DNA of 64,000 nucleotides from an uncultured Acidobacteriaceae bacterium. Lineage in GTDB: Bacteria; Acidobacteriota; Terriglobia; Terriglobales; Acidobacteriaceae. This document shows positions 1-64,000 of this stretch, piece after piece. The notes under the pieces are model-generated. The model was not told the DNA's origin and ran no database searches. It saw only the letters and a list, made by a program, of their open reading frames with translations. The stretch lies in contig CAWHTJ010000001.1 of the NCBI GenBank assembly GCA_963832235.1, forward strand, positions 159,870 to 223,869, given 5' to 3'. Every line of letters begins with the position of its first letter. Positions within the stretch are counted from its first letter, which is position 1. The position numbers and the translations under genes were made by a program.

Positions 1-114
1 CATGTTTTGCCACCCTTTCGAAAGCCATACACGCAAGCCGCGGCAATCATGGCGCGGAACGAACATTTGACCGGGACCATCGCGGCGATCCCGGTCAGCG
101 GAACGCTAAAGCAA

Positions 115-831
115 TTATTTCTTGTCTTCGTCCACTTTTGCGACGTGCGCCTGTTGGCCCGCCTCGGACACCGCCTTCACGAAGGCTTCCCCACTTCTCG
201 GCGTTGAAACCCTGCCCGAAAGGATGGAGCGAAATTCCATGTGCTTGCCGTAAATGGCGCGGGTAGAATCGTTATCCTGCTCCACCACTGCACCTTCAAG
301 CGTAAGACCGGCGAACACGCCGTGGGAGCGCGAGTACGTGAGCACCTCAGTGTTCATCTTCCAGTCGGTTCCCGCGGAAGCATGTCGGCCAACCGGGCCC
401 GCTGCCACCGATCCTTCACCAGTGAATTCAAACTTGCTGGAGAGCAGATGCTGCAGACCCTGCTCGTTCATGACCAGCATGACCAGGTCGACGTCTTCAA
501 TACCGATCTGCAATCCCCAACTTCCACCGCCAACGCTTACGAACGCAGGCGCGCTCCAGCCTTCGGCTGTGCGGCACGAGGCCACGCCGCGCCCATGCTT
601 GCCACCAAAAATGAATCCGCCCTTGATCAGGTTAGGCACCACGAGGATGCACTTCGCGCCGTCTAACACTTCTTCCGGAATTCCTTTATCTGGAGTCCCC
701 ATGACGGCGTGCAGAACCTCAACGGACGATTGCAGGCGTGCAACCGAGTCTTCGCGCGCCGATTTGGCCCAGGCTAGCGTTCCAAACAGGCCCATCAATC
801 CCACTAATAGCAACGACATAGTTCTTTTCAT
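115..831 (-). CDS. Secreted SYLF/Ysc84-like (DUF500) domain protein
   Basis: 238-aa ORF. Signal peptide MKRTMSLLLVGLMGLFGTLAWA. Gly-rich blocks GGGSWGLQIG and GPVGRHASAGTD typical of SYLF. AGGA upstream of the ATG. Confidence 0.7.
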   Translation of the reverse strand: MKRTMSLLLVGLMGLFGTLAWAKSAREDSVARLQSSVEVLHAVMGTPDKGIPEEVLDGAKCILVVPNLIKGGFIFGGKHGRGVASCRTAEGWSAPAFVSVGGGSWGLQIGIEDVDLVMLVMNEQGLQHLLSSKFEFTGEGSVAAGPVGRHASAGTDWKMNTEVLTYSRSHGVFAGLTLEGAVVEQDNDSTRAIYGKHMEFRSILSGRVSTPRSGEAFVKAVSEAGQQAHVAKVDEDKK

Positions 832-1196
832 ATTTTTTCCTTTGAGGTGCGAACTAAGAGAAGAGGACTTCAGATGGGCTGACTTAGCTCAGAGGACCTG
901 AAAGAGCGAGAAGAGGTACTCGTCTCTAACATCATCATGGCCGCATTAGGCGCGAATAGCTGATCTGAATTGCTCACTTGCAGGCGTGGTCCGATGCAGC
1001 TCCAACCCCGCCACGCGACTCGTTTCGGGTAAAAGAGAGCAATCTTGCACAGAACCGCCGGCCGCGACGTGAGATCGTTAGTCTGGTCAAGAGTAACAGC
1101 GCGGATTCAATCATGTCCTTTTCCCCGCATCCGTTTTTCGCCAGCCTTCGCAGTTCGCTCGCCTTCCTTGCTGCTTCGCTGAGGAAGTCTCTCAAG

Positions 1197-1313
1197 ATGG
1201 AACCTCACGACGGCGACTTTGCCTCGCAGCGAATGTGCCCCTTCTGTGGACTCATCACGCCGCGCCATGAGAGTAGTTGCCTGGAATGCGGCCGGTCGTT
1301 CAGAACGGCCTAA
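1197..1313 (+). CDS. Possible small zinc-ribbon protein (38 aa)
   Basis: MEPHDGDFASQRMCPFCGLITPRHESSCLECGRSFRTA has CxxC...CxxC. GAGGAAG lies 9 nt upstream. Alternative start at 1113. Weak support. Confidence 0.25.
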   Translation: MEPHDGDFASQRMCPFCGLITPRHESSCLECGRSFRTA

Positions 1314-1371
1314 AGGGTGCAACAGCGTAGAGGTTGTGCGTACTGTTCGCAGACCGGAAAAACAGCGTCGG

Positions 1372-1950
1372 TCAAAACTGCACAGTGCCATCCAAGATGC
1401 CCTTCCAGACTTCCGCCGAAAATGGGCTGGCCTCGTTGCAGTAGGCGGGCGCAACCTCGTTCGACGGTATTGCCCGCTTGCGGGTACGGGTCTCGCCGCG
1501 ACGCCGTCCTTGCATGGTTCGAACTTCTACCACCGAAATGTCCTGCTGGGCTTTGGTGGTGAGCAGGAAATGCAACGCTGCCCACAAAAAGTGCGGCCCG
1601 TCAGCTTTATCCACCAGAGTATCCACTGACTTTAAAGCCCCATGAGGCAATCCCCACGGGTCAGCCACCATCAGGACCGGAAGGTGCGGCTTCACCTGTT
1701 TGATTTCGTCCGCCACAATGGCGCCGTCCAACAGACCCAGGTAATATTCCAGAACCACAGCATCCACCGGCTGCGTCATCAAGAGCCGCAGGCCTTCGCA
1801 ACCGTTGCTTGCCGTAACCACGCCGTATCCCTCCTCCTTGAGGAGAGTCGATTGCCGGGGATCACGATGTATGCACAGAACTGTGCTCTTGGTGGTCATC
1901 CTCTGGTATATAAGCCGAAGTTTGTCGCGGGTCTGTTCAAAATTGCTCAT
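1372..1950 (-). CDS. Stand-alone receiver-like (REC) domain protein, atypical acceptor site
   Basis: Start chosen at MSNFEQTRDKL (cat at 1948-1950). REC-like VLCIHRDP...VDAVVLEYYLGLLDG...LPVLMVAD. The expected phospho-acceptor Asp position reads Glu. Confidence 0.6.
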   Translation of the reverse strand: MSNFEQTRDKLRLIYQRMTTKSTVLCIHRDPRQSTLLKEEGYGVVTASNGCEGLRLLMTQPVDAVVLEYYLGLLDGAIVADEIKQVKPHLPVLMVADPWGLPHGALKSVDTLVDKADGPHFLWAALHFLLTTKAQQDISVVEVRTMQGRRRGETRTRKRAIPSNEVAPAYCNEASPFSAEVWKGILDGTVQF

Positions 1951-2058
1951 GATCGAGACGACCGCGAAACGACAAACGACTGAGCAATTGTGACCAGCCG
2001 GTGAACGCGTCTGGAGCCTAGCCTTTATGTAGAGTGGATCTTCTTCTGAAGGGTACAA

Positions 2059-2343
2059 ATGAAGAAACAATATCTTCACATCTCGGTTTACCGATGTGAC
2101 AAGTGTCAGGGGCCGGCGGTCACCGGTTCGATAGCCGTGCGTGAAAACGAAATATCCAAGGAGACCGAGCAGAGGGAAGTTGGGGCCATCTGCATCTCCT
2201 GCGGCAACCGGCAAAGCACAGTAAGTCCGCCGGCCGCGGCCCGCCACTTTCCGCCGACCGAATGGCAAGGATCAAGTACGATCGATCCAGTGAACCTAAA
2301 TACGGCTTTCGCCGAAATGTCGACTCGCACCGCCCCGGATTGA
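2059..2343 (+). CDS. Hypothetical small CxxC...CxxC protein
   Basis: 94-aa ORF with GAAGGG upstream of the ATG. YRCDKCQG and CISCGN motifs suggest a zinc ribbon. Confidence 0.4.
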   Translation: MKKQYLHISVYRCDKCQGPAVTGSIAVRENEISKETEQREVGAICISCGNRQSTVSPPAAARHFPPTEWQGSSTIDPVNLNTAFAEMSTRTAPD

Positions 2344-2575
2344 AACCGTGCACTCTTAGTTCCAGGCGCTGTCGCTTCATCATAAGGGTACTGTTGCTCG
2401 CACCCTGAAGGTTTCTCTAACCAATTCAATACTCTGGGTTATTGGGGCGGAATAATTCGCGAAACCTCTGCAACCGAACCGAAACTCTCGCTTTAGAGCG
2501 AAAAACATAATGTGGTCAAAATTGAACACTTTTGAAAAATTGTCTGCGATATTTTGGACCGACTGGGGTCCGCCT

Positions 2576-3349
2576 ATGAAGATATCTGTTTCGGCGATTT
2601 GTTGTGTTCTGTCGCTGCTTGGTGGCGCCGGAGCCGTGCAAGGCGTAGCCGCGCCATTGGATCCGGCGGCGGCCACTCCTGTGGCACTGCTTAGCGCGGA
2701 CGAGATCGTAGGCAGGATGGTGGAGAGAAATCTTGAACGCGCCCGAGCCCTGGAAGCTTACGAGGGAACTCGAGTCTACCGCCTGGAATATCGCGGCTTC
2801 CCCGGCTTCCGAAGCGCCGAGATGATTGTGGAAGTAAAGTATCGCTCTCCTGGAACGAAAGATTTCAATATTCGGTCCGAAAAAGGCTCCCGGCTGATCA
2901 TTGAGAGGATATTCAAACGAGTTCTGCAGACCGAGAAAGAGGCGCTCCGCGAGGAAAATCAGAGCCGCGTAGCCCTGAATCAAGATAATTACGAATTTAC
3001 TCTGGCAGGATACGAAAGCACGCCGGCTGGCCCGCGCTACATTCTTTCGGTCGAGCCCCGAACCGATAACAAACTTTTATATCGGGGCCGAATTTGGGTG
3101 GATGCAGAGGATTTCGCGGTGGCGCGCATTGAGGTCGCTCCCGCGAAAAATCCGTCGTTCTGGACGAAGGGAACAAAAATCGAGCAGGTCTACGCGAAAG
3201 TGGGCAACTTCTGGCTTCCGCTGTTCAATCGAAGCAGCAGCGATATCCGGCTGGGTGGCCACGCTTCCTTCACCATTGATTACCAGGATTACCAGATTAC
3301 GTCCGCTATTCCGGTTCGCAGGCAGGGCGAGTTGGCAGGGTACCGTTAG
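2576..3349 (+). CDS. LolA-like / outer-membrane lipoprotein-sorting family protein (putative)
   Basis: Start at MKISVSAICCVLSLLGGAGA (signal peptide). C-terminal block YILSVEPRTDNKLLYRGRIWVDAEDFAVARIE resembles the LolA-like fold family. Confidence 0.55.
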   Translation: MKISVSAICCVLSLLGGAGAVQGVAAPLDPAAATPVALLSADEIVGRMVERNLERARALEAYEGTRVYRLEYRGFPGFRSAEMIVEVKYRSPGTKDFNIRSEKGSRLIIERIFKRVLQTEKEALREENQSRVALNQDNYEFTLAGYESTPAGPRYILSVEPRTDNKLLYRGRIWVDAEDFAVARIEVAPAKNPSFWTKGTKIEQVYAKVGNFWLPLFNRSSSDIRLGGHASFTIDYQDYQITSAIPVRRQGELAGYR

Positions 3350-3442
3350 CCTGAGCGGCTAAAGCCTCATTCACTTTGCGTGCCTTGCGGCGCGTTTAAA
3401 GCCGCGCCCTTTCAAAGCAGCTGGAACTAATCGTGTAGAACA

Positions 3443-4114
3443 CTAATCGTGTAGAACAATGTTCAGCAAAGAACTGTGAACCTGCAGTCCGCCCGCTTCT
3501 CCGCCGGCATAGTGAATGAATCCCAGCTTGCGGAACCGGTTCATGAAAAAACTGACTCGCGAACGAGTGGTGCCGACCATTTCTGCGAGGGTTTCCTGGC
3601 TGATCTTGGGAACCACGGTCTCGGGAACCCCTTCCTTGCCAAAATGAGCCAGCATGAGCAGAACCCGGGCCAATCTCTTTTCGCTGGAATTAAACAACTG
3701 GTCGACGAGATCCTCTTCATAACGGATGTTGCGCGCCAGCAGATACGCCACGAACATGTCGGAAAAAGCGTGCTCTCGATGAAGCGCTTCCATCATGGCC
3801 GTCTTATCGATCCGCAGCAAATGACATTCCGTCATGGACTCTGCCGATCCCATGCGCAGAGCCTGTCCCGCCAACGAGCCTTCGCCAAAAAAATTCCCCT
3901 CTCCCAGGATGCCGATCGTCGCTTCTTTGCCGGTCTTGGAGACGACGGTCAGCCTCACTTTGCCCTTCTGAATGTAGAAGACCGCGTCGGCCGCATCTCC
4001 CTGGGTGAAGATGCCTCGCTTCCGGGAAACAGCCAGACTCTTCCTGCCGTTTCCAATGGTTGCAAGGAACGTGCTGGGATCGAACCCACGATTCTTCTTG
4101 GCCGGAATTGCCAT
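3443..4114 (-). CDS. Crp/Fnr family transcriptional regulator
   Basis: cNMP-binding block FTQGDAADAVFYIQKGKVRLTV...FFGEGSL and C-terminal HTH ISQETLAEMVGTTRSRVSFFMNRFRKLGFI. Confidence 0.9.
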   Translation of the reverse strand: MAIPAKKNRGFDPSTFLATIGNGRKSLAVSRKRGIFTQGDAADAVFYIQKGKVRLTVVSKTGKEATIGILGEGNFFGEGSLAGQALRMGSAESMTECHLLRIDKTAMMEALHREHAFSDMFVAYLLARNIRYEEDLVDQLFNSSEKRLARVLLMLAHFGKEGVPETVVPKISQETLAEMVGTTRSRVSFFMNRFRKLGFIHYAGGEAGGLQVHSSLLNIVLHD

Positions 4115-4434
4115 TTTTAACTCGCGTCTGGCTGAAAAGCTACCCTAGGGTTCGGTGAAATTAGGACGCTAGCGGCAACTGGGACACTATAAGGATAAGT
4201 CTATCAAAAAACTCGGTACGGTAGTGTACAAAAATCATCCTTGGGGCTAGCCATGCCATGGGGCCTCGACGCAATTCTAAACCGCCTATTAGCCAGACAG
4301 CCGGCGCAACCTTCATTGATGAGACCCCCTAAAGGGTCTTGCGGGAAGCGGGATCGAGATCACACTCCAGCTGTCGCACGAAACTGTCAGCCCGAGTCCA
4401 CGTATGCAGCTTGAAACTCCGGTTCGGGCCGCCT

Positions 4435-4686
4435 TTAGAGACATTGTTTCCCACGCTTCGGGGTCAGTGTAATCGGGAAGCGGATCACGTACAACATCCT
4501 CGCGCTCGGGCTTCCGGCACGGAACCCCGACACGCCTCCAAGCAACTCTGAGACGTAGCACTCTTCATGGATGGCCTGTCCGTACTCATTGGCCTTGCTC
4601 TCTTCAAGCCTCACGGACTCTTTACAGATGACGCACTCTGGACGCCGACCTTCGAGCATCTGATTGGATTGATGAACTTGGGACAT
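4435..4686 (-). CDS. Hypothetical small Cys/His protein
   Basis: 83-aa ORF with a strong SD (AGGAGG 6 nt upstream of the ATG). CVIC...HEEC motif. Confidence 0.45.
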   Translation of the reverse strand: MSQVHQSNQMLEGRRPECVICKESVRLEESKANEYGQAIHEECYVSELLGGVSGFRAGSPSARMLYVIRFPITLTPKRGKQCL

Positions 4687-4956
4687 TTAGTGCCTCCTGG
4701 GAGAGGACATTGTCGATGTTAGTCTTAGTCGGTCTTAATGTATGAGCAATGAGGCTCACTTTTGTGCAAAAGCCTACCGTTCTCCGCCGCGCCAATTTCG
4801 ATAGCTCCGTTGCCCATTCGACGGGTCTTGCGTCCTTCATGCATGGGGCCACTAATGGAAGCTCCCGGGCGTGGACAGTATAGCGAACCCGTGTCGTACA
4901 CCGCTCGGTCCACTGGTAACTTCCGGTTTGCCGACAATTCGGAAGCTCACTTGTGA

Positions 4957-5760
4957 TCAGACGGTTGGCATCGTGCCGCCGTCAATGACGTAGTCCGCAC
5001 CGTGAATGGAAGCTGCGCGATCCGATGCCAGAAATGCCACCAGTTCCGCAACTTCTTCCGGCATGCCTGGACGACCAATTGGAATGCCTCCAATCATGCT
5101 CATGATCTGCTGACGCGCCGCGCCCTCCGTGATGCCGCTGCTATTCGCAAGCTGCACAATCATTCCGTGCGCGCCCGCAGTTTCGATGAATCCCGGCGAG
5201 ATCATGTTTACCCGAACGCCCTTCGGGCCAACCTCATTTGCGAGCCCTTTGTTGTACGTGCTAAGCGCGCCTTTTGCCGCAGCGTAGGCTAGAGTCGCAT
5301 CGTAAAGAGGGAGGCGATGTTGAATCGAAGAAATATGAATAACAACGCCTGACCTGCGCTCGATCATCCCCGGAAGAAATGCTCTATTCAGGCGAACTGC
5401 CGCCAACAGGTTCACGTTAAGAGCTCGTTCCCAATCGTCGTCGGTGAGTGCCCGAAATCCACCGTTCGGAGCCTCCGATCCGCCAAGACAGTTCACGAGA
5501 ATATCCAACCCAGGCCACTCCTGCTGGATGCGGTCGACAACCTTCTTGACACCGTCTGCAGTGCCGATGTCTGTTTGCACGAACAAAGATGGGTTTTGTC
5601 CCTGAGGCAATGGGGAGCGTGCCGTCGTTGCGACCACCGCACCGCTCAATAAGAAGCGCCGCACGATCGCCTCTCCCATCCCCTTGGTGCCACCAGTTAC
5701 TAGAACCCGCTTGCTTTTGAATTCATCACTTGAAACAGCGAATGGATACGTGTGCGTCAT
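4957..5760 (-). CDS. SDR family oxidoreductase
   Basis: Start at MTHTYPF (cat 5758-5760). VLVTGGTKGMGEAI Rossmann motif and YAAAKGAL catalytic YxxxK. Confidence 0.9.
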   Translation of the reverse strand: MTHTYPFAVSSDEFKSKRVLVTGGTKGMGEAIVRRFLLSGAVVATTARSPLPQGQNPSLFVQTDIGTADGVKKVVDRIQQEWPGLDILVNCLGGSEAPNGGFRALTDDDWERALNVNLLAAVRLNRAFLPGMIERRSGVVIHISSIQHRLPLYDATLAYAAAKGALSTYNKGLANEVGPKGVRVNMISPGFIETAGAHGMIVQLANSSGITEGAARQQIMSMIGGIPIGRPGMPEEVAELVAFLASDRAASIHGADYVIDGGTMPTV

Positions 5761-5848
5761 TGAACCTAACCTCTGCTCAGAGATGAGGTTGGCACAAATA
5801 CGGGTAAAATGGGAAGTACGCACTAAAAAGTATGCTAGGAAGGCAGAT

Positions 5849-6247
5849 ATGCCAAAACGCTACACGCCCGTGACTGCTGCTGCGGACCTGGAGAAAGCGC
5901 TGCGCCTTCTCGAAGGACGGTGGAAGCTGGTGATCTTGTTCCACCTGTTCGGAGGGAAGATTATGCGATTCTCCGACCTGGAGCGAGCCATACCTGCCAT
6001 CACGCAAAAGATGCTCGGACAACAGTTGAAGGCGATGGAGGTGGCTGGCATTGTTCGACGGACTGCCTACCCGCAAGTGCCACCTAAAGTGGAATACAGC
6101 CTGACATCATGGGGCCAATCCCTTTGTCCAGCGCTTGATGCCATCCTGAAATGGGCTGACCGCCGTCCAACGCATGTAAGGAGAGTTAGCGAGGGACGCA
6201 GAGCCAAAGATGGTTCATCGGCTCGCGCCGGAACTGCTCCCGAGTGA
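5849..6247 (+). CDS. HxlR family transcriptional regulator
   Basis: MPKRYTP...LRLLEGRWKLVILFHLFGGKIMRFSDLERAIPAITQKMLGQQLKAMEVAGIV. Divergent from the SDR gene, a classic HxlR pairing. Confidence 0.9.
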   Translation: MPKRYTPVTAAADLEKALRLLEGRWKLVILFHLFGGKIMRFSDLERAIPAITQKMLGQQLKAMEVAGIVRRTAYPQVPPKVEYSLTSWGQSLCPALDAILKWADRRPTHVRRVSEGRRAKDGSSARAGTAPE

Positions 6248-6458
6248 CGGGCTAACAGGAAGTTATGCGGGCTCGCTCGCTTGCTCCTTGACCACGCTTC
6301 GAGGATTCTTGTCCTCGCGCAAGCCGACAAACTTCGAATGTCGAGTTCAAGTTCACATGCCCACGGAACACGGGCCGTCTTCGCACGACTGGCAGTCCAT
6401 GGCAATTTAGAAATACGCAGAATCCCCAGGTTGCGAGGTCGTCCGTGGAGAATGCGCT

Positions 6459-8324
6459 CTACTGTTGAGTTGTTGCGGCGGTCACAGCCAGTGTCGGAGC
6501 GGCTGAACCGTAGCGTGTCAACCGGGGGAAGAAAGGCGTTACCTCAAACGGCATCTTGTCGCGTGCCGAAGTGATGGCGACCGGAGCCGCTTTCAACATT
6601 TCCGCCGTGTCATCCCAGGGATTGACCTTCACGCGGCCGCCCAAAGGCAATGCCGCAATCTGATCCAGTTTGGCATTGTCCAGCGCCGGGCCCTGGTTGG
6701 CCAAAGCGGAGAGCCGATTCACCGTTCCGCCTTCCGCCAAAGGATTGCCCAGGTGCGTGGTCAGCAGCGCAGTCAGTTGCGGAGCCCGCAGCTGCAATGC
6801 CTTAAGGAACAAGCCGAGATTTTCAAGCTTCTGAGCGTAAGGCGAGTTCTTCAGCAGCTCAATCGCCTCCTTGTCGGCCGCCTGTTCTTCTTCGGGGCTG
6901 TTTTTGAATATGATGTTCTGATAAGCCGGGTCATCGTTGAATTCATAGTCACTGCCCAGCTTGTGGCGGGACCCGATGTGTGCTAACCCATGCGCAAGCA
7001 CCGAAGTCAGATTCGCCTCATTCCTGAACGCAAACTTGCTACCAACGTTGTGACCCAGAACGATATGCGCCAATTCGTGCGCCAGCATCGCAGCCAGGCT
7101 GGCCTCATCTGGTAAAACGTCCACCAACCCACGGCTGATCACGATGGTGTTGCCCACGCTGAAAGTTTCCAGTGGTGCAGTGAGGAGCACGCGTGTGCGC
7201 ACCGGCAGGTCAATGTTGTTGGTAAGCTCAAGGTTATTCACCACCGTCTGAAGAATCCGGTCCAGGTCGCCGGCGGGAGCGAGCAATCCACTTTTGGTCA
7301 AGCCGTCCACCGCGTCGTCTTCCGCCTGTTGCTGCCATAAACGCTGAGCTTGTAGCGGAGACGCATCTTGCGCACTCGCGCTCCGGTCGGTCACGCTATC
7401 CACGCGGATCTGCGTCAATTCGTCGTCCTTGCTGCTCTTTTTGACGTCATAGGCCCAGATGCGAGTCTGCGCCTTGAAAGATTCCTTCATATAAACGCCT
7501 AAGCCGCTTCCCTCGCTGTAAATGTAGGAGGGCACCCAATAGTTGGGAATCAGGTTCAAGCGCCAGCTGTCCATACGGAAGTGAGCCGAGTTTCGAGGCG
7601 CCGGAGAGTAGGTTCCGTTCAGGCGCACGATATTGAAAACCTGATCTTCCACCCAGATGTGACCCATGAAGCGGCCTTTGCCGGCGTCCCTCTTCGGGGT
7701 AACGTCAAACACCAGGCAGCGCACGTCACCCAGAAATTCGCGGCGCACGTAGCGAAAATCATAATGCTGCCGGTCGAAGTCGGTGCGGTCGGCATAAACC
7801 ATCGACGAGAAGCCCAGGGGCTGATACTGCACCTTGTAGAGTTTCTGCAAGCCGCCCATCAAGCGGTTCGGCGTGCGCGAATTTTGCTCAATCTCTTTCC
7901 ACTCGGCCGTTTCGCCCATGTCCATCCGGCCGAGGAAATAGTGATCTGCGCTTGGTACCAAGCCCAGTTGTGGATCGGCAGTTAGATTCTGCACGTACGT
8001 CTCAAACATGGGAGTGCGGGTGGAGAGCATCTTGATCAGAGCGTGCTCCCGCTCAATGAACAGGTTCACGACCTGGTCCATGGTGGTTGGAGCGGGCGCA
8101 GCCGCCGGTTGCTGTACCGGTTGCTGAACCGGGGCCGCCTGTGCCGCTGCCGGCGGCGTGGTATCAACACCTTGCTGGGAGGGTTGCCCGGTCTGCGCCT
8201 CGCTGCTTCTACTCAGCTGTGAGGAGGGTTGTGAATCCGCTGCTTGCTGGCCGGCTACGCTCATCGAGGCCAATAAAGTTGCCGTGAATATCGCTTTCCA
8301 AGTGCACATGACTCTTTTCTCCAT
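6459..8324 (-). CDS. Secreted M48-like zinc metallopeptidase
   Basis: HELAH zinc motif (LAHELAHIVLGH). Signal peptide and Q/P/A-rich linker. Start at MEKRV (8324), or at MCTWK (8309), which has GGAG upstream. Confidence 0.75.
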   Translation of the reverse strand: MEKRVMCTWKAIFTATLLASMSVAGQQAADSQPSSQLSRSSEAQTGQPSQQGVDTTPPAAAQAAPVQQPVQQPAAAPAPTTMDQVVNLFIEREHALIKMLSTRTPMFETYVQNLTADPQLGLVPSADHYFLGRMDMGETAEWKEIEQNSRTPNRLMGGLQKLYKVQYQPLGFSSMVYADRTDFDRQHYDFRYVRREFLGDVRCLVFDVTPKRDAGKGRFMGHIWVEDQVFNIVRLNGTYSPAPRNSAHFRMDSWRLNLIPNYWVPSYIYSEGSGLGVYMKESFKAQTRIWAYDVKKSSKDDELTQIRVDSVTDRSASAQDASPLQAQRLWQQQAEDDAVDGLTKSGLLAPAGDLDRILQTVVNNLELTNNIDLPVRTRVLLTAPLETFSVGNTIVISRGLVDVLPDEASLAAMLAHELAHIVLGHNVGSKFAFRNEANLTSVLAHGLAHIGSRHKLGSDYEFNDDPAYQNIIFKNSPEEEQAADKEAIELLKNSPYAQKLENLGLFLKALQLRAPQLTALLTTHLGNPLAEGGTVNRLSALANQGPALDNAKLDQIAALPLGGRVKVNPWDDTAEMLKAAPVAITSARDKMPFEVTPFFPRLTRYGSAAPTLAVTAATTQQ

Positions 8325-8515
8325 TTCAGGCGAGACTTGGAGCCTTAAAAATACGAGAGGTAGTGAAACCGGGAAACGTGTCAAGGGACCCTGACCTTAC
8401 TATCAAATGCCCCCGGGCCTTAGGTAATCGTAAATCTGGCTAGAGTCCTCTGCCGGTTGCCGACAATCACTCGGACTCCTTCGAACTCATTTCAGCGATA
8501 GCAATTGTCACGGGG

Positions 8516-8668
8516 TCACGGCACTTGCATCGAAATCAGCTTCCCGCCTACAAATGTTTTCAGAACTCGAACGTCGCGGATCTTTTCGGGGGGAACGGAG
8601 AATACGTCGTCACTGAGAACCCTGACGGCCAGATTTCCTGTTAGGAAAGGTGTAGTCTCTCGAAGGGT
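8516..8668 (-). pseudogene. C-terminal remnant of an amidohydrolase-family gene
   Basis: 50-codon ORF ...LTGNLAVRVLSDDVFSVPPEKIRDVRVLKTFVGGKLISMQVP* matches the characteristic C-terminus of Amidohydro_3 proteins. No upstream body is present. Confidence 0.5.
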
Positions 8669-8906
8669 TCACAAGGCGTAAGCAGGCTCTTCGATGTTCG
8701 CCAGCCTCTTCTTCTGGAGGTCGCGTTTTATCTCTAACCCGACCTCATGGAATTTTAACGACTGGGTATTGGGTTGTTCGTTTTTCGCGAAGGTTGGGAG
8801 AAAGGCTCAATGTAGGCACGAGTTCCTGGCTCATAGTTGCCTAGCACTCGCGATACCGATTTTTCGAACCTCTACTTTCAGCGGCTTACGTTACCATCGA
8901 ATTAAT

Positions 8907-8983
8907 TGGTCGGGGCGATAGGATTTGAACCTACGACCCCCTGCGCCCAAGGCAGGTGCGCTACCAGGCTGCGCTACGCCCCG
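8907..8983 (-). tRNA. tRNA-Pro (anticodon UGG)
   Basis: Reverse complement CGGGGCGTAGCGCAGCCTGGTAGCGCACCTGCCTTGGGCGCAGGGGGTCGTAGGTTCAAATCCTATCGCCCCGACCA. Cloverleaf fits, anticodon loop CTTGGGC, CCA encoded. Confidence 0.9.
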
Positions 8984-9107
8984 ACTGTTGGCATTATAAA
9001 TGAGACCGCGGCGCGTCCTTTCGCCATCCAGTTTCTGGATCTCGAAATGAATTACCGCGCCAGATCTTCCTCTCGTCTGAGGAGGTTCCCAGATTCCGGA
9101 CGTTCGC

Positions 9108-9161
9108 AGATCGATATCCGAAGATCGATATTCGAAGATCAATATCCGTAGATCAATGAGC
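9108..9161. repeat. 14-bp tandem repeat x3.8 (AGATCGATATCCGA)
   Basis: Units at 9108-9121, 9122-9135 and 9136-9149, plus a partial unit at 9150-9161. Each unit carries GATC. Lies 22 bp upstream of the 9183 start. Confidence 0.85.
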
Positions 9162-9182
9162 AGGTTATAATTTTCCACCAGT

Positions 9183-9728
9183 ATGCAGAAGCCCCGTTAC
9201 GCGCTGGTGGCGTATCTCAAAAATGCGGCTGGAGAGTTCGTCGAGAACCTTCGCCGCGAATTGCATCCTGACCTTCCGCACCTGGCCGCCCATCTGACCA
9301 TTCTGCCGCCGCGTCCCCTGCAGGGTACCGAGAGCTCAGCCTTGCAGTTTCTGGAATGCATTTGCGGCAAGGAGGAACCGTTCGAGGTGACCTTGGGCGA
9401 TGTGGAGACGTTCGTCCCAGTAACCCCGACGGTGTACATCCGGGTGCAGGGCGCGGCCGCTCGCATGAGCGAACTGCACAGCCAGCTGAATACCGAAGCT
9501 CTGGCGTTCGAGGAGCAGTGGCCTTACATCCCGCACTTGACGATCGTGAAAATGAGCGCCGAGCAGCCCGCACAGATGGCCTTCCAGATGGCCCGCGAGC
9601 GCTGGAACCGCTATTCGGGCAGCCGCCGCATCCTGCTGGAAAGGCTGACGTTTGTGCGGGAAGACGAGGAAAATTGCTGGGTCGATCTGGCGCCGGTTCC
9701 ACTCGGTCGCCGCCTGGTTTCGCGATAA
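9183..9728 (+). CDS. 2H phosphoesterase superfamily protein (LigT-like 2'-5' RNA ligase family)
   Basis: Two HxT motifs (AAHLTILPP and IPHLTIVKM) spaced as expected. Confidence 0.7.
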   Translation: MQKPRYALVAYLKNAAGEFVENLRRELHPDLPHLAAHLTILPPRPLQGTESSALQFLECICGKEEPFEVTLGDVETFVPVTPTVYIRVQGAAARMSELHSQLNTEALAFEEQWPYIPHLTIVKMSAEQPAQMAFQMARERWNRYSGSRRILLERLTFVREDEENCWVDLAPVPLGRRLVSR

Positions 9729-9925
9729 GTTTCGCGATGAACTCCCGTAACCGCCTTCCGGTTACTGCATCGAGTTACTCCCGTCGAGCATGGCCCCAGG
9801 TACATCTCCCTCCCGTGCGTTGAAAATGCCTCGGACGCGGCTGTAGATAAAGAGTAGGTCAAGTCTCCGCCAACCCGCCAAACACCACTTCCACGCGGGT
9901 TTCCGGCTAGGGACAGGGAGAACAA

Positions 9926-11200
9926 ATGCAGATCGGCGTCTACGGTTCGGGATACCTGGGAACGGTGATTTCGGCCTGCCTGGCGGATTTTGGCACGCCG
10001 GTTTCCTGCTGTCATCCCGACCGGTCGCGCATGGTTGAGATGGCGCAGGGCAACATTCCCTTCTTCGAAAAAAATCTGAAAGAAATCATCCGGCGCAACG
10101 TGCGCGCCGGGCGGCTGGCTTACTCCACTGACATTGAATCCTTCGCCCGCAAGACACAAGTGATTTTCCTGGCGGAAGACAAGGCGGAGGGCCTGGGCGA
10201 CATTGCCATGCGCATCGCGCGGCTGGCGTCCAAGCCTCCGATTCTTACGATCGTGACTCCCGCTCCCGTGGGCACCGCGGCGCAAGCTGAGAAAAGAGCA
10301 TCAAAGACGCCGGGCTGCAGGCGACGATCGTGTCGCAGCCAATGTTCTTCACCGATGGCTGCGCGGTTGAAGATTTCAACTGGCCCGACCGGCTGATTCT
10401 GGGCTCGACTTCGAACGAAGCCGTGCAGATGCTGAAGCAGATTTTTCATCCGCTGGTCATGCGCGGCGTGCCGGTGATTGTGACCAACCAGGCGACCGCG
10501 GAACTGGTGCGCGAAGCGGCGACAGCGTTTGTCGCGACAAAGATTTCCTTCATCAACGAAGTGGCGGCGCTTGTGCGAACGGGTGAACGCGGACGCCGTG
10601 AACCTTGCTCTGGCTCTCGGCCTGGACAAAAAAATCGCTCCCGCGCTGCCTGCAGCCCGGAGCGGGCATGGGCGGCGTATTCGCCGAGTCCGACATGGAT
10701 TCACTGGTGGAATTGGCGCAAGTCGCATGGCGTGCCGCTGAAAGTGCTGAGCGCCGCGCGCGATGTGAACACTTATCTCGCCGACCGCCTGGTCGATAAG
10801 ATTTCGCTGGTGTTGAATTCGGTCGAGAACAAAGACGTCGGCATTCTCGGGCTGGCCTTTAAGCCGAATACGAATTCGGTGGCGGGATCGTCGTCGGTGC
10901 GGCTGGCCGAGAATCTGGTGTCGAAAGGGCGCGCGCGTGCGCGCCTATGATCCGGTGGCGATTCCGGAAGCTAAGATTCGGCTCAATGGATCGGTGCGCT
11001 ACTGCGATTCTGCTTACGCCGCTGCGGAAGGTTCCGACGCGCTGGTCGTGGGCACGGGCTGGCCGGAGTTTCGCGCACTCGATTTCGACCGCATCAAGCA
11101 TCTGCTGAAGAAGCCCGTCATCGTCGACACCAAGAATCTGCTGGATTCGACTCGTCTGCGGGCGCTGGGATTTGAATACGTCGGCGTCGGGCGCGGGTAG
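9926..11200 (+). pseudogene. ugd: UDP-glucose/GDP-mannose 6-dehydrogenase family gene, 5 frameshifts
   Basis: N-terminus MQIGVYGSGYLGTVISACLA (GxGxxG). Conserved protein runs through frames 2>1>2>0>1>2, shifting near 10295, 10573, 10649, 10722 and 10927. Catalytic GGSCFPKD position reads GGVFAESD. Confidence 0.85.
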
Positions 11201-11215
11201 GCCGCAGCGGCGTGG

Positions 11216-11247
11216 TTAGAGAGACGTTGCGAGCAACGTCTCTACGA
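11216..11247. repeat. REP family 1 singlet hairpin
   Basis: GAGACGTTGCGAGCAACGTCTCTAC, 16 bp after the ugd stop. Same unit as the doublets listed below. Confidence 0.8.
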
Positions 11248-11661
11248 CAGCAGTTCTTTATTTATAGCGATTCAGCTTATTTCTTCATCCGCATTCTTCA
11301 TTTCTTCCCGCTCGTTCCTTGCTCATCGGCCTTGCGTGGTGTTTATAGCTGGGGAGCGATCACTCCCACCACGGGCGCCAGCCCTGGGTCATCCAGGGTG
11401 ACCTGTCTGGTAAGCGCCCGCACAAGATGTCCCGCATCGTCACTCCCGAAGGTGCGTACACGGGTCCGCGAGGTGTCTAGAACTGCGCGGCTGAACATCT
11501 CGGCCTGCAGTTTCGACGATATCGGGATTGGAAATCTCAGTCACGGTCGTTCGTCACATCGGCCAATTTTATCTGTGGAAAACGCTTGAGATCGATTCGA
11601 GTTTCGCCTTCGGGAGATGCTCTGACAGCGTGGGATGGCAATTGCTATAATCGAATGCGGT

Positions 11662-11738
11662 GGTGGGAATAGCTCAACTGGCAGAGCACCGGACTGTGGC
11701 TCCGACGGTTGCGGGTTCGATTCCCGTTTCCCACCCCA
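11662..11738 (+). tRNA. tRNA-His (anticodon GUG)
   Basis: GGTGGGAATAGCTCAACTGGCAGAGCACCGGACTGTGGCTCCGACGGTTGCGGGTTCGATTCCCGTTTCCCACCCCA. Has the extra 5' G(-1) typical of tRNA-His. Loop CTGTGGC. Confidence 0.9.
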
Positions 11739-11820
11739 GATTTTCAGGAAATTTCTTTAGCTAGCGCCAGATGTGGCATGATTCCTTCCGGTCCGGCGAC
11801 CCATTTCACCGTACGATCAC

Positions 11821-11897
11821 GGCCCCGTAGCTCAACTGGATAGAGCATCAGACTTCGGATCTGAGGGTTGGGGGTTCGACTCCCTCCGGGGTCGCCA
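11821..11897 (+). tRNA. tRNA-Arg (anticodon UCG)
   Basis: GGCCCCGTAGCTCAACTGGATAGAGCATCAGACTTCGGATCTGAGGGTTGGGGGTTCGACTCCCTCCGGGGTCGCCA. Anticodon stem TCAGA/TCTGA, loop CTTCGGA. Confidence 0.9.
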
Positions 11898-12098
11898 ATC
11901 GATTTTCGAGTTTGGCAGGTTGGCGGCACCGACTTGTGCGCCGTACAGTTAACAAGTGCCGCGGGGTCCTCATTGGTCGGGACCCGGCAGTAACCTTGTC
12001 GGCAGCCGCTAGGCATGCTCTGATTGCTCTGTATAGAGCAAGTTCTAAGAAGTAGGAGCCATGGGTACCCCAAGTCTAGGGTCCGCCAAAAAAACGGC

Positions 12099-12704
12099 AT
12101 GACCACTTTCTCAAGTCCTCTCTTCAGCAGCCCCTGGCTCGGTTTGGCCGTTTGGGGCGCCCTCTACGTCTCGGACTATTCCCTGACGCTGGCATGCGCG
12201 AGGCTGTATCGAGCCAGGGTGAGTGACAAGATCGTGTTTGAAGGAAGCTACGAAATCACGCCACACTTTCAGTCGGACATTGACTCTCTAAGAATTTTCA
12301 GCCCACGCTTCGTCGGTGCCCTGCTTTTGGGCGGCGCTTGGTTGGTCCTCGTCTGGAGGCTCAGCGTAGAATCGCAACCAGGTTTATTCCAGTTCGTGCT
12401 CGGTGCCATGATCGCGAGCCAGTTGGCAGTCCACGTACGACACCTACGCAATCTGTCTCTGTTTCGCTTGATCGCTTACACCGACACCATTCGTGGCCGA
12501 ATCGAATACTCCCGCTCTTCAATGCTTCAGATGTCATCCATCGAACTTCTCGCCTTCTCCGGCCTGTATGTTCTCCTTTTCGTCTTCACCCAAAGCTGGT
12601 TCGTCGTGGGCGGCGCTGTCGCGTGTCTCTCAATCGCGTTAAAACATTGGAGACTCTCCCGCACACACGTTTCCGGCGCAGTACCCCAGATCAGTGCCAA
12701 ATAG
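12099..12704 (+). CDS. Hypothetical integral membrane protein
   Basis: Start at MTTFSSPLF. Four to five hydrophobic segments. No family recognised. Confidence 0.5.
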   Translation: MTTFSSPLFSSPWLGLAVWGALYVSDYSLTLACARLYRARVSDKIVFEGSYEITPHFQSDIDSLRIFSPRFVGALLLGGAWLVLVWRLSVESQPGLFQFVLGAMIASQLAVHVRHLRNLSLFRLIAYTDTIRGRIEYSRSSMLQMSSIELLAFSGLYVLLFVFTQSWFVVGGAVACLSIALKHWRLSRTHVSGAVPQISAK

Positions 12705-12835
12705 AAATCCTGTCGAGCTTCGAGCTTCGCTCGACTGGACAGCCGAGGCGTGTTCAGTTCCATGACATCCTTTACACATTGTTCCGGGACATCCGAGGCG
12801 GCTGCCGCTACGTGATTCCTCTTCCGCCGGCAGCG

Positions 12836-13105
12836 CTAGAACGGGTCGACCTTGGGAAAATGAATGTTCAGCTTATAGCAGACGAAGAGAATCAGGATCG
12901 CACCCAGCGTGGAAAAAATAAGGCCGGCTGGATGGTATCGTTCGTTTCTGGGGCGCGCAAACATGTGGGTCACGGCGCCGCCAATGATCGATCCGATGAT
13001 GCCGAGCACGATCGTCCAGAAGATCGTCATATGCACGTGCATTACCGATTTCGCGATAATCCCCGAGATTAGCCCGATGAGAACATACCAGATCAAGTGA
13101 AACAT
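12836..13105 (-). CDS. GlsB/YeaQ/YmgE family stress-response membrane protein
   Basis: MFHLIWYVLIGLISGIIAK...IVLGIIGSIIGG motif. GGAGG upstream of the ATG at 13105. Confidence 0.8.
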   Translation of the reverse strand: MFHLIWYVLIGLISGIIAKSVMHVHMTIFWTIVLGIIGSIIGGAVTHMFARPRNERYHPAGLIFSTLGAILILFVCYKLNIHFPKVDPF

Positions 13106-13195
13106 AATTTTCCTCCAGCGTTTGCCTTCAGAACGTCGTCGAGTATAACCCACGGCTCGGGCAGGTGACCACTGCCAGCATGTTGATAGGCGGAA

Positions 13196-16120
13196 TTAGA
13201 AATTTACGCGCACACCCATCTGTGTGGCGAAGGGGATTCCTACTGTAGTGCCCGGACCGAAAAAGTCGCCCAGGCCGCCGGCGGGGATCTCCAGTTGCTT
13301 GAGGCTGGTGATGGGCTGGAGTTGGTTACATGCTGGGAAGTCGAGACAGACGTTAGTGGCATTGCCGGAGGCGATGTCGCCCGGCGGAAGGGGTAGCGAG
13401 CTGATGTTTCCGACATAGTTCGCGCCGGGATTATTGCGGTTGAAGATGTTGAAGAACTCGGCGAAGGGACGAACCTCCCAGCGGTCGCCGAATCTGAAGG
13501 GACGGGTAATCCGCAGATCCATTTGGATGTAAGGCGTACCGCGGAAAGCGTCGAGCGCGGTGGGCTTGCCATTCACCGAGATGCGCTGGCTGTTGTCGGC
13601 CCTGGTGATGGTGAACGGCCGGGCGGACTCGGCCTGAAACATGGTTGTCAGTTCGAAACCGCCGGGGATGTCGACTGTGCCCGCGAGCACGAAACGGTGG
13701 CGAACATCTTCGCCCGATGGGCCGTAGTCACCGGGACCGAACGGGTTTAGCGGGTCGCAGACGCCGTTGACATAATCAAACAACTCGCCCAGCACGCATC
13801 CCCAGGTCTGCGCATGCGAGAGCGTGTAGTTGGCGACCAGGTTGAAACGCTTTGACACGTTGCCTTGCAGGTGAAGCATCAGGGCGTTGTAGCTGGAGCG
13901 ATTGTCGGAGCGGAACACCTGGGCGGCAAACGGATAGGCGCGATAGGCGTGATTGCCTTCTTCGTGAGTGTAATCCGCACTCGCGATCCAATTGGAATTG
14001 AATGCGTGTTGCACGCCCGCGGTCGCATGCAGGGCGTAGGGAGTCCTGTAATCAGGATCGATCAGAGCGGCTGGAGGATTTGGCCCCCCGTTAACCGCCT
14101 GCAACGCCGCCGCCCAGCCGTTCTGCGCGAGATCGTTGTAGAAAAGCCCGAAGCCGGCGCGGATGACCGTACGGCCGCTCGCGCCCGGGGAATAGGCGAG
14201 TCCCAGGCGCGGTCCGAATTGTTTGCGATCGTTTTGCGGCACTCGCTCCGGCAACCCAAAAGACGGCAGCAGCGGGAATGACGGATTCGCCGTCTGGTCG
14301 CGCCCGGAAGCGATGAATAGACCGTAGGTAGTCTGCCAGCGCAGGCCATAGTTGAACGTGAGGTGACGCGAAAGGCGCCATGAATCCTGCGCGTAGAGAG
14401 CGAGACGCTGGACATTTTGGGAAAAGGCGCCGTCGCGTGCGGGAGTGGTGGAAGCTCCGTTGGCGTAGTCGATGGAAAACTGGGCGAGATTTGTGGCGTT
14501 CGCCGTGTAGAAAGTCGGATCGTTCGGAAACGAGTGCAACGTCTCCTGGTTCCCCGGGAATGCTCCGCCCAGCACAGGCTCGTGGATAAAGTTCACTCCG
14601 AACTTGAACGAATGGTCGCCGGTGGCATGGCCGAGGTCATAGCGAAACTGATATTTCTGCTGATTGCGCCGCGCCGGAAATAATGTAATCGGCGTGGCGA
14701 ACTGATTGTCGCCGTATGTTTCGAAGCCGGAGACCGTCAGCGTCGTAGAACTAAACGGGAATGCGAGCGCAAAGCCGAGCGTGGAGTTGCGGGTCTGGGT
14801 CAGGTGCAACGAACTGGCGTCGAACACGAATGTTCCCAGCCATGACGGACTAAAGGCGTAGGTGTTGCCGATCACGGTGTTCCAGTAATTATTGTGCGTG
14901 GTCAGTCCGGTGGAAGGCAGCGTAGCCTGCTGTACCAGCGCGTTGTGAGTTAGATAACTGTCTTGCGAGGCGCGCAGGAACCATTGCGATTTCGTCGACT
15001 GCGCCAAGTCAAACCGCAAGGAGCCAATGTAGTCGCGAAATGGAATGGCTACGTTGCGCGGAACCGCGATTGCCGGCGCTCCGGGAATCAGGCCGTCGGC
15101 GGCAAGTTGTGCCAGCGCTGCGAATTGCGTGAGGCTGTTGGGGCTGTAGGCGATGCTGGCGTTCTCATGCACGTATTCAAAGGAAGAGAAGACCCAGAAC
15201 TTGTCGCGCGCAATCGGGCCGCCCAGCGTCCCCACGTAGTTTTGCCGCGAGAACGGCTGCTTGGGGTTGGGCGCGGGGTTTTCGATCGGAAATCGCGCAT
15301 TGAGCGCCGCAGCGCGTTCGTAGAACGATCCGCTGCCGTGCCAGTCGTTGGTTCCGCGCTTCGTGGTGATGACGACCGAACCGGCCGTGGTGCCGCCGGT
15401 GTCGGCGTCTTCGTTCGCGGTGCGCACGGCGAATTCCTGAATTGCGTCGGGAGAAAAATTCTGCAGAAATCCGCCAATCCAGTCGTCGGAGTTATCGCCG
15501 CCGTCGACGGAGAGATCATTATTCAGTCCGGAGCTTCCGCCGGTGGAAACCGCCGTGATGCGCGCCTTGGTGGGGTCGGAGGGCTCCACCGGTTCTGTCC
15601 CGGGAGCAAGATAGGCGATGTTCGCAAAGCTGCGGCTGGCGAGAGGAAGCGTCTGCAAATCCTGACTGGTGACCACGCCCTGATGCACCACACTGACCAG
15701 GTCGATCGGTTGCGTCGTAATCGAAGAGTTCTGACCCTGCACGAAGACGGTTTCTGCCGGGGCCGCAAGCTTCAGCGTAACCGTGACTTCGCGCACCGAA
15801 CTGACGGCGATAGATACGTTCGCCTGCGCAGGCGAGAATCCGGTCGCGCTCACGGTGATGCGGTATGAGCCGGGGAGAAGATCATCCAGACGAAACTCGC
15901 CGCGATCTTCGCTGATGGCCGTGCGCTGCACCGGCGAATCGAGCGACTGCACAAGGATCCGGGCCGAGGGAATGCGGGCGCCAGTTGCGTCCTGCACCCT
16001 GCCGCGGAGAGAGCCCCTTGGGTTCTGTGCGTGCAAAACGGTCGCCAACAGGATTAAGAACAGCGCAGCGAGAAGCGATCTCCGAAGCAAGTCTCTCCTC
16101 ATTCGAACAGAGCTATTCAA
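13196..16120 (-). CDS. TonB-dependent receptor with N-terminal carboxypeptidase-regulatory-like domain
   Basis: 974 aa. Signal peptide, GSLRGRVQDATGARIPSARILV...GSYRITVSATGF (CarboxypepD_reg), C-terminal barrel ending ...MGVRVNF. Confidence 0.85.
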   Translation of the reverse strand: MNSSVRMRRDLLRRSLLAALFLILLATVLHAQNPRGSLRGRVQDATGARIPSARILVQSLDSPVQRTAISEDRGEFRLDDLLPGSYRITVSATGFSPAQANVSIAVSSVREVTVTLKLAAPAETVFVQGQNSSITTQPIDLVSVVHQGVVTSQDLQTLPLASRSFANIAYLAPGTEPVEPSDPTKARITAVSTGGSSGLNNDLSVDGGDNSDDWIGGFLQNFSPDAIQEFAVRTANEDADTGGTTAGSVVITTKRGTNDWHGSGSFYERAAALNARFPIENPAPNPKQPFSRQNYVGTLGGPIARDKFWVFSSFEYVHENASIAYSPNSLTQFAALAQLAADGLIPGAPAIAVPRNVAIPFRDYIGSLRFDLAQSTKSQWFLRASQDSYLTHNALVQQATLPSTGLTTHNNYWNTVIGNTYAFSPSWLGTFVFDASSLHLTQTRNSTLGFALAFPFSSTTLTVSGFETYGDNQFATPITLFPARRNQQKYQFRYDLGHATGDHSFKFGVNFIHEPVLGGAFPGNQETLHSFPNDPTFYTANATNLAQFSIDYANGASTTPARDGAFSQNVQRLALYAQDSWRLSRHLTFNYGLRWQTTYGLFIASGRDQTANPSFPLLPSFGLPERVPQNDRKQFGPRLGLAYSPGASGRTVIRAGFGLFYNDLAQNGWAAALQAVNGGPNPPAALIDPDYRTPYALHATAGVQHAFNSNWIASADYTHEEGNHAYRAYPFAAQVFRSDNRSSYNALMLHLQGNVSKRFNLVANYTLSHAQTWGCVLGELFDYVNGVCDPLNPFGPGDYGPSGEDVRHRFVLAGTVDIPGGFELTTMFQAESARPFTITRADNSQRISVNGKPTALDAFRGTPYIQMDLRITRPFRFGDRWEVRPFAEFFNIFNRNNPGANYVGNISSLPLPPGDIASGNATNVCLDFPACNQLQPITSLKQLEIPAGGLGDFFGPGTTVGIPFATQMGVRVNF

Positions 16121-16186
16121 CAGAGAGTAACCACCTGAAAGAGTTAAAGCCAGGAACGTCGTCAGCCCAGGAGAAGGAGTGAGGTC

Positions 16187-17158
16187 TTAGTCTGACCAGC
16201 GCTGCGACGTGCGGTCCCAGCGATGTTTCTTGAGTTCCGCGAGCAGGTTCTTGTCCAGGGGCCCGGCGTCACTGGCCGCGGTGTTGTGCCGCACGTGCTC
16301 CGGTTTGCGCATGCCGGCAATCGTCGTGCTCACGGCTGGGTGGGACAGGATGAAGCGCAGCGCCATTTCCGGCAGCGTCATCCCTGGGGGAAGGATTTCT
16401 TTCAGCTTGTCGACGCGCTTGATTGTTTTGGCGAGATTCTCCGGACCAAAATATCCCGCGCGCCAATCGTTCTTAGGAAAGGTGGTTTGCAAAGTCATCT
16501 TGCCGCCGAGGCTGCCTTCATCGAGCGGCACGCGGGCAATCACGCCGACGTTGAGTTCCTGGCAAACGGGAAAGAGTTCATCTTCCGGCGCCTGATCGAA
16601 GATGTTGTAGATCACTTGCACCGTATCCACCAGGCCAGTGCGCAGGGCTTTAACGCCGTTTTCCGGTTGCCAGCGGTTGATGCTCAGACCGAAAAAGCGA
16701 ATCCACTTGTCGCGCTTCAGTTTTTCCACCGTCGACCGAAACTCCGGCTCATTGGTCCACGAGTCGTCCCAGACGTGAAACTGCAGCAGATCGATAGTAT
16801 CGACGCGCAACTGCTTGCGGATCAGGTCCGCATACTTGAAGACGTGCTTGGCGGAGAAAACATCGCTGTACTTGTATTCGGGAAGAGCGGGCCATCGGTC
16901 ATTGGCCGGAGGAATCTTGGAGGCAGCATAGAGCCGCTTCTTGGAGTTGCGGGCCATGATCTCGCCGAGCAGGGCATCGCTCTTGCCCTCACCGTAGGCC
17001 CATGCCGTGTCGAAAAAGTTGCAGCCAAGGTCCACGGCAAGCTGCATCGCGGCCAGCGATTCTTGATCGTTCGAACCGCTCCACCCGCTCATCCCCCAGA
17101 GCCCGTGGGCGATCTCGCTGACTTCAAAACCGGTACGGCCGAGCTTGCGGTATTTCAT
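16187..17158 (-). CDS. Aldo/keto reductase
   Basis: MKYRKLGRTGFEVSEIAHGLWGM...FFDTAWAYGEGKSD, canonical AKR N-terminus. Confidence 0.9.
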   Translation of the reverse strand: MKYRKLGRTGFEVSEIAHGLWGMSGWSGSNDQESLAAMQLAVDLGCNFFDTAWAYGEGKSDALLGEIMARNSKKRLYAASKIPPANDRWPALPEYKYSDVFSAKHVFKYADLIRKQLRVDTIDLLQFHVWDDSWTNEPEFRSTVEKLKRDKWIRFFGLSINRWQPENGVKALRTGLVDTVQVIYNIFDQAPEDELFPVCQELNVGVIARVPLDEGSLGGKMTLQTTFPKNDWRAGYFGPENLAKTIKRVDKLKEILPPGMTLPEMALRFILSHPAVSTTIAGMRKPEHVRHNTAASDAGPLDKNLLAELKKHRWDRTSQRWSD

Positions 17159-17271
17159 GAGGGCGTCCTTTGCGAAGAGAATCTGTTAAGAAGCGGACTG
17201 ATCAGCATATATCGAAGCGCGGATTTTCGCCCATCCGGTCGGGGCGTTCCGCTTTACAAGTTGTATCGCCG

Positions 17272-17323
17272 CACGCGAGATCCCTCCCTTCGCCTGAAAA
17301 ACGGCTCCGGGCGGGATGACGCC
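17272..17323 (-). repeat. GTCATCC-headed repeat unit (variant C)
   Basis: Reverse complement GGCGTCATCCCGCCCGGAGCCGTTTTTCAGGCGAAGGGAGGGATCTCGCGTG matches the copies at 59187 and 60514. Confidence 0.8.
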
Positions 17324-17693
17324 CTCGTGAGGGAGCAAAGGGATCGGGGAAGCGGAGTCAGCGGGTTTTTCGATGGGAGTCATTCAAATTTTGGGGCCTC
17401 GGGTAAAGGCTTCTTGGTGTGTAATGAACCTAGATCATAACGATGGAGGTCTCCCAGTGAAATCCGAATACCCTTATAATCCAACGCCCGGGAAGCAAGA
17501 CGAATTGATCGCGCCATCGCCGTCCCGCTTGATCGACGAGAAAATTTCGGACGAGTCGGGCGCGGAAACCAAGTCCGACAGCGCGCTGGCGCCGGCGGGT
17601 CTCAACAATCCTTTCTGGAATTAACCTCAGACTGGCGCCGGTTTCGTCGCAGCGCAGAATTACCGCGACGGCCGGCGCTTTTTCCCGCCCAAT

Positions 17694-19100
17694 CTACCGC
17701 AGTATCGGCAAACACAGGCACGGTCGAATCGAGAAATCCAGCCCGGCCATTTCCTCCAGTGCCGGACGAAGCAGCGAATCGCGGCAAGGCTCGAGCGTAA
17801 TCACAAATGGCAACGAGGCCTTGTCAAAACCTGGCTTCTGCAGCAAAGAGTCGATATTCAAATGATGGGCCGCCATGATTTGAGCCAGGCGCGCCACGAT
17901 CCCCGGCTGATCGCGAACAAAAAAGCGCAGGTACCAGGGCGTTTCAAAATCACTGCTCAGCGTCGGGGTGGAGATGGGCGCGGAGGCGGGTAGGGCGACG
18001 GAGCCTGCCAGTTCTCGCCGGCCCGCACCGGCAGATAGATTTTGCGCGACAGACATCAAGTCAGAAACCACGGCCACCGCAGTTGGGTCGCCACCGGCGC
18101 CCGCGCCGAGAAATGCCATGTCTCCGCCGTACTGGCCAGAAGTAAGGACGAGGTTAAGATTTCTCTGCACCCGGCCGAACGGCGATTCGATAGGGACCAG
18201 GCATGGGCCGACCTCCGCGAACAGAGTGTTTTCCTGCAAGTCTTCCTTCGGGATAGCGGGTTTGAGGACGGCGCGCGAGATTTGGCGGATGGTGCAGCCA
18301 AGTTCGGCGGCGTAGTCGAAATCAACCGCATCAATCGCGCGAATGGTGCGGGCGCGCACGGACTCGGGAGCGACCCGAGTATGCAATCCAGCGAGCGCCA
18401 GAATGGCCAGCTTGGCGCGCGCGTCGCCGCCATCTAAATCCTCGGAGGCATCGGCCTCCGCATACCCCCGAGCCTGCGCCTCTTCCAGCGCCTCGCTGAA
18501 GGGGATTCTGGCGCTTTCGATCCGGCTCAGAATGTAGTTGCAGGTCCCATTCAGAATTCCTGCAATGCCATGCAGCCGGTCTCCGCTCAAACCGGTGCGG
18601 AGCGCGGGAAGAACAGGGACTCCTCCGGCGACCGAGGCGCCGAACTCGATCTGGCATCCTTTGCTGCGGGCTAGTTGCAGAAGATCGGAGCCGTGGCGGG
18701 CAATCAGCTGCTTGTTCGCTGTCACCACCGACTTCCCCGACTCCAGCGCGCGTCGCACAATCTGCTCCGCTGGATTGAGGCCGCCGATCAGTTCGATGAC
18801 GACGTCGACATCCGATTTCAGCACAACCTCTACGTCGTCGGTCCAGATGACATCGCTCGGAACCCAGGGCTGCTTCTTTCTTTCCACATTGCGGTTGCAG
18901 ATGTGGGTGAGGCGAAGAGAACCGTTCCCGTTCTCGCACAGAATTTTTGCCACCGCGCGACCAACGGTTCCAAATCCGATCAAGGCAACCCGGCAGGCGG
19001 AGCTTCGTTGCTGGCGAGGGCGGGCGCCCAATTTCGCCGCCGGTTTTGAAATACGCTTGGGCAAGGAATCAATCTCGCTCGAAAAAGAATTCCTTATCAT
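17694..19100 (-). CDS. hom: Homoserine dehydrogenase
   Basis: VALIGFGTVGRAVAKIL NAD-binding site, catalytic core, C-terminal ACT-like domain. Start taken at MIRNSF (19100); the N-terminus is uncertain. Confidence 0.85.
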   Translation of the reverse strand: MIRNSFSSEIDSLPKRISKPAAKLGARPRQQRSSACRVALIGFGTVGRAVAKILCENGNGSLRLTHICNRNVERKKQPWVPSDVIWTDDVEVVLKSDVDVVIELIGGLNPAEQIVRRALESGKSVVTANKQLIARHGSDLLQLARSKGCQIEFGASVAGGVPVLPALRTGLSGDRLHGIAGILNGTCNYILSRIESARIPFSEALEEAQARGYAEADASEDLDGGDARAKLAILALAGLHTRVAPESVRARTIRAIDAVDFDYAAELGCTIRQISRAVLKPAIPKEDLQENTLFAEVGPCLVPIESPFGRVQRNLNLVLTSGQYGGDMAFLGAGAGGDPTAVAVVSDLMSVAQNLSAGAGRRELAGSVALPASAPISTPTLSSDFETPWYLRFFVRDQPGIVARLAQIMAAHHLNIDSLLQKPGFDKASLPFVITLEPCRDSLLRPALEEMAGLDFSIRPCLCLPILR

Positions 19101-19318
19101 ACGTGCGACTCGCGTTCTCGGGAACTGCAAACCGATGGACCTCCGGGCTGCTGCACAGGCGGAATCAGCATCAAAGTTGATAATATGGTGCCTGCCTGCT
19201 GCGATCGCAATCCTGGCGGGAGCATCGCGGATACGTTCTTTCAGAAGCGCCTCTGGTTGCCGCGGTACGGGCCGAGCGCGACGGTCCGCTACCACGCCCG
19301 GCAGCGGGAGGAGAATGA

Positions 19319-20152
19319 ATGAGTCGAATGTTCGCGACGGCTTCCGGATTCAGAGTCGTTCTAGGGTGGATCACACTGACGATTCTGGCGGGAGCCGCAA
19401 CTGTCCATGCCCAGCAAACTCCTGAGCCATCATCGTCGGCAACTCAGCAGCCTGCGGCCCAGCAGCCGCCCGCAAACCAGCAGCCGAGCAGCAAACAGCC
19501 GGTTAACCAACAGACCAGCAGCCAGGAAGCTTCGCCCGAAGAAATAGGGCCTGTCCGCAAGCCTAAACCCAAGGACTACAAAAACTGGACATTCAACGTG
19601 GGCGGCGGGGCGAGTCTCACGAACGGCGCTACAGGGAATTTTGTTCGTGGCGGAGGAGGAATCGCGGCTGCCGGCATCGCTCGCAACACCAGCAAGTATT
19701 TTGGATTGCGCTTCGATTTCCAGTGGGATAACTTGCCGTTGCGCACCTCTGCCCTGGAGGCGGCGCAGGCGCTCCACGCAACGAGCCATGTCTACTCTTT
19801 CAACCTCGATCCCATCCTCAACATTCCGGTCACCAAAGTGTGGGGTGGATATATTGTGGCCGGCGGCAGCTTCTTCCATCGATCGGGAAAGCTGGATTCT
19901 TCGACCGCCATTCCGGGATCGGCTTGCAATGCTTTCTTCAACTGGTGGGGCAACTGCTTTAACGCCAGCCTTCCTCTGAATAAGAATTTTATCTCCACCA
20001 GCCAAAACGAGTTTGGGGAGAACTTCGGGTTTGGCCTCACGCGCAAGATCCGGCCGAATATTGAGATCTACGGCGAATTCCGCTATCTGCACGGAACGCA
20101 CAGCGGCGTCACCACGGATTTGCGGCCGATCACCGTGGGGGTACGCTGGTGA
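19319..20152 (+). CDS. Outer-membrane beta-barrel protein (OmpA-like porin family)
   Basis: GGGAGGAG SD, signal peptide, Q/P-rich linker, alternating beta-strand pattern, aromatic C-terminus VGVRW. Confidence 0.6.
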   Translation: MSRMFATASGFRVVLGWITLTILAGAATVHAQQTPEPSSSATQQPAAQQPPANQQPSSKQPVNQQTSSQEASPEEIGPVRKPKPKDYKNWTFNVGGGASLTNGATGNFVRGGGGIAAAGIARNTSKYFGLRFDFQWDNLPLRTSALEAAQALHATSHVYSFNLDPILNIPVTKVWGGYIVAGGSFFHRSGKLDSSTAIPGSACNAFFNWWGNCFNASLPLNKNFISTSQNEFGENFGFGLTRKIRPNIEIYGEFRYLHGTHSGVTTDLRPITVGVRW

Positions 20153-20193
20153 AGCCTGTTCTAAAGGCTTCGGGGACTGTTTTGCAGGACACA

Positions 20194-20214
20194 CCGAGCG
20201 CGAGGCGCGCTCGG
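20194..20214. terminator. Hairpin between convergent genes
   Basis: CCGAGCGCG-AGG-CGCGCTCGG, 9-bp stem. No clear U-tract. Confidence 0.35.
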
Positions 20215-20260
20215 GGCGCCGGCTCTACCTAATTTCAGCATCTTCATTTCAGCGTCTTCC

Positions 20261-21457
20261 CTACTTCAGAATCTTTCCAGGCTCTCGAATCGCTCCCGCG
20301 AGGTCATTGAGGAACATTGCGGCGCGGGCGCCGTCGGCAACGCGATGATCGCAGGAGAGAGTGAGCGTCATCATCGGCCTGACCGCTGGCTGGCCGTGCA
20401 CGGCTACCACCCGGTCTGCGATGCCGCCGACAGCGAGAATCGCCGCTTGTGGCGGGGTGATGATGGCGCTGAATTGATCGACCTGGTACATCCCAAGGTT
20501 GCTGATCGTAAAGGTGGCACCGGCGATATCGGCTGGCCGCAGCTTCGCGGCGCGCGCGCGCTCGGCCAGGTCGCGCCGCTGAATCGAGATTTCAGCTACG
20601 CTCGCGGCATGCGCGTTAGGAATCACCGCAGCCACCACGCCGTCGTCCACGGCGATCGCGATTCCCATGTTGACGCGATCGTGCAGGCGAATCCCTTCGG
20701 CACTCCAACTCGCATTGAGTCGCGGATGCTTCAGCAGCACGCGGGCAGCTAACGCCACCAGCAGATCTGTGTGGCTCGGGCGCACCTGATGGGAGCTCTC
20801 GATCTCGGCCACGATGCGTTCGCGATGTTCGTTAAGCGCCGTGGCTTCGATCTCGCGGATTACGAAGAAGTGAGGGACTGTCGTCCAACTCTGCGTGGTG
20901 CGTTCCGCCATGATTCGGCCGAGAGAGCTGGGGACTTCGATGCTTCCGGATTTTTTCTCTGCTGCAACGGGCGCCGGGACAGCAGCCTGCACATCCGAGG
21001 CGAGAATCTCTCCGCCAGGTCCCGAGCCGCGTAGGGTCGCAAGGTCCATGCCCAATTCTTTGGCGAGCCGGCGGGCCTTGGGAGAAATTCTGGCACTCGC
21101 TGCCGGAGTAGGCGCCGAGCCCGTGGCGGACATTGCAGGAGGGGACGAGTCGGGTTTCGCGTGCGAGGCAGCTCTGGCTGCGGGCGCGGCTGATTCGACT
21201 TCGACCGGAGCGGCTTCGCCCGGAGCGACGATCCACGCGATAGTCTGTCCCACGGGAATATCCGCGCCTGCCGCGGCTTTGATGCCTGCCAGAATTCCGT
21301 CGGCGGGCGCTTCCACTTCGACTACCGCTTTGTCGGTTTCTATTTCGAGAAGTGGTTCGCCCTTGGTAACGCGGTCGCCTTCTTGCTTTCGCCAGGCGAG
21401 GAGCTTGCCGGTTTCCTGCGCCATCTCCAGGGCGGGCATTACGACGCTGAAGGCCAT
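20261..21457 (-). CDS. 2-oxoacid dehydrogenase E2 component (dihydrolipoamide acyltransferase)
   Basis: Lipoyl domain EIETDKAVVEVEAP, A/P-rich linker, catalytic SCDHRVADGA motif. Start at MAFSVVMPAL. Confidence 0.9.
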   Translation of the reverse strand: MAFSVVMPALEMAQETGKLLAWRKQEGDRVTKGEPLLEIETDKAVVEVEAPADGILAGIKAAAGADIPVGQTIAWIVAPGEAAPVEVESAAPAARAASHAKPDSSPPAMSATGSAPTPAASARISPKARRLAKELGMDLATLRGSGPGGEILASDVQAAVPAPVAAEKKSGSIEVPSSLGRIMAERTTQSWTTVPHFFVIREIEATALNEHRERIVAEIESSHQVRPSHTDLLVALAARVLLKHPRLNASWSAEGIRLHDRVNMGIAIAVDDGVVAAVIPNAHAASVAEISIQRRDLAERARAAKLRPADIAGATFTISNLGMYQVDQFSAIITPPQAAILAVGGIADRVVAVHGQPAVRPMMTLTLSCDHRVADGARAAMFLNDLAGAIREPGKILK

Positions 21458-21609
21458 AGTTGGTTTCTTCGGGAAAGGATTGCGGCCTTCCCGGTTGTTG
21501 CAGAGTCTTCCGCTGAGGCTGAGATCGCCCTCTGCGTCATTCATCTTGCGCGACTAGCGGCGCGGCTAAAAAAGGCTGAGGAAAAACGCAATCCATCGCG
21601 AAACTTCGA

Positions 21610-21745
21610 CCACAGGGGCTAAAGCCCGCTCCCATTTCCAAGCGCTTTACGCGGCCCTAGAAGGGCCGCTCTTCCACGGCGAAGCACGCGTTTGCGAGTT
21701 TTTCCGCAGCCTCTTAAAGCGGCACCTTTTCAAAAGCCGTCGTCC
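21610..21745 (-). repeat. ~135-bp intergenic repeat (family 4)
   Basis: The reverse complement aligns with 45866-46004 and 49761-49878 (GCGTGCTTCGCCGTGGAAGAGCGGCCCTT..AGGGCCGCGTAA...GCGGGCTTTAGCCCCTGTGG). Confidence 0.75.
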
Positions 21746-21809
21746 CGGAACCCTAAATTAGAGTTTCTCCCTGCGCGTAAAAAGCTGCGCCCTCAAGATA
21801 AGGGAAAGT

Positions 21810-23156
21810 TCAGCCGGGAACTCCGACCCGCTCAGTTTTCGCGCTGGTCTCGATCATCTCGAGCACGCGCTCGCTGGGCGAAGCTTCGGATTCTCGCGTG
21901 GTCGGCAGCGGGCCGTTCACTGTGTGATAGTGCGCGCCGGCGACCAGAAGTTGCTCCGCAGGAAAGCGAGTAATGACCTCGTGTCCCGTGGCAGTGACCA
22001 CGATTTCTTCTTCAATGCGTGCCGCGCTCCAGCCGTCGGTCGAGGGCCAGAAGGTTTCGAGGGCAAATACCATGCCGGGCTTAATTTCCACGGGATGCTC
22101 GAACGAGACCAGGCGGCTGATCACCGGCTTCTCCCAAATCGCGAGGCCGATGCCGTGGCCGTACTGCAGCGCGAACGCTGCTTCCTCATTGGCGAAGCCG
22201 AACTCCTGAGCCTTTGGCCACACTGCGGCAATCTCGGCAGTGGTGCGGCCCGGCCGCACCAGTTCAATTGCAGCGTCGAGATATTCGCGGCAGCGTTTGT
22301 AGGCGTCGACCATTGCGTGCGACGCGAAGCCGACCGTGAAACAGCGGTAGTAGCAGGTGCGGTATCCCATGTAGGAATGCAGAATGTCGTAGTACACGGG
22401 ATCGCCCGGACGCAGCACGCGGTCGGAAAATACGTGCGGATGCGGATTGCAGCGCTCGCCGGAGATTGCGTTCACGGCTTCCACATATTCCGAGCCGAGA
22501 TCGTAGAGGACTTTACTGACCAGGCCGACGGCTTCGTTCTCACGCAGTCCCGGCTTCATGGCGCGATAGAGTTCATCGTAGGCGGCGTCGACCATCATCG
22601 CCGAAGTATTGAGCAGCGAGATTTCGTCCTGCGTCTTGATGACGCGGGCTTCGGACATGAGTTGCTGGCCGTCGACCACTTCAATGCCTTCGCGCTGCAG
22701 CGCGAACAAAACGGGCAATTCGATAATGTCGATGCCCACCGGCTCTTTGTGCAGGCCGCGCATTTCGAGTTCAATGCGAATTTTCCTGGCGACGTCTTCG
22801 GCGCGGCCCATTTCCGGCGTCATCGCGCCGCGCAGCATGGAAATTCCCGGGCGCGAACGGTCGCCGAGCCACGGGCAATTCAACTGATGGTGCCTGGCGG
22901 CAGATCCGAAATCCCAGAGGATCGGCTCGTCGTTTTGCGGCAGCAGCGTGAAGCGGTTGGCTTTGTCTTGCGCCCAGGTGCCGATGTGCGTGGAGGTCAG
23001 GTAGCGCACATTGTTCATGTCGAAGCAGAGCAACGATCCCATGGACGAATGGGCGAGCAAGTCTTTCGCTTTTTGCAGGCGCTCGCGGCGGAGGCGATCG
23101 AAGTCGATGCGGTTCTCCCAATCCACTGCCATGGTTCCGTGCGTTTTGAGTCCCAT
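21810..23156 (-). CDS. M24 family metallohydrolase (creatinase/prolidase-like)
   Basis: 448 aa, AGGAG SD. Creatinase-type N-domain plus pita-bread core (GDPVYYDILHSYMGY...YGHGIGLAIWE). Specificity unknown. Confidence 0.75.
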   Translation of the reverse strand: MGLKTHGTMAVDWENRIDFDRLRRERLQKAKDLLAHSSMGSLLCFDMNNVRYLTSTHIGTWAQDKANRFTLLPQNDEPILWDFGSAARHHQLNCPWLGDRSRPGISMLRGAMTPEMGRAEDVARKIRIELEMRGLHKEPVGIDIIELPVLFALQREGIEVVDGQQLMSEARVIKTQDEISLLNTSAMMVDAAYDELYRAMKPGLRENEAVGLVSKVLYDLGSEYVEAVNAISGERCNPHPHVFSDRVLRPGDPVYYDILHSYMGYRTCYYRCFTVGFASHAMVDAYKRCREYLDAAIELVRPGRTTAEIAAVWPKAQEFGFANEEAAFALQYGHGIGLAIWEKPVISRLVSFEHPVEIKPGMVFALETFWPSTDGWSAARIEEEIVVTATGHEVITRFPAEQLLVAGAHYHTVNGPLPTTRESEASPSERVLEMIETSAKTERVGVPG

Positions 23157-23190
23157 AAATAGCTCCTGCTCTTGGCTCTTGGCTCAAGCC

Positions 23191-23302
23191 AACAAGTCGT
23201 AGAGACGTTGCCTGCAACGTCTTGCCGGCGGCGTTTCGAAACTCTTTGCTCTTACCGATGCTGCCGGCGGAGACGTAGCAAGCTACGTCTCTACGACTTG
23301 TT
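23191..23302. repeat. REP family 1 doublet (REPIN-like), copy B
   Basis: AACAAGTCGTAGAGACGTTGCCTGCAACGTCT...GGAGACGTAGCAAGCTACGTCTCTACGACTTGTT, with a 17-bp terminal inverted repeat. Confidence 0.85.
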
Positions 23303-24292
23303 GCAAAGTTGGCGCGCGGCTTCTGACACCGTTTCTTCCGTCGGCACCGTCACATCTTCCAGCGGCGGCGAGAACGGAATCGGCACATGCATTGCGCCCA
23401 TTCTTTTTACCGGCGCGTCGAGATCGTAGAATGCTCCTTCGGCGATCACGGCTGCGAGTTCTGCGGTCACTCCGTAACGGCCGTAGCCCTCATCCAGCAC
23501 AATCACCCGCGACGTTTTCTTCGCCGACTCGATGATTGTCTTTTCGTCCAGCGGCCAGGTGGTGCGCGGGTCAACTACTTCCGCGCTGATGCCTTCCTTT
23601 TCCAGCATGTTGGCCGCGCCCAGCGCGACCTGCACCATGCTGCTCGTCGCCACGAGGGTGATGTCCTCTCCTACGCGTTTCACGTCGGCTACGCCTAGCG
23701 GGATCGTGTAATCCTCCGCGGGAACTGGGCCCTTCAGCTTGTACATCATTTTGTCTTCGAAGAACACCACCGGGTTTTCGTCGCGGATGGCGGTTTTCAG
23801 CAAGCCTTTGGCGTCGTACGGAGTGGAGGGCAGGACGACTTTCAATCCGGGCACGTGGCTGAACCAGGCGTGCAGCGATTGCGAATGCTGCGCCGCCGAG
23901 CGCCGGGTCGCGCCGAGCGTGGTGCGCATCACCATAGGGACTTTCCAGTGGCCGCCTGACATGTAGTGCGCCTTGGCGGCTTGATTCACCATCTGATCCA
24001 TAGTGAGCGTGAGGAAATCGCCGAACATGATGTCGACGACGGGCCGCAGGCCCGTCATAGCGGCTCCCACACCCACGCCCGTGAAACCAGCTTCGGAAAT
24101 CGGGGTATCAATGACACGCTCGGCGCCGAATTCTTCCACCAGCCCCGAGAGCACCTTGAACGGCGTCCCAGCTTCGGCCACGTCTTCTCCGAAAATGCAG
24201 ACTCGCGAATCGCGGCGCATTTCTTCGGCGAGTGCTTCCCGCACCGCCTGCGCGAAGGTGAGCTCGCGATCTTGAGGAGCCTGTTCAGGCAT
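23291..24292 (-). CDS. 2-oxoacid dehydrogenase E1 component beta subunit
   Basis: MPEQAPQDRELTFAQAVREALAEEM...transketolase-like pyrimidine-binding and C-terminal domains. Start overlaps the E1alpha stop (ATGCCTGA). Confidence 0.9.
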   Translation of the reverse strand: MPEQAPQDRELTFAQAVREALAEEMRRDSRVCIFGEDVAEAGTPFKVLSGLVEEFGAERVIDTPISEAGFTGVGVGAAMTGLRPVVDIMFGDFLTLTMDQMVNQAAKAHYMSGGHWKVPMVMRTTLGATRRSAAQHSQSLHAWFSHVPGLKVVLPSTPYDAKGLLKTAIRDENPVVFFEDKMMYKLKGPVPAEDYTIPLGVADVKRVGEDITLVATSSMVQVALGAANMLEKEGISAEVVDPRTTWPLDEKTIIESAKKTSRVIVLDEGYGRYGVTAELAAVIAEGAFYDLDAPVKRMGAMHVPIPFSPPLEDVTVPTEETVSEAARQLCNKS

Positions 24293-25307
24293 ACACATCC
24301 TGCTCCACTTGATCGACGCTGGGATATGGAGACGCAATGGCGAATTTCACCGCGGCTTCCATCTCCGCGCGCGCCTCGGAGGCGATTTGATCAAGCTCCG
24401 CTGCATCGGCATATCCCTGGGCGAGCAGCCACTTCGCATGCAGCTTGATGGGATCGCGCTGGGTCTTCCACTGCTGCTCTTCCTGCTTGGTTCGATAATA
24501 TTCGCGATTGATGTCGCCCACGTGATGACCGCTGTAGCGGTAGGTATCGGCCTGCAGAAAAGCAGGCCCCTGGCCGGCGCGGGCTCTCTTCACCAGTCGG
24601 GTTGCGACTTCATTCACGGCACGCACGTCCTGGCCGTCGACCTTGGCTGCTTCCAGCCCGAAGGCTGCGGCGCGTCCCAGAATCGTACCGGCCGTTGTCT
24701 CCGAGAAATGCGTGTACTCGCAGTAAAGATTGTTTTCGCAAACGTAGATCACAGGCAGCTTCCACAATTGCGCCAGGTTCATCACCTCATAGAGCGATCC
24801 CTGACCGAGGGCGCCCTCGCCGAAGAAACAGACGGCCACTCGTCCGTTGCCAAGCCGCTTCGCGGCAAAAGCCGCGCCCGTGGCGATGCCCACGCTGCCG
24901 CCGACGATCGCGTTCGCGCCCAGGTTGCCGGTTGCGGGATCGGCAATGTGCATCGATCCGCCTTTGCCGCGGCAATAGCCGGCCTCCTTGCCCAACAACT
25001 CGGCAAACATGCGGTCGGGGGAAGCTCCCTTGGCCAGGCAATGTCCATGGCCGCGGTGGGTGCTGGTGATGTAGTCGTCGATGCGGAGCGCTTCGCAGAT
25101 GCCTACCGCGACAGCCTCTTCGCCGCTATAAAGATGCGCCAGACCGGGCATAAGTGCACGCGTGTAGAGTTCATTCACCTGCTCTTCAAACAGACGAATC
25201 CTCACCATCTGGCGATAAGCGCGCAGCCAGCGGTCTTTATCTGTCTCAGCCCGGGTCTCAGTGCTGCCTTCGTGCGCTGCCGATGGCTTGGAAGTAGCAG
25301 TCGTCAC
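24285..25307 (-). CDS. 2-oxoacid dehydrogenase E1 component alpha subunit (TPP-dependent)
   Basis: TPP motif GDGALGQGSLYEVMNLA...NN-like block. GTG start overlapping the upstream stop (GTGA). Confidence 0.9.
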   Translation of the reverse strand: MTTATSKPSAAHEGSTETRAETDKDRWLRAYRQMVRIRLFEEQVNELYTRALMPGLAHLYSGEEAVAVGICEALRIDDYITSTHRGHGHCLAKGASPDRMFAELLGKEAGYCRGKGGSMHIADPATGNLGANAIVGGSVGIATGAAFAAKRLGNGRVAVCFFGEGALGQGSLYEVMNLAQLWKLPVIYVCENNLYCEYTHFSETTAGTILGRAAAFGLEAAKVDGQDVRAVNEVATRLVKRARAGQGPAFLQADTYRYSGHHVGDINREYYRTKQEEQQWKTQRDPIKLHAKWLLAQGYADAAELDQIASEARAEMEAAVKFAIASPYPSVDQVEQDVYA

Positions 25308-26209
25308 TTCTTACCTCCTGCATTGATCGGCGTCTTCACTCCTGACATGGCGGCCAGCACGTCAAACATGCAGGCGAAGTCACATTTCGCAAAACCCATG
25401 GCACGGGCAGCCGTAAGAATTTCGTTGCTCGCTGCGGTCGTGGGCAGGGGCACGTCGAGTTGCCGCCCCAAGTCCATGGCCAGGACCATGTCCTTCTGCA
25501 TCATGTTCACGTCGAACCAGGCTTCTTCCGGCTGTTGCAGCACGAACGGCCCGCGATATTGAATCATGGGCGAGGCCACGGCGCTATGGGTCAGCACATC
25601 CACGGCAACTTCGCGGGCAATGCCGCTCTTTTCCGCCAGCAGCACGCCTTCAGAAAATGCCAGCATCTGCACCGCCAGACTCAGATTGGTGGCAATCTTC
25701 ATGGAGAGCGCCAGACCGTTGTCGCCCACATAAGTGACCTTGGGGCCGATGTCGAGCAGCAGCGGCTTGATCTTGTCGAATGTTTCCTTGCGCCCGCCCA
25801 CCATCACCGACAGCTTTCCTTCCTGCAAAGTGATCACGCTGCCCGATACTGGCGCATCGACCATGTCGGCGCCGGCAGCGCGCACTTTCGCAGCCAGCGC
25901 GCGGCTCACCGCCGGACTTACCGTGCTCATATCGATGAAAACCTTTCCCTTATTCAAACCGGCGAGCAGTCCGTCGGGACCTTCGGTGATCGCCTGGATC
26001 GCCGCCGCGTTCGTGACCATCGCGAAGGTGTAGTCCGATGCGCTCGCGACCGCGCGTGGCGAGTCGGCCCACTGCATTCCCTTCTCCACCAGCCACTGCG
26101 CCTTGGCGCGCGTGCGGTTATGGCCGGTCACGGTGTGACCTTTGCTCAGCAGCCGATTCACCATCTGGCTGCCCATCACACCCAGGCCGATAAATCCTAC
26201 TTTCGCCAT
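25304..26209 (-). CDS. NAD(P)-dependent beta-hydroxyacid dehydrogenase (3-hydroxyisobutyrate dehydrogenase family)
   Basis: MAKVGFIGLGVMGSQMVNRLL Rossmann motif, followed by a 6PGDH-like NAD-binding domain. Confidence 0.85.
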   Translation of the reverse strand: MAKVGFIGLGVMGSQMVNRLLSKGHTVTGHNRTRAKAQWLVEKGMQWADSPRAVASASDYTFAMVTNAAAIQAITEGPDGLLAGLNKGKVFIDMSTVSPAVSRALAAKVRAAGADMVDAPVSGSVITLQEGKLSVMVGGRKETFDKIKPLLLDIGPKVTYVGDNGLALSMKIATNLSLAVQMLAFSEGVLLAEKSGIAREVAVDVLTHSAVASPMIQYRGPFVLQQPEEAWFDVNMMQKDMVLAMDLGRQLDVPLPTTAASNEILTAARAMGFAKCDFACMFDVLAAMSGVKTPINAGGKK

Positions 26210-26243
26210 CCGCAACTGCCTCTCGATCTTCGCTGCAAAATTG

Positions 26244-27080
26244 TTAGCGCGCGTTGAGCTTGCCCGGAGCGCGTTTCGCCAGTGGGGCTTGACTGTCGTC
26301 GCGCACCTGATAGAGATGGGCCCGCATGGCTTCGCGCGCTTTCTCCGCGTCACGCCGCTCCACCGCTTCCAGAATTCGCTTGTGATGGATCTGGCCGCGC
26401 TCCGGTCCGCCGGGAACCCGGAAGATGCGCAGCCGCTGTTCGCGGAGAAGGGCCACGATGGAATCCAGCAGAGAGAGAATGAGCGGGTTGGCCGCGCCTT
26501 CCGCTAAAGCCAGATGAAAATCAAGATCCGCTTCGATGTAGGTTTCCGGATCCTGGCCGGCACGATCCATGGCGGCGACCGCGTCACGCATGGTCGCCAG
26601 TTCCGGTTCCTGGATGCGCACTGCAGCGAGTGCGGCAATCTCCGGCTCGAGAATGGCGCGCACCTCGGCCAGATGAGTCGATCCTTCCGGTTGACCGATC
26701 TTTACCATCAGGTCGAGCGACTGGCGCACAGCCTGGGTTGTTCCATCCTTGATGAAGGTGCCTCGTCCCGAGTACGCTTCGACTAATCCTTTTTCGCGCA
26801 GCGCTTTTACCGCTTCGCGAACGGCGGTGCGGCTTACGCCGAAACGCTGGGCCAGATCGCGCTCCGCGGGCAGTTGATCGCCAGGCTTGAGATCCCCTTT
26901 AACAATGGATTCTTCAATTTGTTGAACGATCTGCTCGTAGAGACGCGAGGTTCGAACCAGCTTGTACACAACGTTGCCCTCCGCAGGGGGAGAAACGAAG
27001 CCAGCCGGGGAGCCGACTATGGTCCGGCTACTATACCGCACATCCACTGGCGTTTGGGTCGTTTGTTCGGTGAAGGACAT
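26244..27080 (-). CDS. GntR family (FadR/FCD subfamily) transcriptional regulator
   Basis: wHTH LPAERDLAQRFGVSRTAVREAVKALREKGLV plus a C-terminal all-helical FCD-like domain. Confidence 0.9.
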   Translation of the reverse strand: MSFTEQTTQTPVDVRYSSRTIVGSPAGFVSPPAEGNVVYKLVRTSRLYEQIVQQIEESIVKGDLKPGDQLPAERDLAQRFGVSRTAVREAVKALREKGLVEAYSGRGTFIKDGTTQAVRQSLDLMVKIGQPEGSTHLAEVRAILEPEIAALAAVRIQEPELATMRDAVAAMDRAGQDPETYIEADLDFHLALAEGAANPLILSLLDSIVALLREQRLRIFRVPGGPERGQIHHKRILEAVERRDAEKAREAMRAHLYQVRDDSQAPLAKRAPGKLNAR

Positions 27081-27100
27081 AGATGGTTTACTGGTATGGT

Positions 27101-27117
27101 GGTATTACCGCTATAAT
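27101..27117 (+). promoter_or_regulatory. Palindrome GGTATTACC abutting a TATAAT box
   Basis: GGTA-T-TACC at 27101-27109 fits the GntR-type GT..AC operator logic. TATAAT at 27112-27117. Sits in the divergent GntR/TonB-receptor intergenic region. Confidence 0.35.
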
Positions 27118-27311
27118 TTACACTGTGGAGCAAGGGTCGCGCAAGCCCCGTGGGACGCTCCTTCGTGATTTTTGGGGTTGCCGGCTTATGGACTTCCCGA
27201 TTTGGCTCTGGAGGAGTACGTTGCGGCAGGTCCATCCAAAAATTGAATTTGCTTGACACTGTTTCTTCGATAGTGGTATGGCTGTCGGACCAGAAATACG
27301 GAGGGATTCCT

Positions 27312-30300
27312 ATGCTACCCCGGACGGTCGGTGCAGCCTCGTCTGCTCTGGTTCATGCTGATGCTCATGCTGGCGTTCACCGGATTGCAGGTTTCAAGTT
27401 GCTCTACGCGACCTGCGCGCTGCTGCTGCTCTCGGCGTCCGCGGCAGCTCAATCGACGACCGGGCGAATTCTGGGCACGCTGACGGATCAGAGCGGAGCA
27501 GCGGTCGCGGGAGCCACAGTAGTGGTCACCGATGTACAACGCGGCACGTCGCGAACCTTAACCACCGATGAATCCGGCGCGTATGCCGCACCTAATCTGC
27601 CGCCGGGCACTTACAAGATTCACGTGCAGGCCAGGGGCTTCAAGAGCGTGGAGCGGCCGGACGTCCAGATTGAAGTCGCCACCGATGTGCGCGCGGATTT
27701 TTCGCTGCAGCCCGGGCAAGTGACCGAGACGGTGACCATCACCGAAGAAGTTCCGCTGGTCAACACCACCTCCGCCACTCTGGGCGGCACGCTCAGCAAC
27801 AAGGAGATCAACGACCTGCCGCTGAACGGCCGCAACTATGAAAACCTGCTGCAACTGCGGCCAGGCGTTATGCGATATCCCGGCGGCGGTTTTTCCACGA
27901 CCAGCACCGACGGCCTGCGCGCCGAAGATAATGCTTATTTCGTCGAGGGACTATTCAACAGTGAACCGTTCTCCGGTCAGGGGATTATCAATGGCGCCGG
28001 CATTGCCGGCGATTCAGCAACCATCCTGCCCATTGATGGAATTCAGGAGTTCAACGTTCAGGAAAATCCTCCCGCCGAATACGGTTGGAAACCGGGAGCG
28101 GTTATCAATGTCGGACTGAAATCGGGAACGAACTCGCTGCACGGCACCGCATTTGCGTTCGGCCGCGACGGAGCCATGGATGCGCGCAACTATTTCAACG
28201 CTTCCCCTGCCCCGAAGACGGACCGAACGTTGGAACAGTTTGGTGGCAGTCTGGGAGGCGCGATTATCAAAGATAAAGCATTCTTCTTCGGCGCCTATGA
28301 GGGCCAGCGCTACAACGTGGGCAACTCCTATACCGTGAGCACTCCGTCGATGGCAGCGCTGCCTGCGCCGGCAACCCCGAATTGTACGTCTTCGCTAGTC
28401 TCGGGCGATTGCGGCAACAGCATTCCGAATGCGATTGCCGATCTGGTGGCAAACGATGTCGCGATCAGCGCCGCCAGCCAGCTGATTTCGGGCTGCACCG
28501 TATCCGGTTCGTCGGTCACTTGCAAGGGTACGGGATTTCCCATCAACAACACGCAAGGCATCAGCATCGTGCAGGGATTTCCCAACAACGTGGGAGTCGA
28601 CAACGCGCTGGCCAAGGTGGATTACAACTTCAACCAACGCAACAGCATAAGCGGCATGTATTTCTATGGAAACAACTCGGGAACGGTGGAAGATTTTCCG
28701 GAGTTGCAATCCAAGTGGCGGTCTAACATCCACACTCGCGCCCAGGTTGTCGGAGGAAGTTGGATTTGGACTCCCAGCACCCGTTGGGTGAACGAAGCCC
28801 GCGTCGGCTACAACCGGCTTTACCAGCCTACATTCCCCGGTGATATTGGCACGCCAGCGTCGGGCTACGGGCTCAACACAGGCGTGAGCGGACCTTTCAC
28901 CGGCGGGCTGCCGCGCCTTGGTTTCGCCGGAGCGTTCGTTCCCGGCCTGGGTGGTTTCAAGTGGCCAAAATTTCAGGGTCCGGATTCCATTACTCAGTTC
29001 ATCGATCATATTTCCTACACCGCGGGCAAGCATTCGTTGAAGTTTGGCGGCGAACTTCATCGCAATGTCGTGAATGGCGGCGCTTTCGGCAACGCCCGAG
29101 GCAGCATCACGTTTCTAGGAGGGGTGGCACTGGCCGCATCCACGGCGCTGGAAGATTTTTTCGCCGGAGATCCGTTCAAGGCCTCGGTGCAGGTGGGCGA
29201 TCCCAGCCGGCAGATCCATAACTGGGCCTATGGCGCCTTCTTCCAGGACGACTGGCGTGCGAGCAAGAATCTGACGCTCAACCTGGGGCTGCGCTATGAA
29301 TTCAGTTCGGTGATCAAGGAGGCTCACAATCTGCTGGGCAATTTCGATCCCAATTCAAAGACTGGATTGATTCAGGCGGGAATGAACGGCGTGAGTGGCC
29401 CGTACAATCCCGATCACAAGAACTTTGCTCCGCGCTTCGGCTTTGCCTGGGACGTCACCGGAAAAGGAAACACGGTTTTACGAGGCGGAGCCAGTCTGGT
29501 GTACGAAACAATCAACTGGGAAGCGCTGCTGGCCTTCAACAACGCCTTTGGTCTGTCCAACGTTCCCACGGGGGGGATTATCGATGCCGCGGGCGACACT
29601 GCGGGCGGCACGATCACGGCCGGCAATCTGGCAATTCCTCCCGGCATGCCGCAGTGGGACAGTGGTGTACCAATCTATGGAGCCAATGTCAGCACTAGCA
29701 CGCTCAATTGCTTTAACAATCCGTGTCCCATCATGAGCGTGGCCCGGAATATTACTACTCCGTACGTCTGGAACTGGACGCTCAACCTGCAACACGCGTT
29801 CACTCCGAATCTCTCGATGGAGATTGCCTACGTCGGCAATCACGGCGCGAATCTGACCGGCATTCGAGACATTAATCAGCCGCCCGTGGGGTCGGATTAT
29901 TCGGCGCTCTGCCAGACAGACCCGAACTGCGATCAGGATTCCCGTCCGTACAATTCCAAGTTTCCCTACCTGAGCAACATCTTCCAGATGGGGAACGTCT
30001 ACCGCTCCAACTACAACGGATTGCAGGTGACTCTTAATTCGCGCAACTACCACGGTCTGAGCATGGTGGCCGGATATACCTACGCCCACGCACTCGACGA
30101 TGTCGGCGCGAACTGGGACTTCGGTTACGGCGCCGGCCTGCCGCAAGACTCTTACAATGTCGGTCGGGAATACGCCAACAGCGACTTTGACATTCGCCAT
30201 CGCCTGACGCTCTCGCTCTCTTATGCCATCCCCGGACGGAGCGGCTTCGGGCAAATGCTGGAAGGGTGGGAACTGAATTCCATCGTAACGCTCGAGAGTT

Positions 30301-30893
30301 CGCAGTTTTGGGGTCCAATTGATCTGGGCACCGATGCCGCCGGAACCGGCCCGCTGCCAGTTAGTCCGCCGGCGAGTGCGCCCATCCGGTGGAGCTTTTA
30401 TGGCAAGCCGTCCGACTTTAAATCGGGGCCGACGCCGATTCCGTTTTTCCCTGGCGCGTCCAACCCGGCGTGTGCGTCCCGGGCATTGGCCGTGGATGGC
30501 GGGATCCCAGGCCCGTCCACTTCATCTCTCAAGTCTTTCGGTTGCTACGCCAAGGGCAGCTCGATCATGATTCCGCCGGCGCTCGGACAGTTCGGAAACA
30601 TGCCACGTAATTTGTTTCCCGATTCCGGCTTCAAGAATTTCGATTTTTCGATTGCTAAGAACTGGCACTTGGGCGAAAAATTCCGCGCCCAGTTCCGCGC
30701 CGAGTTCTTCAACATTCTCAATCATCCCAATTTTGCCAATCCTTATGGAGGCCAGAACGGATTCGGCTTGAACGATCCATCGGTGCAGCCCTTCGGTTGC
30801 GGCTGCGCCACGCCGGACGTAGCTGCGGCCAATCCTGTAATTGGCTCGGGCGGCAGCCGAGCCGTGCAGCTGGGTCTGAAGTTCACGTTCTAG
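27312..30893 (+). CDS. TonB-dependent receptor with carboxypeptidase-regulatory-like domain
   Basis: Start at MLPRTVG (GGAGGGA SD). STTGRILGTLTDQSGAAVAGATVVV...GTYKIHVQARGF. Barrel ends LGLKFTF. Confidence 0.85.
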   Translation: MLPRTVGAASSALVHADAHAGVHRIAGFKLLYATCALLLLSASAAAQSTTGRILGTLTDQSGAAVAGATVVVTDVQRGTSRTLTTDESGAYAAPNLPPGTYKIHVQARGFKSVERPDVQIEVATDVRADFSLQPGQVTETVTITEEVPLVNTTSATLGGTLSNKEINDLPLNGRNYENLLQLRPGVMRYPGGGFSTTSTDGLRAEDNAYFVEGLFNSEPFSGQGIINGAGIAGDSATILPIDGIQEFNVQENPPAEYGWKPGAVINVGLKSGTNSLHGTAFAFGRDGAMDARNYFNASPAPKTDRTLEQFGGSLGGAIIKDKAFFFGAYEGQRYNVGNSYTVSTPSMAALPAPATPNCTSSLVSGDCGNSIPNAIADLVANDVAISAASQLISGCTVSGSSVTCKGTGFPINNTQGISIVQGFPNNVGVDNALAKVDYNFNQRNSISGMYFYGNNSGTVEDFPELQSKWRSNIHTRAQVVGGSWIWTPSTRWVNEARVGYNRLYQPTFPGDIGTPASGYGLNTGVSGPFTGGLPRLGFAGAFVPGLGGFKWPKFQGPDSITQFIDHISYTAGKHSLKFGGELHRNVVNGGAFGNARGSITFLGGVALAASTALEDFFAGDPFKASVQVGDPSRQIHNWAYGAFFQDDWRASKNLTLNLGLRYEFSSVIKEAHNLLGNFDPNSKTGLIQAGMNGVSGPYNPDHKNFAPRFGFAWDVTGKGNTVLRGGASLVYETINWEALLAFNNAFGLSNVPTGGIIDAAGDTAGGTITAGNLAIPPGMPQWDSGVPIYGANVSTSTLNCFNNPCPIMSVARNITTPYVWNWTLNLQHAFTPNLSMEIAYVGNHGANLTGIRDINQPPVGSDYSALCQTDPNCDQDSRPYNSKFPYLSNIFQMGNVYRSNYNGLQVTLNSRNYHGLSMVAGYTYAHALDDVGANWDFGYGAGLPQDSYNVGREYANSDFDIRHRLTLSLSYAIPGRSGFGQMLEGWELNSIVTLESSQFWGPIDLGTDAAGTGPLPVSPPASAPIRWSFYGKPSDFKSGPTPIPFFPGASNPACASRALAVDGGIPGPSTSSLKSFGCYAKGSSIMIPPALGQFGNMPRNLFPDSGFKNFDFSIAKNWHLGEKFRAQFRAEFFNILNHPNFANPYGGQNGFGLNDPSVQPFGCGCATPDVAAANPVIGSGGSRAVQLGLKFTF

Positions 30894-30905
30894 GCCTCAT
30901 TCGCC

Positions 30906-30981
30906 GTGGAGACGTAGCTTGCTACGGCTCTTGCCGGCAGCATGGGCGCCGCAGGCAAGACGTTGCGAGCAACGTCTCTAC
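30906..30981. repeat. REP family 1 doublet, copy C (inverted orientation)
   Basis: GTGGAGACGTAGCTTGCTACGGCTC...AAGACGTTGCGAGCAACGTCTCTAC, 13 nt after the receptor stop. Confidence 0.85.
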
Positions 30982-31030
30982 GGCAGTTTTTATTTCGCTC
31001 GCGGCAGCCAGGAAACAGCATCAATCATTT

Positions 31031-32251
31031 ATGAGAGTGAAAACTTCATTCACATTATTCATGTTGTTGTCCGGCACGGTCGTAGCTGCCGGTCAGACTC
31101 ACCCTCAGGAGCGGCGCGAGCGCACTATCGATGAAGTAAAAGCCGAAGCGGTTCATCGTGCAGAAGTCGGACAGTATCCCCTGATTGGTCTCGATCCCGC
31201 GGACGTGAAGGAAGCTTTCACAAGCATCCACACCGCCGACAAAGAGGAATGGGCCGCCGGATTCATGCGGGTTGCCGATCGCTACTTCAACGAAGCGAAG
31301 TCGCTGGAGAAATCGGATCCCGCGAAAGCCAACGCCGACTACATCCGCGCGTGGCGCCTGTATTCTTTTGGACGCTGGCCGATTCCGTCGTCTCCGGGCA
31401 AGCAGCGGTCGTACGAAAAGGCGATTGAAGCGTTTCTCGATCACGCGAAGTTTTTCGATCCGCCGCTGGAAGTTGTGCGCATTCCCTTCGAAGGGAAAGA
31501 GATCATCGGATATTTGCGGCTGCCGAGAAATGCAAAAGGTCCGGTGCCGCTGGTTATCGCGGTCAACGGCCTCGACAGCCGCAAGGAAGATCTCACCGAA
31601 AGCTTCGGGGCGATCCTGCCCTTCGGAATCGGATACCTCGCCGTCGACGGCCCGGGCACAGGCCAGGCGCCGATCAAAGTCAGCGAAACTTCCGAGCGCA
31701 TGCTATCGAAAGTCATCGACTACGCGCAGTCCCGCCCGGAGATCGACAAGAACCGTATCGCGCTGCACGGCGTAAGTTGGGGCGCCTACTGGGCGACGAA
31801 GATGGCGATTGTGGAACGGGGCCGACTGCGGGGCGCAAGCGCGCAGTCGCCGCCGGTCGATAGATTCTTCCAGAAAGATTTCCTGATGAACAATCTGCTC
31901 GGCAATCGCGAATATCTTTTCGATCAGGTGCCCGCGCTCATGAACATTCTCGAAGGCGTGCACTCACTCGACGAAATGGGAGAGTATCTGCCGAAAATGT
32001 CGCTGGTCCACCAGGGCCTGTTGGGCAAGCCAATGGCGCCGATGCTCATCCTGGCGGGTGTCCTCGACACGCAGGTTCCCATCGAAGATGAATACCTGCT
32101 GCTGAGCAACGGAGACGTCCCGAAAGAGGCGTGGATCAATCCCAAGGGCGGACATCTAGGCAGGCAAGTCGGCGTGTGGCCTGATCCGCTCATCTTTAAG
32201 CAGGTAATCATCCCTTGGCTTGTAAAAACGCTGCAGCCGCCGGCGAACTAG
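31031..32251 (+). CDS. Secreted alpha/beta hydrolase (FrsA/DUF1100-like esterase)
   Basis: Signal peptide MRVKTSFTLFMLLSGTVVAAG. Nucleophile elbow GVSWGA. Confidence 0.7.
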   Translation: MRVKTSFTLFMLLSGTVVAAGQTHPQERRERTIDEVKAEAVHRAEVGQYPLIGLDPADVKEAFTSIHTADKEEWAAGFMRVADRYFNEAKSLEKSDPAKANADYIRAWRLYSFGRWPIPSSPGKQRSYEKAIEAFLDHAKFFDPPLEVVRIPFEGKEIIGYLRLPRNAKGPVPLVIAVNGLDSRKEDLTESFGAILPFGIGYLAVDGPGTGQAPIKVSETSERMLSKVIDYAQSRPEIDKNRIALHGVSWGAYWATKMAIVERGRLRGASAQSPPVDRFFQKDFLMNNLLGNREYLFDQVPALMNILEGVHSLDEMGEYLPKMSLVHQGLLGKPMAPMLILAGVLDTQVPIEDEYLLLSNGDVPKEAWINPKGGHLGRQVGVWPDPLIFKQVIIPWLVKTLQPPAN

Positions 32252-32273
32252 CTGCTCATGCAACAATATCCAG

Positions 32274-32298
32274 GTAGAGACAGTCGCCTTGGCTGTCC
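32274..32298 (+). repeat. REP family 2 hairpin
   Basis: GTAGAGACAGTCGCCTTGGCTGTCC. Confidence 0.7.
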
Positions 32299-32419
32299 CA
32301 CCAGGGCAAAGCCCGGCAGTTCTACGAACTGGAAGTATTGTAGCGACCGCGTACCCCCTTTTTGCCATCGCCCCTCTCATTGCGTAATCTGATGACCATA
32401 CTCATCGTGAGGTAACGCA

Positions 32420-33109
32420 ATGCCGGAAAAACTTGCCCTCGTCACCGGAGCCAACGGCGGCCTGGGGACGCACGTCACCAAAGCCTTGCTGGACAGCGGT
32501 TTCGCCGTTGTTGGACTCGCGCCGAAAATCCAGCAATCCGACTTCGAGCACCCGAACTTCACGGCACTCCCCGCGTCGCTCGACAGTCTCGCCGCCGCGA
32601 AGAAGGCAGCCGACACGGTTATCGCCCGCTTCGGAAAGATCGACGTTCTCGCGCACCTGGTCGGCGGCTTCGCCGGAGGCCAGACGGTCGCTGATACAGA
32701 CGACGCGACGTTTCAGCGCATGTTCGACATGAATCTCAACAGCGCATTCCACATGCTGCGAGCGGTAATTCCGCACATGCGCAAGGCGGGAGCAGGACGC
32801 ATCATCGCTATTAGCAGTCGCGCTGCCGAGGAGCCGGGTCCCACCGTCGGCGCCTACAGTGCCTCGAAGGCGGCGCTGGTATCGCTGATCCGCACCGTCG
32901 CGCTCGAGAACGAGGACGCTGGCATTACCGCGAACGTCATCCTGCCCGGCACCTTGGATACGCCCGCCAACCGCAAAGCCATGCTTAGCGCCGACAGGTC
33001 CACTTGGGTGCGGCCCGCTTCCGTCGCCAGCTTGATTGTATGGCTTGCAGGAGATGCGGGAAAAGACGTGACCGGAGCGGCGATTCCGGTGTATGGCGGA
33101 GGACTGTAG
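32420..33109 (+). CDS. SDR family oxidoreductase
   Basis: MPEKLALVTGANGGLGTHV...YSASKAAL catalytic motif. Confidence 0.9.
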   Translation: MPEKLALVTGANGGLGTHVTKALLDSGFAVVGLAPKIQQSDFEHPNFTALPASLDSLAAAKKAADTVIARFGKIDVLAHLVGGFAGGQTVADTDDATFQRMFDMNLNSAFHMLRAVIPHMRKAGAGRIIAISSRAAEEPGPTVGAYSASKAALVSLIRTVALENEDAGITANVILPGTLDTPANRKAMLSADRSTWVRPASVASLIVWLAGDAGKDVTGAAIPVYGGGL

Positions 33110-33395
33110 GCGCCCAGAGACTCCGCTGTCTCTGGAGCATTCTTGCGTCAGCCCGAAGCGCGCAGAACTATCTTTCGCCCCGCTGGGGCTGGCCACGGAT
33201 TTGGCATTCCACCCACGGCTTTCGCCGTGGGCTGCATTCTTGCGCCGCTTAGCGGCTAAAAAGCGGAAGAGTCCCAGATTCCGGATTGGGGGACGTAACC
33301 CTTTCGTAACCCTCCCCGGTGCACAATTTTTGTTGCACTTTAACATTCGTGAAATATCTTGCATGTAGACTTGAAAGATCAGGAGGCCGCTGCCA

Positions 33396-33944
33396 ATGGC
33401 GTCAGCCCGCGCTGGTAAGTCGTTGCCGTTGCAGGTGGCTGCGATCTGTTATCGCAGGCGCGGCACGGCGGTTGAGTTCCTCCTGGTTAATACCAACGGC
33501 GGCAATAAGTGGACTTTCCCCAAGGGATCGACCGATCCTCGCCTGTCACATAGTCAGGCGGCCGAGCGCGAGGCCGCCGAGGAGGGGGGCGCCATCGGCA
33601 CGATTGAGCCGCGCCACTTTCACCTCTACCTGCATTCCAAGGGCGTGTTCTGGCAGCCCGGCGGGGTGCAGGAATTCGTGGTCAAAGCCTTCCTGATGGA
33701 GATCCACCAGATGCGCCGCCCGGACGAAGGCAATCGCCGCCCCACATGGGCGAGCCCGGAAGAGGCAAAGCGCCTCCTCGCCAAGGGACGCGAGGTGAAA
33801 TATTCCCGCGAACTCGAAGCCGTGATCGAGCGCGCGCTCGAACGCATCCAGTTCCACCCTGAACTCTCGGGAACTTATTCCGGTTCCCGCAACGCCCGCC
33901 CCGGTCCTTCCAAAGATCCCATCGCCCATGTCGTCTGGCCGTGA
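33396..33944 (+). CDS. NUDIX hydrolase
   Basis: NUDIX box GSTDPRLSHSQAAEREAAEEGG. Confidence 0.85.
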   Translation: MASARAGKSLPLQVAAICYRRRGTAVEFLLVNTNGGNKWTFPKGSTDPRLSHSQAAEREAAEEGGAIGTIEPRHFHLYLHSKGVFWQPGGVQEFVVKAFLMEIHQMRRPDEGNRRPTWASPEEAKRLLAKGREVKYSRELEAVIERALERIQFHPELSGTYSGSRNARPGPSKDPIAHVVWP

Positions 33945-33964
33945 TCGAATTACTTCCTTGGTCT

Positions 33965-34216
33965 GTCATCCTGAGCGAAGGTTTCGTGCGCGAACGCGCA
34001 GGAAAACGCAGTCGAAGGACCCTATGCCTGCCGGCGCCGCTCGGGGCCTATCCCGGAGTTCTCACCTAAAGCGTGATTGAATGTCATTCGGCAAAGTTCC
34101 ACGCGTCTGTCATGAAAATTCCCTGCCCGACGGGAGTGGCGGCGATGCTGGTAGGGATCCTTCGACTCCGCGGAACGATTCGCGATGCGAATCGTTCTGC
34201 TCCGCTCAGGATGAAC
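33965..34216. repeat. MITE-like composite of two inverted GTCATCCTGAGCG-headed units, copy 1
   Basis: Left arm GTCATCCTGAGCGAAGG-hairpin-GCAGTCGAAGGACCC. Right arm is its inverted counterpart, ending CGCTCAGGATGAAC. ~130-bp spacer. Confidence 0.7.
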
Positions 34217-34268
34217 AGCCGGACGAATGAAGTCCCAGACGGTTTTATGAGACGATAACTCCAGCCCC

Positions 34269-36296
34269 ATGATTCAGCTTTCCGGCGCCGGAAAACGTTT
34301 CGGCCACAAACTCCTCTTCGAAAACGTGGACTGGCTGATCACGCCCCGCGACCGTATCGGCCTGGTGGGCGGAAACGGCACGGGCAAATCCACGCTGATG
34401 AAAATCCTTGCCGGTATGGACACGTTCGACTACGGCACACTCACCCTCGCCAAAGGCACGTCCGCGGGATATCTTCCCCAGGACGGCCTCACGCTTTCGG
34501 GTCGCACGGTTTTCGCCGAATGCATGTCGGTCTTCGACGATCTGCGCGCAATGGAAGTCGAGCTTGAATCGCTGACTCACAGCATGGCGGAACTCGACCA
34601 TACCAGTCCGGAATACTCCGCTGTCGCGGACCGCTACCACCGAGTCGAGCACGAGTTCCGCACCCGCGACGGTTACTCGATCGAGGCCGAAGTCGGCAGA
34701 GTTCTGATGGGGTTGGGTTTCCAGAAAGAAGACTGGCCGCGCTTGACGGACGAATTTTCCGGCGGATGGCAAATGCGTCTCGCCCTCGCCAAACTCCTTT
34801 TGCAAAAACCCAACCTCCTTCTGCTCGACGAGCCCACGAACCACCTCGATCTCGAAGCCCGCAACTGGCTCGAAGAATATTTGCAGAACTATCCGCACGC
34901 TTTCGTCCTGATCTCGCACGACCGCTATTTTCTCGACGTCACCGTTAACAAGATTGCGGAAATCTGGAACAAGCGTTTCTGGTTCTACACCGGCAACTAC
35001 GACAAGTTCCTTGCTCAGAAGACGCAACGCAACGAGCAACTGCAGGCCGCCTACCGCAACCAGCGTGACCGCATCGAGCAACTCGAAGTGTTCATCAACC
35101 GCTTCCGCTATCAGGCCACCAAGGCTAAGCAAGTGCAGAGCCGCATCAAGGAACTGGAAAAGATCGAGCGCATCGAGATTCCGCCGGAAGAGAAGACGAT
35201 CCACTTTTCTTTCCCGCAGCCCAGGTCAAGCGGCCGCATCGTGGCGGAATTCGAAGGCGTAGCCAAAACATATCCGGGAAAAAACGGAAGTGCTGACAAA
35301 GAAGTCTTCCGCGACGTCAGCTTCATGATCGAGCGCGGAGACCGCATCGCTCTGGTCGGCGTCAATGGCGCGGGCAAGTCCACGCTGATCAAATTACTTG
35401 CCGGCACGGAACCGGTCACGCACGGCCAATACCGCCTGGGCCACAACGTGGAGGCCGACCACTTCGCTCAGGATCAATACAAAGAACTCGACGCCGACGC
35501 CCGCATTATCGATGATCTCGGCGACGCCTCTCCCGGTTCCGGCGAGACTGAACTGCGCAGCCTGCTCGGCTGTTTCCTGTTTTCCGAAGATGACGTGTTC
35601 AAAAAGATCGGCGTCCTCTCCGGCGGCGAGCGCGGGCGCTACGCGCTGCTGCGTCTACTTCTGCACCCGGCAAACTTCCTGCTGCTCGACGAACCCACGA
35701 ACCATCTCGACCTGCGCGCCAAAGACGTGCTCCTCAACGCGCTGGTGGAATACACCGGCACCGTCGTCTTCGTCTCGCACGACCGCTACTTCATCGACAA
35801 GCTGGCTACGCGCGTGTTCGAAGTCGGTGACGGCAAAGTCGAAGTCTTCCCTGGCAACTACGAAGACTACCTCTGGCGTAAACAGGGCGGACAGCGCGTT
35901 GCGCCCACGCTCGATGATGTTCCCGGAGCGGCTGGATCAAAATCAAAGGTGAGTGCCCCACTTCTCGCCTCCGTTGCGAGAAGTGGGGCTTTAGAGACTT
36001 CGCATCAGCCAACTAACGGTAATCGAGGCAAGGAGAGTGAGGACGAAACCGAAGCCCTCAAGAAGCGCCTGAACCCCATCAAGCGCAAGCAAATGGAAGA
36101 TCGCGTTCACGAGTTGGAGGAAGAAATCAACCGCGCGGAGGGCTCCATCGCGGCACTGGAAACCTCGCTGCAGAATTTTGTCAGTGCTGACGAAAACCAG
36201 CGCCAGTCGCAGGAACTCGACCGGCACAAAACCAGCTACGCCGCACTGATAAAAGAGTGGGAAGGTCTAGCGGCAAGTCTGCAGGAGTCTGAATAG
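34269..36296 (+). CDS. ABC-F family ATPase (Uup/EttA-like)
   Basis: Two ABC cassettes (GGNGTGKST and GVNGAGKST, with LSGG signatures) and a C-terminal coiled coil. Confidence 0.9.
   Translation: MIQLSGAGKRFGHKLLFENVDWLITPRDRIGLVGGNGTGKSTLMKILAGMDTFDYGTLTLAKGTSAGYLPQDGLTLSGRTVFAECMSVFDDLRAMEVELESLTHSMAELDHTSPEYSAVADRYHRVEHEFRTRDGYSIEAEVGRVLMGLGFQKEDWPRLTDEFSGGWQMRLALAKLLLQKPNLLLLDEPTNHLDLEARNWLEEYLQNYPHAFVLISHDRYFLDVTVNKIAEIWNKRFWFYTGNYDKFLAQKTQRNEQLQAAYRNQRDRIEQLEVFINRFRYQATKAKQVQSRIKELEKIERIEIPPEEKTIHFSFPQPRSSGRIVAEFEGVAKTYPGKNGSADKEVFRDVSFMIERGDRIALVGVNGAGKSTLIKLLAGTEPVTHGQYRLGHNVEADHFAQDQYKELDADARIIDDLGDASPGSGETELRSLLGCFLFSEDDVFKKIGVLSGGERGRYALLRLLLHPANFLLLDEPTNHLDLRAKDVLLNALVEYTGTVVFVSHDRYFIDKLATRVFEVGDGKVEVFPGNYEDYLWRKQGGQRVAPTLDDVPGAAGSKSKVSAPLLASVARSGALETSHQPTNGNRGKESEDETEALKKRLNPIKRKQMEDRVHELEEEINRAEGSIAALETSLQNFVSADENQRQSQELDRHKTSYAALIKEWEGLAASLQESE
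35956..35988. repeat. Perfect 13-bp-stem palindrome inside the ABC-F coding sequence
   Basis: CCCCACTTCTCGC-CTCCGTT-GCGAGAAGTGGGG, 33 nt, in frame. Confidence 0.9.
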
Positions 36297-36597
36297 CCGC
36301 TTAGACGCGTTCCGACCTCCGGGACGCGGTTCCATCCTCGCGCCAGAACACCCGGCGTTGAAACGCCGGGCTATTTTCAGATGTCCCTCCGGGACAAGCG
36401 CGGTTTTCCATCCGCCGCACCTGTACAGCATCTTCCGTAATCTCTCACCTCTACTTACGTGTGTGCGATATTCGGATTGGCCACTAGGCCAGCAACTGCC
36501 GAAGGCCACCAATTTCAAACACCCGCATGACCCAGGTGTCAGGCGCTTTCGTACTCAGCAAGTGACGAGCGCCGCGCGGAGACCCAAGGAAGGTCAC

Positions 36598-37089
36598 ATG
36601 CTTCAGTCGTCGGACTCGTTCAATCCCAAGGCCGCATCGCCGGCTTCCAACCCCAACGCATACAACCCGATCAAAACCGTTACTGCTCCGGTGGATCAGG
36701 CCACCATCGGCCGCACCCTCTATATTAAGGGCGAAGTCAGCGGCTCCGAGGCTCTTTACATCGACGGCCGCATCGAAGGCAAAATCACCATGCCGGAAAG
36801 CCGGGTCACCATCGGCCGCAACGGCAGGGTCGATGCCAGCATTCAGGCCCGCGAAGTTGTAGTCATGGGCAAGGTGACGGGAAACATCGAATGCAGCGAT
36901 CGCGTCGATATCCGCGCCGAAGGCTCGGTCCACGGGGACATCTCTACCACGCGCATCAGCGTGGAAGATGGCGCCGCACTGAAGGGCGGAATTCAGGTCC
37001 GCAGCAGCGAGGGGAAACATAAAGAGGCGCAGAACCAGTCCAAGTCAGCAGAGGCGTCGAAGGCCCTGGCTGCCACGGCCAGCGCCTAG
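36598..37089 (+). CDS. Bactofilin family cytoskeletal protein
   Basis: AAGGAAGG SD. Repetitive beta-helix pattern IKGEVSGSEALYIDGRIEGKI...VMGKVTGNIECSDRVDIRAEGSVHGDI. Confidence 0.85.
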   Translation: MLQSSDSFNPKAASPASNPNAYNPIKTVTAPVDQATIGRTLYIKGEVSGSEALYIDGRIEGKITMPESRVTIGRNGRVDASIQAREVVVMGKVTGNIECSDRVDIRAEGSVHGDISTTRISVEDGAALKGGIQVRSSEGKHKEAQNQSKSAEASKALAATASA

Positions 37090-37166
37090 TTGGCGCAAGT
37101 ATTTGCCGACAAGAACAACGGGGCACGCTCGCGCGTGCCCCTTCTGTTTTCGGCGTACCCGCCCTC

Positions 37167-37243
37167 GTAGAGACGTTGCTTGCAACGTCTCTCTCCATCA
37201 TTCGTGGCGCCGCCGGCCGAGACGTAGCAAGCTACGTCTCTAC
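37167..37243. repeat. REP family 1 doublet, copy D
   Basis: GTAGAGACGTTGCTTGCAACGTCTC...GAGACGTAGCAAGCTACGTCTCTAC, between the convergent bactofilin and msrB genes. Confidence 0.9.
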
Positions 37244-37249
37244 GATGAT

Positions 37250-37672
37250 TTAAGTTTTTGGCTTGAAATCCAAGGCCGCCGAATTCATGCAATAGCGCAG
37301 TCCCGTCGGCGCTGGGCCATCCTCAAACACGTGCCCCAGATGCGCGTCGCACCTGGCGCAGCGAACCTCAGTCCGGACCATGCCGTATTTCGAGTCGCGA
37401 TGCTCCACCACATTGCTGGAGTCCCCGGGCTTGTAGAAACTCGGCCAACCCGTCCCTGAATTAAACTTCGTCTGCGAATCGAACAGCGGAGCACCGCAGC
37501 ACACGCAGTGATACATCCCCGGCTCTTTCGTGTCCCAATACTTCCCGGTAAACGCACATTCGGTTCCCGCCTCGCGGGTCACGTGATACTGCTCGTCGCT
37601 CAGCTGTTTCTTCCACTCGGTTTCACTCTTCGTAATTTTCTCCGCAGTCTTTTCGGCCATCATCAACTCCAT
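37250..37672 (-). CDS. msrB: Peptide-methionine (R)-S-oxide reductase MsrB
   Basis: CVCCGAPLF...[17 protein letters not shown]...RYCMNS: two CxxC zinc motifs and the catalytic Cys. Start is one of M1, M4 or M5. Confidence 0.9.
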
Positions 37673-37721
37673 TTCGCTATTTATTTTGACAATGATTAGA
37701 TGTTTCAGCACGCCAAAAGTG

Positions 37722-38219
37722 TCACTCCACTTCCTCCCCCACCTTCCGATACTTCCCGCGGAAGAACAGCAGCGGCTCCCCCTCCCGCCCCACCACATCC
37801 TCGACCTCCGCAATGAAGATCGTATGATCTCCAGCCACCTCCGCCGAGTGGAGACGGCACTCCAGATATGCCAACGTCCCCTGCAACATTGGAGTCCCAT
37901 GCTTGGTGCGCTCAAACTGCGCCCCGGCCTCAACTTCCGCGTGCTCGTGACTACGCTCCGGACGCGCGTAGTACTCCGAAATCGCACGCTGATCCTCGCC
38001 CAGCACATTGATCCCAAATCGTTTTTTGGCGTGCAGGTGCGCGTGCGTTCGCGTGGTGTGATCCACGCATACCAACACCAGCATGGGATCGAGCGACACC
38101 GACGCGAACGCGTTGGCGGTCATGCCGTGCACTTCGCCGTCGAGATCCACGGTGACGATGGTTACGCCGGTGGCGAAGCGCCCCATTGCTCGTCGAAAAT
38201 CGGCAGAATCCAGGCTCAT
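37722..38219 (-). CDS. Flavin reductase family protein (FMN-binding split barrel)
   Basis: [17 protein letters not shown]...[21 protein letters not shown], canonical Flavin_Reduct motifs. Confidence 0.85.
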
Positions 38220-38222
38220 ATC

Positions 38223-38300
38223 GTAGAGACGTTGCTTGCAACGTCTCTCTTGCCATCGTTCGGTATGCTGCCAGCAAGACGTAGCAAGCTACGTCTCTAC
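38223..38300. repeat. REP family 1 doublet, copy E
   Basis: GTAGAGACGTTGCTTGCAACGTCTC...AAGACGTAGCAAGCTACGTCTCTAC. Starts 4 nt from the flavin reductase ATG. Confidence 0.9.
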
Positions 38301-38351
38301 AGCAGCAACCGCCTACATTACCATGCCCTGCCGTTGTATTATTCGAGTCTA

Positions 38352-39564
38352 GTGACCCCGACCGCAATTACGCCCACGACCCCGGAGCAGCGCTCTAAAT
38401 GTGCCTGTACCCTGGCCGAGGTGCGCCCCGGCGTCCCCATCTCGCGCGAGGCCGCCCTGCACTTCATCCGCTGCCCCGACGACGATTTTCCCGAACTCCT
38501 CGCCGCCGCGCGCGCGGCCAAAGAACGCTTCAAGCCCGGCGTCATCACCTACTCGCGCAAAGTCTTCCTGCCGCTGACCAATCTCTGCCGCGACTATTGC
38601 GGATACTGCACTTTCCGCCGAGATCCCGGCGACCCCGGCGCACACACGATGGCTCCCGACGAAGTTCTCGCAGTCGCCCGCGCCGGAGAAAAACTGGGAT
38701 GCACCGAAGCCCTCTTCTCTTTAGGAGACAAGCCCGAACTGCTCTTTCCCGAGATGCGCGAGGCTTTGCGCCACCTCGGATACAAGTCCACGCTGCACTA
38801 TCTGGAAGCCATGTGCGAACTCGTGCTGCGTGAGACCACTCTGCTCCCGCACCCAAACCCAGGCCTCCTCAGCGCGGAATGGATCGCGCGACTGGGCGCC
38901 GTCTCCCCCAGCATGGGGCTGATGCTCGAAACCACAAATTCAGCCTTGCTCGCTCCCGGCGCGGCTCACGACAACGCTCCCGACAAAGTTCCGGCCAAGC
39001 GCCTGCGCACCATAGAAGAAGCGGGCAAGCAGAATGTGCCGTTCACGACCGGCTTGCTAATCGGAATCGGCGAGTCTGCTAGAGGACCGTGTCGACACGC
39101 TGCTCGCAATCCGCGATTTGCACGACCGCTACGGCCACATCCAGGAAGTAATCGTGCAAAACTTCCGCGTCAAGCCGGCGATTCCCATGGCCCACTGGTC
39201 CGAGCCTACCCGCGGGGAGATGCTGCGCGCCGTGGCGGTAGCTCGCTTGTTACTCCCTAACGTGAATATTCAGGCTCCGCCCAATCTCTCCGCGCCTTAC
39301 TATGAAGAGTTAGTGGACGCGGGCATCAACGATTGGGGAGGAATTTCGCCGCTGACCCCCGACTACATCAATCCGGAAAAGCCCTGGCCGCACCTGGAGC
39401 AACTGCGCCTGCGCACCGAAGCCAGGGGATTTGCCTTGCACCAGCGTCTGCCGGTATATCCGGAATTTATTTCTGCCGTAACGGCCAAGCCCGGACTCCT
39501 GTCAGAAAAAGTGCGCGCCGCGGCCACCGATCAAGGCTTGGCAAAAATAAAGAGGGCGGCATGA
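38352..39564 (+). pseudogene. cofG: FO synthase subunit CofG (radical SAM), +1 frameshift near 39081
   Basis: CRDYCGYC radical-SAM motif. GLLIGIGES in frame 0 continues as EDRVDTLLAIRDLHDRYGHIQEVIVQNF in frame 1. Putative GTG start at 38352. Stop overlaps the cofD ATG (ATGA). Confidence 0.85.
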
Positions 39565-40552
39565 TTTGCGTCCTCAGCGGCGGCACCGGCGGCGCCAAGT
39601 TTATCGATGGGCTCCAGCAGGTCATGCCCGCCCAGGAAATCACCGTGGTCGTCAACACCGGCGATGACTTGCTCTGGTGGGGGCTTTACGTCTCCCCCGA
39701 CATCGACTCCATCACCTACGTGCTCTCCGGCATGCTCAGCCGCGAACGTGGATGGGGCGTGAAAGGCGACACCTTCCTCTGCCTGCAGGCCATGGGACAA
39801 CTCGGCGAGCCCACGTGGTTCCACACCGGCGACCGCGACCTGGCCATGCACCTGCTGCGTTCGCGTCTGCTGGCCGAGGGCAAGACACTCTCCGATGCTA
39901 CCGCCGTCATCTCCGAAAAACTCGGCGTGAAGGCCCGCGTTCTCCCCATGAGCGACTCGCGCGTCGAAACCCGCGTCGATACCCGGCCGGCGAGTTGAGC
40001 TTTGAAGAGTATTTCGTGCAGCGCTGGTATCAGGACCCGGTGAACTCGGTGCGCTTCGCCGGCGCATCCGACGCTGAACCGGCCCCAGGTGTGATCGACG
40101 CTATCGTCTCTGCCGAGGCAGTGATTATCGCCCCCAGCAATCCCATCACCAGCATCGGTCCGATTCTGGCGGTGCCTGGCATTCGCGAAGCGCTGCTGCG
40201 GTGTCACGGAAAAGTTGCCGCCATCAGCCCGATCGTCGGCAACGCTCCTGTCGCGGGTCCGGCGGGAATTCTCATGGCCGCGCAGGGATTGCCCTGCTCG
40301 ATCGTCGGCGTCGCGCACGCGTACGAGGAATTCATCGACGTCCTGGTCTGCGACAATCGCGACAACCGCGCCGCCGAACTGCTCCGCGCCAACGGCTTGG
40401 GCGTCAAGTGCACGCAGACCATCATGCGCACCGCCGAAGACAAGGCGGCCCTCGCCCGCGAAGTGCTCGCGTTCGTTTCGAAAGCTCCGGGGACCCGCGA
40501 TGAGCCGAGGGCCCGTGGCGCCGCCTTTCGACGTTTGGACCATCAACCGTGA
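39561..40552 (+). pseudogene. cofD: 2-phospho-L-lactate transferase CofD, -1 frameshift near 39984-39989
   Basis: MICVLSGGTGGAKFIDGL... in frame 0 continues as GELSFEEYFVQRWYQDP...IAPSNPITSIGPIL in frame 2. Confidence 0.85.
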
Positions 40553-41221
40553 TTCTCATCCCCGTCAAGAACCTGTCTTCAGCCAAGCAGCGTTTGGCTG
40601 CGGTTCTCGATCAACCCTCCCGCACAGCGCTGGCGCAGGCCATGCTGCATGACGTACTGGCCGCCCTGCACGGCTGGAAAAATCGTCCGCCGGTTGCGGT
40701 CGTCACCAGCGATCCATATGCGATAAAGCTGGCCACCGAATATCAGTTCGAAATCATCCCCGACCCCGCCAATCCGGGAGAAACCGGAGCCATCGAGATG
40801 GCCACCAACATCTGCGTCGGGCGTGGAGTCGATAGCACACTGGTGATCCCGGCCGACATTCCGCTGATTCAAGCGTGGGAGCTCGAAGAAATTCTGAAGC
40901 ACGCCCCCGCCGAAGGCAGCGTCCTGGTCCCCGCCGCCGACGGACGCGGCACCAACGCCGCCTTCCGCCGTCCCGCAAATCTGTTCCCCCTGCGCTTCGG
41001 CAACGACAGCTTCAAACCGCATCACGCCGCCGCGCAAGCCACCGGCAAACCGTGCGTAGTGCTGAATCTCCCGGGAATTGCCGTAGACGTAGACAATCCC
41101 GTCGGATCTGCAAGAACTCGCATCGCTCCCCGGGGAAACCCGCGCCCAACGCCTAGCCCGCAAATACGCCCACGTAGCGACAGCCACCTCGGCTGTCCAG
41201 CCGCGCAGCGGCGAGATATGA
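40549..41221 (+). pseudogene. cofC: Guanylyltransferase CofC/FbiD, +1 frameshift near 41104
   Basis: MILIPVKNLSSAKQRLAAVL... GTG start overlapping the cofD stop (GTGA). After VDVDNPV the conserved DLQELASLPGETRAQRLARKY continues in frame 2. Confidence 0.8.
41174..41198 (+). repeat. REP family 2 hairpin (inside the 3' end of cofC)
   Basis: GTAGCGACAGCCACCTCGGCTGTCC. Confidence 0.7.
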
Positions 41222-41248
41222 AAGCTCAGCATTGTCGATCGATAATCG

Positions 41249-42142
41249 ATGTCTTATGAGCAAGCCCGCTGCAGCACAGAAGAAACCAGCCGCGAAGCGG
41301 CGCAAGGATTCAGCCCACGGCGCCAGCCGTGGGTTAGCGGTCCAAGAAATGCCAGCCCCGAAGAGGCGAAAGAAAATCCCGCCGCGACCTCCGATGAACT
41401 TCGCCTGATCCCAATCCCACTCGCCGACGAAATCCGCCCCGGCGACTCCCTCGCCGACAAACTCCTCGCATCCCTCCGCCGGCGCCGCCTCGCTTCCAAC
41501 CCGGCGACATCCTGATCGTGAAACACAAAATCGTCTCCAAATCCGAAGGCCGCCTGGTCGATCTGGCCACGATCAGTCCCTCCGCTGAATCGATCGCATG
41601 GGCGAAACAATACGAGCTCGACGCCCGGGTCATCGAGTTGGCTCTGCGCGAGAGCCGCGCCATCATCCGCCGCAAGAACGGCGTGCTCATCACCGAGACC
41701 CACCACGGCTTCCTCTGCGCCAACAGCGGCGTTGACGTCTCCAACGTCAACGGAGGCAGTCACGCGCTGCTGCTCCCCGAAGATCCAGACCGCTCCGCCG
41801 CCAACCTTCGCCGCGCCCTCAAGAAGCAGAACCGGCCTCGCCATCCCCGTCATCATCACCGACAGTTTTGGCCGTCCCTGGCGCGAAGGCCTGACGGAGT
41901 TCGCCATCGGCATCGCCGGAATGAAGCCGCTGCGCGACGACCGCGGCCGCCGCGACTCCCACGGCTACAAACTGCGCGCCAGCATCGAAGCCGTCGCGGA
42001 CGAACTGGCCTGCGCCGCCGGCCTCGTCTGCGGCAAACTCAACCGCGCCCCCGCCTGCATCGTCCGCGGATTCCGCTACGAATCCGGCCCGGGAAAAGTC
42101 AGCGACCTGCTTCGCCCCGCATCCACCGACCTATTCCGCTAA
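41249..42142 (+). pseudogene. cofE: F420-0:gamma-glutamyl ligase CofE, two frameshifts (-1 near 41493, +1 near 41830)
   Basis: ELRLIPIPLADEIRPGD (frame 2) > FQPGDILIVKHKIVSKSEGR...ANSGVDVSNV (frame 1) > TGLAIPVIITDSFGRPWREG...CIVRG (frame 2). True start is uncertain. Confidence 0.8.
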
Positions 42143-42157
42143 AACTTCCGCTACACT

Positions 42158-42239
42158 GTAGAGACGTTGCTTGCAACGTCTCTTGCCGGCGCCGGCAGTC
42201 GCGACGTGGTGAGAGAGACGTAGCAAGCTACGTCTCTAC
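42158..42239. repeat. REP family 1 doublet, copy F
   Basis: GTAGAGACGTTGCTTGCAACGTCTC...GAGACGTAGCAAGCTACGTCTCTAC, between cofE and cofH. Confidence 0.9.
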
Positions 42240-42353
42240 GGAGAGTGTCATGCCGCGAACTCACGCCTTCGGAACTGGAAGCTTTTCCTTCGCTCGAATG
42301 GTCTCGACGTTGCGCCGCGCCTGACTCCCGCGCTGCGGTCTTCGTTAGAAAAG

Positions 42354-43482
42354 GTGCTCGAAACACAGAACGGCGCCGACTTGTCGTTGGAAGAGTCCTA
42401 CGCGCTGGCCAACTCCGAAGGCGACGATCTGCTCGGCCTGTTGGTCGCCGCCAACCTGCTGCGCGCCGAACTCGCCGGCAACATCGTCACCTACGTGGTC
42501 AACCGCAACATCAATTTCACCAACATCTGTTTCGTGGGATGCAAATTCTGCGCCTTCAGCCGCGGCCCGCGCGAGTCCGACACTTACTTCCTCACACTCG
42601 ATCAGATGGCGCAAAAAGCGGTGGAAGCCTGGCAACTCGGCGCCACCGAAGTCTGCATCCAGGGCGGCCTGCCCCACGATCTTCCCAAGTTCCACTATCG
42701 CGACATTCTCCGCGCCATCAAGAACGCCGTCCCGCGCATGCACATCCACGCCTTCTCGCCGATGGAAATCGTCTACGGCGTGGAACTCACCGGCATGCCG
42801 CTCGCCGACTACCTTTCCATGCTGCGCGACAACGGACTGGGAACGCTTCCCGGCACCGCCGCCGAAATTCTCGACGACGAGATTCGCCACATCCTGTCCG
42901 CCAACAAACTTTCCACCGCACAATGGGTCGAGGTGATCCGCACCGCGCATCGCTGCGGCATTCGCACCACTTCGACGCTGATGTACGGACACACCGAAAC
43001 TCCCGCGCACTGGGTCCGCCAGATGCGGCTGCTGCGGCGAGATTCAATCCGAGACCGGAGGCTTCACCGAATTCGTTCCTCTCGGCTTCGTCCATCAGAA
43101 CACGCTGCTCTTTCATCAGGGTCTGGCGCGCACCGGCCCAACGCTGGCCGAGCATCTCAAAGTTCACGCGCTGGCCCGCCTGCTGCTCGCCGGATCGATC
43201 AACAATATTCAGGTTTCGTGGGTAAAGCTGAATCGCCGCCTCTCGCAGCTCTGCCTGCACGCCGGCGCCAACGACTACGGCGGCACTTTGATGGAAGAGA
43301 ATATTTCCCGCGAAGCCGGAGCGACCGCAGGCCAGTACACCAGCCCGGAAGATTTTCAATCGCTGATTCTCGAAATGGGTCGCATCCCCGCCGAGCGCAA
43401 CACAACTTACTCCCGCATCCACATCAAAGTGCCGCTCAACGAATGCATCGCCGAACAGTCGTTCGAGGCGGAATTCGCATGA
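42354..43482 (+). pseudogene. cofH: FO synthase subunit CofH (radical SAM), +1 frameshift near 43038
   Basis: NICFVGCKFCAF radical-SAM motif. MYGHTETPAHWVRQMRLLR (frame 0) continues as EIQSETGGFTEFVPLGF...GANDYGGTLMEENIS (frame 1). The N-terminal boundary (GTG at 42354) is uncertain. Confidence 0.85.
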
Positions 43483-44181
43483 ACTCCAGTCTCGAAGGCG
43501 GCCGTCCGATCGCAGTCATCGGCGGCACCGGCCCCGCCGGCATGGGACTCGCCCTGCGCTGGGCGCGCGCCGGAGAAACCATCATCATCGGCTCGCGCGA
43601 CGAGAAGCGCGCGCAACAGGCCGCCGCATCCATCCAGCAAAGAATTGGAGGCGAGGCCAAAATATCGGGCATGGAAAACAGCGCCGCCTGCGCCGCCGCC
43701 GACATCCTGATGCTGACCGTTCCCTTCGAAGGTCAAGCCTCGCTTCTCAAGAAACTCAAGTCCGTCGATCACCGAGGGCAGCATTCTCATTGACGCCACC
43801 GTGCCCCTGGCTGTCGGCGTCGGCGGACGCGCCTCGCGCACTCTCGGCGTCTGGCAAGGCTCCGCCGCCCAGCAGGCCGCCGAACTCGTGCCCGATGGAG
43901 TGAGCGTGGTCGCCGCCTTCCACAACGTTTCCGCCGAACTGCTCGGCACCGACACTCCGCTGGACTGCGACGTCGTCGTCTGCAGCGACGATCCCGATGC
44001 TGGGCAACTCACCCGCGAACTGGCGGCAAAGATTCCCGGCGTCCGCGGCATCGACGGCGGCAAACTCGAAAACGCACGCATCGTTGAGCAGATCACCGCC
44101 TTGCTCATCGGCATGAACTTCCGCCACAAAGGCCACGCCGGAATCCGCATCACCGGCCTGCCACCTGACGCTTACCGCTGA
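43479..44181 (+). pseudogene. fno: NADPH-dependent F420 reductase (Fno/NpdG), +1 frameshift near 43770
   Basis: IAVIGGTGPAGMGLALRWARAGETIIIGSR (frame 0) continues as TEGSILIDATVPL...VVCSDDPDAG...GKLENARIVEQ (frame 1). ATG overlaps the cofH stop (ATGA). Confidence 0.8.
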
Positions 44182-44208
44182 GCCCATTCACTTCCAGGAG
44201 CGCTTCTT

Positions 44209-45777
44209 TTGAGCGAGAAAAGCCGCGAGAACGTTCACGAGAATGAGAACCTCGACGCAGGCTTGCAGTATCACAGCGGCACCAAGCATTCCTATCAAAG
44301 CCTGCGCATGCATCCGCACTTCCTTGACTGGGAGAACAAGCCTCTCCTATTCAAAATTTATCCCACGCTTGAAGTCACGCGCCTTCCCCGGGATTTCCAT
44401 GAAACCGACCGCGCCGCGCTTTCCGCGATTGCCGACTCCGGTGCTCCGGCGCAAGCCGAAGCCATCCCCGATCTCGAAACTCTGGCGCAGTTGCTGTTTT
44501 TCTCCGCCGGCGTCATCCGCAGCAAGAAACATCCGCAGGGAGAAACTTTTTTTCGCGCCGCCGCCTGTACCGGCGCGCTTTACGAAATCGAACTCTACGT
44601 CGTTTGCACCGATCTTCCGGGCAGAGCCGTGCCCGGCGTGAAGAATCCTCCAGGACTTGCGGCCGGCGTCTACCATTTCGGCGCGGCCGAGTTCGGTTTG
44701 CGCCAACTCCGCTCCGGCGATTTCCGCCAGGCGCTTGTCGACGCCACTGGCGGCGACGCATCTGTGGCCCACGCTCCCGTCACGATCATCTGCACCGGCA
44801 CCTATTGGCGCAACGCATGGAAATATCACTCCCGCACCTACCGCCATTTCGGCTGGGATAATGGCACCATTCTCGCCAATCTTCTCGCCATGTCCGCCGC
44901 CTCAAATCTTCCCGCGAAGGTCGTCGCCGGTTTCGTCGATTCTCAGGTGAACGCCCTGCTCGGACTCGACACCAATCGCGAAGTCGCATTCTCCCTGGTC
45001 CCCATTGGCTACGCACAATCGCCGCCATCCAGTTCGCCTCCAATTGCCCCGCTTGAGTTGCCGGTCGTTCCCTACTCCGAGTCGGAAGTCGAATATCCCG
45101 CCATGCGCAAAATGCACGAAGCTTCCTCGCTCGATTCCGCGGCCGAGGTAGATGCCTGGCGCGGCAAGACACCGTCGCACGAGCTTCCCGCCCCGAAGGG
45201 AACTATCACCGCGCTGCAGCCGCTCGACGACTCCGCCATTCCTTCCGACTCCATCGAGCAGGTAATTTCGCGCCGCGGCTCTGCCCGAAAATTCGCGCGC
45301 GATCCCCTCACTCTGCCCCAGCTTTCCACGATCCTCGACCGCGCCACGCGTGGAATTTCCGCCGACTTTCTCGATCCCGTTGGAAGCCATCTGAACGATC
45401 TGTATCTGATCGTGAACAACGTGCTGGGCCTCACCCCCGGAGCCTACGTTTACCACTGGGAGCAAAAGCTACTCGAACTGCTAAAGCCCGGAGACTTCCG
45501 CGACAAAGCCGGCTACCTGGGACTCGAACAACAACTCCCTGCCGATGCCGCCGTCGACGTATTTTTCCTCGCAGACTTGAAGAGAATTCTGCAGCGCTAC
45601 GGAAACCGCGGATATCGCGCCGTACAACTGGAAGCCGGCATTCTCGGCGGCAAACTCTATCTCGCCGCTTACGCGCAGCGCCTGGGCGCCACCGGCCTGA
45701 CCTTCTATGACGACGACGTAGCCAGTTTTTTTCTCCCCACGCCCGCGGGAAAAGCGCGATCTTCCTCGTCGCCCTAG
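44209..45777 (+). CDS. SagB/ThcOx-type (nitroreductase-fold) two-domain dehydrogenase
   Basis: TTG start. LQYHSGTKHSY...FLDWENKPLLFKIYP N-terminus typical of SagB-type proteins, then two nitroreductase-like halves. The C-terminus may continue in another frame to 45800 (T7 run at 45726-45732). Confidence 0.7.
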   Translation: MSEKSRENVHENENLDAGLQYHSGTKHSYQSLRMHPHFLDWENKPLLFKIYPTLEVTRLPRDFHETDRAALSAIADSGAPAQAEAIPDLETLAQLLFFSAGVIRSKKHPQGETFFRAAACTGALYEIELYVVCTDLPGRAVPGVKNPPGLAAGVYHFGAAEFGLRQLRSGDFRQALVDATGGDASVAHAPVTIICTGTYWRNAWKYHSRTYRHFGWDNGTILANLLAMSAASNLPAKVVAGFVDSQVNALLGLDTNREVAFSLVPIGYAQSPPSSSPPIAPLELPVVPYSESEVEYPAMRKMHEASSLDSAAEVDAWRGKTPSHELPAPKGTITALQPLDDSAIPSDSIEQVISRRGSARKFARDPLTLPQLSTILDRATRGISADFLDPVGSHLNDLYLIVNNVLGLTPGAYVYHWEQKLLELLKPGDFRDKAGYLGLEQQLPADAAVDVFFLADLKRILQRYGNRGYRAVQLEAGILGGKLYLAAYAQRLGATGLTFYDDDVASFFLPTPAGKARSSSSP

Positions 45778-45865
45778 GCCGCAGCGCGGCTCGCAAGTAA
45801 GGCTTCCGGCTCTCGGCTTCCGGCTTCCGGAACACGCACGATTGGAGACGCTCAAGACTGTTTGT

Positions 45866-46004
45866 TAGGGCACGACCCCGGAAGGCCGCGAGAAAGTCAC
45901 AAATGCGTGTTTCGTCGTGGACAAATGCGTGCTTCGTCGTGGAAGAGCGGCCCTTTCAGGGCCGCGTAAGGCACCCACGATCACGCGGGCTTTAGCCCCT
46001 GTGG
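45866..46004 (+). repeat. ~135-bp intergenic repeat (family 4), with an internal 22-bp tandem duplication at 45899-45942
   Basis: ACAAATGCGTGTTTCGTCGTGG followed by ACAAATGCGTGCTTCGTCGTGG, then AAGAGCGGCCCTTTCAGGGCCGCGTAAGG...GCGGGCTTTAGCCCCTGTGG. Confidence 0.8.
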
Positions 46005-46079
46005 AACTTGCATTTGAATCAAGCTCACTTCCTACCAGACAAACCCGGAAGGCGAACGCCGGAAGCCCGAAGCCTCTTT

Positions 46080-47484
46080 TTACTCTTCCGCCACCGGTCC
46101 CGTCATCTCTTCCGCCGGCTCTCCGCCTGCCATCGCCTGCGCAATGATCAGCTTCCGCGCTTCCACCCGAATCTTCGGCAGCTGCACGCTAAACCACCAC
46201 GCTCCCAGCACCGAGGCCAGCCCGCCAATCGCGACCGTCAGCGGTGCGCCCAGCCGATCCGACAACGCGCCACCCAGCAGCGCTCCAATCGGCGCCATTC
46301 CCATGAACATCATCGAATAGACCGCCATGGTCCGGCCACGCAAGGCGTCGGGCACCATCACTTGAATCAGCGTATTCGACGAGGCCATCTGCAACATGAT
46401 GAAATATCCTACCGGCATCAGCAGCAACACAGAGAGCCAGAACGATCTTCGAAAACGAAAACAGCATCAGGCTCACTCCGAACCCCGCGCAGCATACCGA
46501 TACCCACGTTCCCAAGCCCTTCACTCCCGAGCGCACAGCCAAAGTAAGCGCCCCCAAAAGCGCTCCCACGCCCGCTGCGCCCATCAGGATTCCCAGCCGC
46601 ACCGCTCCCAAATCGTGCGATCCGATCAGCGAAGCGAACTCCTGTCCGCCGCCGCGCAAAATCTTGTCGGCAAAAATCGGCATCAGCACCACATATGGCA
46701 TGCCCGTCACGCTCACCAGCCCCAACAGGATCATAAGGGCTCGAATCGGAGCCGTGCGATTCACGAACCGGAATCCTTCGAGCATGTGCTCCCACGGCGA
46801 CGTCTTGGCCGAAACCCGCGCCGGAGCAAGCACATCCATCATCATCAATCCGGCGATGACGGCAATGTAGCTGGCGCCATTCACGAAAAAACACCAGCCT
46901 TCGCCCAGCCTCGCCACCAGGACGCCCGCCACGGCCGGTCCAATCACGCGGGCGCCATTGAACATGGAGGAATTCAGTGCGATGGCATTCATCAAGTCTT
47001 CCTTGCCCACCATGTCCACCAGGAACGACTGGCGCCCGGGAATATCGAACGCATTCACTACCCCCAGCAGCGCCGCCAGCACGAAGATATGCCAGACCCG
47101 CACGGTATGTGTCAGGGTGAGCGCCGCCAGCACGAACGCCAGCAGCATCGACGCGACCTGCGTGCCGATGACTACATGCTTGCGGTTGCTGCGATCCGCG
47201 ACAATTCCGCCGAGAGGAGCAAACAAGAAGACCGGAATCTGGCTGGCAAATCCTACCGCGCCCAACTTCAACCCCGAACCCGTCAGCCGGTAGACAAGCC
47301 ACGACTGCGCCACGGTCTGCATCCAGGTGCCGATCAGGGAAATCAGTTGTCCGCTGAAAAAAAGCTGGAAGTTGCGGTGGCGCAGCGCCCGTCCCGCAGC
47401 CTGCCAGCGCACTCCGCGACTTGCGGGCACAGCTTCGCCGTTGGCAGGTGCGTTTTCTGGAGAGGAAGTCTTCGGCTCAGCCAC
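46080..47484 (-). pseudogene. MFS transporter (EntS/MFS_3-like), +1 frameshift near 46431-46436
   Basis: ...FGVSLMLFSFSKIVLALC in one frame continues as VLLLMPVGYFIMLQMASSNTLIQVMVPDALRGRTMAVY in another. Corrected length is 468 codons. Confidence 0.75.
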
Positions 47485-47754
47485 AGGTCATTTGGAATAA
47501 CGATTCGCCATCCACTGCACTACTATATCGTGAGCGTTCGCGGATGATTGCGAGGTCACCTGTTTGCACTCTTCATCTGCGCCGAAATCCACTTTGTGGT
47601 GCCGTCGGTTCCCGATTCCAATCCGCTAAACCTAGAATTATGAGTGCCTTGGTGAAAGCCAAGAATCTTCTAACTTGGCCCTTCTCTTATTTCCCGCCGT
47701 GCGCTAAAGTAGCGCCTGCGCGTTGGGCGATTCGGCAAAGGATGGACGCCACTT

Positions 47755-48213
47755 ATGACCACTCCTCCAGTTGGAATTGAGCGCCGTGTCGGGCAGCGAT
47801 TTCCTTACCTACTTCCGCTCTCTCTCCGCCAACCCGCAGTCTCCCTGGAAGGAGTCGGATTTACGCAGGACCTTAGCTCGCGCGGCGTCTTCTTCTTCAC
47901 CGACGCTCCGCTCACCGAAGGCGCCGAAATCGAAATCACACTCCGGATGCCGTCCGAGATCACTCTCGGCGAGAACATGCCCGTGCGCTGCCGCGGCCGG
48001 ATTTTGCGAGTGACCCGCCCGGCCGCAACATCGACTTCAGATTCTTCTCGCGCCGAAGCTAAAATTGGCGTCGCGGTTCGCCTCGAGTGCTACGAATACC
48101 TTCCGGAGTCCTCTCAGTCTTCCGCCACTTTCCCCCGGGTCTCAAGCCTTCATCAGCATCGCGACGAAGACCAGCCGGCGGCTCAATCCACCGCTCGTCC
48201 CGTTCTGGGCTGA
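47755..48213 (+). CDS. PilZ domain protein (putative c-di-GMP receptor)
   Basis: RRVGQR (RxxxR) and DLSSRG (DxSxxG) motifs at the expected spacing. Confidence 0.75.
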   Translation: MTTPPVGIERRVGQRFPYLLPLSLRQPAVSLEGVGFTQDLSSRGVFFFTDAPLTEGAEIEITLRMPSEITLGENMPVRCRGRILRVTRPAATSTSDSSRAEAKIGVAVRLECYEYLPESSQSSATFPRVSSLHQHRDEDQPAAQSTARPVLG

Positions 48214-48484
48214 ACCTTTTGGATACCGAAGCGGTTCCGCTGCAGCAAGCCTTCCGCTATTCCCTGGGACGACTTAACTATTTTTCTCCGCTCCAAAGGT
48301 ATCTTTTCAACCTCGCGCTCTTGGCTTACAATACTCGCAATAAGGGGCTAGCAGCCCCATTTTCCTATTTGTGCATTTCCTCCCAGACTTTCATCATGGG
48401 TTTGCGTTGCCTTAGCTTTCGCGCAGATGGCTTGCCTGTTCGATTACCTAGGTCACTTGGCGGAGAGTAGATTCTCTTTCTAAC

Positions 48485-49750
48485 ATGCAGACACCGAGAG
48501 AAATCAGCGAGAACCGCGCTATGCATGGTATCGCCGTCGCCCTCCTCACCGAGGACCGGGATCACTTATCCGCACTGGAAAGTCGTCTTGAGGAGACGCG
48601 CCTGGGAAAGGCTATTTTTGCACATGTGGGGTTTCCCGCCGCACCGACCGACGCGATTCTCCGTCAATTGCAGGATTCACGCGCGGAAGTCGTCATCGTC
48701 GACATACCGGCGCAGGATCCCCAGCGCGCCATCCATACCATCGAACTGATTCGCGCTACCACTCAGCAGATTGCCATCTTCGCGAACGGCGACATGACCC
48801 GACCCGCCAGCATCATTGCCAGCATGCGCGCGGGCGCTGGCGAGTATCTCGATCACTCCGCTGGTTCCGAGCCCTTACTCGAAGCTCTAACCCGCTTCAG
48901 TTCGTCACGCACCCGCAGTCTCGGGGGCGCAGGCAAAGCCCGGGTATTTACTTTCCTCGGCGCCAAGGGAGGCGCCGGATGCACCACCGCCGCGGTCAAT
49001 ACCGCGGTCGCGCTGCAACAGTCTCATGGAGATGTAGTTCTCATCGACTTCGCTCCCATCGGTCACGCCGCTCTTCATCTCAACTTGCGGCCCCAATTCG
49101 GCGTGCTCGACGCTCTGCAGAATCTCCATCGCCTGGACGGCTCCTTGCTCGATGGACTCATGACCCTGACCGAAGAGGGCTTGCATCTTCTGGCAGGACC
49201 GCAACAGCCCTATCCCAACGAGCCCACGCCGGGCGAGTTGGCCCGGCTGTTTGATCTGCTGGTCAATCACTATCGCTTCGTCATCGTCGACGCTTCCAAT
49301 CGCCTCGACCCCACCACGCATCTGCTCTCCGATCTTTCCAACGCCGTGCTCCTGGTCGCGCAGACCGATGTGGTTTCTCTTTGGAGCGCAGCGCGCATTC
49401 ACACCTTCCTCGAAGAAGGCACCGGCCGCGACCGTCTGCGCATAGTGTTGAATCGCTACAAGAAGATCCCCGGCTTCAGCGAGTCCGATGTCGAGCAAGC
49501 GACCAACTGCAAAGTTCTGTGGAAGGTTCCCAATGCCTTTCAGGCGGTTTCGCCCGCCATCGACCACGGCACCCCGGTGGTCCTGCAGGATGGTCCCGAG
49601 ATCAGCCGCTCGTATCGCGCCCTCGCTGCGACCCTGGCCGAAGCGTCCTCGAAGTCCGATGGAGGCCCCGACTTGGTCTACGGTCAAGATGGCGCACCCA
49701 AGAAAGCCTCCGGCCGCCTGAATCTCTCCCCGCTTCGCGCTGGACAATAA
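48485..49750 (+). CDS. CpaE/TadZ-like protein (pseudo-receiver plus MinD/ParA-type ATPase)
   Basis: N-terminal REC-like domain (VVIVDIPAQDP) and deviant Walker A FLGAKGGAGCTT. Alternative start at 48521. Confidence 0.7.
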   Translation: MQTPREISENRAMHGIAVALLTEDRDHLSALESRLEETRLGKAIFAHVGFPAAPTDAILRQLQDSRAEVVIVDIPAQDPQRAIHTIELIRATTQQIAIFANGDMTRPASIIASMRAGAGEYLDHSAGSEPLLEALTRFSSSRTRSLGGAGKARVFTFLGAKGGAGCTTAAVNTAVALQQSHGDVVLIDFAPIGHAALHLNLRPQFGVLDALQNLHRLDGSLLDGLMTLTEEGLHLLAGPQQPYPNEPTPGELARLFDLLVNHYRFVIVDASNRLDPTTHLLSDLSNAVLLVAQTDVVSLWSAARIHTFLEEGTGRDRLRIVLNRYKKIPGFSESDVEQATNCKVLWKVPNAFQAVSPAIDHGTPVVLQDGPEISRSYRALAATLAEASSKSDGGPDLVYGQDGAPKKASGRLNLSPLRAGQ

Positions 49751-49760
49751 TCAATTTTAG

Positions 49761-49878
49761 GAAGGGCACGCCTTCAGAGGTTGCAGAGAAAGCCAGAGAA
49801 GCGTCCTTCGCCGTGGAAGAACCGCCCTTTCAGGGCCGCGTAAAGTGGTTAAAATCAGCCCGGGCTTTATATCCGCTG
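49761..49878 (+). repeat. ~135-bp intergenic repeat (family 4), diverged copy
   Basis: GAAGGGCACGCC...GCGTCCTTCGCCGTGGAAGAACCGCCCTTTCAGGGCCGCGTAAAG...CCCGGGCTTTATATCCGCTG. Confidence 0.7.
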
Positions 49879-49908
49879 AGAAAGTCAATGGCGGGCTGCA
49901 CGCGCGCC

Positions 49909-50454
49909 CTACTTCCGAACCGCCTGTCGCGGCACCGCATCCTGCGGAAACATCTTGAACACCACTTCCCGCGAATGCGGCGTCACTTTCTTGTTTACGT
50001 CGCTGGCGTTTTCCGTCAGCGTACCCTTGAGCACGAAATACCCCTCATCCCCCGGATTCTTCCCGTCGCCGCGCTCCACCGTTCCCTTAAAGTCGAAAGC
50101 AATCCCGTGAACAACCTCCGTCGTAAAGCTCAACTTGTTCGCTTCCATCTTCCCGCTCTTGAAGAACTGATCCAGGAACGCCCCCTTGTCGCTCTCCCCA
50201 TCGCCGAATCGCGAAACGAATCCCGAGACATGTCCCGCTTCTTCCACCGTCACCTGCACAAATTCCCCTTCCTTCAAGAACGAATACATCCCCGAAAATT
50301 CCTGCCCACTCTTCCCATCTGGAGCCCGCGCCGCGGCCGTGGCTCCTGACTTCGTGTCAGCCTTCGCCCCCTGTGCCAACAGTTCCTCCGAAGAACCCAG
50401 CAGTCCCCAGGCAAGTATTAGCGGAGCCATAATAATGAAATAGTTTTTTTTCAT
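49909..50454 (-). CDS. Hypothetical secreted protein
   Basis: MKKNYFIIMAPLILAWGLLG signal peptide. No family recognised. Confidence 0.55.
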   Translation of the reverse strand: MKKNYFIIMAPLILAWGLLGSSEELLAQGAKADTKSGATAAARAPDGKSGQEFSGMYSFLKEGEFVQVTVEEAGHVSGFVSRFGDGESDKGAFLDQFFKSGKMEANKLSFTTEVVHGIAFDFKGTVERGDGKNPGDEGYFVLKGTLTENASDVNKKVTPHSREVVFKMFPQDAVPRQAVRK

Positions 50455-50605
50455 TGACACCGTCCCCGCTCAATCGTACTCCAAGTCGCCATTCAAAGAG
50501 CAAACCGCAGCGCCGTCCTTGTCGTGGGGGCGTCCCAAATTAAAAAGCTCCAGCCCCTCCGGCTGAAGCTTCGAATCCGATGCCACAACGCCTTATTTCT
50601 ACCCA

Positions 50606-51136
50606 TCACTTCCCCTTGGTCGCCTTACCGTCCATCACCGTCGTCCACTTCGTCCCATCTTGCGACATTTCGTATGTGAAGTTGTACGACGTGGGCGAAG
50701 CGATCTTCATCGTGAACCGCCCTTTCATAATCATCCCGTTCATCTTGTCGTCGCCGGTCCAAATCCAGGTGTCGCCGTCAACGGAACCCTTCGACTCCAT
50801 GAACTCTCCCAGACTGTTGAACTCACGATACGTGTATGCCTTGTCACCGCCGGAATATCCAAAGATCGAAACCCCAGAGACATCACCCATCGAGCTCTTA
50901 AAGTCCGCGTGGCAAAGAAGGAAGAAGCCTCCTTCCATCCACTCGCACTTTTCGTTCTCCGAGATCTTCCCGCCCGGCCCCATCGCGCTGGGCTTCATGT
51001 CCCCCTCCAGCGTCCACGCCCCCACGAACATGTCGAGCTTCTTTTGCTCCGGCCCCGGCTTCGGCAACTCCATCTGCGCCACCGCCGCTCCCGCCAATAG
51101 CAGACACGCCGCAAAAATCATTCCTGTGTTTTTCAT
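50606..51136 (-). CDS. Secreted DUF1579-like protein
   Basis: Signal peptide MKNTGMIFAACLLLAGAAVA. FVGAWTLEGDM...EWMEGGFFL...FGYSGGDKAYTYREF pattern. Confidence 0.5.
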   Translation of the reverse strand: MKNTGMIFAACLLLAGAAVAQMELPKPGPEQKKLDMFVGAWTLEGDMKPSAMGPGGKISENEKCEWMEGGFFLLCHADFKSSMGDVSGVSIFGYSGGDKAYTYREFNSLGEFMESKGSVDGDTWIWTGDDKMNGMIMKGRFTMKIASPTSYNFTYEMSQDGTKWTTVMDGKATKGK

Positions 51137-51248
51137 CGCATGCCTCGTGAGATTGAATCGCTGTTTGCCGTTGAACAGCAACCGCGGCTGCGGCGAAATA
51201 GTAGTCTCACTCCGAGAGCACCGTCAACCACGTTCTCCCAGTTTTCAA

Positions 51249-51279
51249 ATCAACAATCAACAATCAACAATCAACAATC
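51249..51279. repeat. Heptanucleotide microsatellite (ATCAACA)x4.4
   Basis: Four perfect 7-bp units starting at the stop codon of the 51271-51756 gene. Reads TTGTTGA on the coding strand. Confidence 0.9.
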
Positions 51280-51756
51280 GCTCTGCCAGTCTCCCCAATG
51301 CGACGCGGTCATCTGTTGAAACTTCATCTTCCACGCGTCCCCTTGCTTCACCCAAACCGTGCTGAAGTGCTGATACCGCGGCGGCGGCCCTTGATCCTGC
51401 GCTGGCGGAACGCGCAGCACCACATCGTAAGTCACAATCGCCACACCTTCTGCTGCCATCACCACCTTCATATCGTACGGCTGCAGATTAAGCCCACCCT
51501 CTGCAAACTGGTCCAACATGTCCTGCCGGGTATACAACTGCCCGTCGAACGCCACAAAAGAAAAGTCGTCGGTCAGCGTGCGCTTGAAAAAAGCCGCGTC
51601 GCCCTTCTTAGCTGCGTCCACAAAACTCATCTCTGCGCTCATCAGCTGCTGCTCCAAGGGACTCAAAGCCTTCGCCGGCGCATTCGCCTGTCCAGCCCCT
51701 ATCACCGGCAACACGCAACAGAGCAGAATCATGAACCCCACGAAACCGTATTTCAT
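51271..51756 (-). CDS. NTF2-like (DUF4440/SnoaL-like) secreted protein
   Basis: Signal peptide. DAAKKGDAAFFKRTLTDDFSFV...STVWVKQGDAWKM, typical DUF4440 pattern. Confidence 0.55.
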   Translation of the reverse strand: MKYGFVGFMILLCCVLPVIGAGQANAPAKALSPLEQQLMSAEMSFVDAAKKGDAAFFKRTLTDDFSFVAFDGQLYTRQDMLDQFAEGGLNLQPYDMKVVMAAEGVAIVTYDVVLRVPPAQDQGPPPRYQHFSTVWVKQGDAWKMKFQQMTASHWGDWQSDC

Positions 51757-51811
51757 TCCGTCTCCCTTACAACGTTGTCAGCCCAAGGAGCGAAGCGCTC
51801 CATACAATGTT

Positions 51812-51842
51812 GTCATTCCGAGAAGCGAAGCGACGAGGAACC
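51812..51842 (+). repeat. Short GTCATTCCGAG-headed repeat unit
   Basis: GTCATTCCGAGAAGCGAAGCGACGAGGAACC, just 3' of hisS. Confidence 0.55.
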
Positions 51843-51864
51843 TGCTGTTCTCCCACCACGGAGA

Positions 51865-53151
51865 TCACAGCCGTCCCCCTTCCTGAATCCTTCGGGGCAA
51901 TTCCCCGCGCGCCACCGAAACCTGCTCCCCCGTCGCCAGATTCTTCAAGGAGAACGCATCCGCCTTCACTTCATTCTCACCCACGATAAGAATGTACTTC
52001 GCTCCCGCCTTCGTCGCCGCCTCAAACGATTTCTTCAATCGAAATCCCTCATCTCCCAACTCGACCACCACATCATGCCGCCGCAATTCCCGCGCCAGCC
52101 GCGCCGCCTCGCCATTCATCCCCGCCCCGAGAGGCGCAATGTAAACATCCGGCTTGCGCAACACACCCTCGGCCGTCTCTTTCAAAGACATCACTAACCG
52201 GTCTTCGCCAATCGCAAACCCAATCCCCGGAGCTGCCGGCCCGCCGAGCGCCTCCGATAATCCGTCATACCGCCCACCGCCTAGAATTGCGTTCTGCGCC
52301 CCCAACGCCCCGTGCGTAAACTCGAACGCCGTCCGCGTGTAATAGTCGAGCCCGCGCACCAACCGGTCGTTTATATGAAACTCGACACCCACAGCGCGCA
52401 GAATTTCCTGCACCGCATCGAAGTGCTTGCGGGAATCCTCGCCGAGAAACTGGGTAATGCGGGGCAGCGTGTCGATGATCGGCTGATCCTCCGGCACCTT
52501 GCAGTCAAACACGCGCAGCGGATTCGTCACCGCCCGCCGCTTGCAGTCATCGCACATCTGCCCCACGACCGGTTCCAGCGCCTTGCGCAGCGCCTCATTG
52601 AACTTAGTGCGGTCGGCAGGGGTGCCGACAGAATTCAACTCCAGCTTCCAATCGCTGATGCCGATCCGGTCCAGCAATGTCGCCAGCATCTCCAGCACTT
52701 CCGCATCCCGCGCCGGAGACTCGCTCCCCGCCGACGCCGGCCCAATCACTTCCGCCCCAATCTGATAAAACTGCCGATACCGTCCCTTCTGCGGCCGCTC
52801 CCGCCGAAACTGCGGCCCAATGTAGTACAGCTTGTTCAGTCCGCGATCCCACAGCTTGTGTTCGATATAAGCCCGCACTACGCCAGCAGTATTTTCAGGA
52901 CGCAGCGTGAGCGACTGCCCCTTCTCGCTAGCCGCCCGGGGCCGATCTTCCCACGTGTACATTTCCTTGGCGACAATATCCGTCTCTTCGCCCACCCCGC
53001 GCGCAAACAACTCGGTCGCCTCGAAAATCGGCGTGCGAATCTCCTGGAAGTTGTAAGCGCGAAACAGATCCCGCACCGTTGCCTCCACAAAATTCCACAG
53101 CGCCGTCTCCGGCGGCAGCAAATCCCGCGTCCCTCGCACCGCATTTATCAT
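51865..53151 (-). CDS. hisS: Histidine--tRNA ligase
   Basis: MINAVRGTRDLLPPE...FRRERPQKGRYRQFYQ (class II motif 2)...GGGRYDGL motif 3. Confidence 0.95.
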   Translation of the reverse strand: MINAVRGTRDLLPPETALWNFVEATVRDLFRAYNFQEIRTPIFEATELFARGVGEETDIVAKEMYTWEDRPRAASEKGQSLTLRPENTAGVVRAYIEHKLWDRGLNKLYYIGPQFRRERPQKGRYRQFYQIGAEVIGPASAGSESPARDAEVLEMLATLLDRIGISDWKLELNSVGTPADRTKFNEALRKALEPVVGQMCDDCKRRAVTNPLRVFDCKVPEDQPIIDTLPRITQFLGEDSRKHFDAVQEILRAVGVEFHINDRLVRGLDYYTRTAFEFTHGALGAQNAILGGGRYDGLSEALGGPAAPGIGFAIGEDRLVMSLKETAEGVLRKPDVYIAPLGAGMNGEAARLARELRRHDVVVELGDEGFRLKKSFEAATKAGAKYILIVGENEVKADAFSLKNLATGEQVSVARGELPRRIQEGGRL

Positions 53152-53201
53152 TCCGCTCCCGTCTTCATCTTTATATAAGAATTGTCATCCTATTAAGGAT
53201 T

Positions 53202-53438
53202 GTCATCCTGAGCGAGGATGGATCTTTGCGCCCCAGCGCAAAGATCAACCGCAGTCGAAGGATTCCTACGTTTCACCCCGTGCCACAAACCCATCAGGAA
53301 GTTCTCTCGTCAAATTCGGATGATCGAATGCAGAGTGAGAATGCCTTGACACACCTGATGAGGCACTCGAGCGTCAGGGATCCTTCGACTTCGAAAACCG
53401 ATTCGCAGAGCGAATCGGTTACCTCCGCTCAGGATGAC
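53202..53438. repeat. MITE-like composite of two inverted GTCATCCTGAGCG-headed units, copy 2
   Basis: GTCATCCTGAGCGAGG-GATCTTTGCGCCCCAGCGCAAAGATC-...GCAGTCGAAGGATTCC ... GGGATCCTTCGAC...CGCTCAGGATGAC. An extra partial head lies at 53184-53190. Confidence 0.7.
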
Positions 53439-53465
53439 AACTCCCTGAATTCGATACGACAACGT

Positions 53466-53978
53466 CTATCTCTCCCGCAAATACTCATCCTTATACTCAA
53501 GATAATTCTTCGCATACCGCATGATCGTCTCCTGATCCTCCGCCTCCAACTTCCGCCGGAACTTCCCCGGAGATCCCATCCACAACGACCCTGGCTCAAC
53601 CACCGTCTTCTCCGGAATCAGCGTCCCCGCCGCGATAATCGACCCCGCCCCAATACGCGCCCCATTCAAGATAATCGTCCCCATTCCAATCAAACACCGA
53701 TCCTCAATCACACATCCATGCAGCGTCACCGAATGCCCCACCGTCACATACTCGCCTAGGTAAACGCCCCACTGCTGCTTCATCCCATGCAGCACGCTGT
53801 TGTCCTGCACATTGGAGTGAGCCCCGATCCGTATTTCATGGACATCCCCGCGGACCACCGCATTCATCCATACCGAGGCGTGCTCGCCCAGCACCACGTC
53901 GCCGATAATCTGCGCCGACTCGTCGACATAACATGTCGCCGGAATCGTCGGTCGCACACCTTTATATGAACGAATCAT
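53466..53978 (-). CDS. Gamma-carbonic-anhydrase-like hexapeptide-repeat protein
   Basis: MIRSYKGVRPTIPATCYVDESAQIIGDVVLGEHASVWMNAVVRGD..., canonical gamma-CA/YrdA pattern. Confidence 0.85.
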   Translation of the reverse strand: MIRSYKGVRPTIPATCYVDESAQIIGDVVLGEHASVWMNAVVRGDVHEIRIGAHSNVQDNSVLHGMKQQWGVYLGEYVTVGHSVTLHGCVIEDRCLIGMGTIILNGARIGAGSIIAAGTLIPEKTVVEPGSLWMGSPGKFRRKLEAEDQETIMRYAKNYLEYKDEYLRER

Positions 53979-54013
53979 AGTTTGGGAAACTGAAAGTACC
54001 ATGAGTGAGCCCC

Positions 54014-54043
54014 GTAGGGACAGCCACCACACCTCGGCTGTCC
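54014..54043 (+). repeat. REP family 2 hairpin
   Basis: GTAGGGACAGCCACCACACCTCGGCTGTCC. Confidence 0.7.
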
Positions 54044-54241
54044 GGTCAAGCGCAGCTCGACCAACGTTCGTGACTGATCGCCTTAGTGTCCCTCTGTGAC
54101 CTCTGTGGTTAAAGTCTTCCATTCCCACTCCGGGAACGATCCCTAAATAGTTCGGCTCACGTCACACAACTTTCCGCCCCTGGCATGCTATACAAATGTT
54201 GGTTTCCGAATATTCCGAGGAGAAGCCTTCCGGCGCCGCCG

Positions 54242-54267
54242 CCTGGTTAACTAACCTGGTTAACTAA
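54242..54267 (+). repeat. 13-bp direct repeat CCTGGTTAACTAA x2
   Basis: Perfect tandem copies. A third GGTTAAC lies at 54319-54325. All are upstream of the 54376 receptor gene. Confidence 0.85.
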
Positions 54268-54375
54268 CAGGATGCGTTTTCCGGCACTTCTTCGCGGAGT
54301 TCCGCGCGCCTCGCGTCCGGTTAACGCGCGTAGGATCGTCCCTCCGAGTCGCAAAAAGTACTCAGAGGCGACCCT

Positions 54376-57300
54376 ATGTCTTCGACGCGCATTGCTGCTC
54401 TTCTTATCCTCTTTTTTCTGATCTCAGCGCTCGCCCCCGCCCAGGACGCCACCGGTGCAATCCGCGGCACCGTCCTCGACGCCACTGGCAGCCGCATCGC
54501 TCAAGCCTCAATTGTCATCGTAAACACCGCGACCGGCAGGCGCTACACTACGACCTGCGATGCCGAAGGCGCCTTCGCCCTCGACTTGCTCCCGCCCGGC
54601 GATTACTCCGCTCGCGTCGTAGCCCAAGGCATGTCTCCCCAAGTCACGCCCCAACTGCATGTCGATATCGGCGCCGCCGCCATCCTGGAATTCCATCTCA
54701 CCATTGCCGGCGCGCACGAAAATGTGACCGTCTCCGCCGCTCCCACTCTGGTCGAGACGCAACCCGCAGCCGTCTCCACGTTACTCGATGAGCGCGCCCT
54801 GAATGATTTTCCGCTGAACGGCCGCCGCTTCTCCGATCTCGCCCTGTTCTCCCCCGGCGTCACACAAGATCCCCGCAGCCTAACCTCCGCAAGTAACGGC
54901 GATCTCTCGTTCGGTGGCATGCGGGGATTCCAGACCACCACGCTGGTCGACGGCGGCGACTACAACAACGCCTTCTTCGCCCAGGCTCGCGGACGCTATC
55001 GTGCTCCCTTCCAGATCTCCACCGAGGTCGTGCAGGAATTCCGCGTCTCCACCAATTCTTACGGGGCTGAACAAGGCCGTTCCGCCGGAGCTGTCGTCAA
55101 CGTCGTCACTAAATCCGGCTCCAATCATGTTCATGGCACCGCCTTCTATCACCTGCGTGACAGTTCTTTCGGTGCCGCCGACGCTTTCCTGGCCTTCAAG
55201 CCGCACAATCGCCAGCAGCAGTTCGGAGGCACGATCGGCGGCCCCCTCAAGCGCAACAGAATTTTCTTCTTCGCCGGCTTCGACCAGCACATCTTTCACT
55301 CTCCCAGCATCGTCGAATTCCTCGACGGCACTTCGCAAGTCGTTCCCGCCGCTGGCACCGGACCTTACACCCCCGGAGACTACGAAGCCACCGATCAGGC
55401 ACTGGTCTTCGCCGCCGCCGCGCAACTCACTTCCCTCGCGGGAGAATATCCCGCCGCGCAAATCGGAAATTCGTCCTACGCCAAGCTCGACATCAATCTC
55501 ACGCCCCGCCATCAACTCGCGCTCCGCCTCAACACCACGCGTTACTGGGGAGCCAACAACGTCTTTCTCGATCCCGCCAGCCCCGTCACCTACGACTCCA
55601 TTAGCGACAATGGCCAGGAACTGGTTTCCACGGAAACCGGTTCGTTCTCCCTGACCTCTGGTTTCTCTCCCCGCTGGATCAGTCATCTCCGCGCCCAGTT
55701 CTCCCGCGACCGCCAGCAGTCCTACAGCAATACCAGCGACGTACTAATTAAGATTCCCAAGATTCTCGACGGCATCGGGCGCTCCAACCTTCTTCCCCGC
55801 CAGACTCGCGAACATCGTCTCCACCTCGCTGAAACCGTGAGTCACGAAGGCAGCCGCAACACCTGGAAGCTCGGCGGTGACGGCCTGCTCACCTGGATCT
55901 ACGACTTCTTTCCCAGCCAGCAGAGCGGCGAATATCTTTTCTATCCCATCAAGGTCAATCCCTTCACCTACGCGCCCATGGAGGCGGGCCTCCCATTGAG
56001 TCCACTGCGCGCCTATGCTCACGAAGTCCCAAAGTACTATCTGCAAAATTTCGGCAGCGCCGCCTCGCACCCCGACACCAGGGAATACGCCGCTTTCGCG
56101 CAAGACACCATCCGCGTCACCGACCATCTCGCCCTGAATCTCGGAGTCCGCTGGGACCTGCAAACTTTCTCGACCACCGGTCTCCTCTCCAACCCGCTGT
56201 TCCCGCCGTCCGGCAAAGTCCCATTCAAGCCCTATAATTTTGCCCCGCGCGCTGGACTCGCCTATTCCTTCGGCAAGGCCCGGCCCCTCGTCGTCCGCGC
56301 CGGATACGGCATCTTCTTCGTCCGCATTCCTCAGATCTACAACTCAGTCATCCAAACCGAAAACGGCATCACCGATGCAAGTCTCTTCCTCAACAACTCG
56401 AACTACTACGACCACCAGGTTTTCCCCACCTACCCAAATGCTTTAGTAAGTTGCCCGCTCTATTCGGCAGCCTGCGCCCTGCCCGCCGGATTCACCCAGG
56501 GCGTCACCAAACGCCTCTCCGCCTTCGCCCCCAACTTCGTCACCCCGCGGGTGCAGCAAGCCAGCCTCACGCTGGAAAAAGAAGTCGTCAGCCATACCAC
56601 CGTCGCATTGTCGCTGCTCAGCGTTCACGGCGAACATCTCATCCGCGCGCTCGATGTAAATCTCGCCCAGCCGACGGCTCTCACTTACCCCATCTTTGAT
56701 TCCACCGGATCGATCTTCCAGGGCGGCTACTACACCGTCGATTCCTTCGCCACTTGGCAATTCACCCGCTCGCTGACGTGCCCCTTCCCTCCCTGCATCA
56801 ATCCCCTGGGCCGCCCCATCGCGCAACTCGGCGCCATCAACGAGTTCCAAAGCGCTGCGTCCAGCTATTACAAAGGAGCCACGCTCTCCATCAATCGCCG
56901 CGTCTCTCGCGGGACTTATCTCCGCCTCTCCTACACCTACGCCCGCGCCATCGACGACGGTCAGGACGCCCTAGTCGCCGGCCAACCCGCCAGCGTCCAA
57001 AATTCCTACAACCCCAGCTCCGAACGCGGCCCGAGCGTCACCGATCAACGCCAGCGGTTGGTCGCCGCCATCTCCGCCGAACCTCATCCATTCCATCGCA
57101 CTCAGCCGCTTCTGGGCTACATCTTCAACGACTGGAGAATCTCCAGCGTGGTCAACTACGGCAGCGGACGCCCCTTCAGCGCAACCGTCGCCGGCGATCC
57201 CAACCAGGACGGCAATGACCTCAACGACCGCCTCCCCGGCTACCGCCGCAATGCCTTCACCGGCCCCAACTACGCCACCACCGACCTCCGCGTCACCAAA

Positions 57301-57552
57301 CTCGTGCGTCTCCGCGAACGCTACAAACTCAACTTCATTGCCGAATCCTTCAACCTCCTCAACCGCGACAATCAGCGCGTCACCATCACCTCCAACGGCC
57401 TGATCAACAACGCGACAACATTCGTAACCAACTCCGTTACCGCCAACATCGCACCCTACCCCGGCTACTACCAACTCCCCACCAACTTCATGAAACCCAC
57501 CGCCGCCTACGCGCCCAGGCAAGTGCAGTTGTCCCTGAAATTCGTTTTCTAG
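54376..57552 (+). CDS. TonB-dependent receptor with carboxypeptidase-regulatory-like domain
   Basis: Signal peptide, DATGAIRGTVLDATGSRIAQASIVIVN...GDYSARVVAQGM. Barrel ends LSLKFVF. Confidence 0.85.
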   Translation: MSSTRIAALLILFFLISALAPAQDATGAIRGTVLDATGSRIAQASIVIVNTATGRRYTTTCDAEGAFALDLLPPGDYSARVVAQGMSPQVTPQLHVDIGAAAILEFHLTIAGAHENVTVSAAPTLVETQPAAVSTLLDERALNDFPLNGRRFSDLALFSPGVTQDPRSLTSASNGDLSFGGMRGFQTTTLVDGGDYNNAFFAQARGRYRAPFQISTEVVQEFRVSTNSYGAEQGRSAGAVVNVVTKSGSNHVHGTAFYHLRDSSFGAADAFLAFKPHNRQQQFGGTIGGPLKRNRIFFFAGFDQHIFHSPSIVEFLDGTSQVVPAAGTGPYTPGDYEATDQALVFAAAAQLTSLAGEYPAAQIGNSSYAKLDINLTPRHQLALRLNTTRYWGANNVFLDPASPVTYDSISDNGQELVSTETGSFSLTSGFSPRWISHLRAQFSRDRQQSYSNTSDVLIKIPKILDGIGRSNLLPRQTREHRLHLAETVSHEGSRNTWKLGGDGLLTWIYDFFPSQQSGEYLFYPIKVNPFTYAPMEAGLPLSPLRAYAHEVPKYYLQNFGSAASHPDTREYAAFAQDTIRVTDHLALNLGVRWDLQTFSTTGLLSNPLFPPSGKVPFKPYNFAPRAGLAYSFGKARPLVVRAGYGIFFVRIPQIYNSVIQTENGITDASLFLNNSNYYDHQVFPTYPNALVSCPLYSAACALPAGFTQGVTKRLSAFAPNFVTPRVQQASLTLEKEVVSHTTVALSLLSVHGEHLIRALDVNLAQPTALTYPIFDSTGSIFQGGYYTVDSFATWQFTRSLTCPFPPCINPLGRPIAQLGAINEFQSAASSYYKGATLSINRRVSRGTYLRLSYTYARAIDDGQDALVAGQPASVQNSYNPSSERGPSVTDQRQRLVAAISAEPHPFHRTQPLLGYIFNDWRISSVVNYGSGRPFSATVAGDPNQDGNDLNDRLPGYRRNAFTGPNYATTDLRVTKLVRLRERYKLNFIAESFNLLNRDNQRVTITSNGLINNATTFVTNSVTANIAPYPGYYQLPTNFMKPTAAYAPRQVQLSLKFVF

Positions 57553-57564
57553 AAAACAGGTTAC

Positions 57565-57590
57565 GTAGCGACAGCCGTCTCGGCTGTCCC
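57565..57590 (+). repeat. REP family 2 hairpin
   Basis: GTAGCGACAGCCGTCTCGGCTGTCCC, 13 nt after the receptor stop. Confidence 0.7.
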
Positions 57591-57624
57591 ACAAAAAGAA
57601 GAAAAAAGCAAATGGAGGCGGGTG

Positions 57625-57667
57625 CCCCACTCTAGTCTCTGCGTCCTTTGCAGAGACTAGAGTGGGG
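57625..57667. terminator. Perfect 18-bp-stem hairpin between convergent genes (likely bidirectional terminator)
   Basis: CCCCACTCTAGTCTCTGC-GTCCTTT-GCAGAGACTAGAGTGGGG, followed by ATTTTGACTTT. Confidence 0.6.
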
Positions 57668-57685
57668 ATTTTGACTTTCACAAAC

Positions 57686-59116
57686 TTAATGCGAGGAAGA
57701 ACTACTTTGAGTTGAATCGTCAGCCATCGCCGCTCCAGCCAGCTTCCTCCACCGATAAAAGAACGGAACCCCCGCCACGATCACCAGCAGCCCCACCGAC
57801 GACCGCACCGGCCGCACCAGCCACAAATTAATGGTCAAAGCCACCGCCGCAAAAAAGAAAATCAACACCGTCCACGGATACCCCCAAGCCTGATAAGGCC
57901 GAACAAGCTCCGGCTCCTTCCATCGCAACCGCAACACCGCAATCGCCGTCAACGCGAAAAAAATCCACACCGCAAACACAAACAGCGAATAAAGCTCCTC
58001 AAACGTTCCTGTCAGCGCCAGCAGTGCCGCCACGCATCCCAGAAAAATCAACGAGCCGCTGGGCGTATGGAACGATGGCTGAATCCGTTTCGCAAACGAA
58101 AAGAAAACACCATCCCGCGCCATCGCATAAGGAATCCGCGCTCCCGTCATCACTACCACATGCAGTGCTCCCAATGCCGAAACAGCCATCGCCACCGTGA
58201 GCCAGACTGCCCCGCGCGACCCCGCGAACGACCGCACCACATCCGACGCCACATGCTGCGACGAAGCGATCTCGCTTAACGGCAAACTGCGGAAGTAAAT
58301 CACGTTCACCGACAAGTACAGCCCACCCACCGTAAGCAGCCCTAAGATAATCGCCAGCGGAATATTTTTCTGGGGGTGCACAATCTCCTCGCCCAGATCG
58401 CCCAGATCGTTGAAACCGTTGTAAGCCCACATCGCCGGAACCAGCGCCGTCAGCACCGCCGCAATCGTTCCCCATCCCCAGTGCGGCGCCACGGGAGCCA
58501 CATCCGCCACATGCGACCGCCCCAGCAAAATCCCCGCAATCACAATCACCACAATCGTCCCCATCTTCAAACAAGTCAGTAGCACCTGGATCGCACCGCC
58601 CATCTGCACGCTCAAATAATTAATTCCGGTCACCATCAGCACCAGCAACGCCGCCAGCGGCTGAGCCGCAGTAAAAACAAACTCATAACTCCCCACATGC
58701 CCCCGAAACAATTCCGTCCCCATAACCGGAAACAAAAATCCCGCGAACCGCAGAAATCCCGCCGCCAACCCCGCCATGGCCACAGGTCGATCAAGAAACG
58801 AACTCATCCACCCAAAGAGAAATCCCCATACCGGTCCCAGCCCGCGGCTCAAATAAACGTATGGCCCGCCCGCCTTGGGGAAGGCGGCGCCCAATTCGGC
58901 ATAACAAAACGCCCCGCACAGCACAATCAACCCGCCGGCAATCCACGCCACAAACACCAGCGTCGCCGAGCCCACCGCCCGCGCCATGTCGCTGGTAACC
59001 AGAAAAACCCCGGTCCCAATCGTGTCCCCAATCACAATCGCAGTCGCCGACCACAAACCGAGGCCGCGAACCAGATGCGCTCGCTCGCTATGCTCTGCCA
59101 GATAGCACCTCCACAC
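57686..59116 (-). CDS. APC family amino acid permease
   Basis: 476 aa, ~12 TM segments. N-terminal GLGLWSATAIVIGDTIGTGVFLV signature. Confidence 0.85.
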   Translation of the reverse strand: MWRCYLAEHSERAHLVRGLGLWSATAIVIGDTIGTGVFLVTSDMARAVGSATLVFVAWIAGGLIVLCGAFCYAELGAAFPKAGGPYVYLSRGLGPVWGFLFGWMSSFLDRPVAMAGLAAGFLRFAGFLFPVMGTELFRGHVGSYEFVFTAAQPLAALLVLMVTGINYLSVQMGGAIQVLLTCLKMGTIVVIVIAGILLGRSHVADVAPVAPHWGWGTIAAVLTALVPAMWAYNGFNDLGDLGEEIVHPQKNIPLAIILGLLTVGGLYLSVNVIYFRSLPLSEIASSQHVASDVVRSFAGSRGAVWLTVAMAVSALGALHVVVMTGARIPYAMARDGVFFSFAKRIQPSFHTPSGSLIFLGCVAALLALTGTFEELYSLFVFAVWIFFALTAIAVLRLRWKEPELVRPYQAWGYPWTVLIFFFAAVALTINLWLVRPVRSSVGLLVIVAGVPFFYRWRKLAGAAMADDSTQSSSSSH

Positions 59117-59186
59117 GAGTAAAGTTTCGTGAGCCTACTCTCAGTGAAAAACTTCGTCAATCACTTGGTGGCTGCGCCACCGCAAG

Positions 59187-59238
59187 GGCGTCATCCCGAG
59201 CGGAGCCGTTCTTCAGGCGCAGGGAGGGACCTCGCGCG
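59187..59238 (+). repeat. GTCATCC-headed repeat unit (variant C)
   Basis: GGCGTCATCCCGAGCGGAGCCGTTCTTCAGGCGCAGGGAGGGACCTCGCGCG. Confidence 0.8.
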
Positions 59239-59299
59239 GACTGCAAGAGCAGCGGCCTCCCTTTGTCCCCGGTCCACAAGCGCGCTATCATCAGCCGTG

Positions 59300-60490
59300 A
59301 TGTCGCAAAAATCCATGCTGCCAGAATTGCCGTGGAACCAGCGCTACGCCCTTTCCAGCATCGAAGACGTGCTGACCCCGGCGCTAGTGCTTTATCCAGA
59401 TCAAATTGCCGCCAACATTGACTGCACCCTCGCATTGCTCACCGGCGACGCTAATCGCTGGCGCGTGCACATCAAAACCGCGAAGCTCGCCCACACTCTG
59501 CGCATGCTGCTCGACCGCGGCATCCGCAATTTCAAATGTGCGACCACGCTCGAGTTGCTTGTAGCCTGCCGTAGCGGAGCAGCCGACGTGCTCCTGGCCT
59601 ATCCCGCAATGGGCGCGAATGCCCGCCGTGCGCAGGAAATCGCGCAGGAATTCCCGAACGTCCGCATCTCCGTTCTCGCCGAAAACGACGAGCAGCTCCA
59701 GCAATGGCGCGCCAGCCGCGTAGGAATTTTTCTCGACATCAATCCCGGCATGAACCGCACCGGCATTGATCAATGCGACACAAACCGAGTTGTCACCCTG
59801 GCGCAGGCAATCACCAAGGCCGGCCTTGAATTCCGCGGCCTGCACTACTACGACGGCCAATACGGCAGCCTCGCTGAGCCCGAACGCGCGCAGCAAGCGC
59901 ATCGCGGTTATGACAATTTATTGAAAATCGCTAACCAACTCGGGCGCTCCGCCATCCACGTGCCAGAAATCATCACCGCAGGCACGCCCACGTTCCCTTG
60001 CTCGCTGAGCCATGAAGCCTTTCGCCGCAGCAATTTCACTCACCGCGTCTCGCCCGGCACCATCGTTTATTGTGACGCCACCAGCTTGCAGCAACTTCCC
60101 ACCGAATATGGCTACCGCCCCGCAGCGCTGGTCCTGACCCGTGTGGTGAGCCATCCGCATCCCGGCATCGTCACCTGCGACGCCGGCCACAAAACCGTGT
60201 CAGCCGACGCCGGCGTTCCCACCTGCGTCGTTCTCGGACATCCCGAGCTAACGCCGCTTCCGCCCAGCGAAGAGCATCTCCCCATGGCGGTAAAAGAAGG
60301 AGCAGCAACTCCGCAGATCGGCGAGGCCCTCTATCTGCTCCCGCGACACATCTGTCCCACAGTAAATAATTTCGACGATGCGCTGCTGGTACGCGACAGG
60401 AACATTGAGTCCACAGAAAGAGTCTCCGCACGCGGCCGCGAAGCTCCGCTGCTTCACTCGCACGACGAAGCCGTTCCTCTTCGCGGCTAA
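59300..60490 (+). CDS. D-TA/DSD1-family PLP enzyme (D-serine dehydratase / D-threonine aldolase-like)
   Basis: Start at MSQKSMLPEL. Alanine-racemase-N fold with the PLP-lysine motif VHIKTAKL. C-terminal HICPTVN block. Confidence 0.7.
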   Translation: MSQKSMLPELPWNQRYALSSIEDVLTPALVLYPDQIAANIDCTLALLTGDANRWRVHIKTAKLAHTLRMLLDRGIRNFKCATTLELLVACRSGAADVLLAYPAMGANARRAQEIAQEFPNVRISVLAENDEQLQQWRASRVGIFLDINPGMNRTGIDQCDTNRVVTLAQAITKAGLEFRGLHYYDGQYGSLAEPERAQQAHRGYDNLLKIANQLGRSAIHVPEIITAGTPTFPCSLSHEAFRRSNFTHRVSPGTIVYCDATSLQQLPTEYGYRPAALVLTRVVSHPHPGIVTCDAGHKTVSADAGVPTCVVLGHPELTPLPPSEEHLPMAVKEGAATPQIGEALYLLPRHICPTVNNFDDALLVRDRNIESTERVSARGREAPLLHSHDEAVPLRG

Positions 60491-60513
60491 AAAGTCTGCC
60501 TCCGCTCCCAGTC

Positions 60514-60565
60514 GGCGTCATCCCGACCGGAGCCGCATTTCAGACGAAGGGAGGCATCTCGCGCG
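60514..60565 (+). repeat. GTCATCC-headed repeat unit (variant C)
   Basis: GGCGTCATCCCGACCGGAGCCGCATTTCAGACGAAGGGAGGCATCTCGCGCG. Confidence 0.8.
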
Positions 60566-60588
60566 AATCGTCACCGCACTGCGATGAA

Positions 60589-61011
60589 TCACGAGCGCTT
60601 TTTCTTCGCAGCCTTCCCCCTTTTCCCCCCGACATAAGCAATGCAATCCATCTCAATCAGCATCCCCGGCGAGTGCCCCAAATCACTGCCCACCGTAGTC
60701 CGCACCGGATACGGCTTCGAAAACCGCTGCGCATACACCGCGTTGTAGCGCGCGAAAAGACCGGTGTCGCCGAGATGAACCGTAACCTTGACCACATCGC
60801 GAAGCGACGCCCCATCCGCCTCCAGAATGGCCGACATGTTGTTGATAGTCTGTTCCGTCTGCCCCTCAATCGTATCGCCCACCAGTTCGCCAGTAGCCGG
60901 ATCGCTCGGCCCCGTACCGGTCACAAAAATAAAATCTCCCGCCCGCCATCCCTGTGAATACGCCCCACGCGGCGGCGCCCCACGCGTGCTCTGAATTTCA
61001 TACTTAGCCAT
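60589..61011 (-). CDS. RidA family (YjgF/L-PSP) enamine/imine deaminase
   Basis: APPRGAYSQGWRAGDFIFVTGTG...QTEQTINNMSAILEADGASLRDVVKVTVHL...PVRTTVG. Confidence 0.9.
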   Translation of the reverse strand: MAKYEIQSTRGAPPRGAYSQGWRAGDFIFVTGTGPSDPATGELVGDTIEGQTEQTINNMSAILEADGASLRDVVKVTVHLGDTGLFARYNAVYAQRFSKPYPVRTTVGSDLGHSPGMLIEMDCIAYVGGKRGKAAKKKRS

Positions 61012-61218
61012 TGTTCCCCCCGATGCCACAGCTCAGATGTAACCCGGAGCTAGCCGGATTGTCCATCCTACGTGTCAATGCAGGAAAAAGAGTGTTGCGA
61101 TAGGTCCACAGACAACCTGTCGTTCCGAACGGGGTCGAGGAATCTGCGGTTTCTCGCTAGTGCCGCCGAGTCCGACTGCCCAACGAACTCTGGCCGACCC
61201 GGTGCAATGAATATTTCC

Positions 61219-61240
61219 AACTGTCCGATCATGGACAGTT
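61219..61240. promoter_or_regulatory. Inverted repeat AACTGTCC-N6-GGACAGTT upstream of the efflux operon
   Basis: Perfect 8-bp arms, ~120 bp upstream of the 61361 start. Possible operator. Confidence 0.25.
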
Positions 61241-61360
61241 CGTTCCTCAATTCGGACATTCCTCGCCTTCCCGTAAGGGTTGCGTGTTGTTCCATTCTGT
61301 TCCGTTTCAATGACTTGGAGTCGGAGCCCGAATGGAGCGGAACTTGCCACTGCTCTTGTG

Positions 61361-62623
61361 ATGGATATCGCTCGTCCCGAGTTCAAACTACAGAAACGCA
61401 AGCGGCAGATTGCGGTATCGGCTGTCGTCATCGTGGCGGTCGCCGCGGTGACAGTTGCGGTGTACAGGCTGCGGCCAGCCGCGCCCACCGTGGAGCGCGG
61501 GACCGTTTGGACCGACACCGTGAAGCGCGGGTCAATGCTGCGCCAGGTGCGCGGAGTGGGGTCTCTAGTCCCTTCGCAGGAAGCGGTCCTGCAGATTCCA
61601 GCGGAGACTGAAGCCACCGTGGTGCGGATTCGCATGCTTCCGGGCTCGCTGGTCAAAGCGGATACCATCCTGCTCGAGATGAGCAATCCGCAAGTAGAAC
61701 AGGCTTCGGTTGACGCCGATCTTCAGTTGAAAGCGGCGGAAGCCGAGTATCAGAGCCAGCGGATGAAACTCGAAAGCGATTTGATGAACCAGAAGGCGGG
61801 CGCGGCAACGGTCCAGGCGGACTATACGCAGGCGCAACTGCAGGCGCAAACGGATAAGGCGCTTTACGATCTCGGAGTGATTTCCGGCCTGGCCTACAAG
61901 GCTTCAAAAGGAAAGTCCGACGAACTCACTACTCGCAATGGTCTCGAAGGCCAAAGACTGACCAGCACCCAAAAAGCGATCGATTCGCAACTTGCCGAGC
62001 AGCAAGCCAAAGTGGAGCAGATGCGGGTGCTGGCCGCGCTTAAGAAGAAACAGCTCGGCGCCCTCAAAGTCCGTGCCGGAATCGATGGTGTGCTGGTCGA
62101 GCTGCCACTGCACGTCGGAGAGCACGTTTCGCCCGGCGCAATGCTGGCCAAGGTTGTGCAGCCCAATCACCTGATGGCCGAGCTGAAAGTGGCAGAGACG
62201 CAGGCGCGCGATGTGCAAATCGGCGAACCGGCCTCCGTCGACACTCATAACGGGGTCATCGCCGGCGAGGTCATGCGCGTCGATCCCGCAGTGCAAAACG
62301 GAACGGTGACCGTCGACGTCAAACTAACGGGCGAATTGCCCAAGGGCGCGCGACCGGACCTGAGCGTTGACGGCACGGTCGATTTGGAGCGTTTGGATAA
62401 CGTTTTATACGTGGGCCGGCCGGCGTTCGGACAGGAGAGCAGCACGATCAGTCTCTTCAAGCTGGGTCCTGATGGCCACGAGGCGCTGCGCGTTCCAGTA
62501 AAAGTCGGACGCGCATCGGTGAATTCGATCCAGGTTGTGGACGGATTGCATGAAGGCGACACGGTCGTGCTCTCCGACATGTCGCGTTGGGACAATACCG
62601 ACCGCATTCGACTGCAGGACTAA
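61361..62623 (+). CDS. HlyD/MacA-like periplasmic adaptor subunit
   Basis: Start at MDIARPEF. TM anchor, long coiled-coil (QLKAAEAEYQSQRMKLESD...), beta-barrel C-terminus. Confidence 0.85.
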   Translation: MDIARPEFKLQKRKRQIAVSAVVIVAVAAVTVAVYRLRPAAPTVERGTVWTDTVKRGSMLRQVRGVGSLVPSQEAVLQIPAETEATVVRIRMLPGSLVKADTILLEMSNPQVEQASVDADLQLKAAEAEYQSQRMKLESDLMNQKAGAATVQADYTQAQLQAQTDKALYDLGVISGLAYKASKGKSDELTTRNGLEGQRLTSTQKAIDSQLAEQQAKVEQMRVLAALKKKQLGALKVRAGIDGVLVELPLHVGEHVSPGAMLAKVVQPNHLMAELKVAETQARDVQIGEPASVDTHNGVIAGEVMRVDPAVQNGTVTVDVKLTGELPKGARPDLSVDGTVDLERLDNVLYVGRPAFGQESSTISLFKLGPDGHEALRVPVKVGRASVNSIQVVDGLHEGDTVVLSDMSRWDNTDRIRLQD

Positions 62624-62668
62624 GAACAGGATCAAGAATAAAACTTCAGAAATCGAGGAACAACATCC

Positions 62669-63394
62669 ATGACAGAAGCGAACCTGCCGTTGATCCAGAT
62701 TGCGGACATGACCAAGGTTTTCTACACCGAGGAGATTGAGACGCATGCGCTCTCCGGCGTGCACCTATCCATCGCCAAGGGTGAGTATGTCGCCATGTCG
62801 GGTCCCTCGGGCTGCGGAAAGTCGACTCTGCTTTCCATCATTGGATTGCTCGACACTCCCACCGCCGGGCGTTACCAGCTGAATAACAAGCCCGTTGAAA
62901 ATCTCGACTTCGCCGAGCGGGCCCGCATCCGCAATCAGGAAATCGGTTTCATCTTTCAGAGTTTCAACTTGATTGGCGATCTCACGGTTTACGAAAACGT
63001 GGAACTGCCTTTGACCTATCGCCAAAGAATGCCTTCCCCGGAGCGCAAGAAACGAGTCATGGAAGCGCTCGAGCGAGTAGGGATGGCGCATCGCCTGCGG
63101 CACTATCCGTCGCAGCTTTCCGGCGGCCAACAGCAGCGTGTGGCAGTCGCTCGCGCGCTGGCTGGGAAACCTTCCATCCTGCTGGCGGACGAACCTACAG
63201 GAAACCTGGACTCGCGCAACGGCGAAGCCGTGATGGAGCTTCTCGCCGACCTTCATCGCGAGGGCGCCACGATTTGTATGGTGACGCACGATCCGCGTTT
63301 CGCCAAACACGCACAGCGTGAGGTCCATCTCTTCGATGGCAAAGTCGTTGCCGAAGAGGAACTCCACAAATTGATGCAGGATGCGCAGGTATGA
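62669..63394 (+). CDS. ABC transporter ATP-binding protein (MacB/LolD type)
   Basis: Walker [10 protein letters not shown], signature [15 protein letters not shown], Walker B ILLADEPT. Confidence 0.95.
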
Positions 63395-64000
63395 ACCGCT
63401 TTGGGCAGGATCTTCGGTACGCCCTGCGGCAGTTGCGCAAGAACCCCGGGTTCACGGTTGTGGCCGCAATTACGTTGGCTCTGGGCATCGGCGCCAATAC
63501 GGCGATTTTCAGTACGGTGAACGCGATGTTGCTGCGTCCGTTCCCGTTTCCCCATCTCGACCGGATTGTGGCGGTTTGGGAGGCCGTTCCCAAGCAGAAC
63601 GAGGAACACATGAGCGCTGCGCCTGCGAATTTCAGAGACTGGAGCGAGCAGAGCACCGACTTTGCACAGCTTGCGGCAGTTCAGGGCTGGGATGCCAACC
63701 TGACCGGCGGCGGTATTGCTCAGCATGTAGAAGGCTTTCGCGTCACCTCCGATTTTTTCTCCCTGCTAGGAATGCCGATGCAGCTTGGCCGCAGCATCAG
63801 CAGCGCCGATTTTCAGCCGGGTGCTGCGCCTGTGGTCGTGGTCAAGTACGGGTTCTGGCAGCGGCATCTGGGCTCTGATGCGGGGATTGTTGGCAAGGAC
63901 CTGCTGCTGAACGGCGAGAAGTTCGTGGTAGCTGGGATCGCTTCGCCCGATTTTGATTTTCCCTCCGGAGCGCAGATTTGGACGCCGCTGAATCTGAACG
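63391..64000 (+). CDS. MacB-like/FtsX permease of the acidobacterial ADOP type (5' partial, runs off the window)
   Basis: ATGA overlap with the ATPase stop. [41 protein letters not shown], open to the window end. Absent from the ORF track because there is no stop. Confidence 0.85.
   Translation, partial: MNRFGQDLRYALRQLRKNPGFTVVAAITLALGIGANTAIFSTVNAMLLRPFPFPHLDRIVAVWEAVPKQNEEHMSAAPANFRDWSEQSTDFAQLAAVQGWDANLTGGGIAQHVEGFRVTSDFFSLLGMPMQLGRSISSADFQPGAAPVVVVKYGFWQRHLGSDAGIVGKDLLLNGEKFVVAGIASPDFDFPSGAQIWTPLNLN

Follow-up and report, generated by a model that had tools for sequence, protein, structure and literature searches.

Introduction

Inverted pairs of short extragenic hairpins are known from Pseudomonas fluorescens, where a REPIN is made of two oppositely oriented REPs with a short spacer between them and is predicted to fold into one long hairpin; doublets there are more frequent than singlets (Bertels and Rainey 2011, PMC3116915). 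These REPINs are associated with a single-copy RAYT gene of group 3 that is itself flanked by the repeat, and they persist vertically over long periods while copies are gained and lost. In Escherichia coli, the TnpA-REP protein (PDB 4ER8) recognises the GTAG foot of REPs as a guide (Ton-Hoang 2012; Messing 2012, PMC3479197); the REPs there belong to subclass 2.2, have bulged stems and lie extragenically at operon ends, and the BIMEs that they build can form tandem arrays and are bound by IHF and gyrase. The Y1 HUH enzymes of IS200/IS605 elements (IS608, ISDra2) similarly recognise a small imperfect single-stranded hairpin together with an adjacent guide tetranucleotide, with a distinct subterminal hairpin at each end of the element.

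Two further descriptions bear on the present case. TnpA-REP subclass 2.4 has the HuH motif NH[IFV]H, the W motif WQ, the Y motif YIxNNP and a length of ∼190 aa, and in-frame insertion of a REP into the tnpA-REP gene is predominant, though not universal, in it (Quentin et al. 2018, Table 1, PMC6006769). Group 4 RAYTs were found with flanking 16-mers of only modest abundance, ∼14 per replicon (Bertels et al. 2017, PMC5581495), so that a strongly amplified, REPIN-like repeat is not what is typical for this group. Di Nocera et al. (2013, PMC3733652) describe a superfamily of GTAG-tagged REPs, short stem–loops with the tag at one end that form dimers 20–100 bp apart downstream of ORFs and occasionally insert into palindromic targets. 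Members of this superfamily are G+C-rich, 20–40 bp long and present in many copies across the genome, and their GT[AG]G tag stands 0–2 nt from the stem. GTAG REPs in Acidobacteria are described neither by Quentin et al. (2018), who assign the phylum to class 3 (atypical structures), nor by Bertels et al. (2017); Di Nocera et al. place it under the TIR-flanked ‘TIRYT’ transposases, and it is missing from the phyla to which they attribute GTAG repeats.

Here we describe such a repeat in the window, by which we mean the whole 64-kb stretch of DNA analysed, from a Sulfotelmatobacter-like acidobacterium. The REP/REPIN class is already known, as are the RAYT family, its double-foot REPs and the insertion of REPs in the RAYT gene, and the repeat in the window is a new acidobacterial example, not a new kind of element. 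Probably, the repeats are GTAG-tagged REPs, mostly arranged as inverted heterotypic dimers (REPIN/BIME-like), that serve as substrates of a subclass 2.4 RAYT.

A GTAG-headed hairpin occurs as inverted doublets

A pattern search of the 64-kb window for GAGACGT[T/A]GC-NN-GC[A/T]ACGTCTC, allowing up to three mismatches, returned 11 units and no further match, against 0 expected by chance, and the pattern was matched in none of 100 dinucleotide-preserving shuffles. As the first-pass annotation had it, a single unpaired unit stands beside five inverted doublets (10 of the 11 units paired; Table 1). In the doublets, the GTAG feet point outward. All six sites that it had listed are real, but its limits for doublet 2 (23191–23302) include a 9-bp inverted repeat, CAACAAGTC/GACTTGTTG, that flanks the doublet proper at 23190–23198 and 23295–23303. 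This flanking repeat is comparable to the insertion into palindromic targets mentioned by Di Nocera et al.

Table 1. Positions, unit types and neighbouring genes of the repeat copies in the window
Copy	Position	Strand	Units	Neighbouring genes
Singlet	11221..11245 (core 11221-11242)	-	T-type; foot CTAC at 11243-11245; minus-strand reading GTAGAGACGTTGCTCGCAACGTCTC	TAG stop (11198-11200) of UDP-glucose-dehydrogenase-family gene 16 nt upstream; two tRNA genes downstream
Doublet 2	23199..23294 (cores 23202/23270)	.	T-type 23199-23223 (+), 46-nt spacer, A-type 23270-23294 (-)	transketolase-like E1-beta gene (-) and M24 peptidase gene (-)
Doublet 3	30906..30981 (cores 30909/30957)	.	A-type 30906-30930 (+), 26-nt spacer, T-type 30957-30981 (-)	12 nt past stop of 1247-aa CarboxypepD_reg/OMP-type gene; FrsA-like esterase gene next
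Doublet 4	37167..37243 (cores 37170/37219)	.	T-type 37167-37191 (+), 27-nt spacer, A-type 37219-37243 (-)	convergent bactofilin (+; own terminator 37120-37141) and msrB (-; stop 37250-37252)
Doublet 5	38223..38300 (cores 38226/38276)	.	T-type 38223-38247 (+), 28-nt spacer, A-type 38276-38300 (-)	divergent flavin-reductase gene (-; ATG at 38219, 3 nt away) and cofG (+)
Doublet 6	42158..42239 (cores 42161/42215)	.	T-type 42158-42182 (+), 32-nt spacer, A-type 42215-42239 (-)	fills cofE-cofH gap: 16 nt past cofE stop (42140-42142), ∼5 nt before cofH start (∼42245)

Each unit is a 25-nt GTAG-headed hairpin. Six of the 11 have a perfect 10-bp stem closed by a 2-nt loop, unlike the bulged E. coli REPs, and the remaining five carry one mismatch to the 22-nt pattern. 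The foot, whose final G is also the first base of the stem, reads GTAG in 10 units and GTGG in one, the A-type unit of doublet 3 (30906), which also has one stem mismatch. With their stem–loop, GT[AG]G foot and extragenic sites, the units have the structure that defines GTAG-tagged REPs, and the doublets that of REPIN/BIME-like inverted dimers. The text and supplement of Di Nocera et al. gave no match of the repeat to any of their 24 GTAG families, the consensuses of which are in figures.

There are two types of unit, T-type (GTTGC/GCAAC) and A-type (GTAGC/GCTAC), which account for the peptides RDVACNVS and SKLRLY, respectively, that had been attributed to the repeats in the open reading frame track. 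The claim that every doublet combines the two types was borne out (five of five), with the T-type unit on the left and the A-type unit on the right in doublets 2, 4, 5 and 6 and the reverse in doublet 3, whose arrangement is that of the others read from the opposite strand. These pairs resemble the heterotypic inverted Y + Z REP pairs of E. coli BIMEs, but no tandem arrays occur here. A systematic swap of a T:A for an A:T pair between the arms sets the doublets apart from P. fluorescens REPINs. Across the window and the matches listed in a genome-contig pattern scan, 18 of 25 doublets are heterotypic, in a sample ascertained by the unit pattern itself.

The spacers measure 26–46 nt, slightly less than the 27–50 nt first proposed, and their supposed palindromic character holds only in part: a TTGCCGGC...GCCGGCAA-like inverted repeat is found in some doublets, whereas copies 4 and 5 have a spacer of a different subfamily. 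When the ends of the spacers were compared without gaps for additional complementarity, they scored no better than the control. Spacer subfamilies are common to non-orthologous sites, and the spacers of paralogous copies have diverged far more than those of P. fluorescens REPINs.

A single long hairpin is the predicted fold of each doublet

The singlet folds as DNA at −9.8 kcal/mol (z = −4.4), and the doublets at −25 to −43 kcal/mol as DNA (z = −6 to −10) and −42 to −71 kcal/mol as RNA. With either DNA or RNA parameters, the lowest-energy structure predicted for each of the five doublets is a single long hairpin in which the left unit pairs with the right unit, interrupted by two 1×1 mismatches because the arms differ as T-type and A-type. 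The suggestion that each hairpin folds on its own therefore holds only partly, as the conformer with two local hairpins is predicted to be 5.6–8 kcal/mol less stable than the long hairpin. An inverted REP pair with a short spacer, more doublets than singlets (5 versus 1) and a predicted ability of the doublet to form one long hairpin are the features of a REPIN. The doublet may also be copied as a unit, as in P. fluorescens: the heterotypy of 18 of 25 doublets and the spacer subfamilies found at non-orthologous sites speak for this, the divergence of the spacers and the ascertainment of the sample by the unit pattern against it.

Copies lie between genes, mostly at gene ends

In accordance with the earlier reading, no copy lies outside intergenic DNA. 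Of the six sites, four are next to a stop codon, one separates divergent genes and one is intercistronic; E. coli REPs are likewise extragenic. At doublet 2, the TAG stop codon of the E1-beta gene (23291–23293) lies inside the CTAC foot. A T-rich tract follows copies 1 and 3.

A near-perfect palindrome of 22–28 bp has a size typical of operators, and the location of doublet 5 in a divergent promoter region and of another copy directly upstream of the cofH start could suggest that the units are operators of a dimeric DNA-binding regulator and define its regulon. We regard this as extremely improbable, since most copies lie downstream of genes or between convergent genes, the flanking genes have unrelated functions, the units form inverted pairs with variable spacers, there is no co-occurring regulator gene, and the same palindrome is found beside or inside RAYT genes in many phyla among the matches listed.

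The same repeat adjoins RAYT genes in relatives

Since tblastn with RAYT queries gave no match at E ≤ 1 in the 64-kb window, the earlier statement that the window holds no RAYT gene stands. The proposed search for a RAYT gene flanked by these units succeeded in relatives, where exactly the window's repeat adjoins a RAYT gene in five acidobacterial loci: a Terriglobia MAG (L063), a metagenome contig (L121), an acidobacterial contig (L206), the Ca. Sulfotelmatobacter MAG GCA_035266345.1 (L207) and a 4.8-Mb acidobacterial contig (L211). Two other contigs of the L207 MAG (L083 and L119) bear the same heterotypic doublets. These results support the REP/REPIN–RAYT reading of the first-pass annotation, which had missed that the RAYT family is the described subclass 2.4/group 4, that double-foot singlets occur in multiple phyla, and that the doublets are predicted to fold as long hairpins.

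Judged by their sequences, the relatives' RAYTs are Y1 HUH proteins. They match NCBIfam REP_Tyr_transpos at 40–63 bits (E 1e-10 to 1e-17), below its 80-bit equivalog cut-off, and Pfam Y1_Tnp at 14–24 bits (cut-off 23); the sole PDB match is E. coli TnpA-REP 4ER8 (E 1.4e-6), and JGI annotates homologues as ‘REP element-mobilizing transposase RayT’. Three proteins (P0244, P0241 and P0127) and the repaired L063 ORF share MPNH[VI]H, WQ[SAP]RF and YI[RQ]NNP over 178–187 aa, with the L121 RAYT deviating slightly (NHLH, YIWQNP), and this motif match assigns the acidobacterial RAYTs to TnpA-REP subclass 2.4 (Bertels group 4).

The resemblance to subclass 2.4/group 4 (PMC6006769, PMC5581495) extends beyond the ∼180–190-aa protein and its motifs to the GT[AG]G foot and long perfect stem of the ‘long’ and ‘double-foot’ REPs of that group, to the flanking of the RAYT gene by REPs, and to a patchy spread over many phyla among the matches listed, in which the core palindrome occurs as double-foot singlets. 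In other phyla, the REP lies in frame inside the RAYT gene (L115, L102, L204 and most of L122–L200). In contrast, the linker from HUH to Tyr is free of REPs in the acidobacterial RAYTs L063, L121, L207 and L211; instead, the unit overlaps the stop codon only, which lies inside the REP unit in all four and as TAG often coincides with the GTAG foot. Acidobacterial units also differ in being mostly single-foot with a non-palindromic loop (36 of 51) and paired as inverted heterotypic dimers, whereas 54 of 82 units from other phyla are double-foot perfect palindromes. A further difference from group 4 is the high local density, with 11 units per 64 kb in the window and 11 per 20.5 kb in L207.

The link between enzyme and repeat is both physical and phylogenetic. 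Of 80 metagenomic loci with the same RAYT family, 72 have a perfect GTAG hairpin inside the RAYT gene or no more than 400 nt away, and RAYT and REP co-vary: stem class follows the RAYT tree, in which the acidobacterial RAYTs stand beside others with GACGT[T/A]GC REPs.

These observations also bear on whether the doublets could be MITE-like deletion derivatives, their arms being the TIRs of a conventional IS (DDE or IS200/IS605) whose transposase, and not RAYT, moved them. The doublets do superficially resemble such elements, each being a 31–33-nt inverted-repeat pair around a short variable centre. Nevertheless, we consider this origin very improbable: there is no target-site duplication and the flanks differ from copy to copy except for a CG-type context, every arm forms a hairpin of its own with a GTAG foot, single units occur as well, no IS with such ends occurs in the ∼1.5 Mb of loci examined, and the only gene repeatedly flanked by units is the single-copy RAYT, in a layout like the published REPtron. 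Unlike IS200/IS605 elements, moreover, the 76–96-nt element here has no transposase between its hairpins, and its associated gene is single-copy.

A proposed mechanism

On the RAYT reading, a RAYT/TnpA-REP of subclass 2.4, a Y1 HUH enzyme whose single-copy gene would lie elsewhere in the same genome, would have the units as its cognate DNA substrates. Whenever a strand is briefly unpaired, as the lagging-strand template is at a replication fork, a unit or a whole doublet could fold as a hairpin whose stem and 5′ GTAG foot the RAYT would recognise before cleaving and rejoining the strand. This single-strand chemistry, and the mobilisation of the window copies by RAYT, are proposed by analogy with E. 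coli TnpA-REP and IS200/IS605. Over evolutionary time, cleavage and rejoining would seed intergenic copies, preferentially at gene ends, where the TAG of an inserted foot could become the stop codon of the host gene; the copied unit would be the dimer of T-type arm, spacer and A-type arm. Inserted copies would be long-lived and, on transcription, would give very stable hairpins at 3′ ends or between cistrons, which may take on a secondary role in protecting mRNA ends or in blocking processing.

Gain, loss and retention of copies between species

Syntenic relatives show three patterns: conservation in place, absence, and replacement by other repeats. Doublet 3 is kept in place in L032 and L203, and its identity to the L032 orthologue (Ca. 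Sulfotelmatobacter) is 94.7%, whereas the CDS beside it reaches 75% and the sequence downstream 51%. Site 4 is filled in L203 and carries a different palindromic repeat in L201 and L202, site 5 is decayed but present in L202 and L203 and empty in L201, and site 6 is occupied in L202 and, in part, in L203. The presence/absence polymorphism that had been suggested as a check is found at these orthologous sites, and it shows turnover between species rather than active transposition. Paralogous spacers differ, and a number of orthologous copies are of some age and in decay, so that most of the family may no longer be mobile.

Conservation in place above the neighbouring CDS could equally reflect host-level selection or transposase activity. 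It is one of several observations that could instead make the hairpins host cis-elements under selection (3′-end mRNA stabilisers, attenuators or terminators, or intercistronic processing barriers) that are no longer, or never were, moved by a transposase; the position of copies at 3′ ends and between cistrons, the stability of the doublets folded as RNA and the T-rich tracts after copies 1 and 3 would fit as well. However, a terminator scan called none of the doublets, a separate canonical terminator adjoins copy 4, copy 5 occupies a divergent promoter region, and polarity is independent of the direction of transcription, with copies 3 and 6, both between + genes, having opposite polarity. 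An origin in situ would also leave unexplained why the repeat is so closely tied to RAYT genes, both physically and in phylogeny, and why slots turn over. We find it unlikely that the hairpins are host elements alone, while a cis-acting role as a secondary, exapted function is compatible with the units being RAYT substrates.

Unit density varies among the relatives, at 0, 4, 5 and 11 per ∼21 kb, and L202 carries an extra unit between cofC and cofE.

Repeat units and their predicted fold

We searched the whole 64-kb window with the pattern GAGACGTWGCNNGCWACGTCTC at up to three mismatches, using 100 dinucleotide-preserving shuffles as a control. This returned 11 units (counted as GTAGAGACGT[T/A]GC-NN-GC[A/T]ACGTCTC) and no further matches, and none of the 100 shuffles matched. 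Direct reading of the six sites shows that each unit consists of a GTAG foot (GTGG once), a stem of 10 bp and a loop of 2 nt, and that 10 of the 11 units form five inverted doublets with their feet outward and spacers of 26-46 nt, leaving one solitary unit. Every doublet joins one T-type arm (GTTGC/GCAAC) to one A-type arm (GTAGC/GCTAC), with doublet 3 keeping this arrangement on the opposite strand. The consensus and compensatory arm difference described in the first-pass annotation are therefore confirmed. Its coordinates hold overall, but doublet 2 proper is shorter than the span it was given, the rest being a 9-bp flanking inverted repeat that encloses it; likewise, the spacer described as palindromic carries a TTGCCGGC-type palindrome in some copies but not in others. 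At the gathering threshold, no Rfam family matches the hairpins in the window, where the sole hits are three tRNAs and three Acido-Lenti-1 motifs.

The minimum-free-energy fold predicted for each doublet, as single-stranded DNA or as RNA, is a single long hairpin formed by pairing of the left unit to the right one; the T/A arm difference leaves two 1x1 mismatches in it (T.T and A.A). Forcing two local hairpins costs a predicted 5.6-8 kcal/mol. A unit by itself can fold on its own, as the first pass proposed, but in doublets the long REPIN-type hairpin is predicted to be thermodynamically preferred. By these models, heterotypy would narrow the energy gap between the long-hairpin and two-hairpin conformers. 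Spacer ends (outer 8 nt) showed complementarity at the level of mismatched controls (2.59 versus 2.57), in a gapless comparison probably confounded by register shifts.

RAYT genes linked to the repeat

To our knowledge, work on REP/REPIN-RAYT systems has been confined almost entirely to Proteobacteria. As the first-pass annotation had stated, the window holds no RAYT gene: tblastn queries drawn from the supplement of Di Nocera et al. 2013 (PMC3733652), RAYTs as well as TIRYTs, gave no match in the 64 kb, and several in the loci of the genome scan described below. Two loci, L115 and L102, carry an HUH/Tyr ORF of 180-188 aa with one unit closely upstream and another within the reading frame, and a Terriglobia MAG (L063) carries a homologue that contains a single homopolymer frameshift and terminates in a doublet of the window's repeat. 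When metagenome contigs were scanned with an alignment of these three proteins, 72 of the best 80 loci had a perfect GTAG-footed hairpin inside the RAYT gene or within 400 nt of it. In a neighbour-joining tree the stem classes GACGT[T/A]GC, GACGCAA, GACAAGG and GGGC... track RAYT clades, and the acidobacterial-type RAYTs of L063, L121 and L206 group beside further GACGT[T/A]GC-associated RAYTs.

The layout of several loci resembles the published REPtron, in which the RAYT gene is bordered by its own REPs. At L206, heterotypic doublets stand on either side of the RAYT; L121 has a doublet 7 nt upstream of the RAYT ATG and a unit across the stop codon. With the repaired L063 protein as query we retrieved P0244, which NCBI labels a Candidatus Sulfotelmatobacter sp. 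transposase; its locus (L207) lies in MAG GCA_035266345.1, which also holds two doublet-bearing loci (L083, L119). Here a unit lies 70 nt upstream of the RAYT, a heterotypic doublet starts from its TAG stop, and 11 units occur in 20.5 kb; a 4.8-Mb contig (L211) shows the same layout.

The candidate proteins match NCBIfam REP_Tyr_transpos below the equivalog cut-off, have E. coli TnpA-REP (4ER8) as their sole PDB relative and carry the motifs NHVH / WQ / YIRNNP, which together indicate that they are probably RAYTs. Motifs of this type define subclass 2.4, equivalent to group 4 of Bertels (Quentin et al. 2018, PMC6006769). The REP/REPIN-RAYT reading of the first pass is supported by repeat structure, by the doublets and by RAYTs flanked by the repeat in close relatives; the window repeats are best described as REPs in REPIN/BIME-like heterotypic dimers, probably cognate to a subclass-2.4 RAYT like that of those relatives. 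TIRYT-type acidobacterial Y1 transposases were also considered and set aside: one homologue (L023:4790-5308), 1.2 kb distant from a unit, is unflanked by units. In another setting (L204:2893-3546 and the same region of L205), a subclass-2.4 RAYT gene lies within a type I restriction-modification operon, between hsdS and hsdR, with one double-foot REP upstream and a second inserted in frame.

Distribution across phyla

Scanning species-representative genomes with the exact 22-nt pattern gave at least 120 loci, and the matches listed, isolates included, cover Acidobacteriota, Cyanobacteria, Bacteroidota, Chloroflexota, Desulfuromonadota, Fibrobacterota, Patescibacteria and others. Among these matches, 54 of 82 units outside Acidobacteria are a perfect 28-bp 'double-foot' palindrome, GTAGAGACGTWGCATGCWACGTCTCTAC, and 36 of 51 units at acidobacterial loci are single-foot with a TT/AA-type loop, frequently paired. 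Across the window and the matches listed, 18 of 25 doublets are T+A heterotypic and five homotypic. Since GAGACG/CGTCTC are BsmBI sites, a cloning artefact was considered along with MAG contamination; both were rejected because the palindrome adjoins RAYT genes and occurs in isolates (Scytonema NIES-4073, Cylindrospermum NIES-4074, Runella defluvii DSM 17976, Parabacteroides distasonis An897 and Flavobacterium spp.). At cyanobacterial and Bacteroidota loci, partial copies (half-palindromes, e.g. GTAGAGACGTTGCAT...) often precede or follow full double-foot palindromes, which suggests nested or abortive insertion events.

Much of this has precedent. Subclass 2.4 has 'long' and 'double-foot' REPs, in-frame REP insertions inside the tnpA-REP gene and a range spanning Cyanobacteria, Bacteroidetes and scattered phyla, and its double-foot palindrome was proposed to arise from an inverted dimer by central deletion (Quentin et al. 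2018, PMC6006769). Group 4 occurs in 17 bacterial classes, with flanking 16-mers of only modest abundance (Bertels et al. 2017, PMC5581495). In Di Nocera et al. 2013 (PMC3733652), a GTAG-tagged superfamily is defined and Acidobacteria figure only for TIR-flanked Y1 transposases. Given these descriptions, neither the intragenic copies nor the palindrome shared among phyla is new. The acidobacterial heterotypic dimer is undescribed as far as the searched literature shows, the GTAG-1 to -24 families of Di Nocera being compared by description only. Our understanding of how REP/REPIN elements work is unchanged; what is documented is a dense, dimer-organised REP family in soil Acidobacteria (Sulfotelmatobacter-like), tied to group-4/subclass-2.4 RAYTs, and the double-foot palindromes of Cyanobacteria and Bacteroidota are now linked with inverted single-foot dimers.

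Gene context and turnover of the copies

All six sites fall between genes, as judged from Pfam searches of the flanking ORFs and from tblastn of orthologous proteins; this bears out the earlier claim. Doublet polarity in the window does not track transcription direction. The simple intrinsic-terminator reading was dropped because a terminator scan calls none of the doublets. Several genes stop within a unit, mostly at the TAG of the GTAG/CTAC foot, and native gene ends appear to have been replaced through REP insertion. For annotation, the doublets both yield spurious small ORFs (RDVACNVS and SKLRLY, correctly attributed to the repeats in the first pass) and give real genes their stop codons.

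Coordinates of the repeat copies and other features (window positions unless a locus is named)
Feature	Position	Context
Copy 1, solitary unit	11221-11245	16 nt past UDP-glucose-dehydrogenase-family gene
Copy 2, doublet	23199-23294	Between E1-beta/transketolase-like and M24 peptidase genes; E1-beta TAG stop is the A-type arm foot
Copy 3, doublet	30906-30981	After 1247-aa OMP-type gene
Copy 4, doublet	37167-37243	Between convergent bactofilin and msrB; separate canonical terminator alongside
Copy 5, doublet	38223-38300	Between divergent flavin reductase (its ATG 3 nt away) and cofG
Copy 6, doublet	42158-42239	Fills cofE-cofH intercistronic gap
E1-beta-like stop in unit	23291-23293	TAG
RAYT stops in unit	L063:5103-5101 (minus strand), L207:10562-10564, L211:10535-10537	
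RAYT stop in unit	L121:1028-1030	In 5' arm of degenerate unit (GAG ACG TAG)
Partial copies beside full palindromes	L035:244-330, L036:7270-7330, L043:447-500, L082:3256-3310	
Acido-Lenti-1	33212-33257 (+), 36351-36396 (+), 41288-41333 (-)	46-51 bits; gathering score 37
Second GTAG hairpin family	32274-32298, 41174-41198, 54015-54043, 57565-57590	Degenerate copy on other strand, 12788-12816
CGTGGAAGAGCGGCCCTTTCAGGGCCGCGTAA family	21644-21694 (-), 45922-45972, 49801-49843; L202:8815-8890, L201:8240-8330	
GGCGTCATCCCGA.CGGAGCC...GGGAGG.A.CTCGCGCG	17274-17337 (-), 59173-59238, 60514-60565	3 copies, 84-90% identity
62-nt element, internal CGATTCGC/GCGAATCG palindrome	34153-34214, 53376-53437	2 copies, 81% identity

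The window's best CofG homologues are 88-94% identical, some named Candidatus Sulfotelmatobacter. Taken with the Rfam hits and with the L032 synteny given below, this marks the window as DNA of a Sulfotelmatobacter-like acidobacterium. Through CofG homologues we obtained three syntenic contigs. The 21 kb of L201 are free of units. Units of L202 stand at sites 5 and 6, with an additional one in the interval from cofC to cofE; in L203, sites 3, 4, 5 and 6 are filled, some by decayed units. Presence/absence polymorphism, a check proposed in the first pass, is seen between species: in alignment site 5 is empty in L201, and in L201 and L202 the bactofilin-msrB slot is filled by another palindromic repeat, a member of the CGTGGAAGAGCGGCCCTTTCAGGGCCGCGTAA family (hairpin GCGGCCC/GGGCCGC) that has three copies in the window. 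Since this member occupies the slot of doublet 4, different families of repeats evidently trade places in intergenic slots. The doublets mark slots where families swap, which is relevant to annotation and MAG assembly.

Oriented alignment of heterotypic doublets revealed spacer subfamilies common to non-orthologous sites, which would fit whole-dimer copying, although the copies are old and diverged. Against its orthologue in L032, a Candidatus Sulfotelmatobacter locus syntenic with the window at ~80% nucleotide identity, doublet 3 is 94.7% identical, spacer included, compared with 75% for the adjacent CDS and 51% for the downstream spacer. T/A heterotypy recurs across many acidobacterial contigs and MAGs, invariably with the same two predicted 1x1 mismatches. 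We consider it rather unlikely that the fixed heterotypy is functional and not a frozen accident, with individual dimers under purifying selection in place. By analogy with the LE/RE hairpins of IS200/IS605 and the Y/Z REPs of BIMEs, heterotypy could make the dimer directional to the RAYT (left/right polarity), or it could tune the balance between the long hairpin and two hairpins. Were the functional reading true, a RAYT of group 4/subclass 2.4, considered until now only weakly REP-associated, would be driving a genuine REPIN population in acidobacteria.

Other features of the window

The three Acido-Lenti-1 copies lie within 8 kb and match one another as inverted or direct repeats, and the stretch 36351-36370, with a T-run, is called terminator-like; in this window the motif behaves like one more dispersed intergenic repeat. 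The window also has a second family of GTAG-footed hairpins, of smaller size and with the pattern GTAG[A/C/G]GACAGCC-N5-8-GGCTGTCC, which has 4 matches versus 0.36 expected; this may be another REP family, served by a RAYT of its own.

Between 38412 and 44178, cofG, cofD, cofE, cofH and an F420-dependent oxidoreductase gene each match orthologues in 2-3 reading frames, with frameshifts near 39080, 39983, 41470, 41830, 42305, 43040 and 43755, reflecting either many assembly indel errors, as in long-read data, or gene decay. Such frameshifts probably account for the absence of exact database matches to two ORF proteins from the window. From ~34000 to 60000, GC skew in 2-kb windows is strongly and persistently negative (-0.1 to -0.33), with its extreme at 50-58 kb; in the stretches up to 24 kb and beyond 62 kb it is positive or close to zero.

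What the first reader, a model, noticed from the sequence alone, without database searches (positions are those of the whole stretch)
38352..44181. Complete, translationally coupled F420 operon (cofG-cofD-cofC-cofE-cofH-fno) with a single-base frameshift in every gene
Seen: six adjacent same-strand genes encode every dedicated step of coenzyme F420 synthesis plus the F420:NADPH oxidoreductase. Start/stop overlaps are preserved (ATGA at 39561, GTGA at 40549, ATGA at 43479). In each gene the recognisably conserved protein jumps to another frame at one point: cofG ~39081 (+1), cofD ~39984-39989 (-1), cofC ~41104 (+1), cofE ~41493 (-1) and ~41830 (+1), cofH ~43038 (+1), fno ~43770 (+1). After removing or adding one base at each site, every gene length is a multiple of three and is typical for its family. 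Catalytic motifs are intact (CRDYCGYC, CFVGCKFC, GGTGPAG). Inference: this is either a very recent whole-pathway loss, or the indels are not in the real DNA. The possibility that expression depends on recoding is weighed under noticed_but_rejected. A cofactor operon hit in all six genes while still otherwise pristine is unusual.
Basis: partly seen in the sequence, partly recalled or inferred. Interest (0 to 1): 0.8.

Follow-up and report, generated by a model that had tools for sequence, protein, structure and literature searches.

The report
F420 operon frameshifts are assembly errors
A soil acidobacterium's operon for making coenzyme F420 looks broken by a one-base frameshift in every gene, but the same one-base errors also hit unrelated neighbouring genes and leave no other trace of decay, so they are almost certainly sequencing or assembly errors in an ordinary, intact operon.

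Summary
cofG, cofD, cofC, cofE, cofH and fno (38352-44181, + strand) each change frame at the reported sites. After single-base repair, each matches its NCBIfam equivalog end to end.

The frameshifts are not specific to the operon. cofH has a second shift at 42305. The downstream nitroreductase-fold gene (45721) and the opposite-strand MFS transporter (46446) are also shifted. An unrelated UDP-glucose dehydrogenase gene 28 kb away carries five or six more within 650 bp. About 22 kb of other coding sequence checked by homology has none.

About 16 events fall in two patches. All are 1 nt (one may be 2 nt) and 13 are insertions, mostly outside homopolymers.

No decay accompanies them:
- The repaired genes have no stop codons.
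- dN/dS is 0.117, against 0.137 in intact neighbours.
- Only 3 of 1140 columns invariant in relatives carry a window-private change, against 17 of 3093 in controls. Real neutral decay predicts many more (P = 3e-4 to 5e-12).

All ~160 relatives surveyed carry these genes unshifted at the window's sites. Nanopore-only relatives show the same single-base-insertion signature 25 times more often than short-read ones.

Verdict: patchy consensus indel errors in an ordinary *Ca.* Sulfotelmatobacter-like F420 operon. Read-level confirmation was not possible.

The parts
38352..39564 (+). cofG (FO synthase subunit 1). One extra base at about 39077-39084 (GAGTC[t]GCTAGAGGAC); 403 aa after repair.
   Evidence: TIGR03550, 446 bits, profile 1-313/322; 42 relatives span the site without the extra base.
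39561..40552 (+). cofD (2-phospho-L-lactate transferase). One missing base at 39982/3 (GATAC-CCGGCC); 330 aa after repair; ATGA overlap with cofG.
   Evidence: TIGR01819, 329 bits, 1-300/301; 55 relatives.
40549..41221 (+). cofC (guanylyltransferase). One extra base within 41098-41105 (AATCCCGTC[g]GATCTG); 223 aa after repair; GTGA overlap with cofD.
   Evidence: (TIGR03552, 155 bits).
41288..41333 (-). Acido-Lenti-1 RNA motif in the non-coding, hairpin-rich cofC-cofE spacer.
   Evidence: RF01687, 51.3 bits, gathering score 37; spacer shared with L094.
41394..42142 (+). cofE (F420-0:glutamate ligase). Missing base at 41491/2 (CGCCTC-GCTTC, CC->C) and extra base at 41828 (AAGAAGC[a]GAACC). Possible third event at about 41396: ATG 41394 lies 1 nt out of frame directly before the conserved ELRLIPIP.
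   Evidence: (TIGR01916, 244 bits).
42245..43482 (+). cofH (FO synthase subunit 2), starting at GTG 42245. Extra bases at 42305 (TGGTCT[c]GAC) and 43036/7 (CTGCTGC[g]GCGAG); 411 aa after repair.
   Evidence: TIGR03551, 490 bits; relatives 410-412 aa, up to 97% identity.
43479..44181 (+). fno/npdG (F420:NADPH oxidoreductase). Extra base at 43765 (AAGTCCG[t]CGATC); 233 aa after repair; ATGA overlap with cofH.
   Evidence: TIGR01915, 234 bits; 58 relatives.
44209..45800 (+). Tandem nitroreductase-fold (SagB-like) gene, found directly downstream of fno in L001-L004. One missing base in a T run at about 45721-45733 (T8->T7) shifts the last ~25 codons.
   Evidence: TIGR03605; PDB 3EO7, E = 3e-39.
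46080..47491 (-). MFS transporter on the opposite strand. Extra base at about 46446-46449 (+ strand GAACGAT[c]TTCGAA). Possible second extra base at 47485 (ATGACC[t]GTG), although GTG 47484 could itself be the start.
9914..11200 (+). UDP-glucose/GDP-mannose dehydrogenase gene, unrelated to F420, forming a second dense patch. It has five or six inserted bases at about 10277/10289, 10570, 10640, 10720 and 10924. After repair it is 94-95% identical to relatives and has three full-length Pfam domains.
   Evidence: (43-48 relatives support the two outer shifts).

Best explanation
The window carries an ordinary, functional-looking F420 biosynthesis operon (cofG-cofD-cofC-cofE-cofH-fno) of a Candidatus Sulfotelmatobacter-like acidobacterium. 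The frameshifts are most likely not in the organism's DNA. They are residual single-base consensus errors, concentrated in two poorly resolved stretches of the assembly: about 39.08-46.45 kb (1.4 per kb) and about 10.28-10.92 kb (9 per kb). The likely cause, by inference, is low local coverage or strain heterogeneity in a long-read, Nanopore-type metagenome assembly that was polished incompletely. Shown here: the indels are present, they are patchy, they are not specific to the operon, they come without substitutions, and the same signature occurs in Nanopore-only relatives. Inferred: the sequencing technology and the cause of the patchiness.
For: (1) The events are not specific to the pathway. 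Shifts of the same type occur in the nitroreductase-fold gene, in the opposite-strand MFS gene and in a UDP-glucose dehydrogenase gene 28 kb away. About 21.6 kb of other coding sequence compared with relatives has none; P = 2e-13 under the rate seen in patch 1. (2) The spectrum: about 16 events, all 1 nt (one possibly 2 nt), 13 of them insertions, and most insertions outside homopolymers. All three deletions can be placed in base runs; two clearly are (cofE CC->C, nitroreductase T8->T7), and the cofD one is ambiguous. PMC12007338 describes this same split for long-read assemblies. (3) No decay: no stop codons in the repaired frames. Window-private changes at columns invariant in 26-80 relatives number 3/1140 in affected genes and 17/3093 in intact genes. 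With bacterial substitution:indel ratios of 2.8-9.7 (PMC4978911), real decay gives P = 3e-4 to 5e-12 for so few changes. Pooled dN/dS is 0.117 in affected genes and 0.137 in controls. (4) All relatives surveyed carry these genes uninterrupted at the window's sites. (5) Nanopore-only MFD MAG relatives (PMC12313526) have 0.032 frameshifts per kb in conserved genes, against 0.0013 per kb in short-read relatives (p = 3e-5). All 12 of their events are single-base insertions, mostly outside homopolymers, and some are clustered.
Against: No reads, coverage data or same-species sequence were available; the closest relative is about 88% identical in DNA. The source assembly could not be identified. The artefact reading is therefore an inference from pattern, not a demonstration. 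The window's event density (0.5 per kb of surveyed coding sequence) is about 16 times that of the Nanopore relatives sampled. A very recent set of real mutations that added no substitutions cannot be strictly excluded. The larger patch does cover a plausible functional unit, the F420 genes plus the adjacent nitroreductase-fold gene.
Confidence: 0.85

Rival explanations
1. Real and very recent pseudogenisation. The lineage stopped needing F420, and the operon, its adjacent nitroreductase-fold gene and the MFS gene are decaying neutrally through frameshift mutations.
For: Every F420 gene is hit, the larger patch coincides roughly with the operon plus a syntenic neighbour, and the overlaps and motifs are still intact, as expected if the loss is very recent.
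Against: An unrelated dehydrogenase gene 28 kb away has an even denser patch. There is no substitution excess at invariant columns (3/1140 against 17/3093; P <= 3e-4 under natural substitution:indel ratios). There are no nonsense codons and no indels longer than 1-2 nt. The events are biased towards insertions (13 of 16), whereas bacterial pseudogenes are generally described as deletion-biased (my own knowledge). Most insertions are not in base runs, where natural slippage occurs. dN/dS is no higher than in intact neighbours.
Confidence: 0.08
2. Real localised mutation showers. One or two episodes of error-prone DNA synthesis, for example during break repair, scattered single-base insertions over a ~7-kb tract and a ~0.65-kb tract.
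For: The events form two tight patches and come without substitutions, which ordinary neutral decay does not predict.
Against: No such indel-only, insertion-biased showers over several kb are known to me in bacteria. The same signature appears in independent Nanopore-only assemblies of relatives and almost never in short-read ones, which points to a technical cause. A cell with about ten genes inactivated at once would have to rise to consensus frequency in its population.
Confidence: 0.03
3. Expression through recoding. Programmed ribosomal frameshifting or transcriptional slippage restores the reading frame at each site.
For: None beyond the fact that single-base repair restores full-length proteins.
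Against: The sites share no slippery motif. Both +1 and -1 corrections would be needed. None of 15-71 relatives per site has the shift. Genes of unrelated function are affected.
Confidence: 0.01

Closest known systems
Bacterial F420 biosynthesis gene clusters with separate CofG, CofH, CofC, CofD and CofE plus Fno/NpdG, as reviewed in PMC8498797
   Same: All six proteins match the equivalog models end to end after repair. Gene order and start/stop overlaps are the same in Ca. Sulfotelmatobacter relatives. F420 biosynthesis genes are already reported in Acidobacteria genomes.
   Different: As written in the window, every gene is frameshifted. CofE is stand-alone rather than the actinobacterial FbiB fusion. 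A tandem nitroreductase-fold gene sits directly downstream of fno.
Gene-fragmenting indel errors in long-read (Nanopore-type) assemblies (PMC12007338; Nanopore-only, Medaka-polished MFD MAGs, PMC12313526)
   Same: The events are single-base indels that split genes. Deletions fall at homopolymers and insertions are not tied to homopolymers. Related Nanopore-only MAGs show the same insertion signature and local clustering.
   Different: Density in the two patches (1.4 and 9 per kb) is far above the average of 0.032 per kb in the related Nanopore MAG loci. The window's sequencing technology is unknown.
Decaying pseudogene operons, as in reductive genome evolution
   Same: Several frameshifts fall in consecutive genes of one pathway.
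   Different: There is no substitution excess, no nonsense codons, no larger deletions and an insertion bias, and unrelated genes are affected.

Membership tests
F420 biosynthesis operon (CofG, CofD, CofC, CofE, CofH) plus Fno | Each protein reaches the curated cut-off of its NCBIfam equivalog over the full profile length | tested here: met
   on sequences repaired by one base per site: TIGR03550 446/213 bits, TIGR01819 329/257, TIGR03552 155/105, TIGR01916 244/181, TIGR03551 490/374, TIGR01915 234/150.
F420 biosynthesis operon (CofG, CofD, CofC, CofE, CofH) plus Fno | Uninterrupted reading frames in the sequence as given | tested here: not met
   every gene is split between two or three frames.
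F420 biosynthesis operon (CofG, CofD, CofC, CofE, CofH) plus Fno | Radical-SAM CxxxCxxC motifs in CofG and CofH, and a dinucleotide-binding GxGxxG motif in Fno | tested here: met
   CRDYCGYC, CFVGCKFC and GGTGPAG are present.
F420 biosynthesis operon (CofG, CofD, CofC, CofE, CofH) plus Fno | The organism produces F420 | not testable with these tools
   Needs fluorescence or LC-MS on the organism. PMC8498797 notes that there has been no experimental work outside Actinobacteria.
Genuine decaying pseudogenes | Disrupting lesions (frameshifts or stop codons) | tested here: met
   Ten definite frameshifts between 39.08 and 46.45 kb, but no stop codons in the repaired frames.
Genuine decaying pseudogenes | Relaxed constraint, seen as excess lineage-specific amino-acid changes or raised dN/dS | tested here: not met
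   3/1140 private changes at invariant columns against 17/3093 in controls; P = 3e-4 to 5e-12 under decay; dN/dS 0.117 against 0.137. The pairwise dN/dS is insensitive to very recent change.
Genuine decaying pseudogenes | A natural indel spectrum: mixed sizes, deletions at least as common as insertions, 1-nt events mostly in base runs | tested here: not met
   All events are 1 nt (one possibly 2 nt), 13 of 16 are insertions, and most insertions lie outside homopolymers. The expected natural spectrum is taken from my own knowledge and from PMC4978911.
Programmed frameshifting or recoding | The shift site and a slippery motif are conserved in orthologues | tested here: not met
   15-71 relatives span each site in one frame, and the sites share no motif.
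Long-read consensus indel errors | Indel-dominated events without accompanying substitutions, with deletions at homopolymers and insertions not tied to them | tested here: met
   profile as described in PMC12007338.
Long-read consensus indel errors | The same signature is enriched in long-read assemblies of related genomes compared with short-read ones | tested here: met
   0.032 against 0.0013 events per kb, p = 3e-5; all 12 events are single-base insertions.
Long-read consensus indel errors | Reads do not support the indels, or coverage or quality drops locally over the patches | not testable with these tools
   No reads or coverage data were available, and the source contig was not found.

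The most novel reading that the evidence does not exclude
The indels are real. A Sulfotelmatobacter-like population has very recently lost F420 biosynthesis, together with an adjacent nitroreductase-fold gene and an MFS transporter, through a localised, insertion-biased shower of single-base mutations that left no substitutions. A second such shower hit a UDP-glucose dehydrogenase gene. That would point to an undescribed clustered-indel mutational process in soil bacteria.
Probability: 0.04. Interest if true: 0.6.

Novelty: not a real feature. Interest (0 to 1): 0.1.

Why it matters
If it were real, the simultaneous and otherwise traceless inactivation of a whole cofactor pathway would be a rare snapshot of pathway loss, or of an unusual mutational process. 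As it stands, the value is practical. The locus shows how patchy single-base errors in a metagenome-assembled genome can mimic targeted pseudogenisation, and how to tell the two apart without reads. The checks are whether unrelated neighbours are hit, what the indel spectrum looks like, and whether substitutions accompany the indels. Annotation pipelines would score this genome as F420-negative, although the operon is conserved and intact in every related genome sampled. F420 biosynthesis genes in Acidobacteria are already documented at the genome level (PMC8498797).

Tried and rejected
- **Looking for a same-species contig to compare site by site.** The protein search and the metagenome scan gave at best 97% amino-acid identity and about 88% DNA identity, which is too distant.
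- **Apparent extra frameshifts rejected on inspection.** cofG at 39562: the C-terminus is simply 12 codons shorter. Flavin reductase at 38221 and the hypothetical protein at 50455/50498: these arise from over-long N-termini in the L003 annotation.
- **Other signals explained.** The signal at 11.79 kb lies in the short spacer between the tRNA-His and tRNA-Arg genes, not in coding sequence. The mixed-frame matches at 19.08-19.30 kb are conserved non-coding DNA upstream of the true start.
- **A shared MFS frameshift in L164.** It is a different event, a 2-nt deletion four codons away.
- **GATC or methylation-motif association of the sites.** Two of ten sites lie at GATC, which is not convincing.
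- **Regular spacing of the events.** The coefficient of variation is 0.60 with n = 9 intervals, which is not decisive.
- **The adjacent nitroreductase-fold protein as an FbiB C-terminal-domain homologue.** No FbiB hit in the PDB; the best match is 3EO7, a 'putative nitroreductase'.
Full report
**Observation.** The + strand between 38352 and 44181 encodes cofG, cofD, cofC, cofE, cofH and fno/npdG. After removing or adding one base per site, the six proteins match the NCBIfam equivalogs TIGR03550, TIGR01819, TIGR03552, TIGR01916, TIGR03551 and TIGR01915. Each match is a single end-to-end stretch above the curated cut-off. The ATGA/GTGA/ATGA overlaps and the CRDYCGYC, CFVGCKFC and GGTGPAG motifs are present.

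**Relatives.** A protein search with repaired CofH found hundreds of intact 410-412-aa orthologues at up to 97% identity. Their contigs (L001-L004) carry the same gene order:
- NUDIX, ABC-F, bactofilin, MsrB, flavin reductase
- CofG 419 aa, CofD 330, CofC 224, CofE 261, CofH 410, Fno 233
- a 522-aa nitroreductase-fold protein and a 469-aa MFS transporter on the opposite strand
- PilZ, a CbiA-like ATPase and HisRS

All of these genes are uninterrupted in the relatives. Genome and metagenome scans place the window among *Candidatus* Sulfotelmatobacter and other Acidobacteriaceae soil MAGs. No relative is closer than about 88% DNA identity. The source contig could not be found, so no same-species or read-level comparison was possible.

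**Census of frameshifts.** I ran tblastn with the relatives' proteins, scanned ORFs from 84 related loci, and wrote a frameshift-aware protein-to-DNA aligner. Multi-relative DNA alignments refined each site.

The definite events in the larger patch are:
- cofG, about 39077-39084, insertion
- cofD, 39982, deletion
- cofC, 41098-41105, insertion
- cofE, 41491, deletion
- cofE, 41828, insertion
- cofH, 43036, insertion
- fno, 43765, insertion
- nitroreductase-fold gene, 45721, deletion (T8 to T7)
- MFS gene on the minus strand, 46446, insertion

Two further events are possible. One is at 47485, at the MFS start. The other is at about 41396, at the cofE start: the only in-frame start, ATG 41249, would read through a non-coding spacer that contains an Rfam Acido-Lenti-1 motif.

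A second, denser patch lies 28 kb away in a gene at 9914-11200. It needs five or six inserted bases removed between 10277 and 10924. After that it is 94-95% identical to relatives and has three full-length UDP-glucose/GDP-mannose dehydrogenase domains. That gene has nothing to do with F420.

The same tests found no events in about 21.6 kb of other coding sequence, covering 12-31 kb, 31.4-38.3 kb and 47.7-53.2 kb. Pfam domains in the ORFs tested in the window's ends are essentially full length, with no sign of splitting. A uniform rate cannot explain the patches (P = 2e-13).

**Character of the events.** There are about 16 events. All are 1 nt, except that one may be 2 nt. Thirteen are insertions. 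Most insertions sit outside homopolymers, for example TC[t]GCT, GC[a]GAA, TCT[c]GAC, CCG[t]CGA and CCC[g]CGC. All three deletions can be placed in base runs: cofE CC to C and nitroreductase T8 to T7 are clear, and the cofD site (possibly C4 to C3) is ambiguous. The Kastor paper reports the same asymmetry for long-read assemblies: deletions at homopolymers, insertions not tied to any homopolymer (PMC12007338).

**Test for decay.** Real pseudogene decay should add several substitutions for every indel. Mutation-accumulation data for seven bacteria give substitution:indel ratios of 2.8-9.7 (PMC4978911 Table 1). The results here were:
- The repaired genes have no stop codons.
- At columns invariant in 26-80 relatives, the window has 3 private changes out of 1140 in the eight affected genes, against 17 out of 3093 in 16 intact genes. 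This is within the leave-one-out range of the relatives.
- Decay predicts 8-29 additional private changes. The probability of seeing 3 or fewer is 3e-4 to 5e-12.
- Pooled dN/dS against L003 is 0.117 for affected genes and 0.137 for controls. This pairwise measure is insensitive to very recent change.

**Analogy with related assemblies.** I used the window's intact proteins as probes against 164 related loci. The 44 loci from Nanopore-only, Medaka-polished MFD MAGs (PMC12313526) contained 10 internal frameshifts in 313 kb. The other 120 loci, from short-read MAGs and JGI contigs, contained 1 in 788 kb (p = 3e-5). Frameshift-aware realignment of those MFD loci resolved 12 events, all single-base insertions and mostly outside homopolymers. 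Three of them fall within 1.3 kb in L007. This is the same signature as in the window.

**Conclusion.** The operon is an ordinary F420 biosynthesis cluster of a kind already known from Acidobacteria genomes (PMC8498797). It is intact in every relative sampled. The frameshifts are best explained as patchy consensus indel errors of the assembly (confidence about 0.85). The likely origin is long reads with locally poor coverage or polishing; the technology and the cause of the patchiness are inferred, not shown. Real recent pseudogenisation (about 0.08), a real clustered-indel mutation shower (about 0.03) and recoding (about 0.01) remain as rivals. Only read mapping or resequencing can close the question.

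Noticed in passing
window 33212-33257 (+), 36351-36396 (+), 41288-41333 (-): Three copies of the Rfam Acido-Lenti-1 RNA motif (RF01687, 46-51 bits, gathering score 37), all in intergenic spacers. One lies between cofC and cofE, in a hairpin-rich spacer that is partly shared with relative L094.
   Followed up: partly
window 11220, 23269, 30908, 37169, 37218, 38225, 38275, 42160, 42214 (24 nt each): A REP-like 24-nt palindrome, AGAGACGTWGCWWGCWACGTCTCT, occurs nine times (none expected by chance). The inspected copies lie between genes. Six of the nine form pairs about 50 nt apart, including upstream of cofG and between cofE and cofH.
   Followed up: partly
window 44209-45800 (+): A 522-530-aa protein with two nitroreductase-fold (SagB-like) domains lies directly downstream of fno in L001-L004 as well. 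Its best solved match is PDB 3EO7, a 'putative nitroreductase'. It could be a stand-alone nitroreductase-superfamily partner of the F420 pathway of the kind cited in PMC8498797 (Braga et al. 2020), but no FbiB match was found.
   Followed up: partly
window about 19080-19300 (upstream of the minus-strand gene 17694-19100): This DNA is conserved in about 80 relatives, but they match it in mixed reading frames, so it looks like a conserved non-coding leader rather than protein. No Rfam family matched at gathering score.
   Followed up: partly
L164:4762 (MFS gene of a JGI metagenome contig): This is the only frameshift found among 120 short-read-type related loci. It is a 2-nt deletion in the MFS gene, four codons from the window's MFS indel. 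It is a different event, and the proximity is probably coincidence (roughly a 4% chance).
   Followed up: yes
L007:2149-3405; L011:3815 and 5995; L006, L012, L022, L032, L062: Nanopore-only MFD MAG relatives carry their own single-base insertion frameshifts in conserved genes, clustered in L007. Such genomes in public collections probably contain many false pseudogenes.
   Followed up: yes
window 50000-60000: GC skew on the + strand is unusually negative (-0.23 to -0.33 in 2-kb windows). The stretch includes a 1058-aa TonB-dependent-receptor-like outer-membrane protein gene at 54376-57552.
   Followed up: no
window 41357-44181 compared with its flanks: Synonymous divergence from L003 is lower in cofE, cofH and fno (dS 0.30-0.36) than in the flanking genes (0.5-1.2). 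This could reflect recombination between lineages or codon-level constraint.
   Followed up: no
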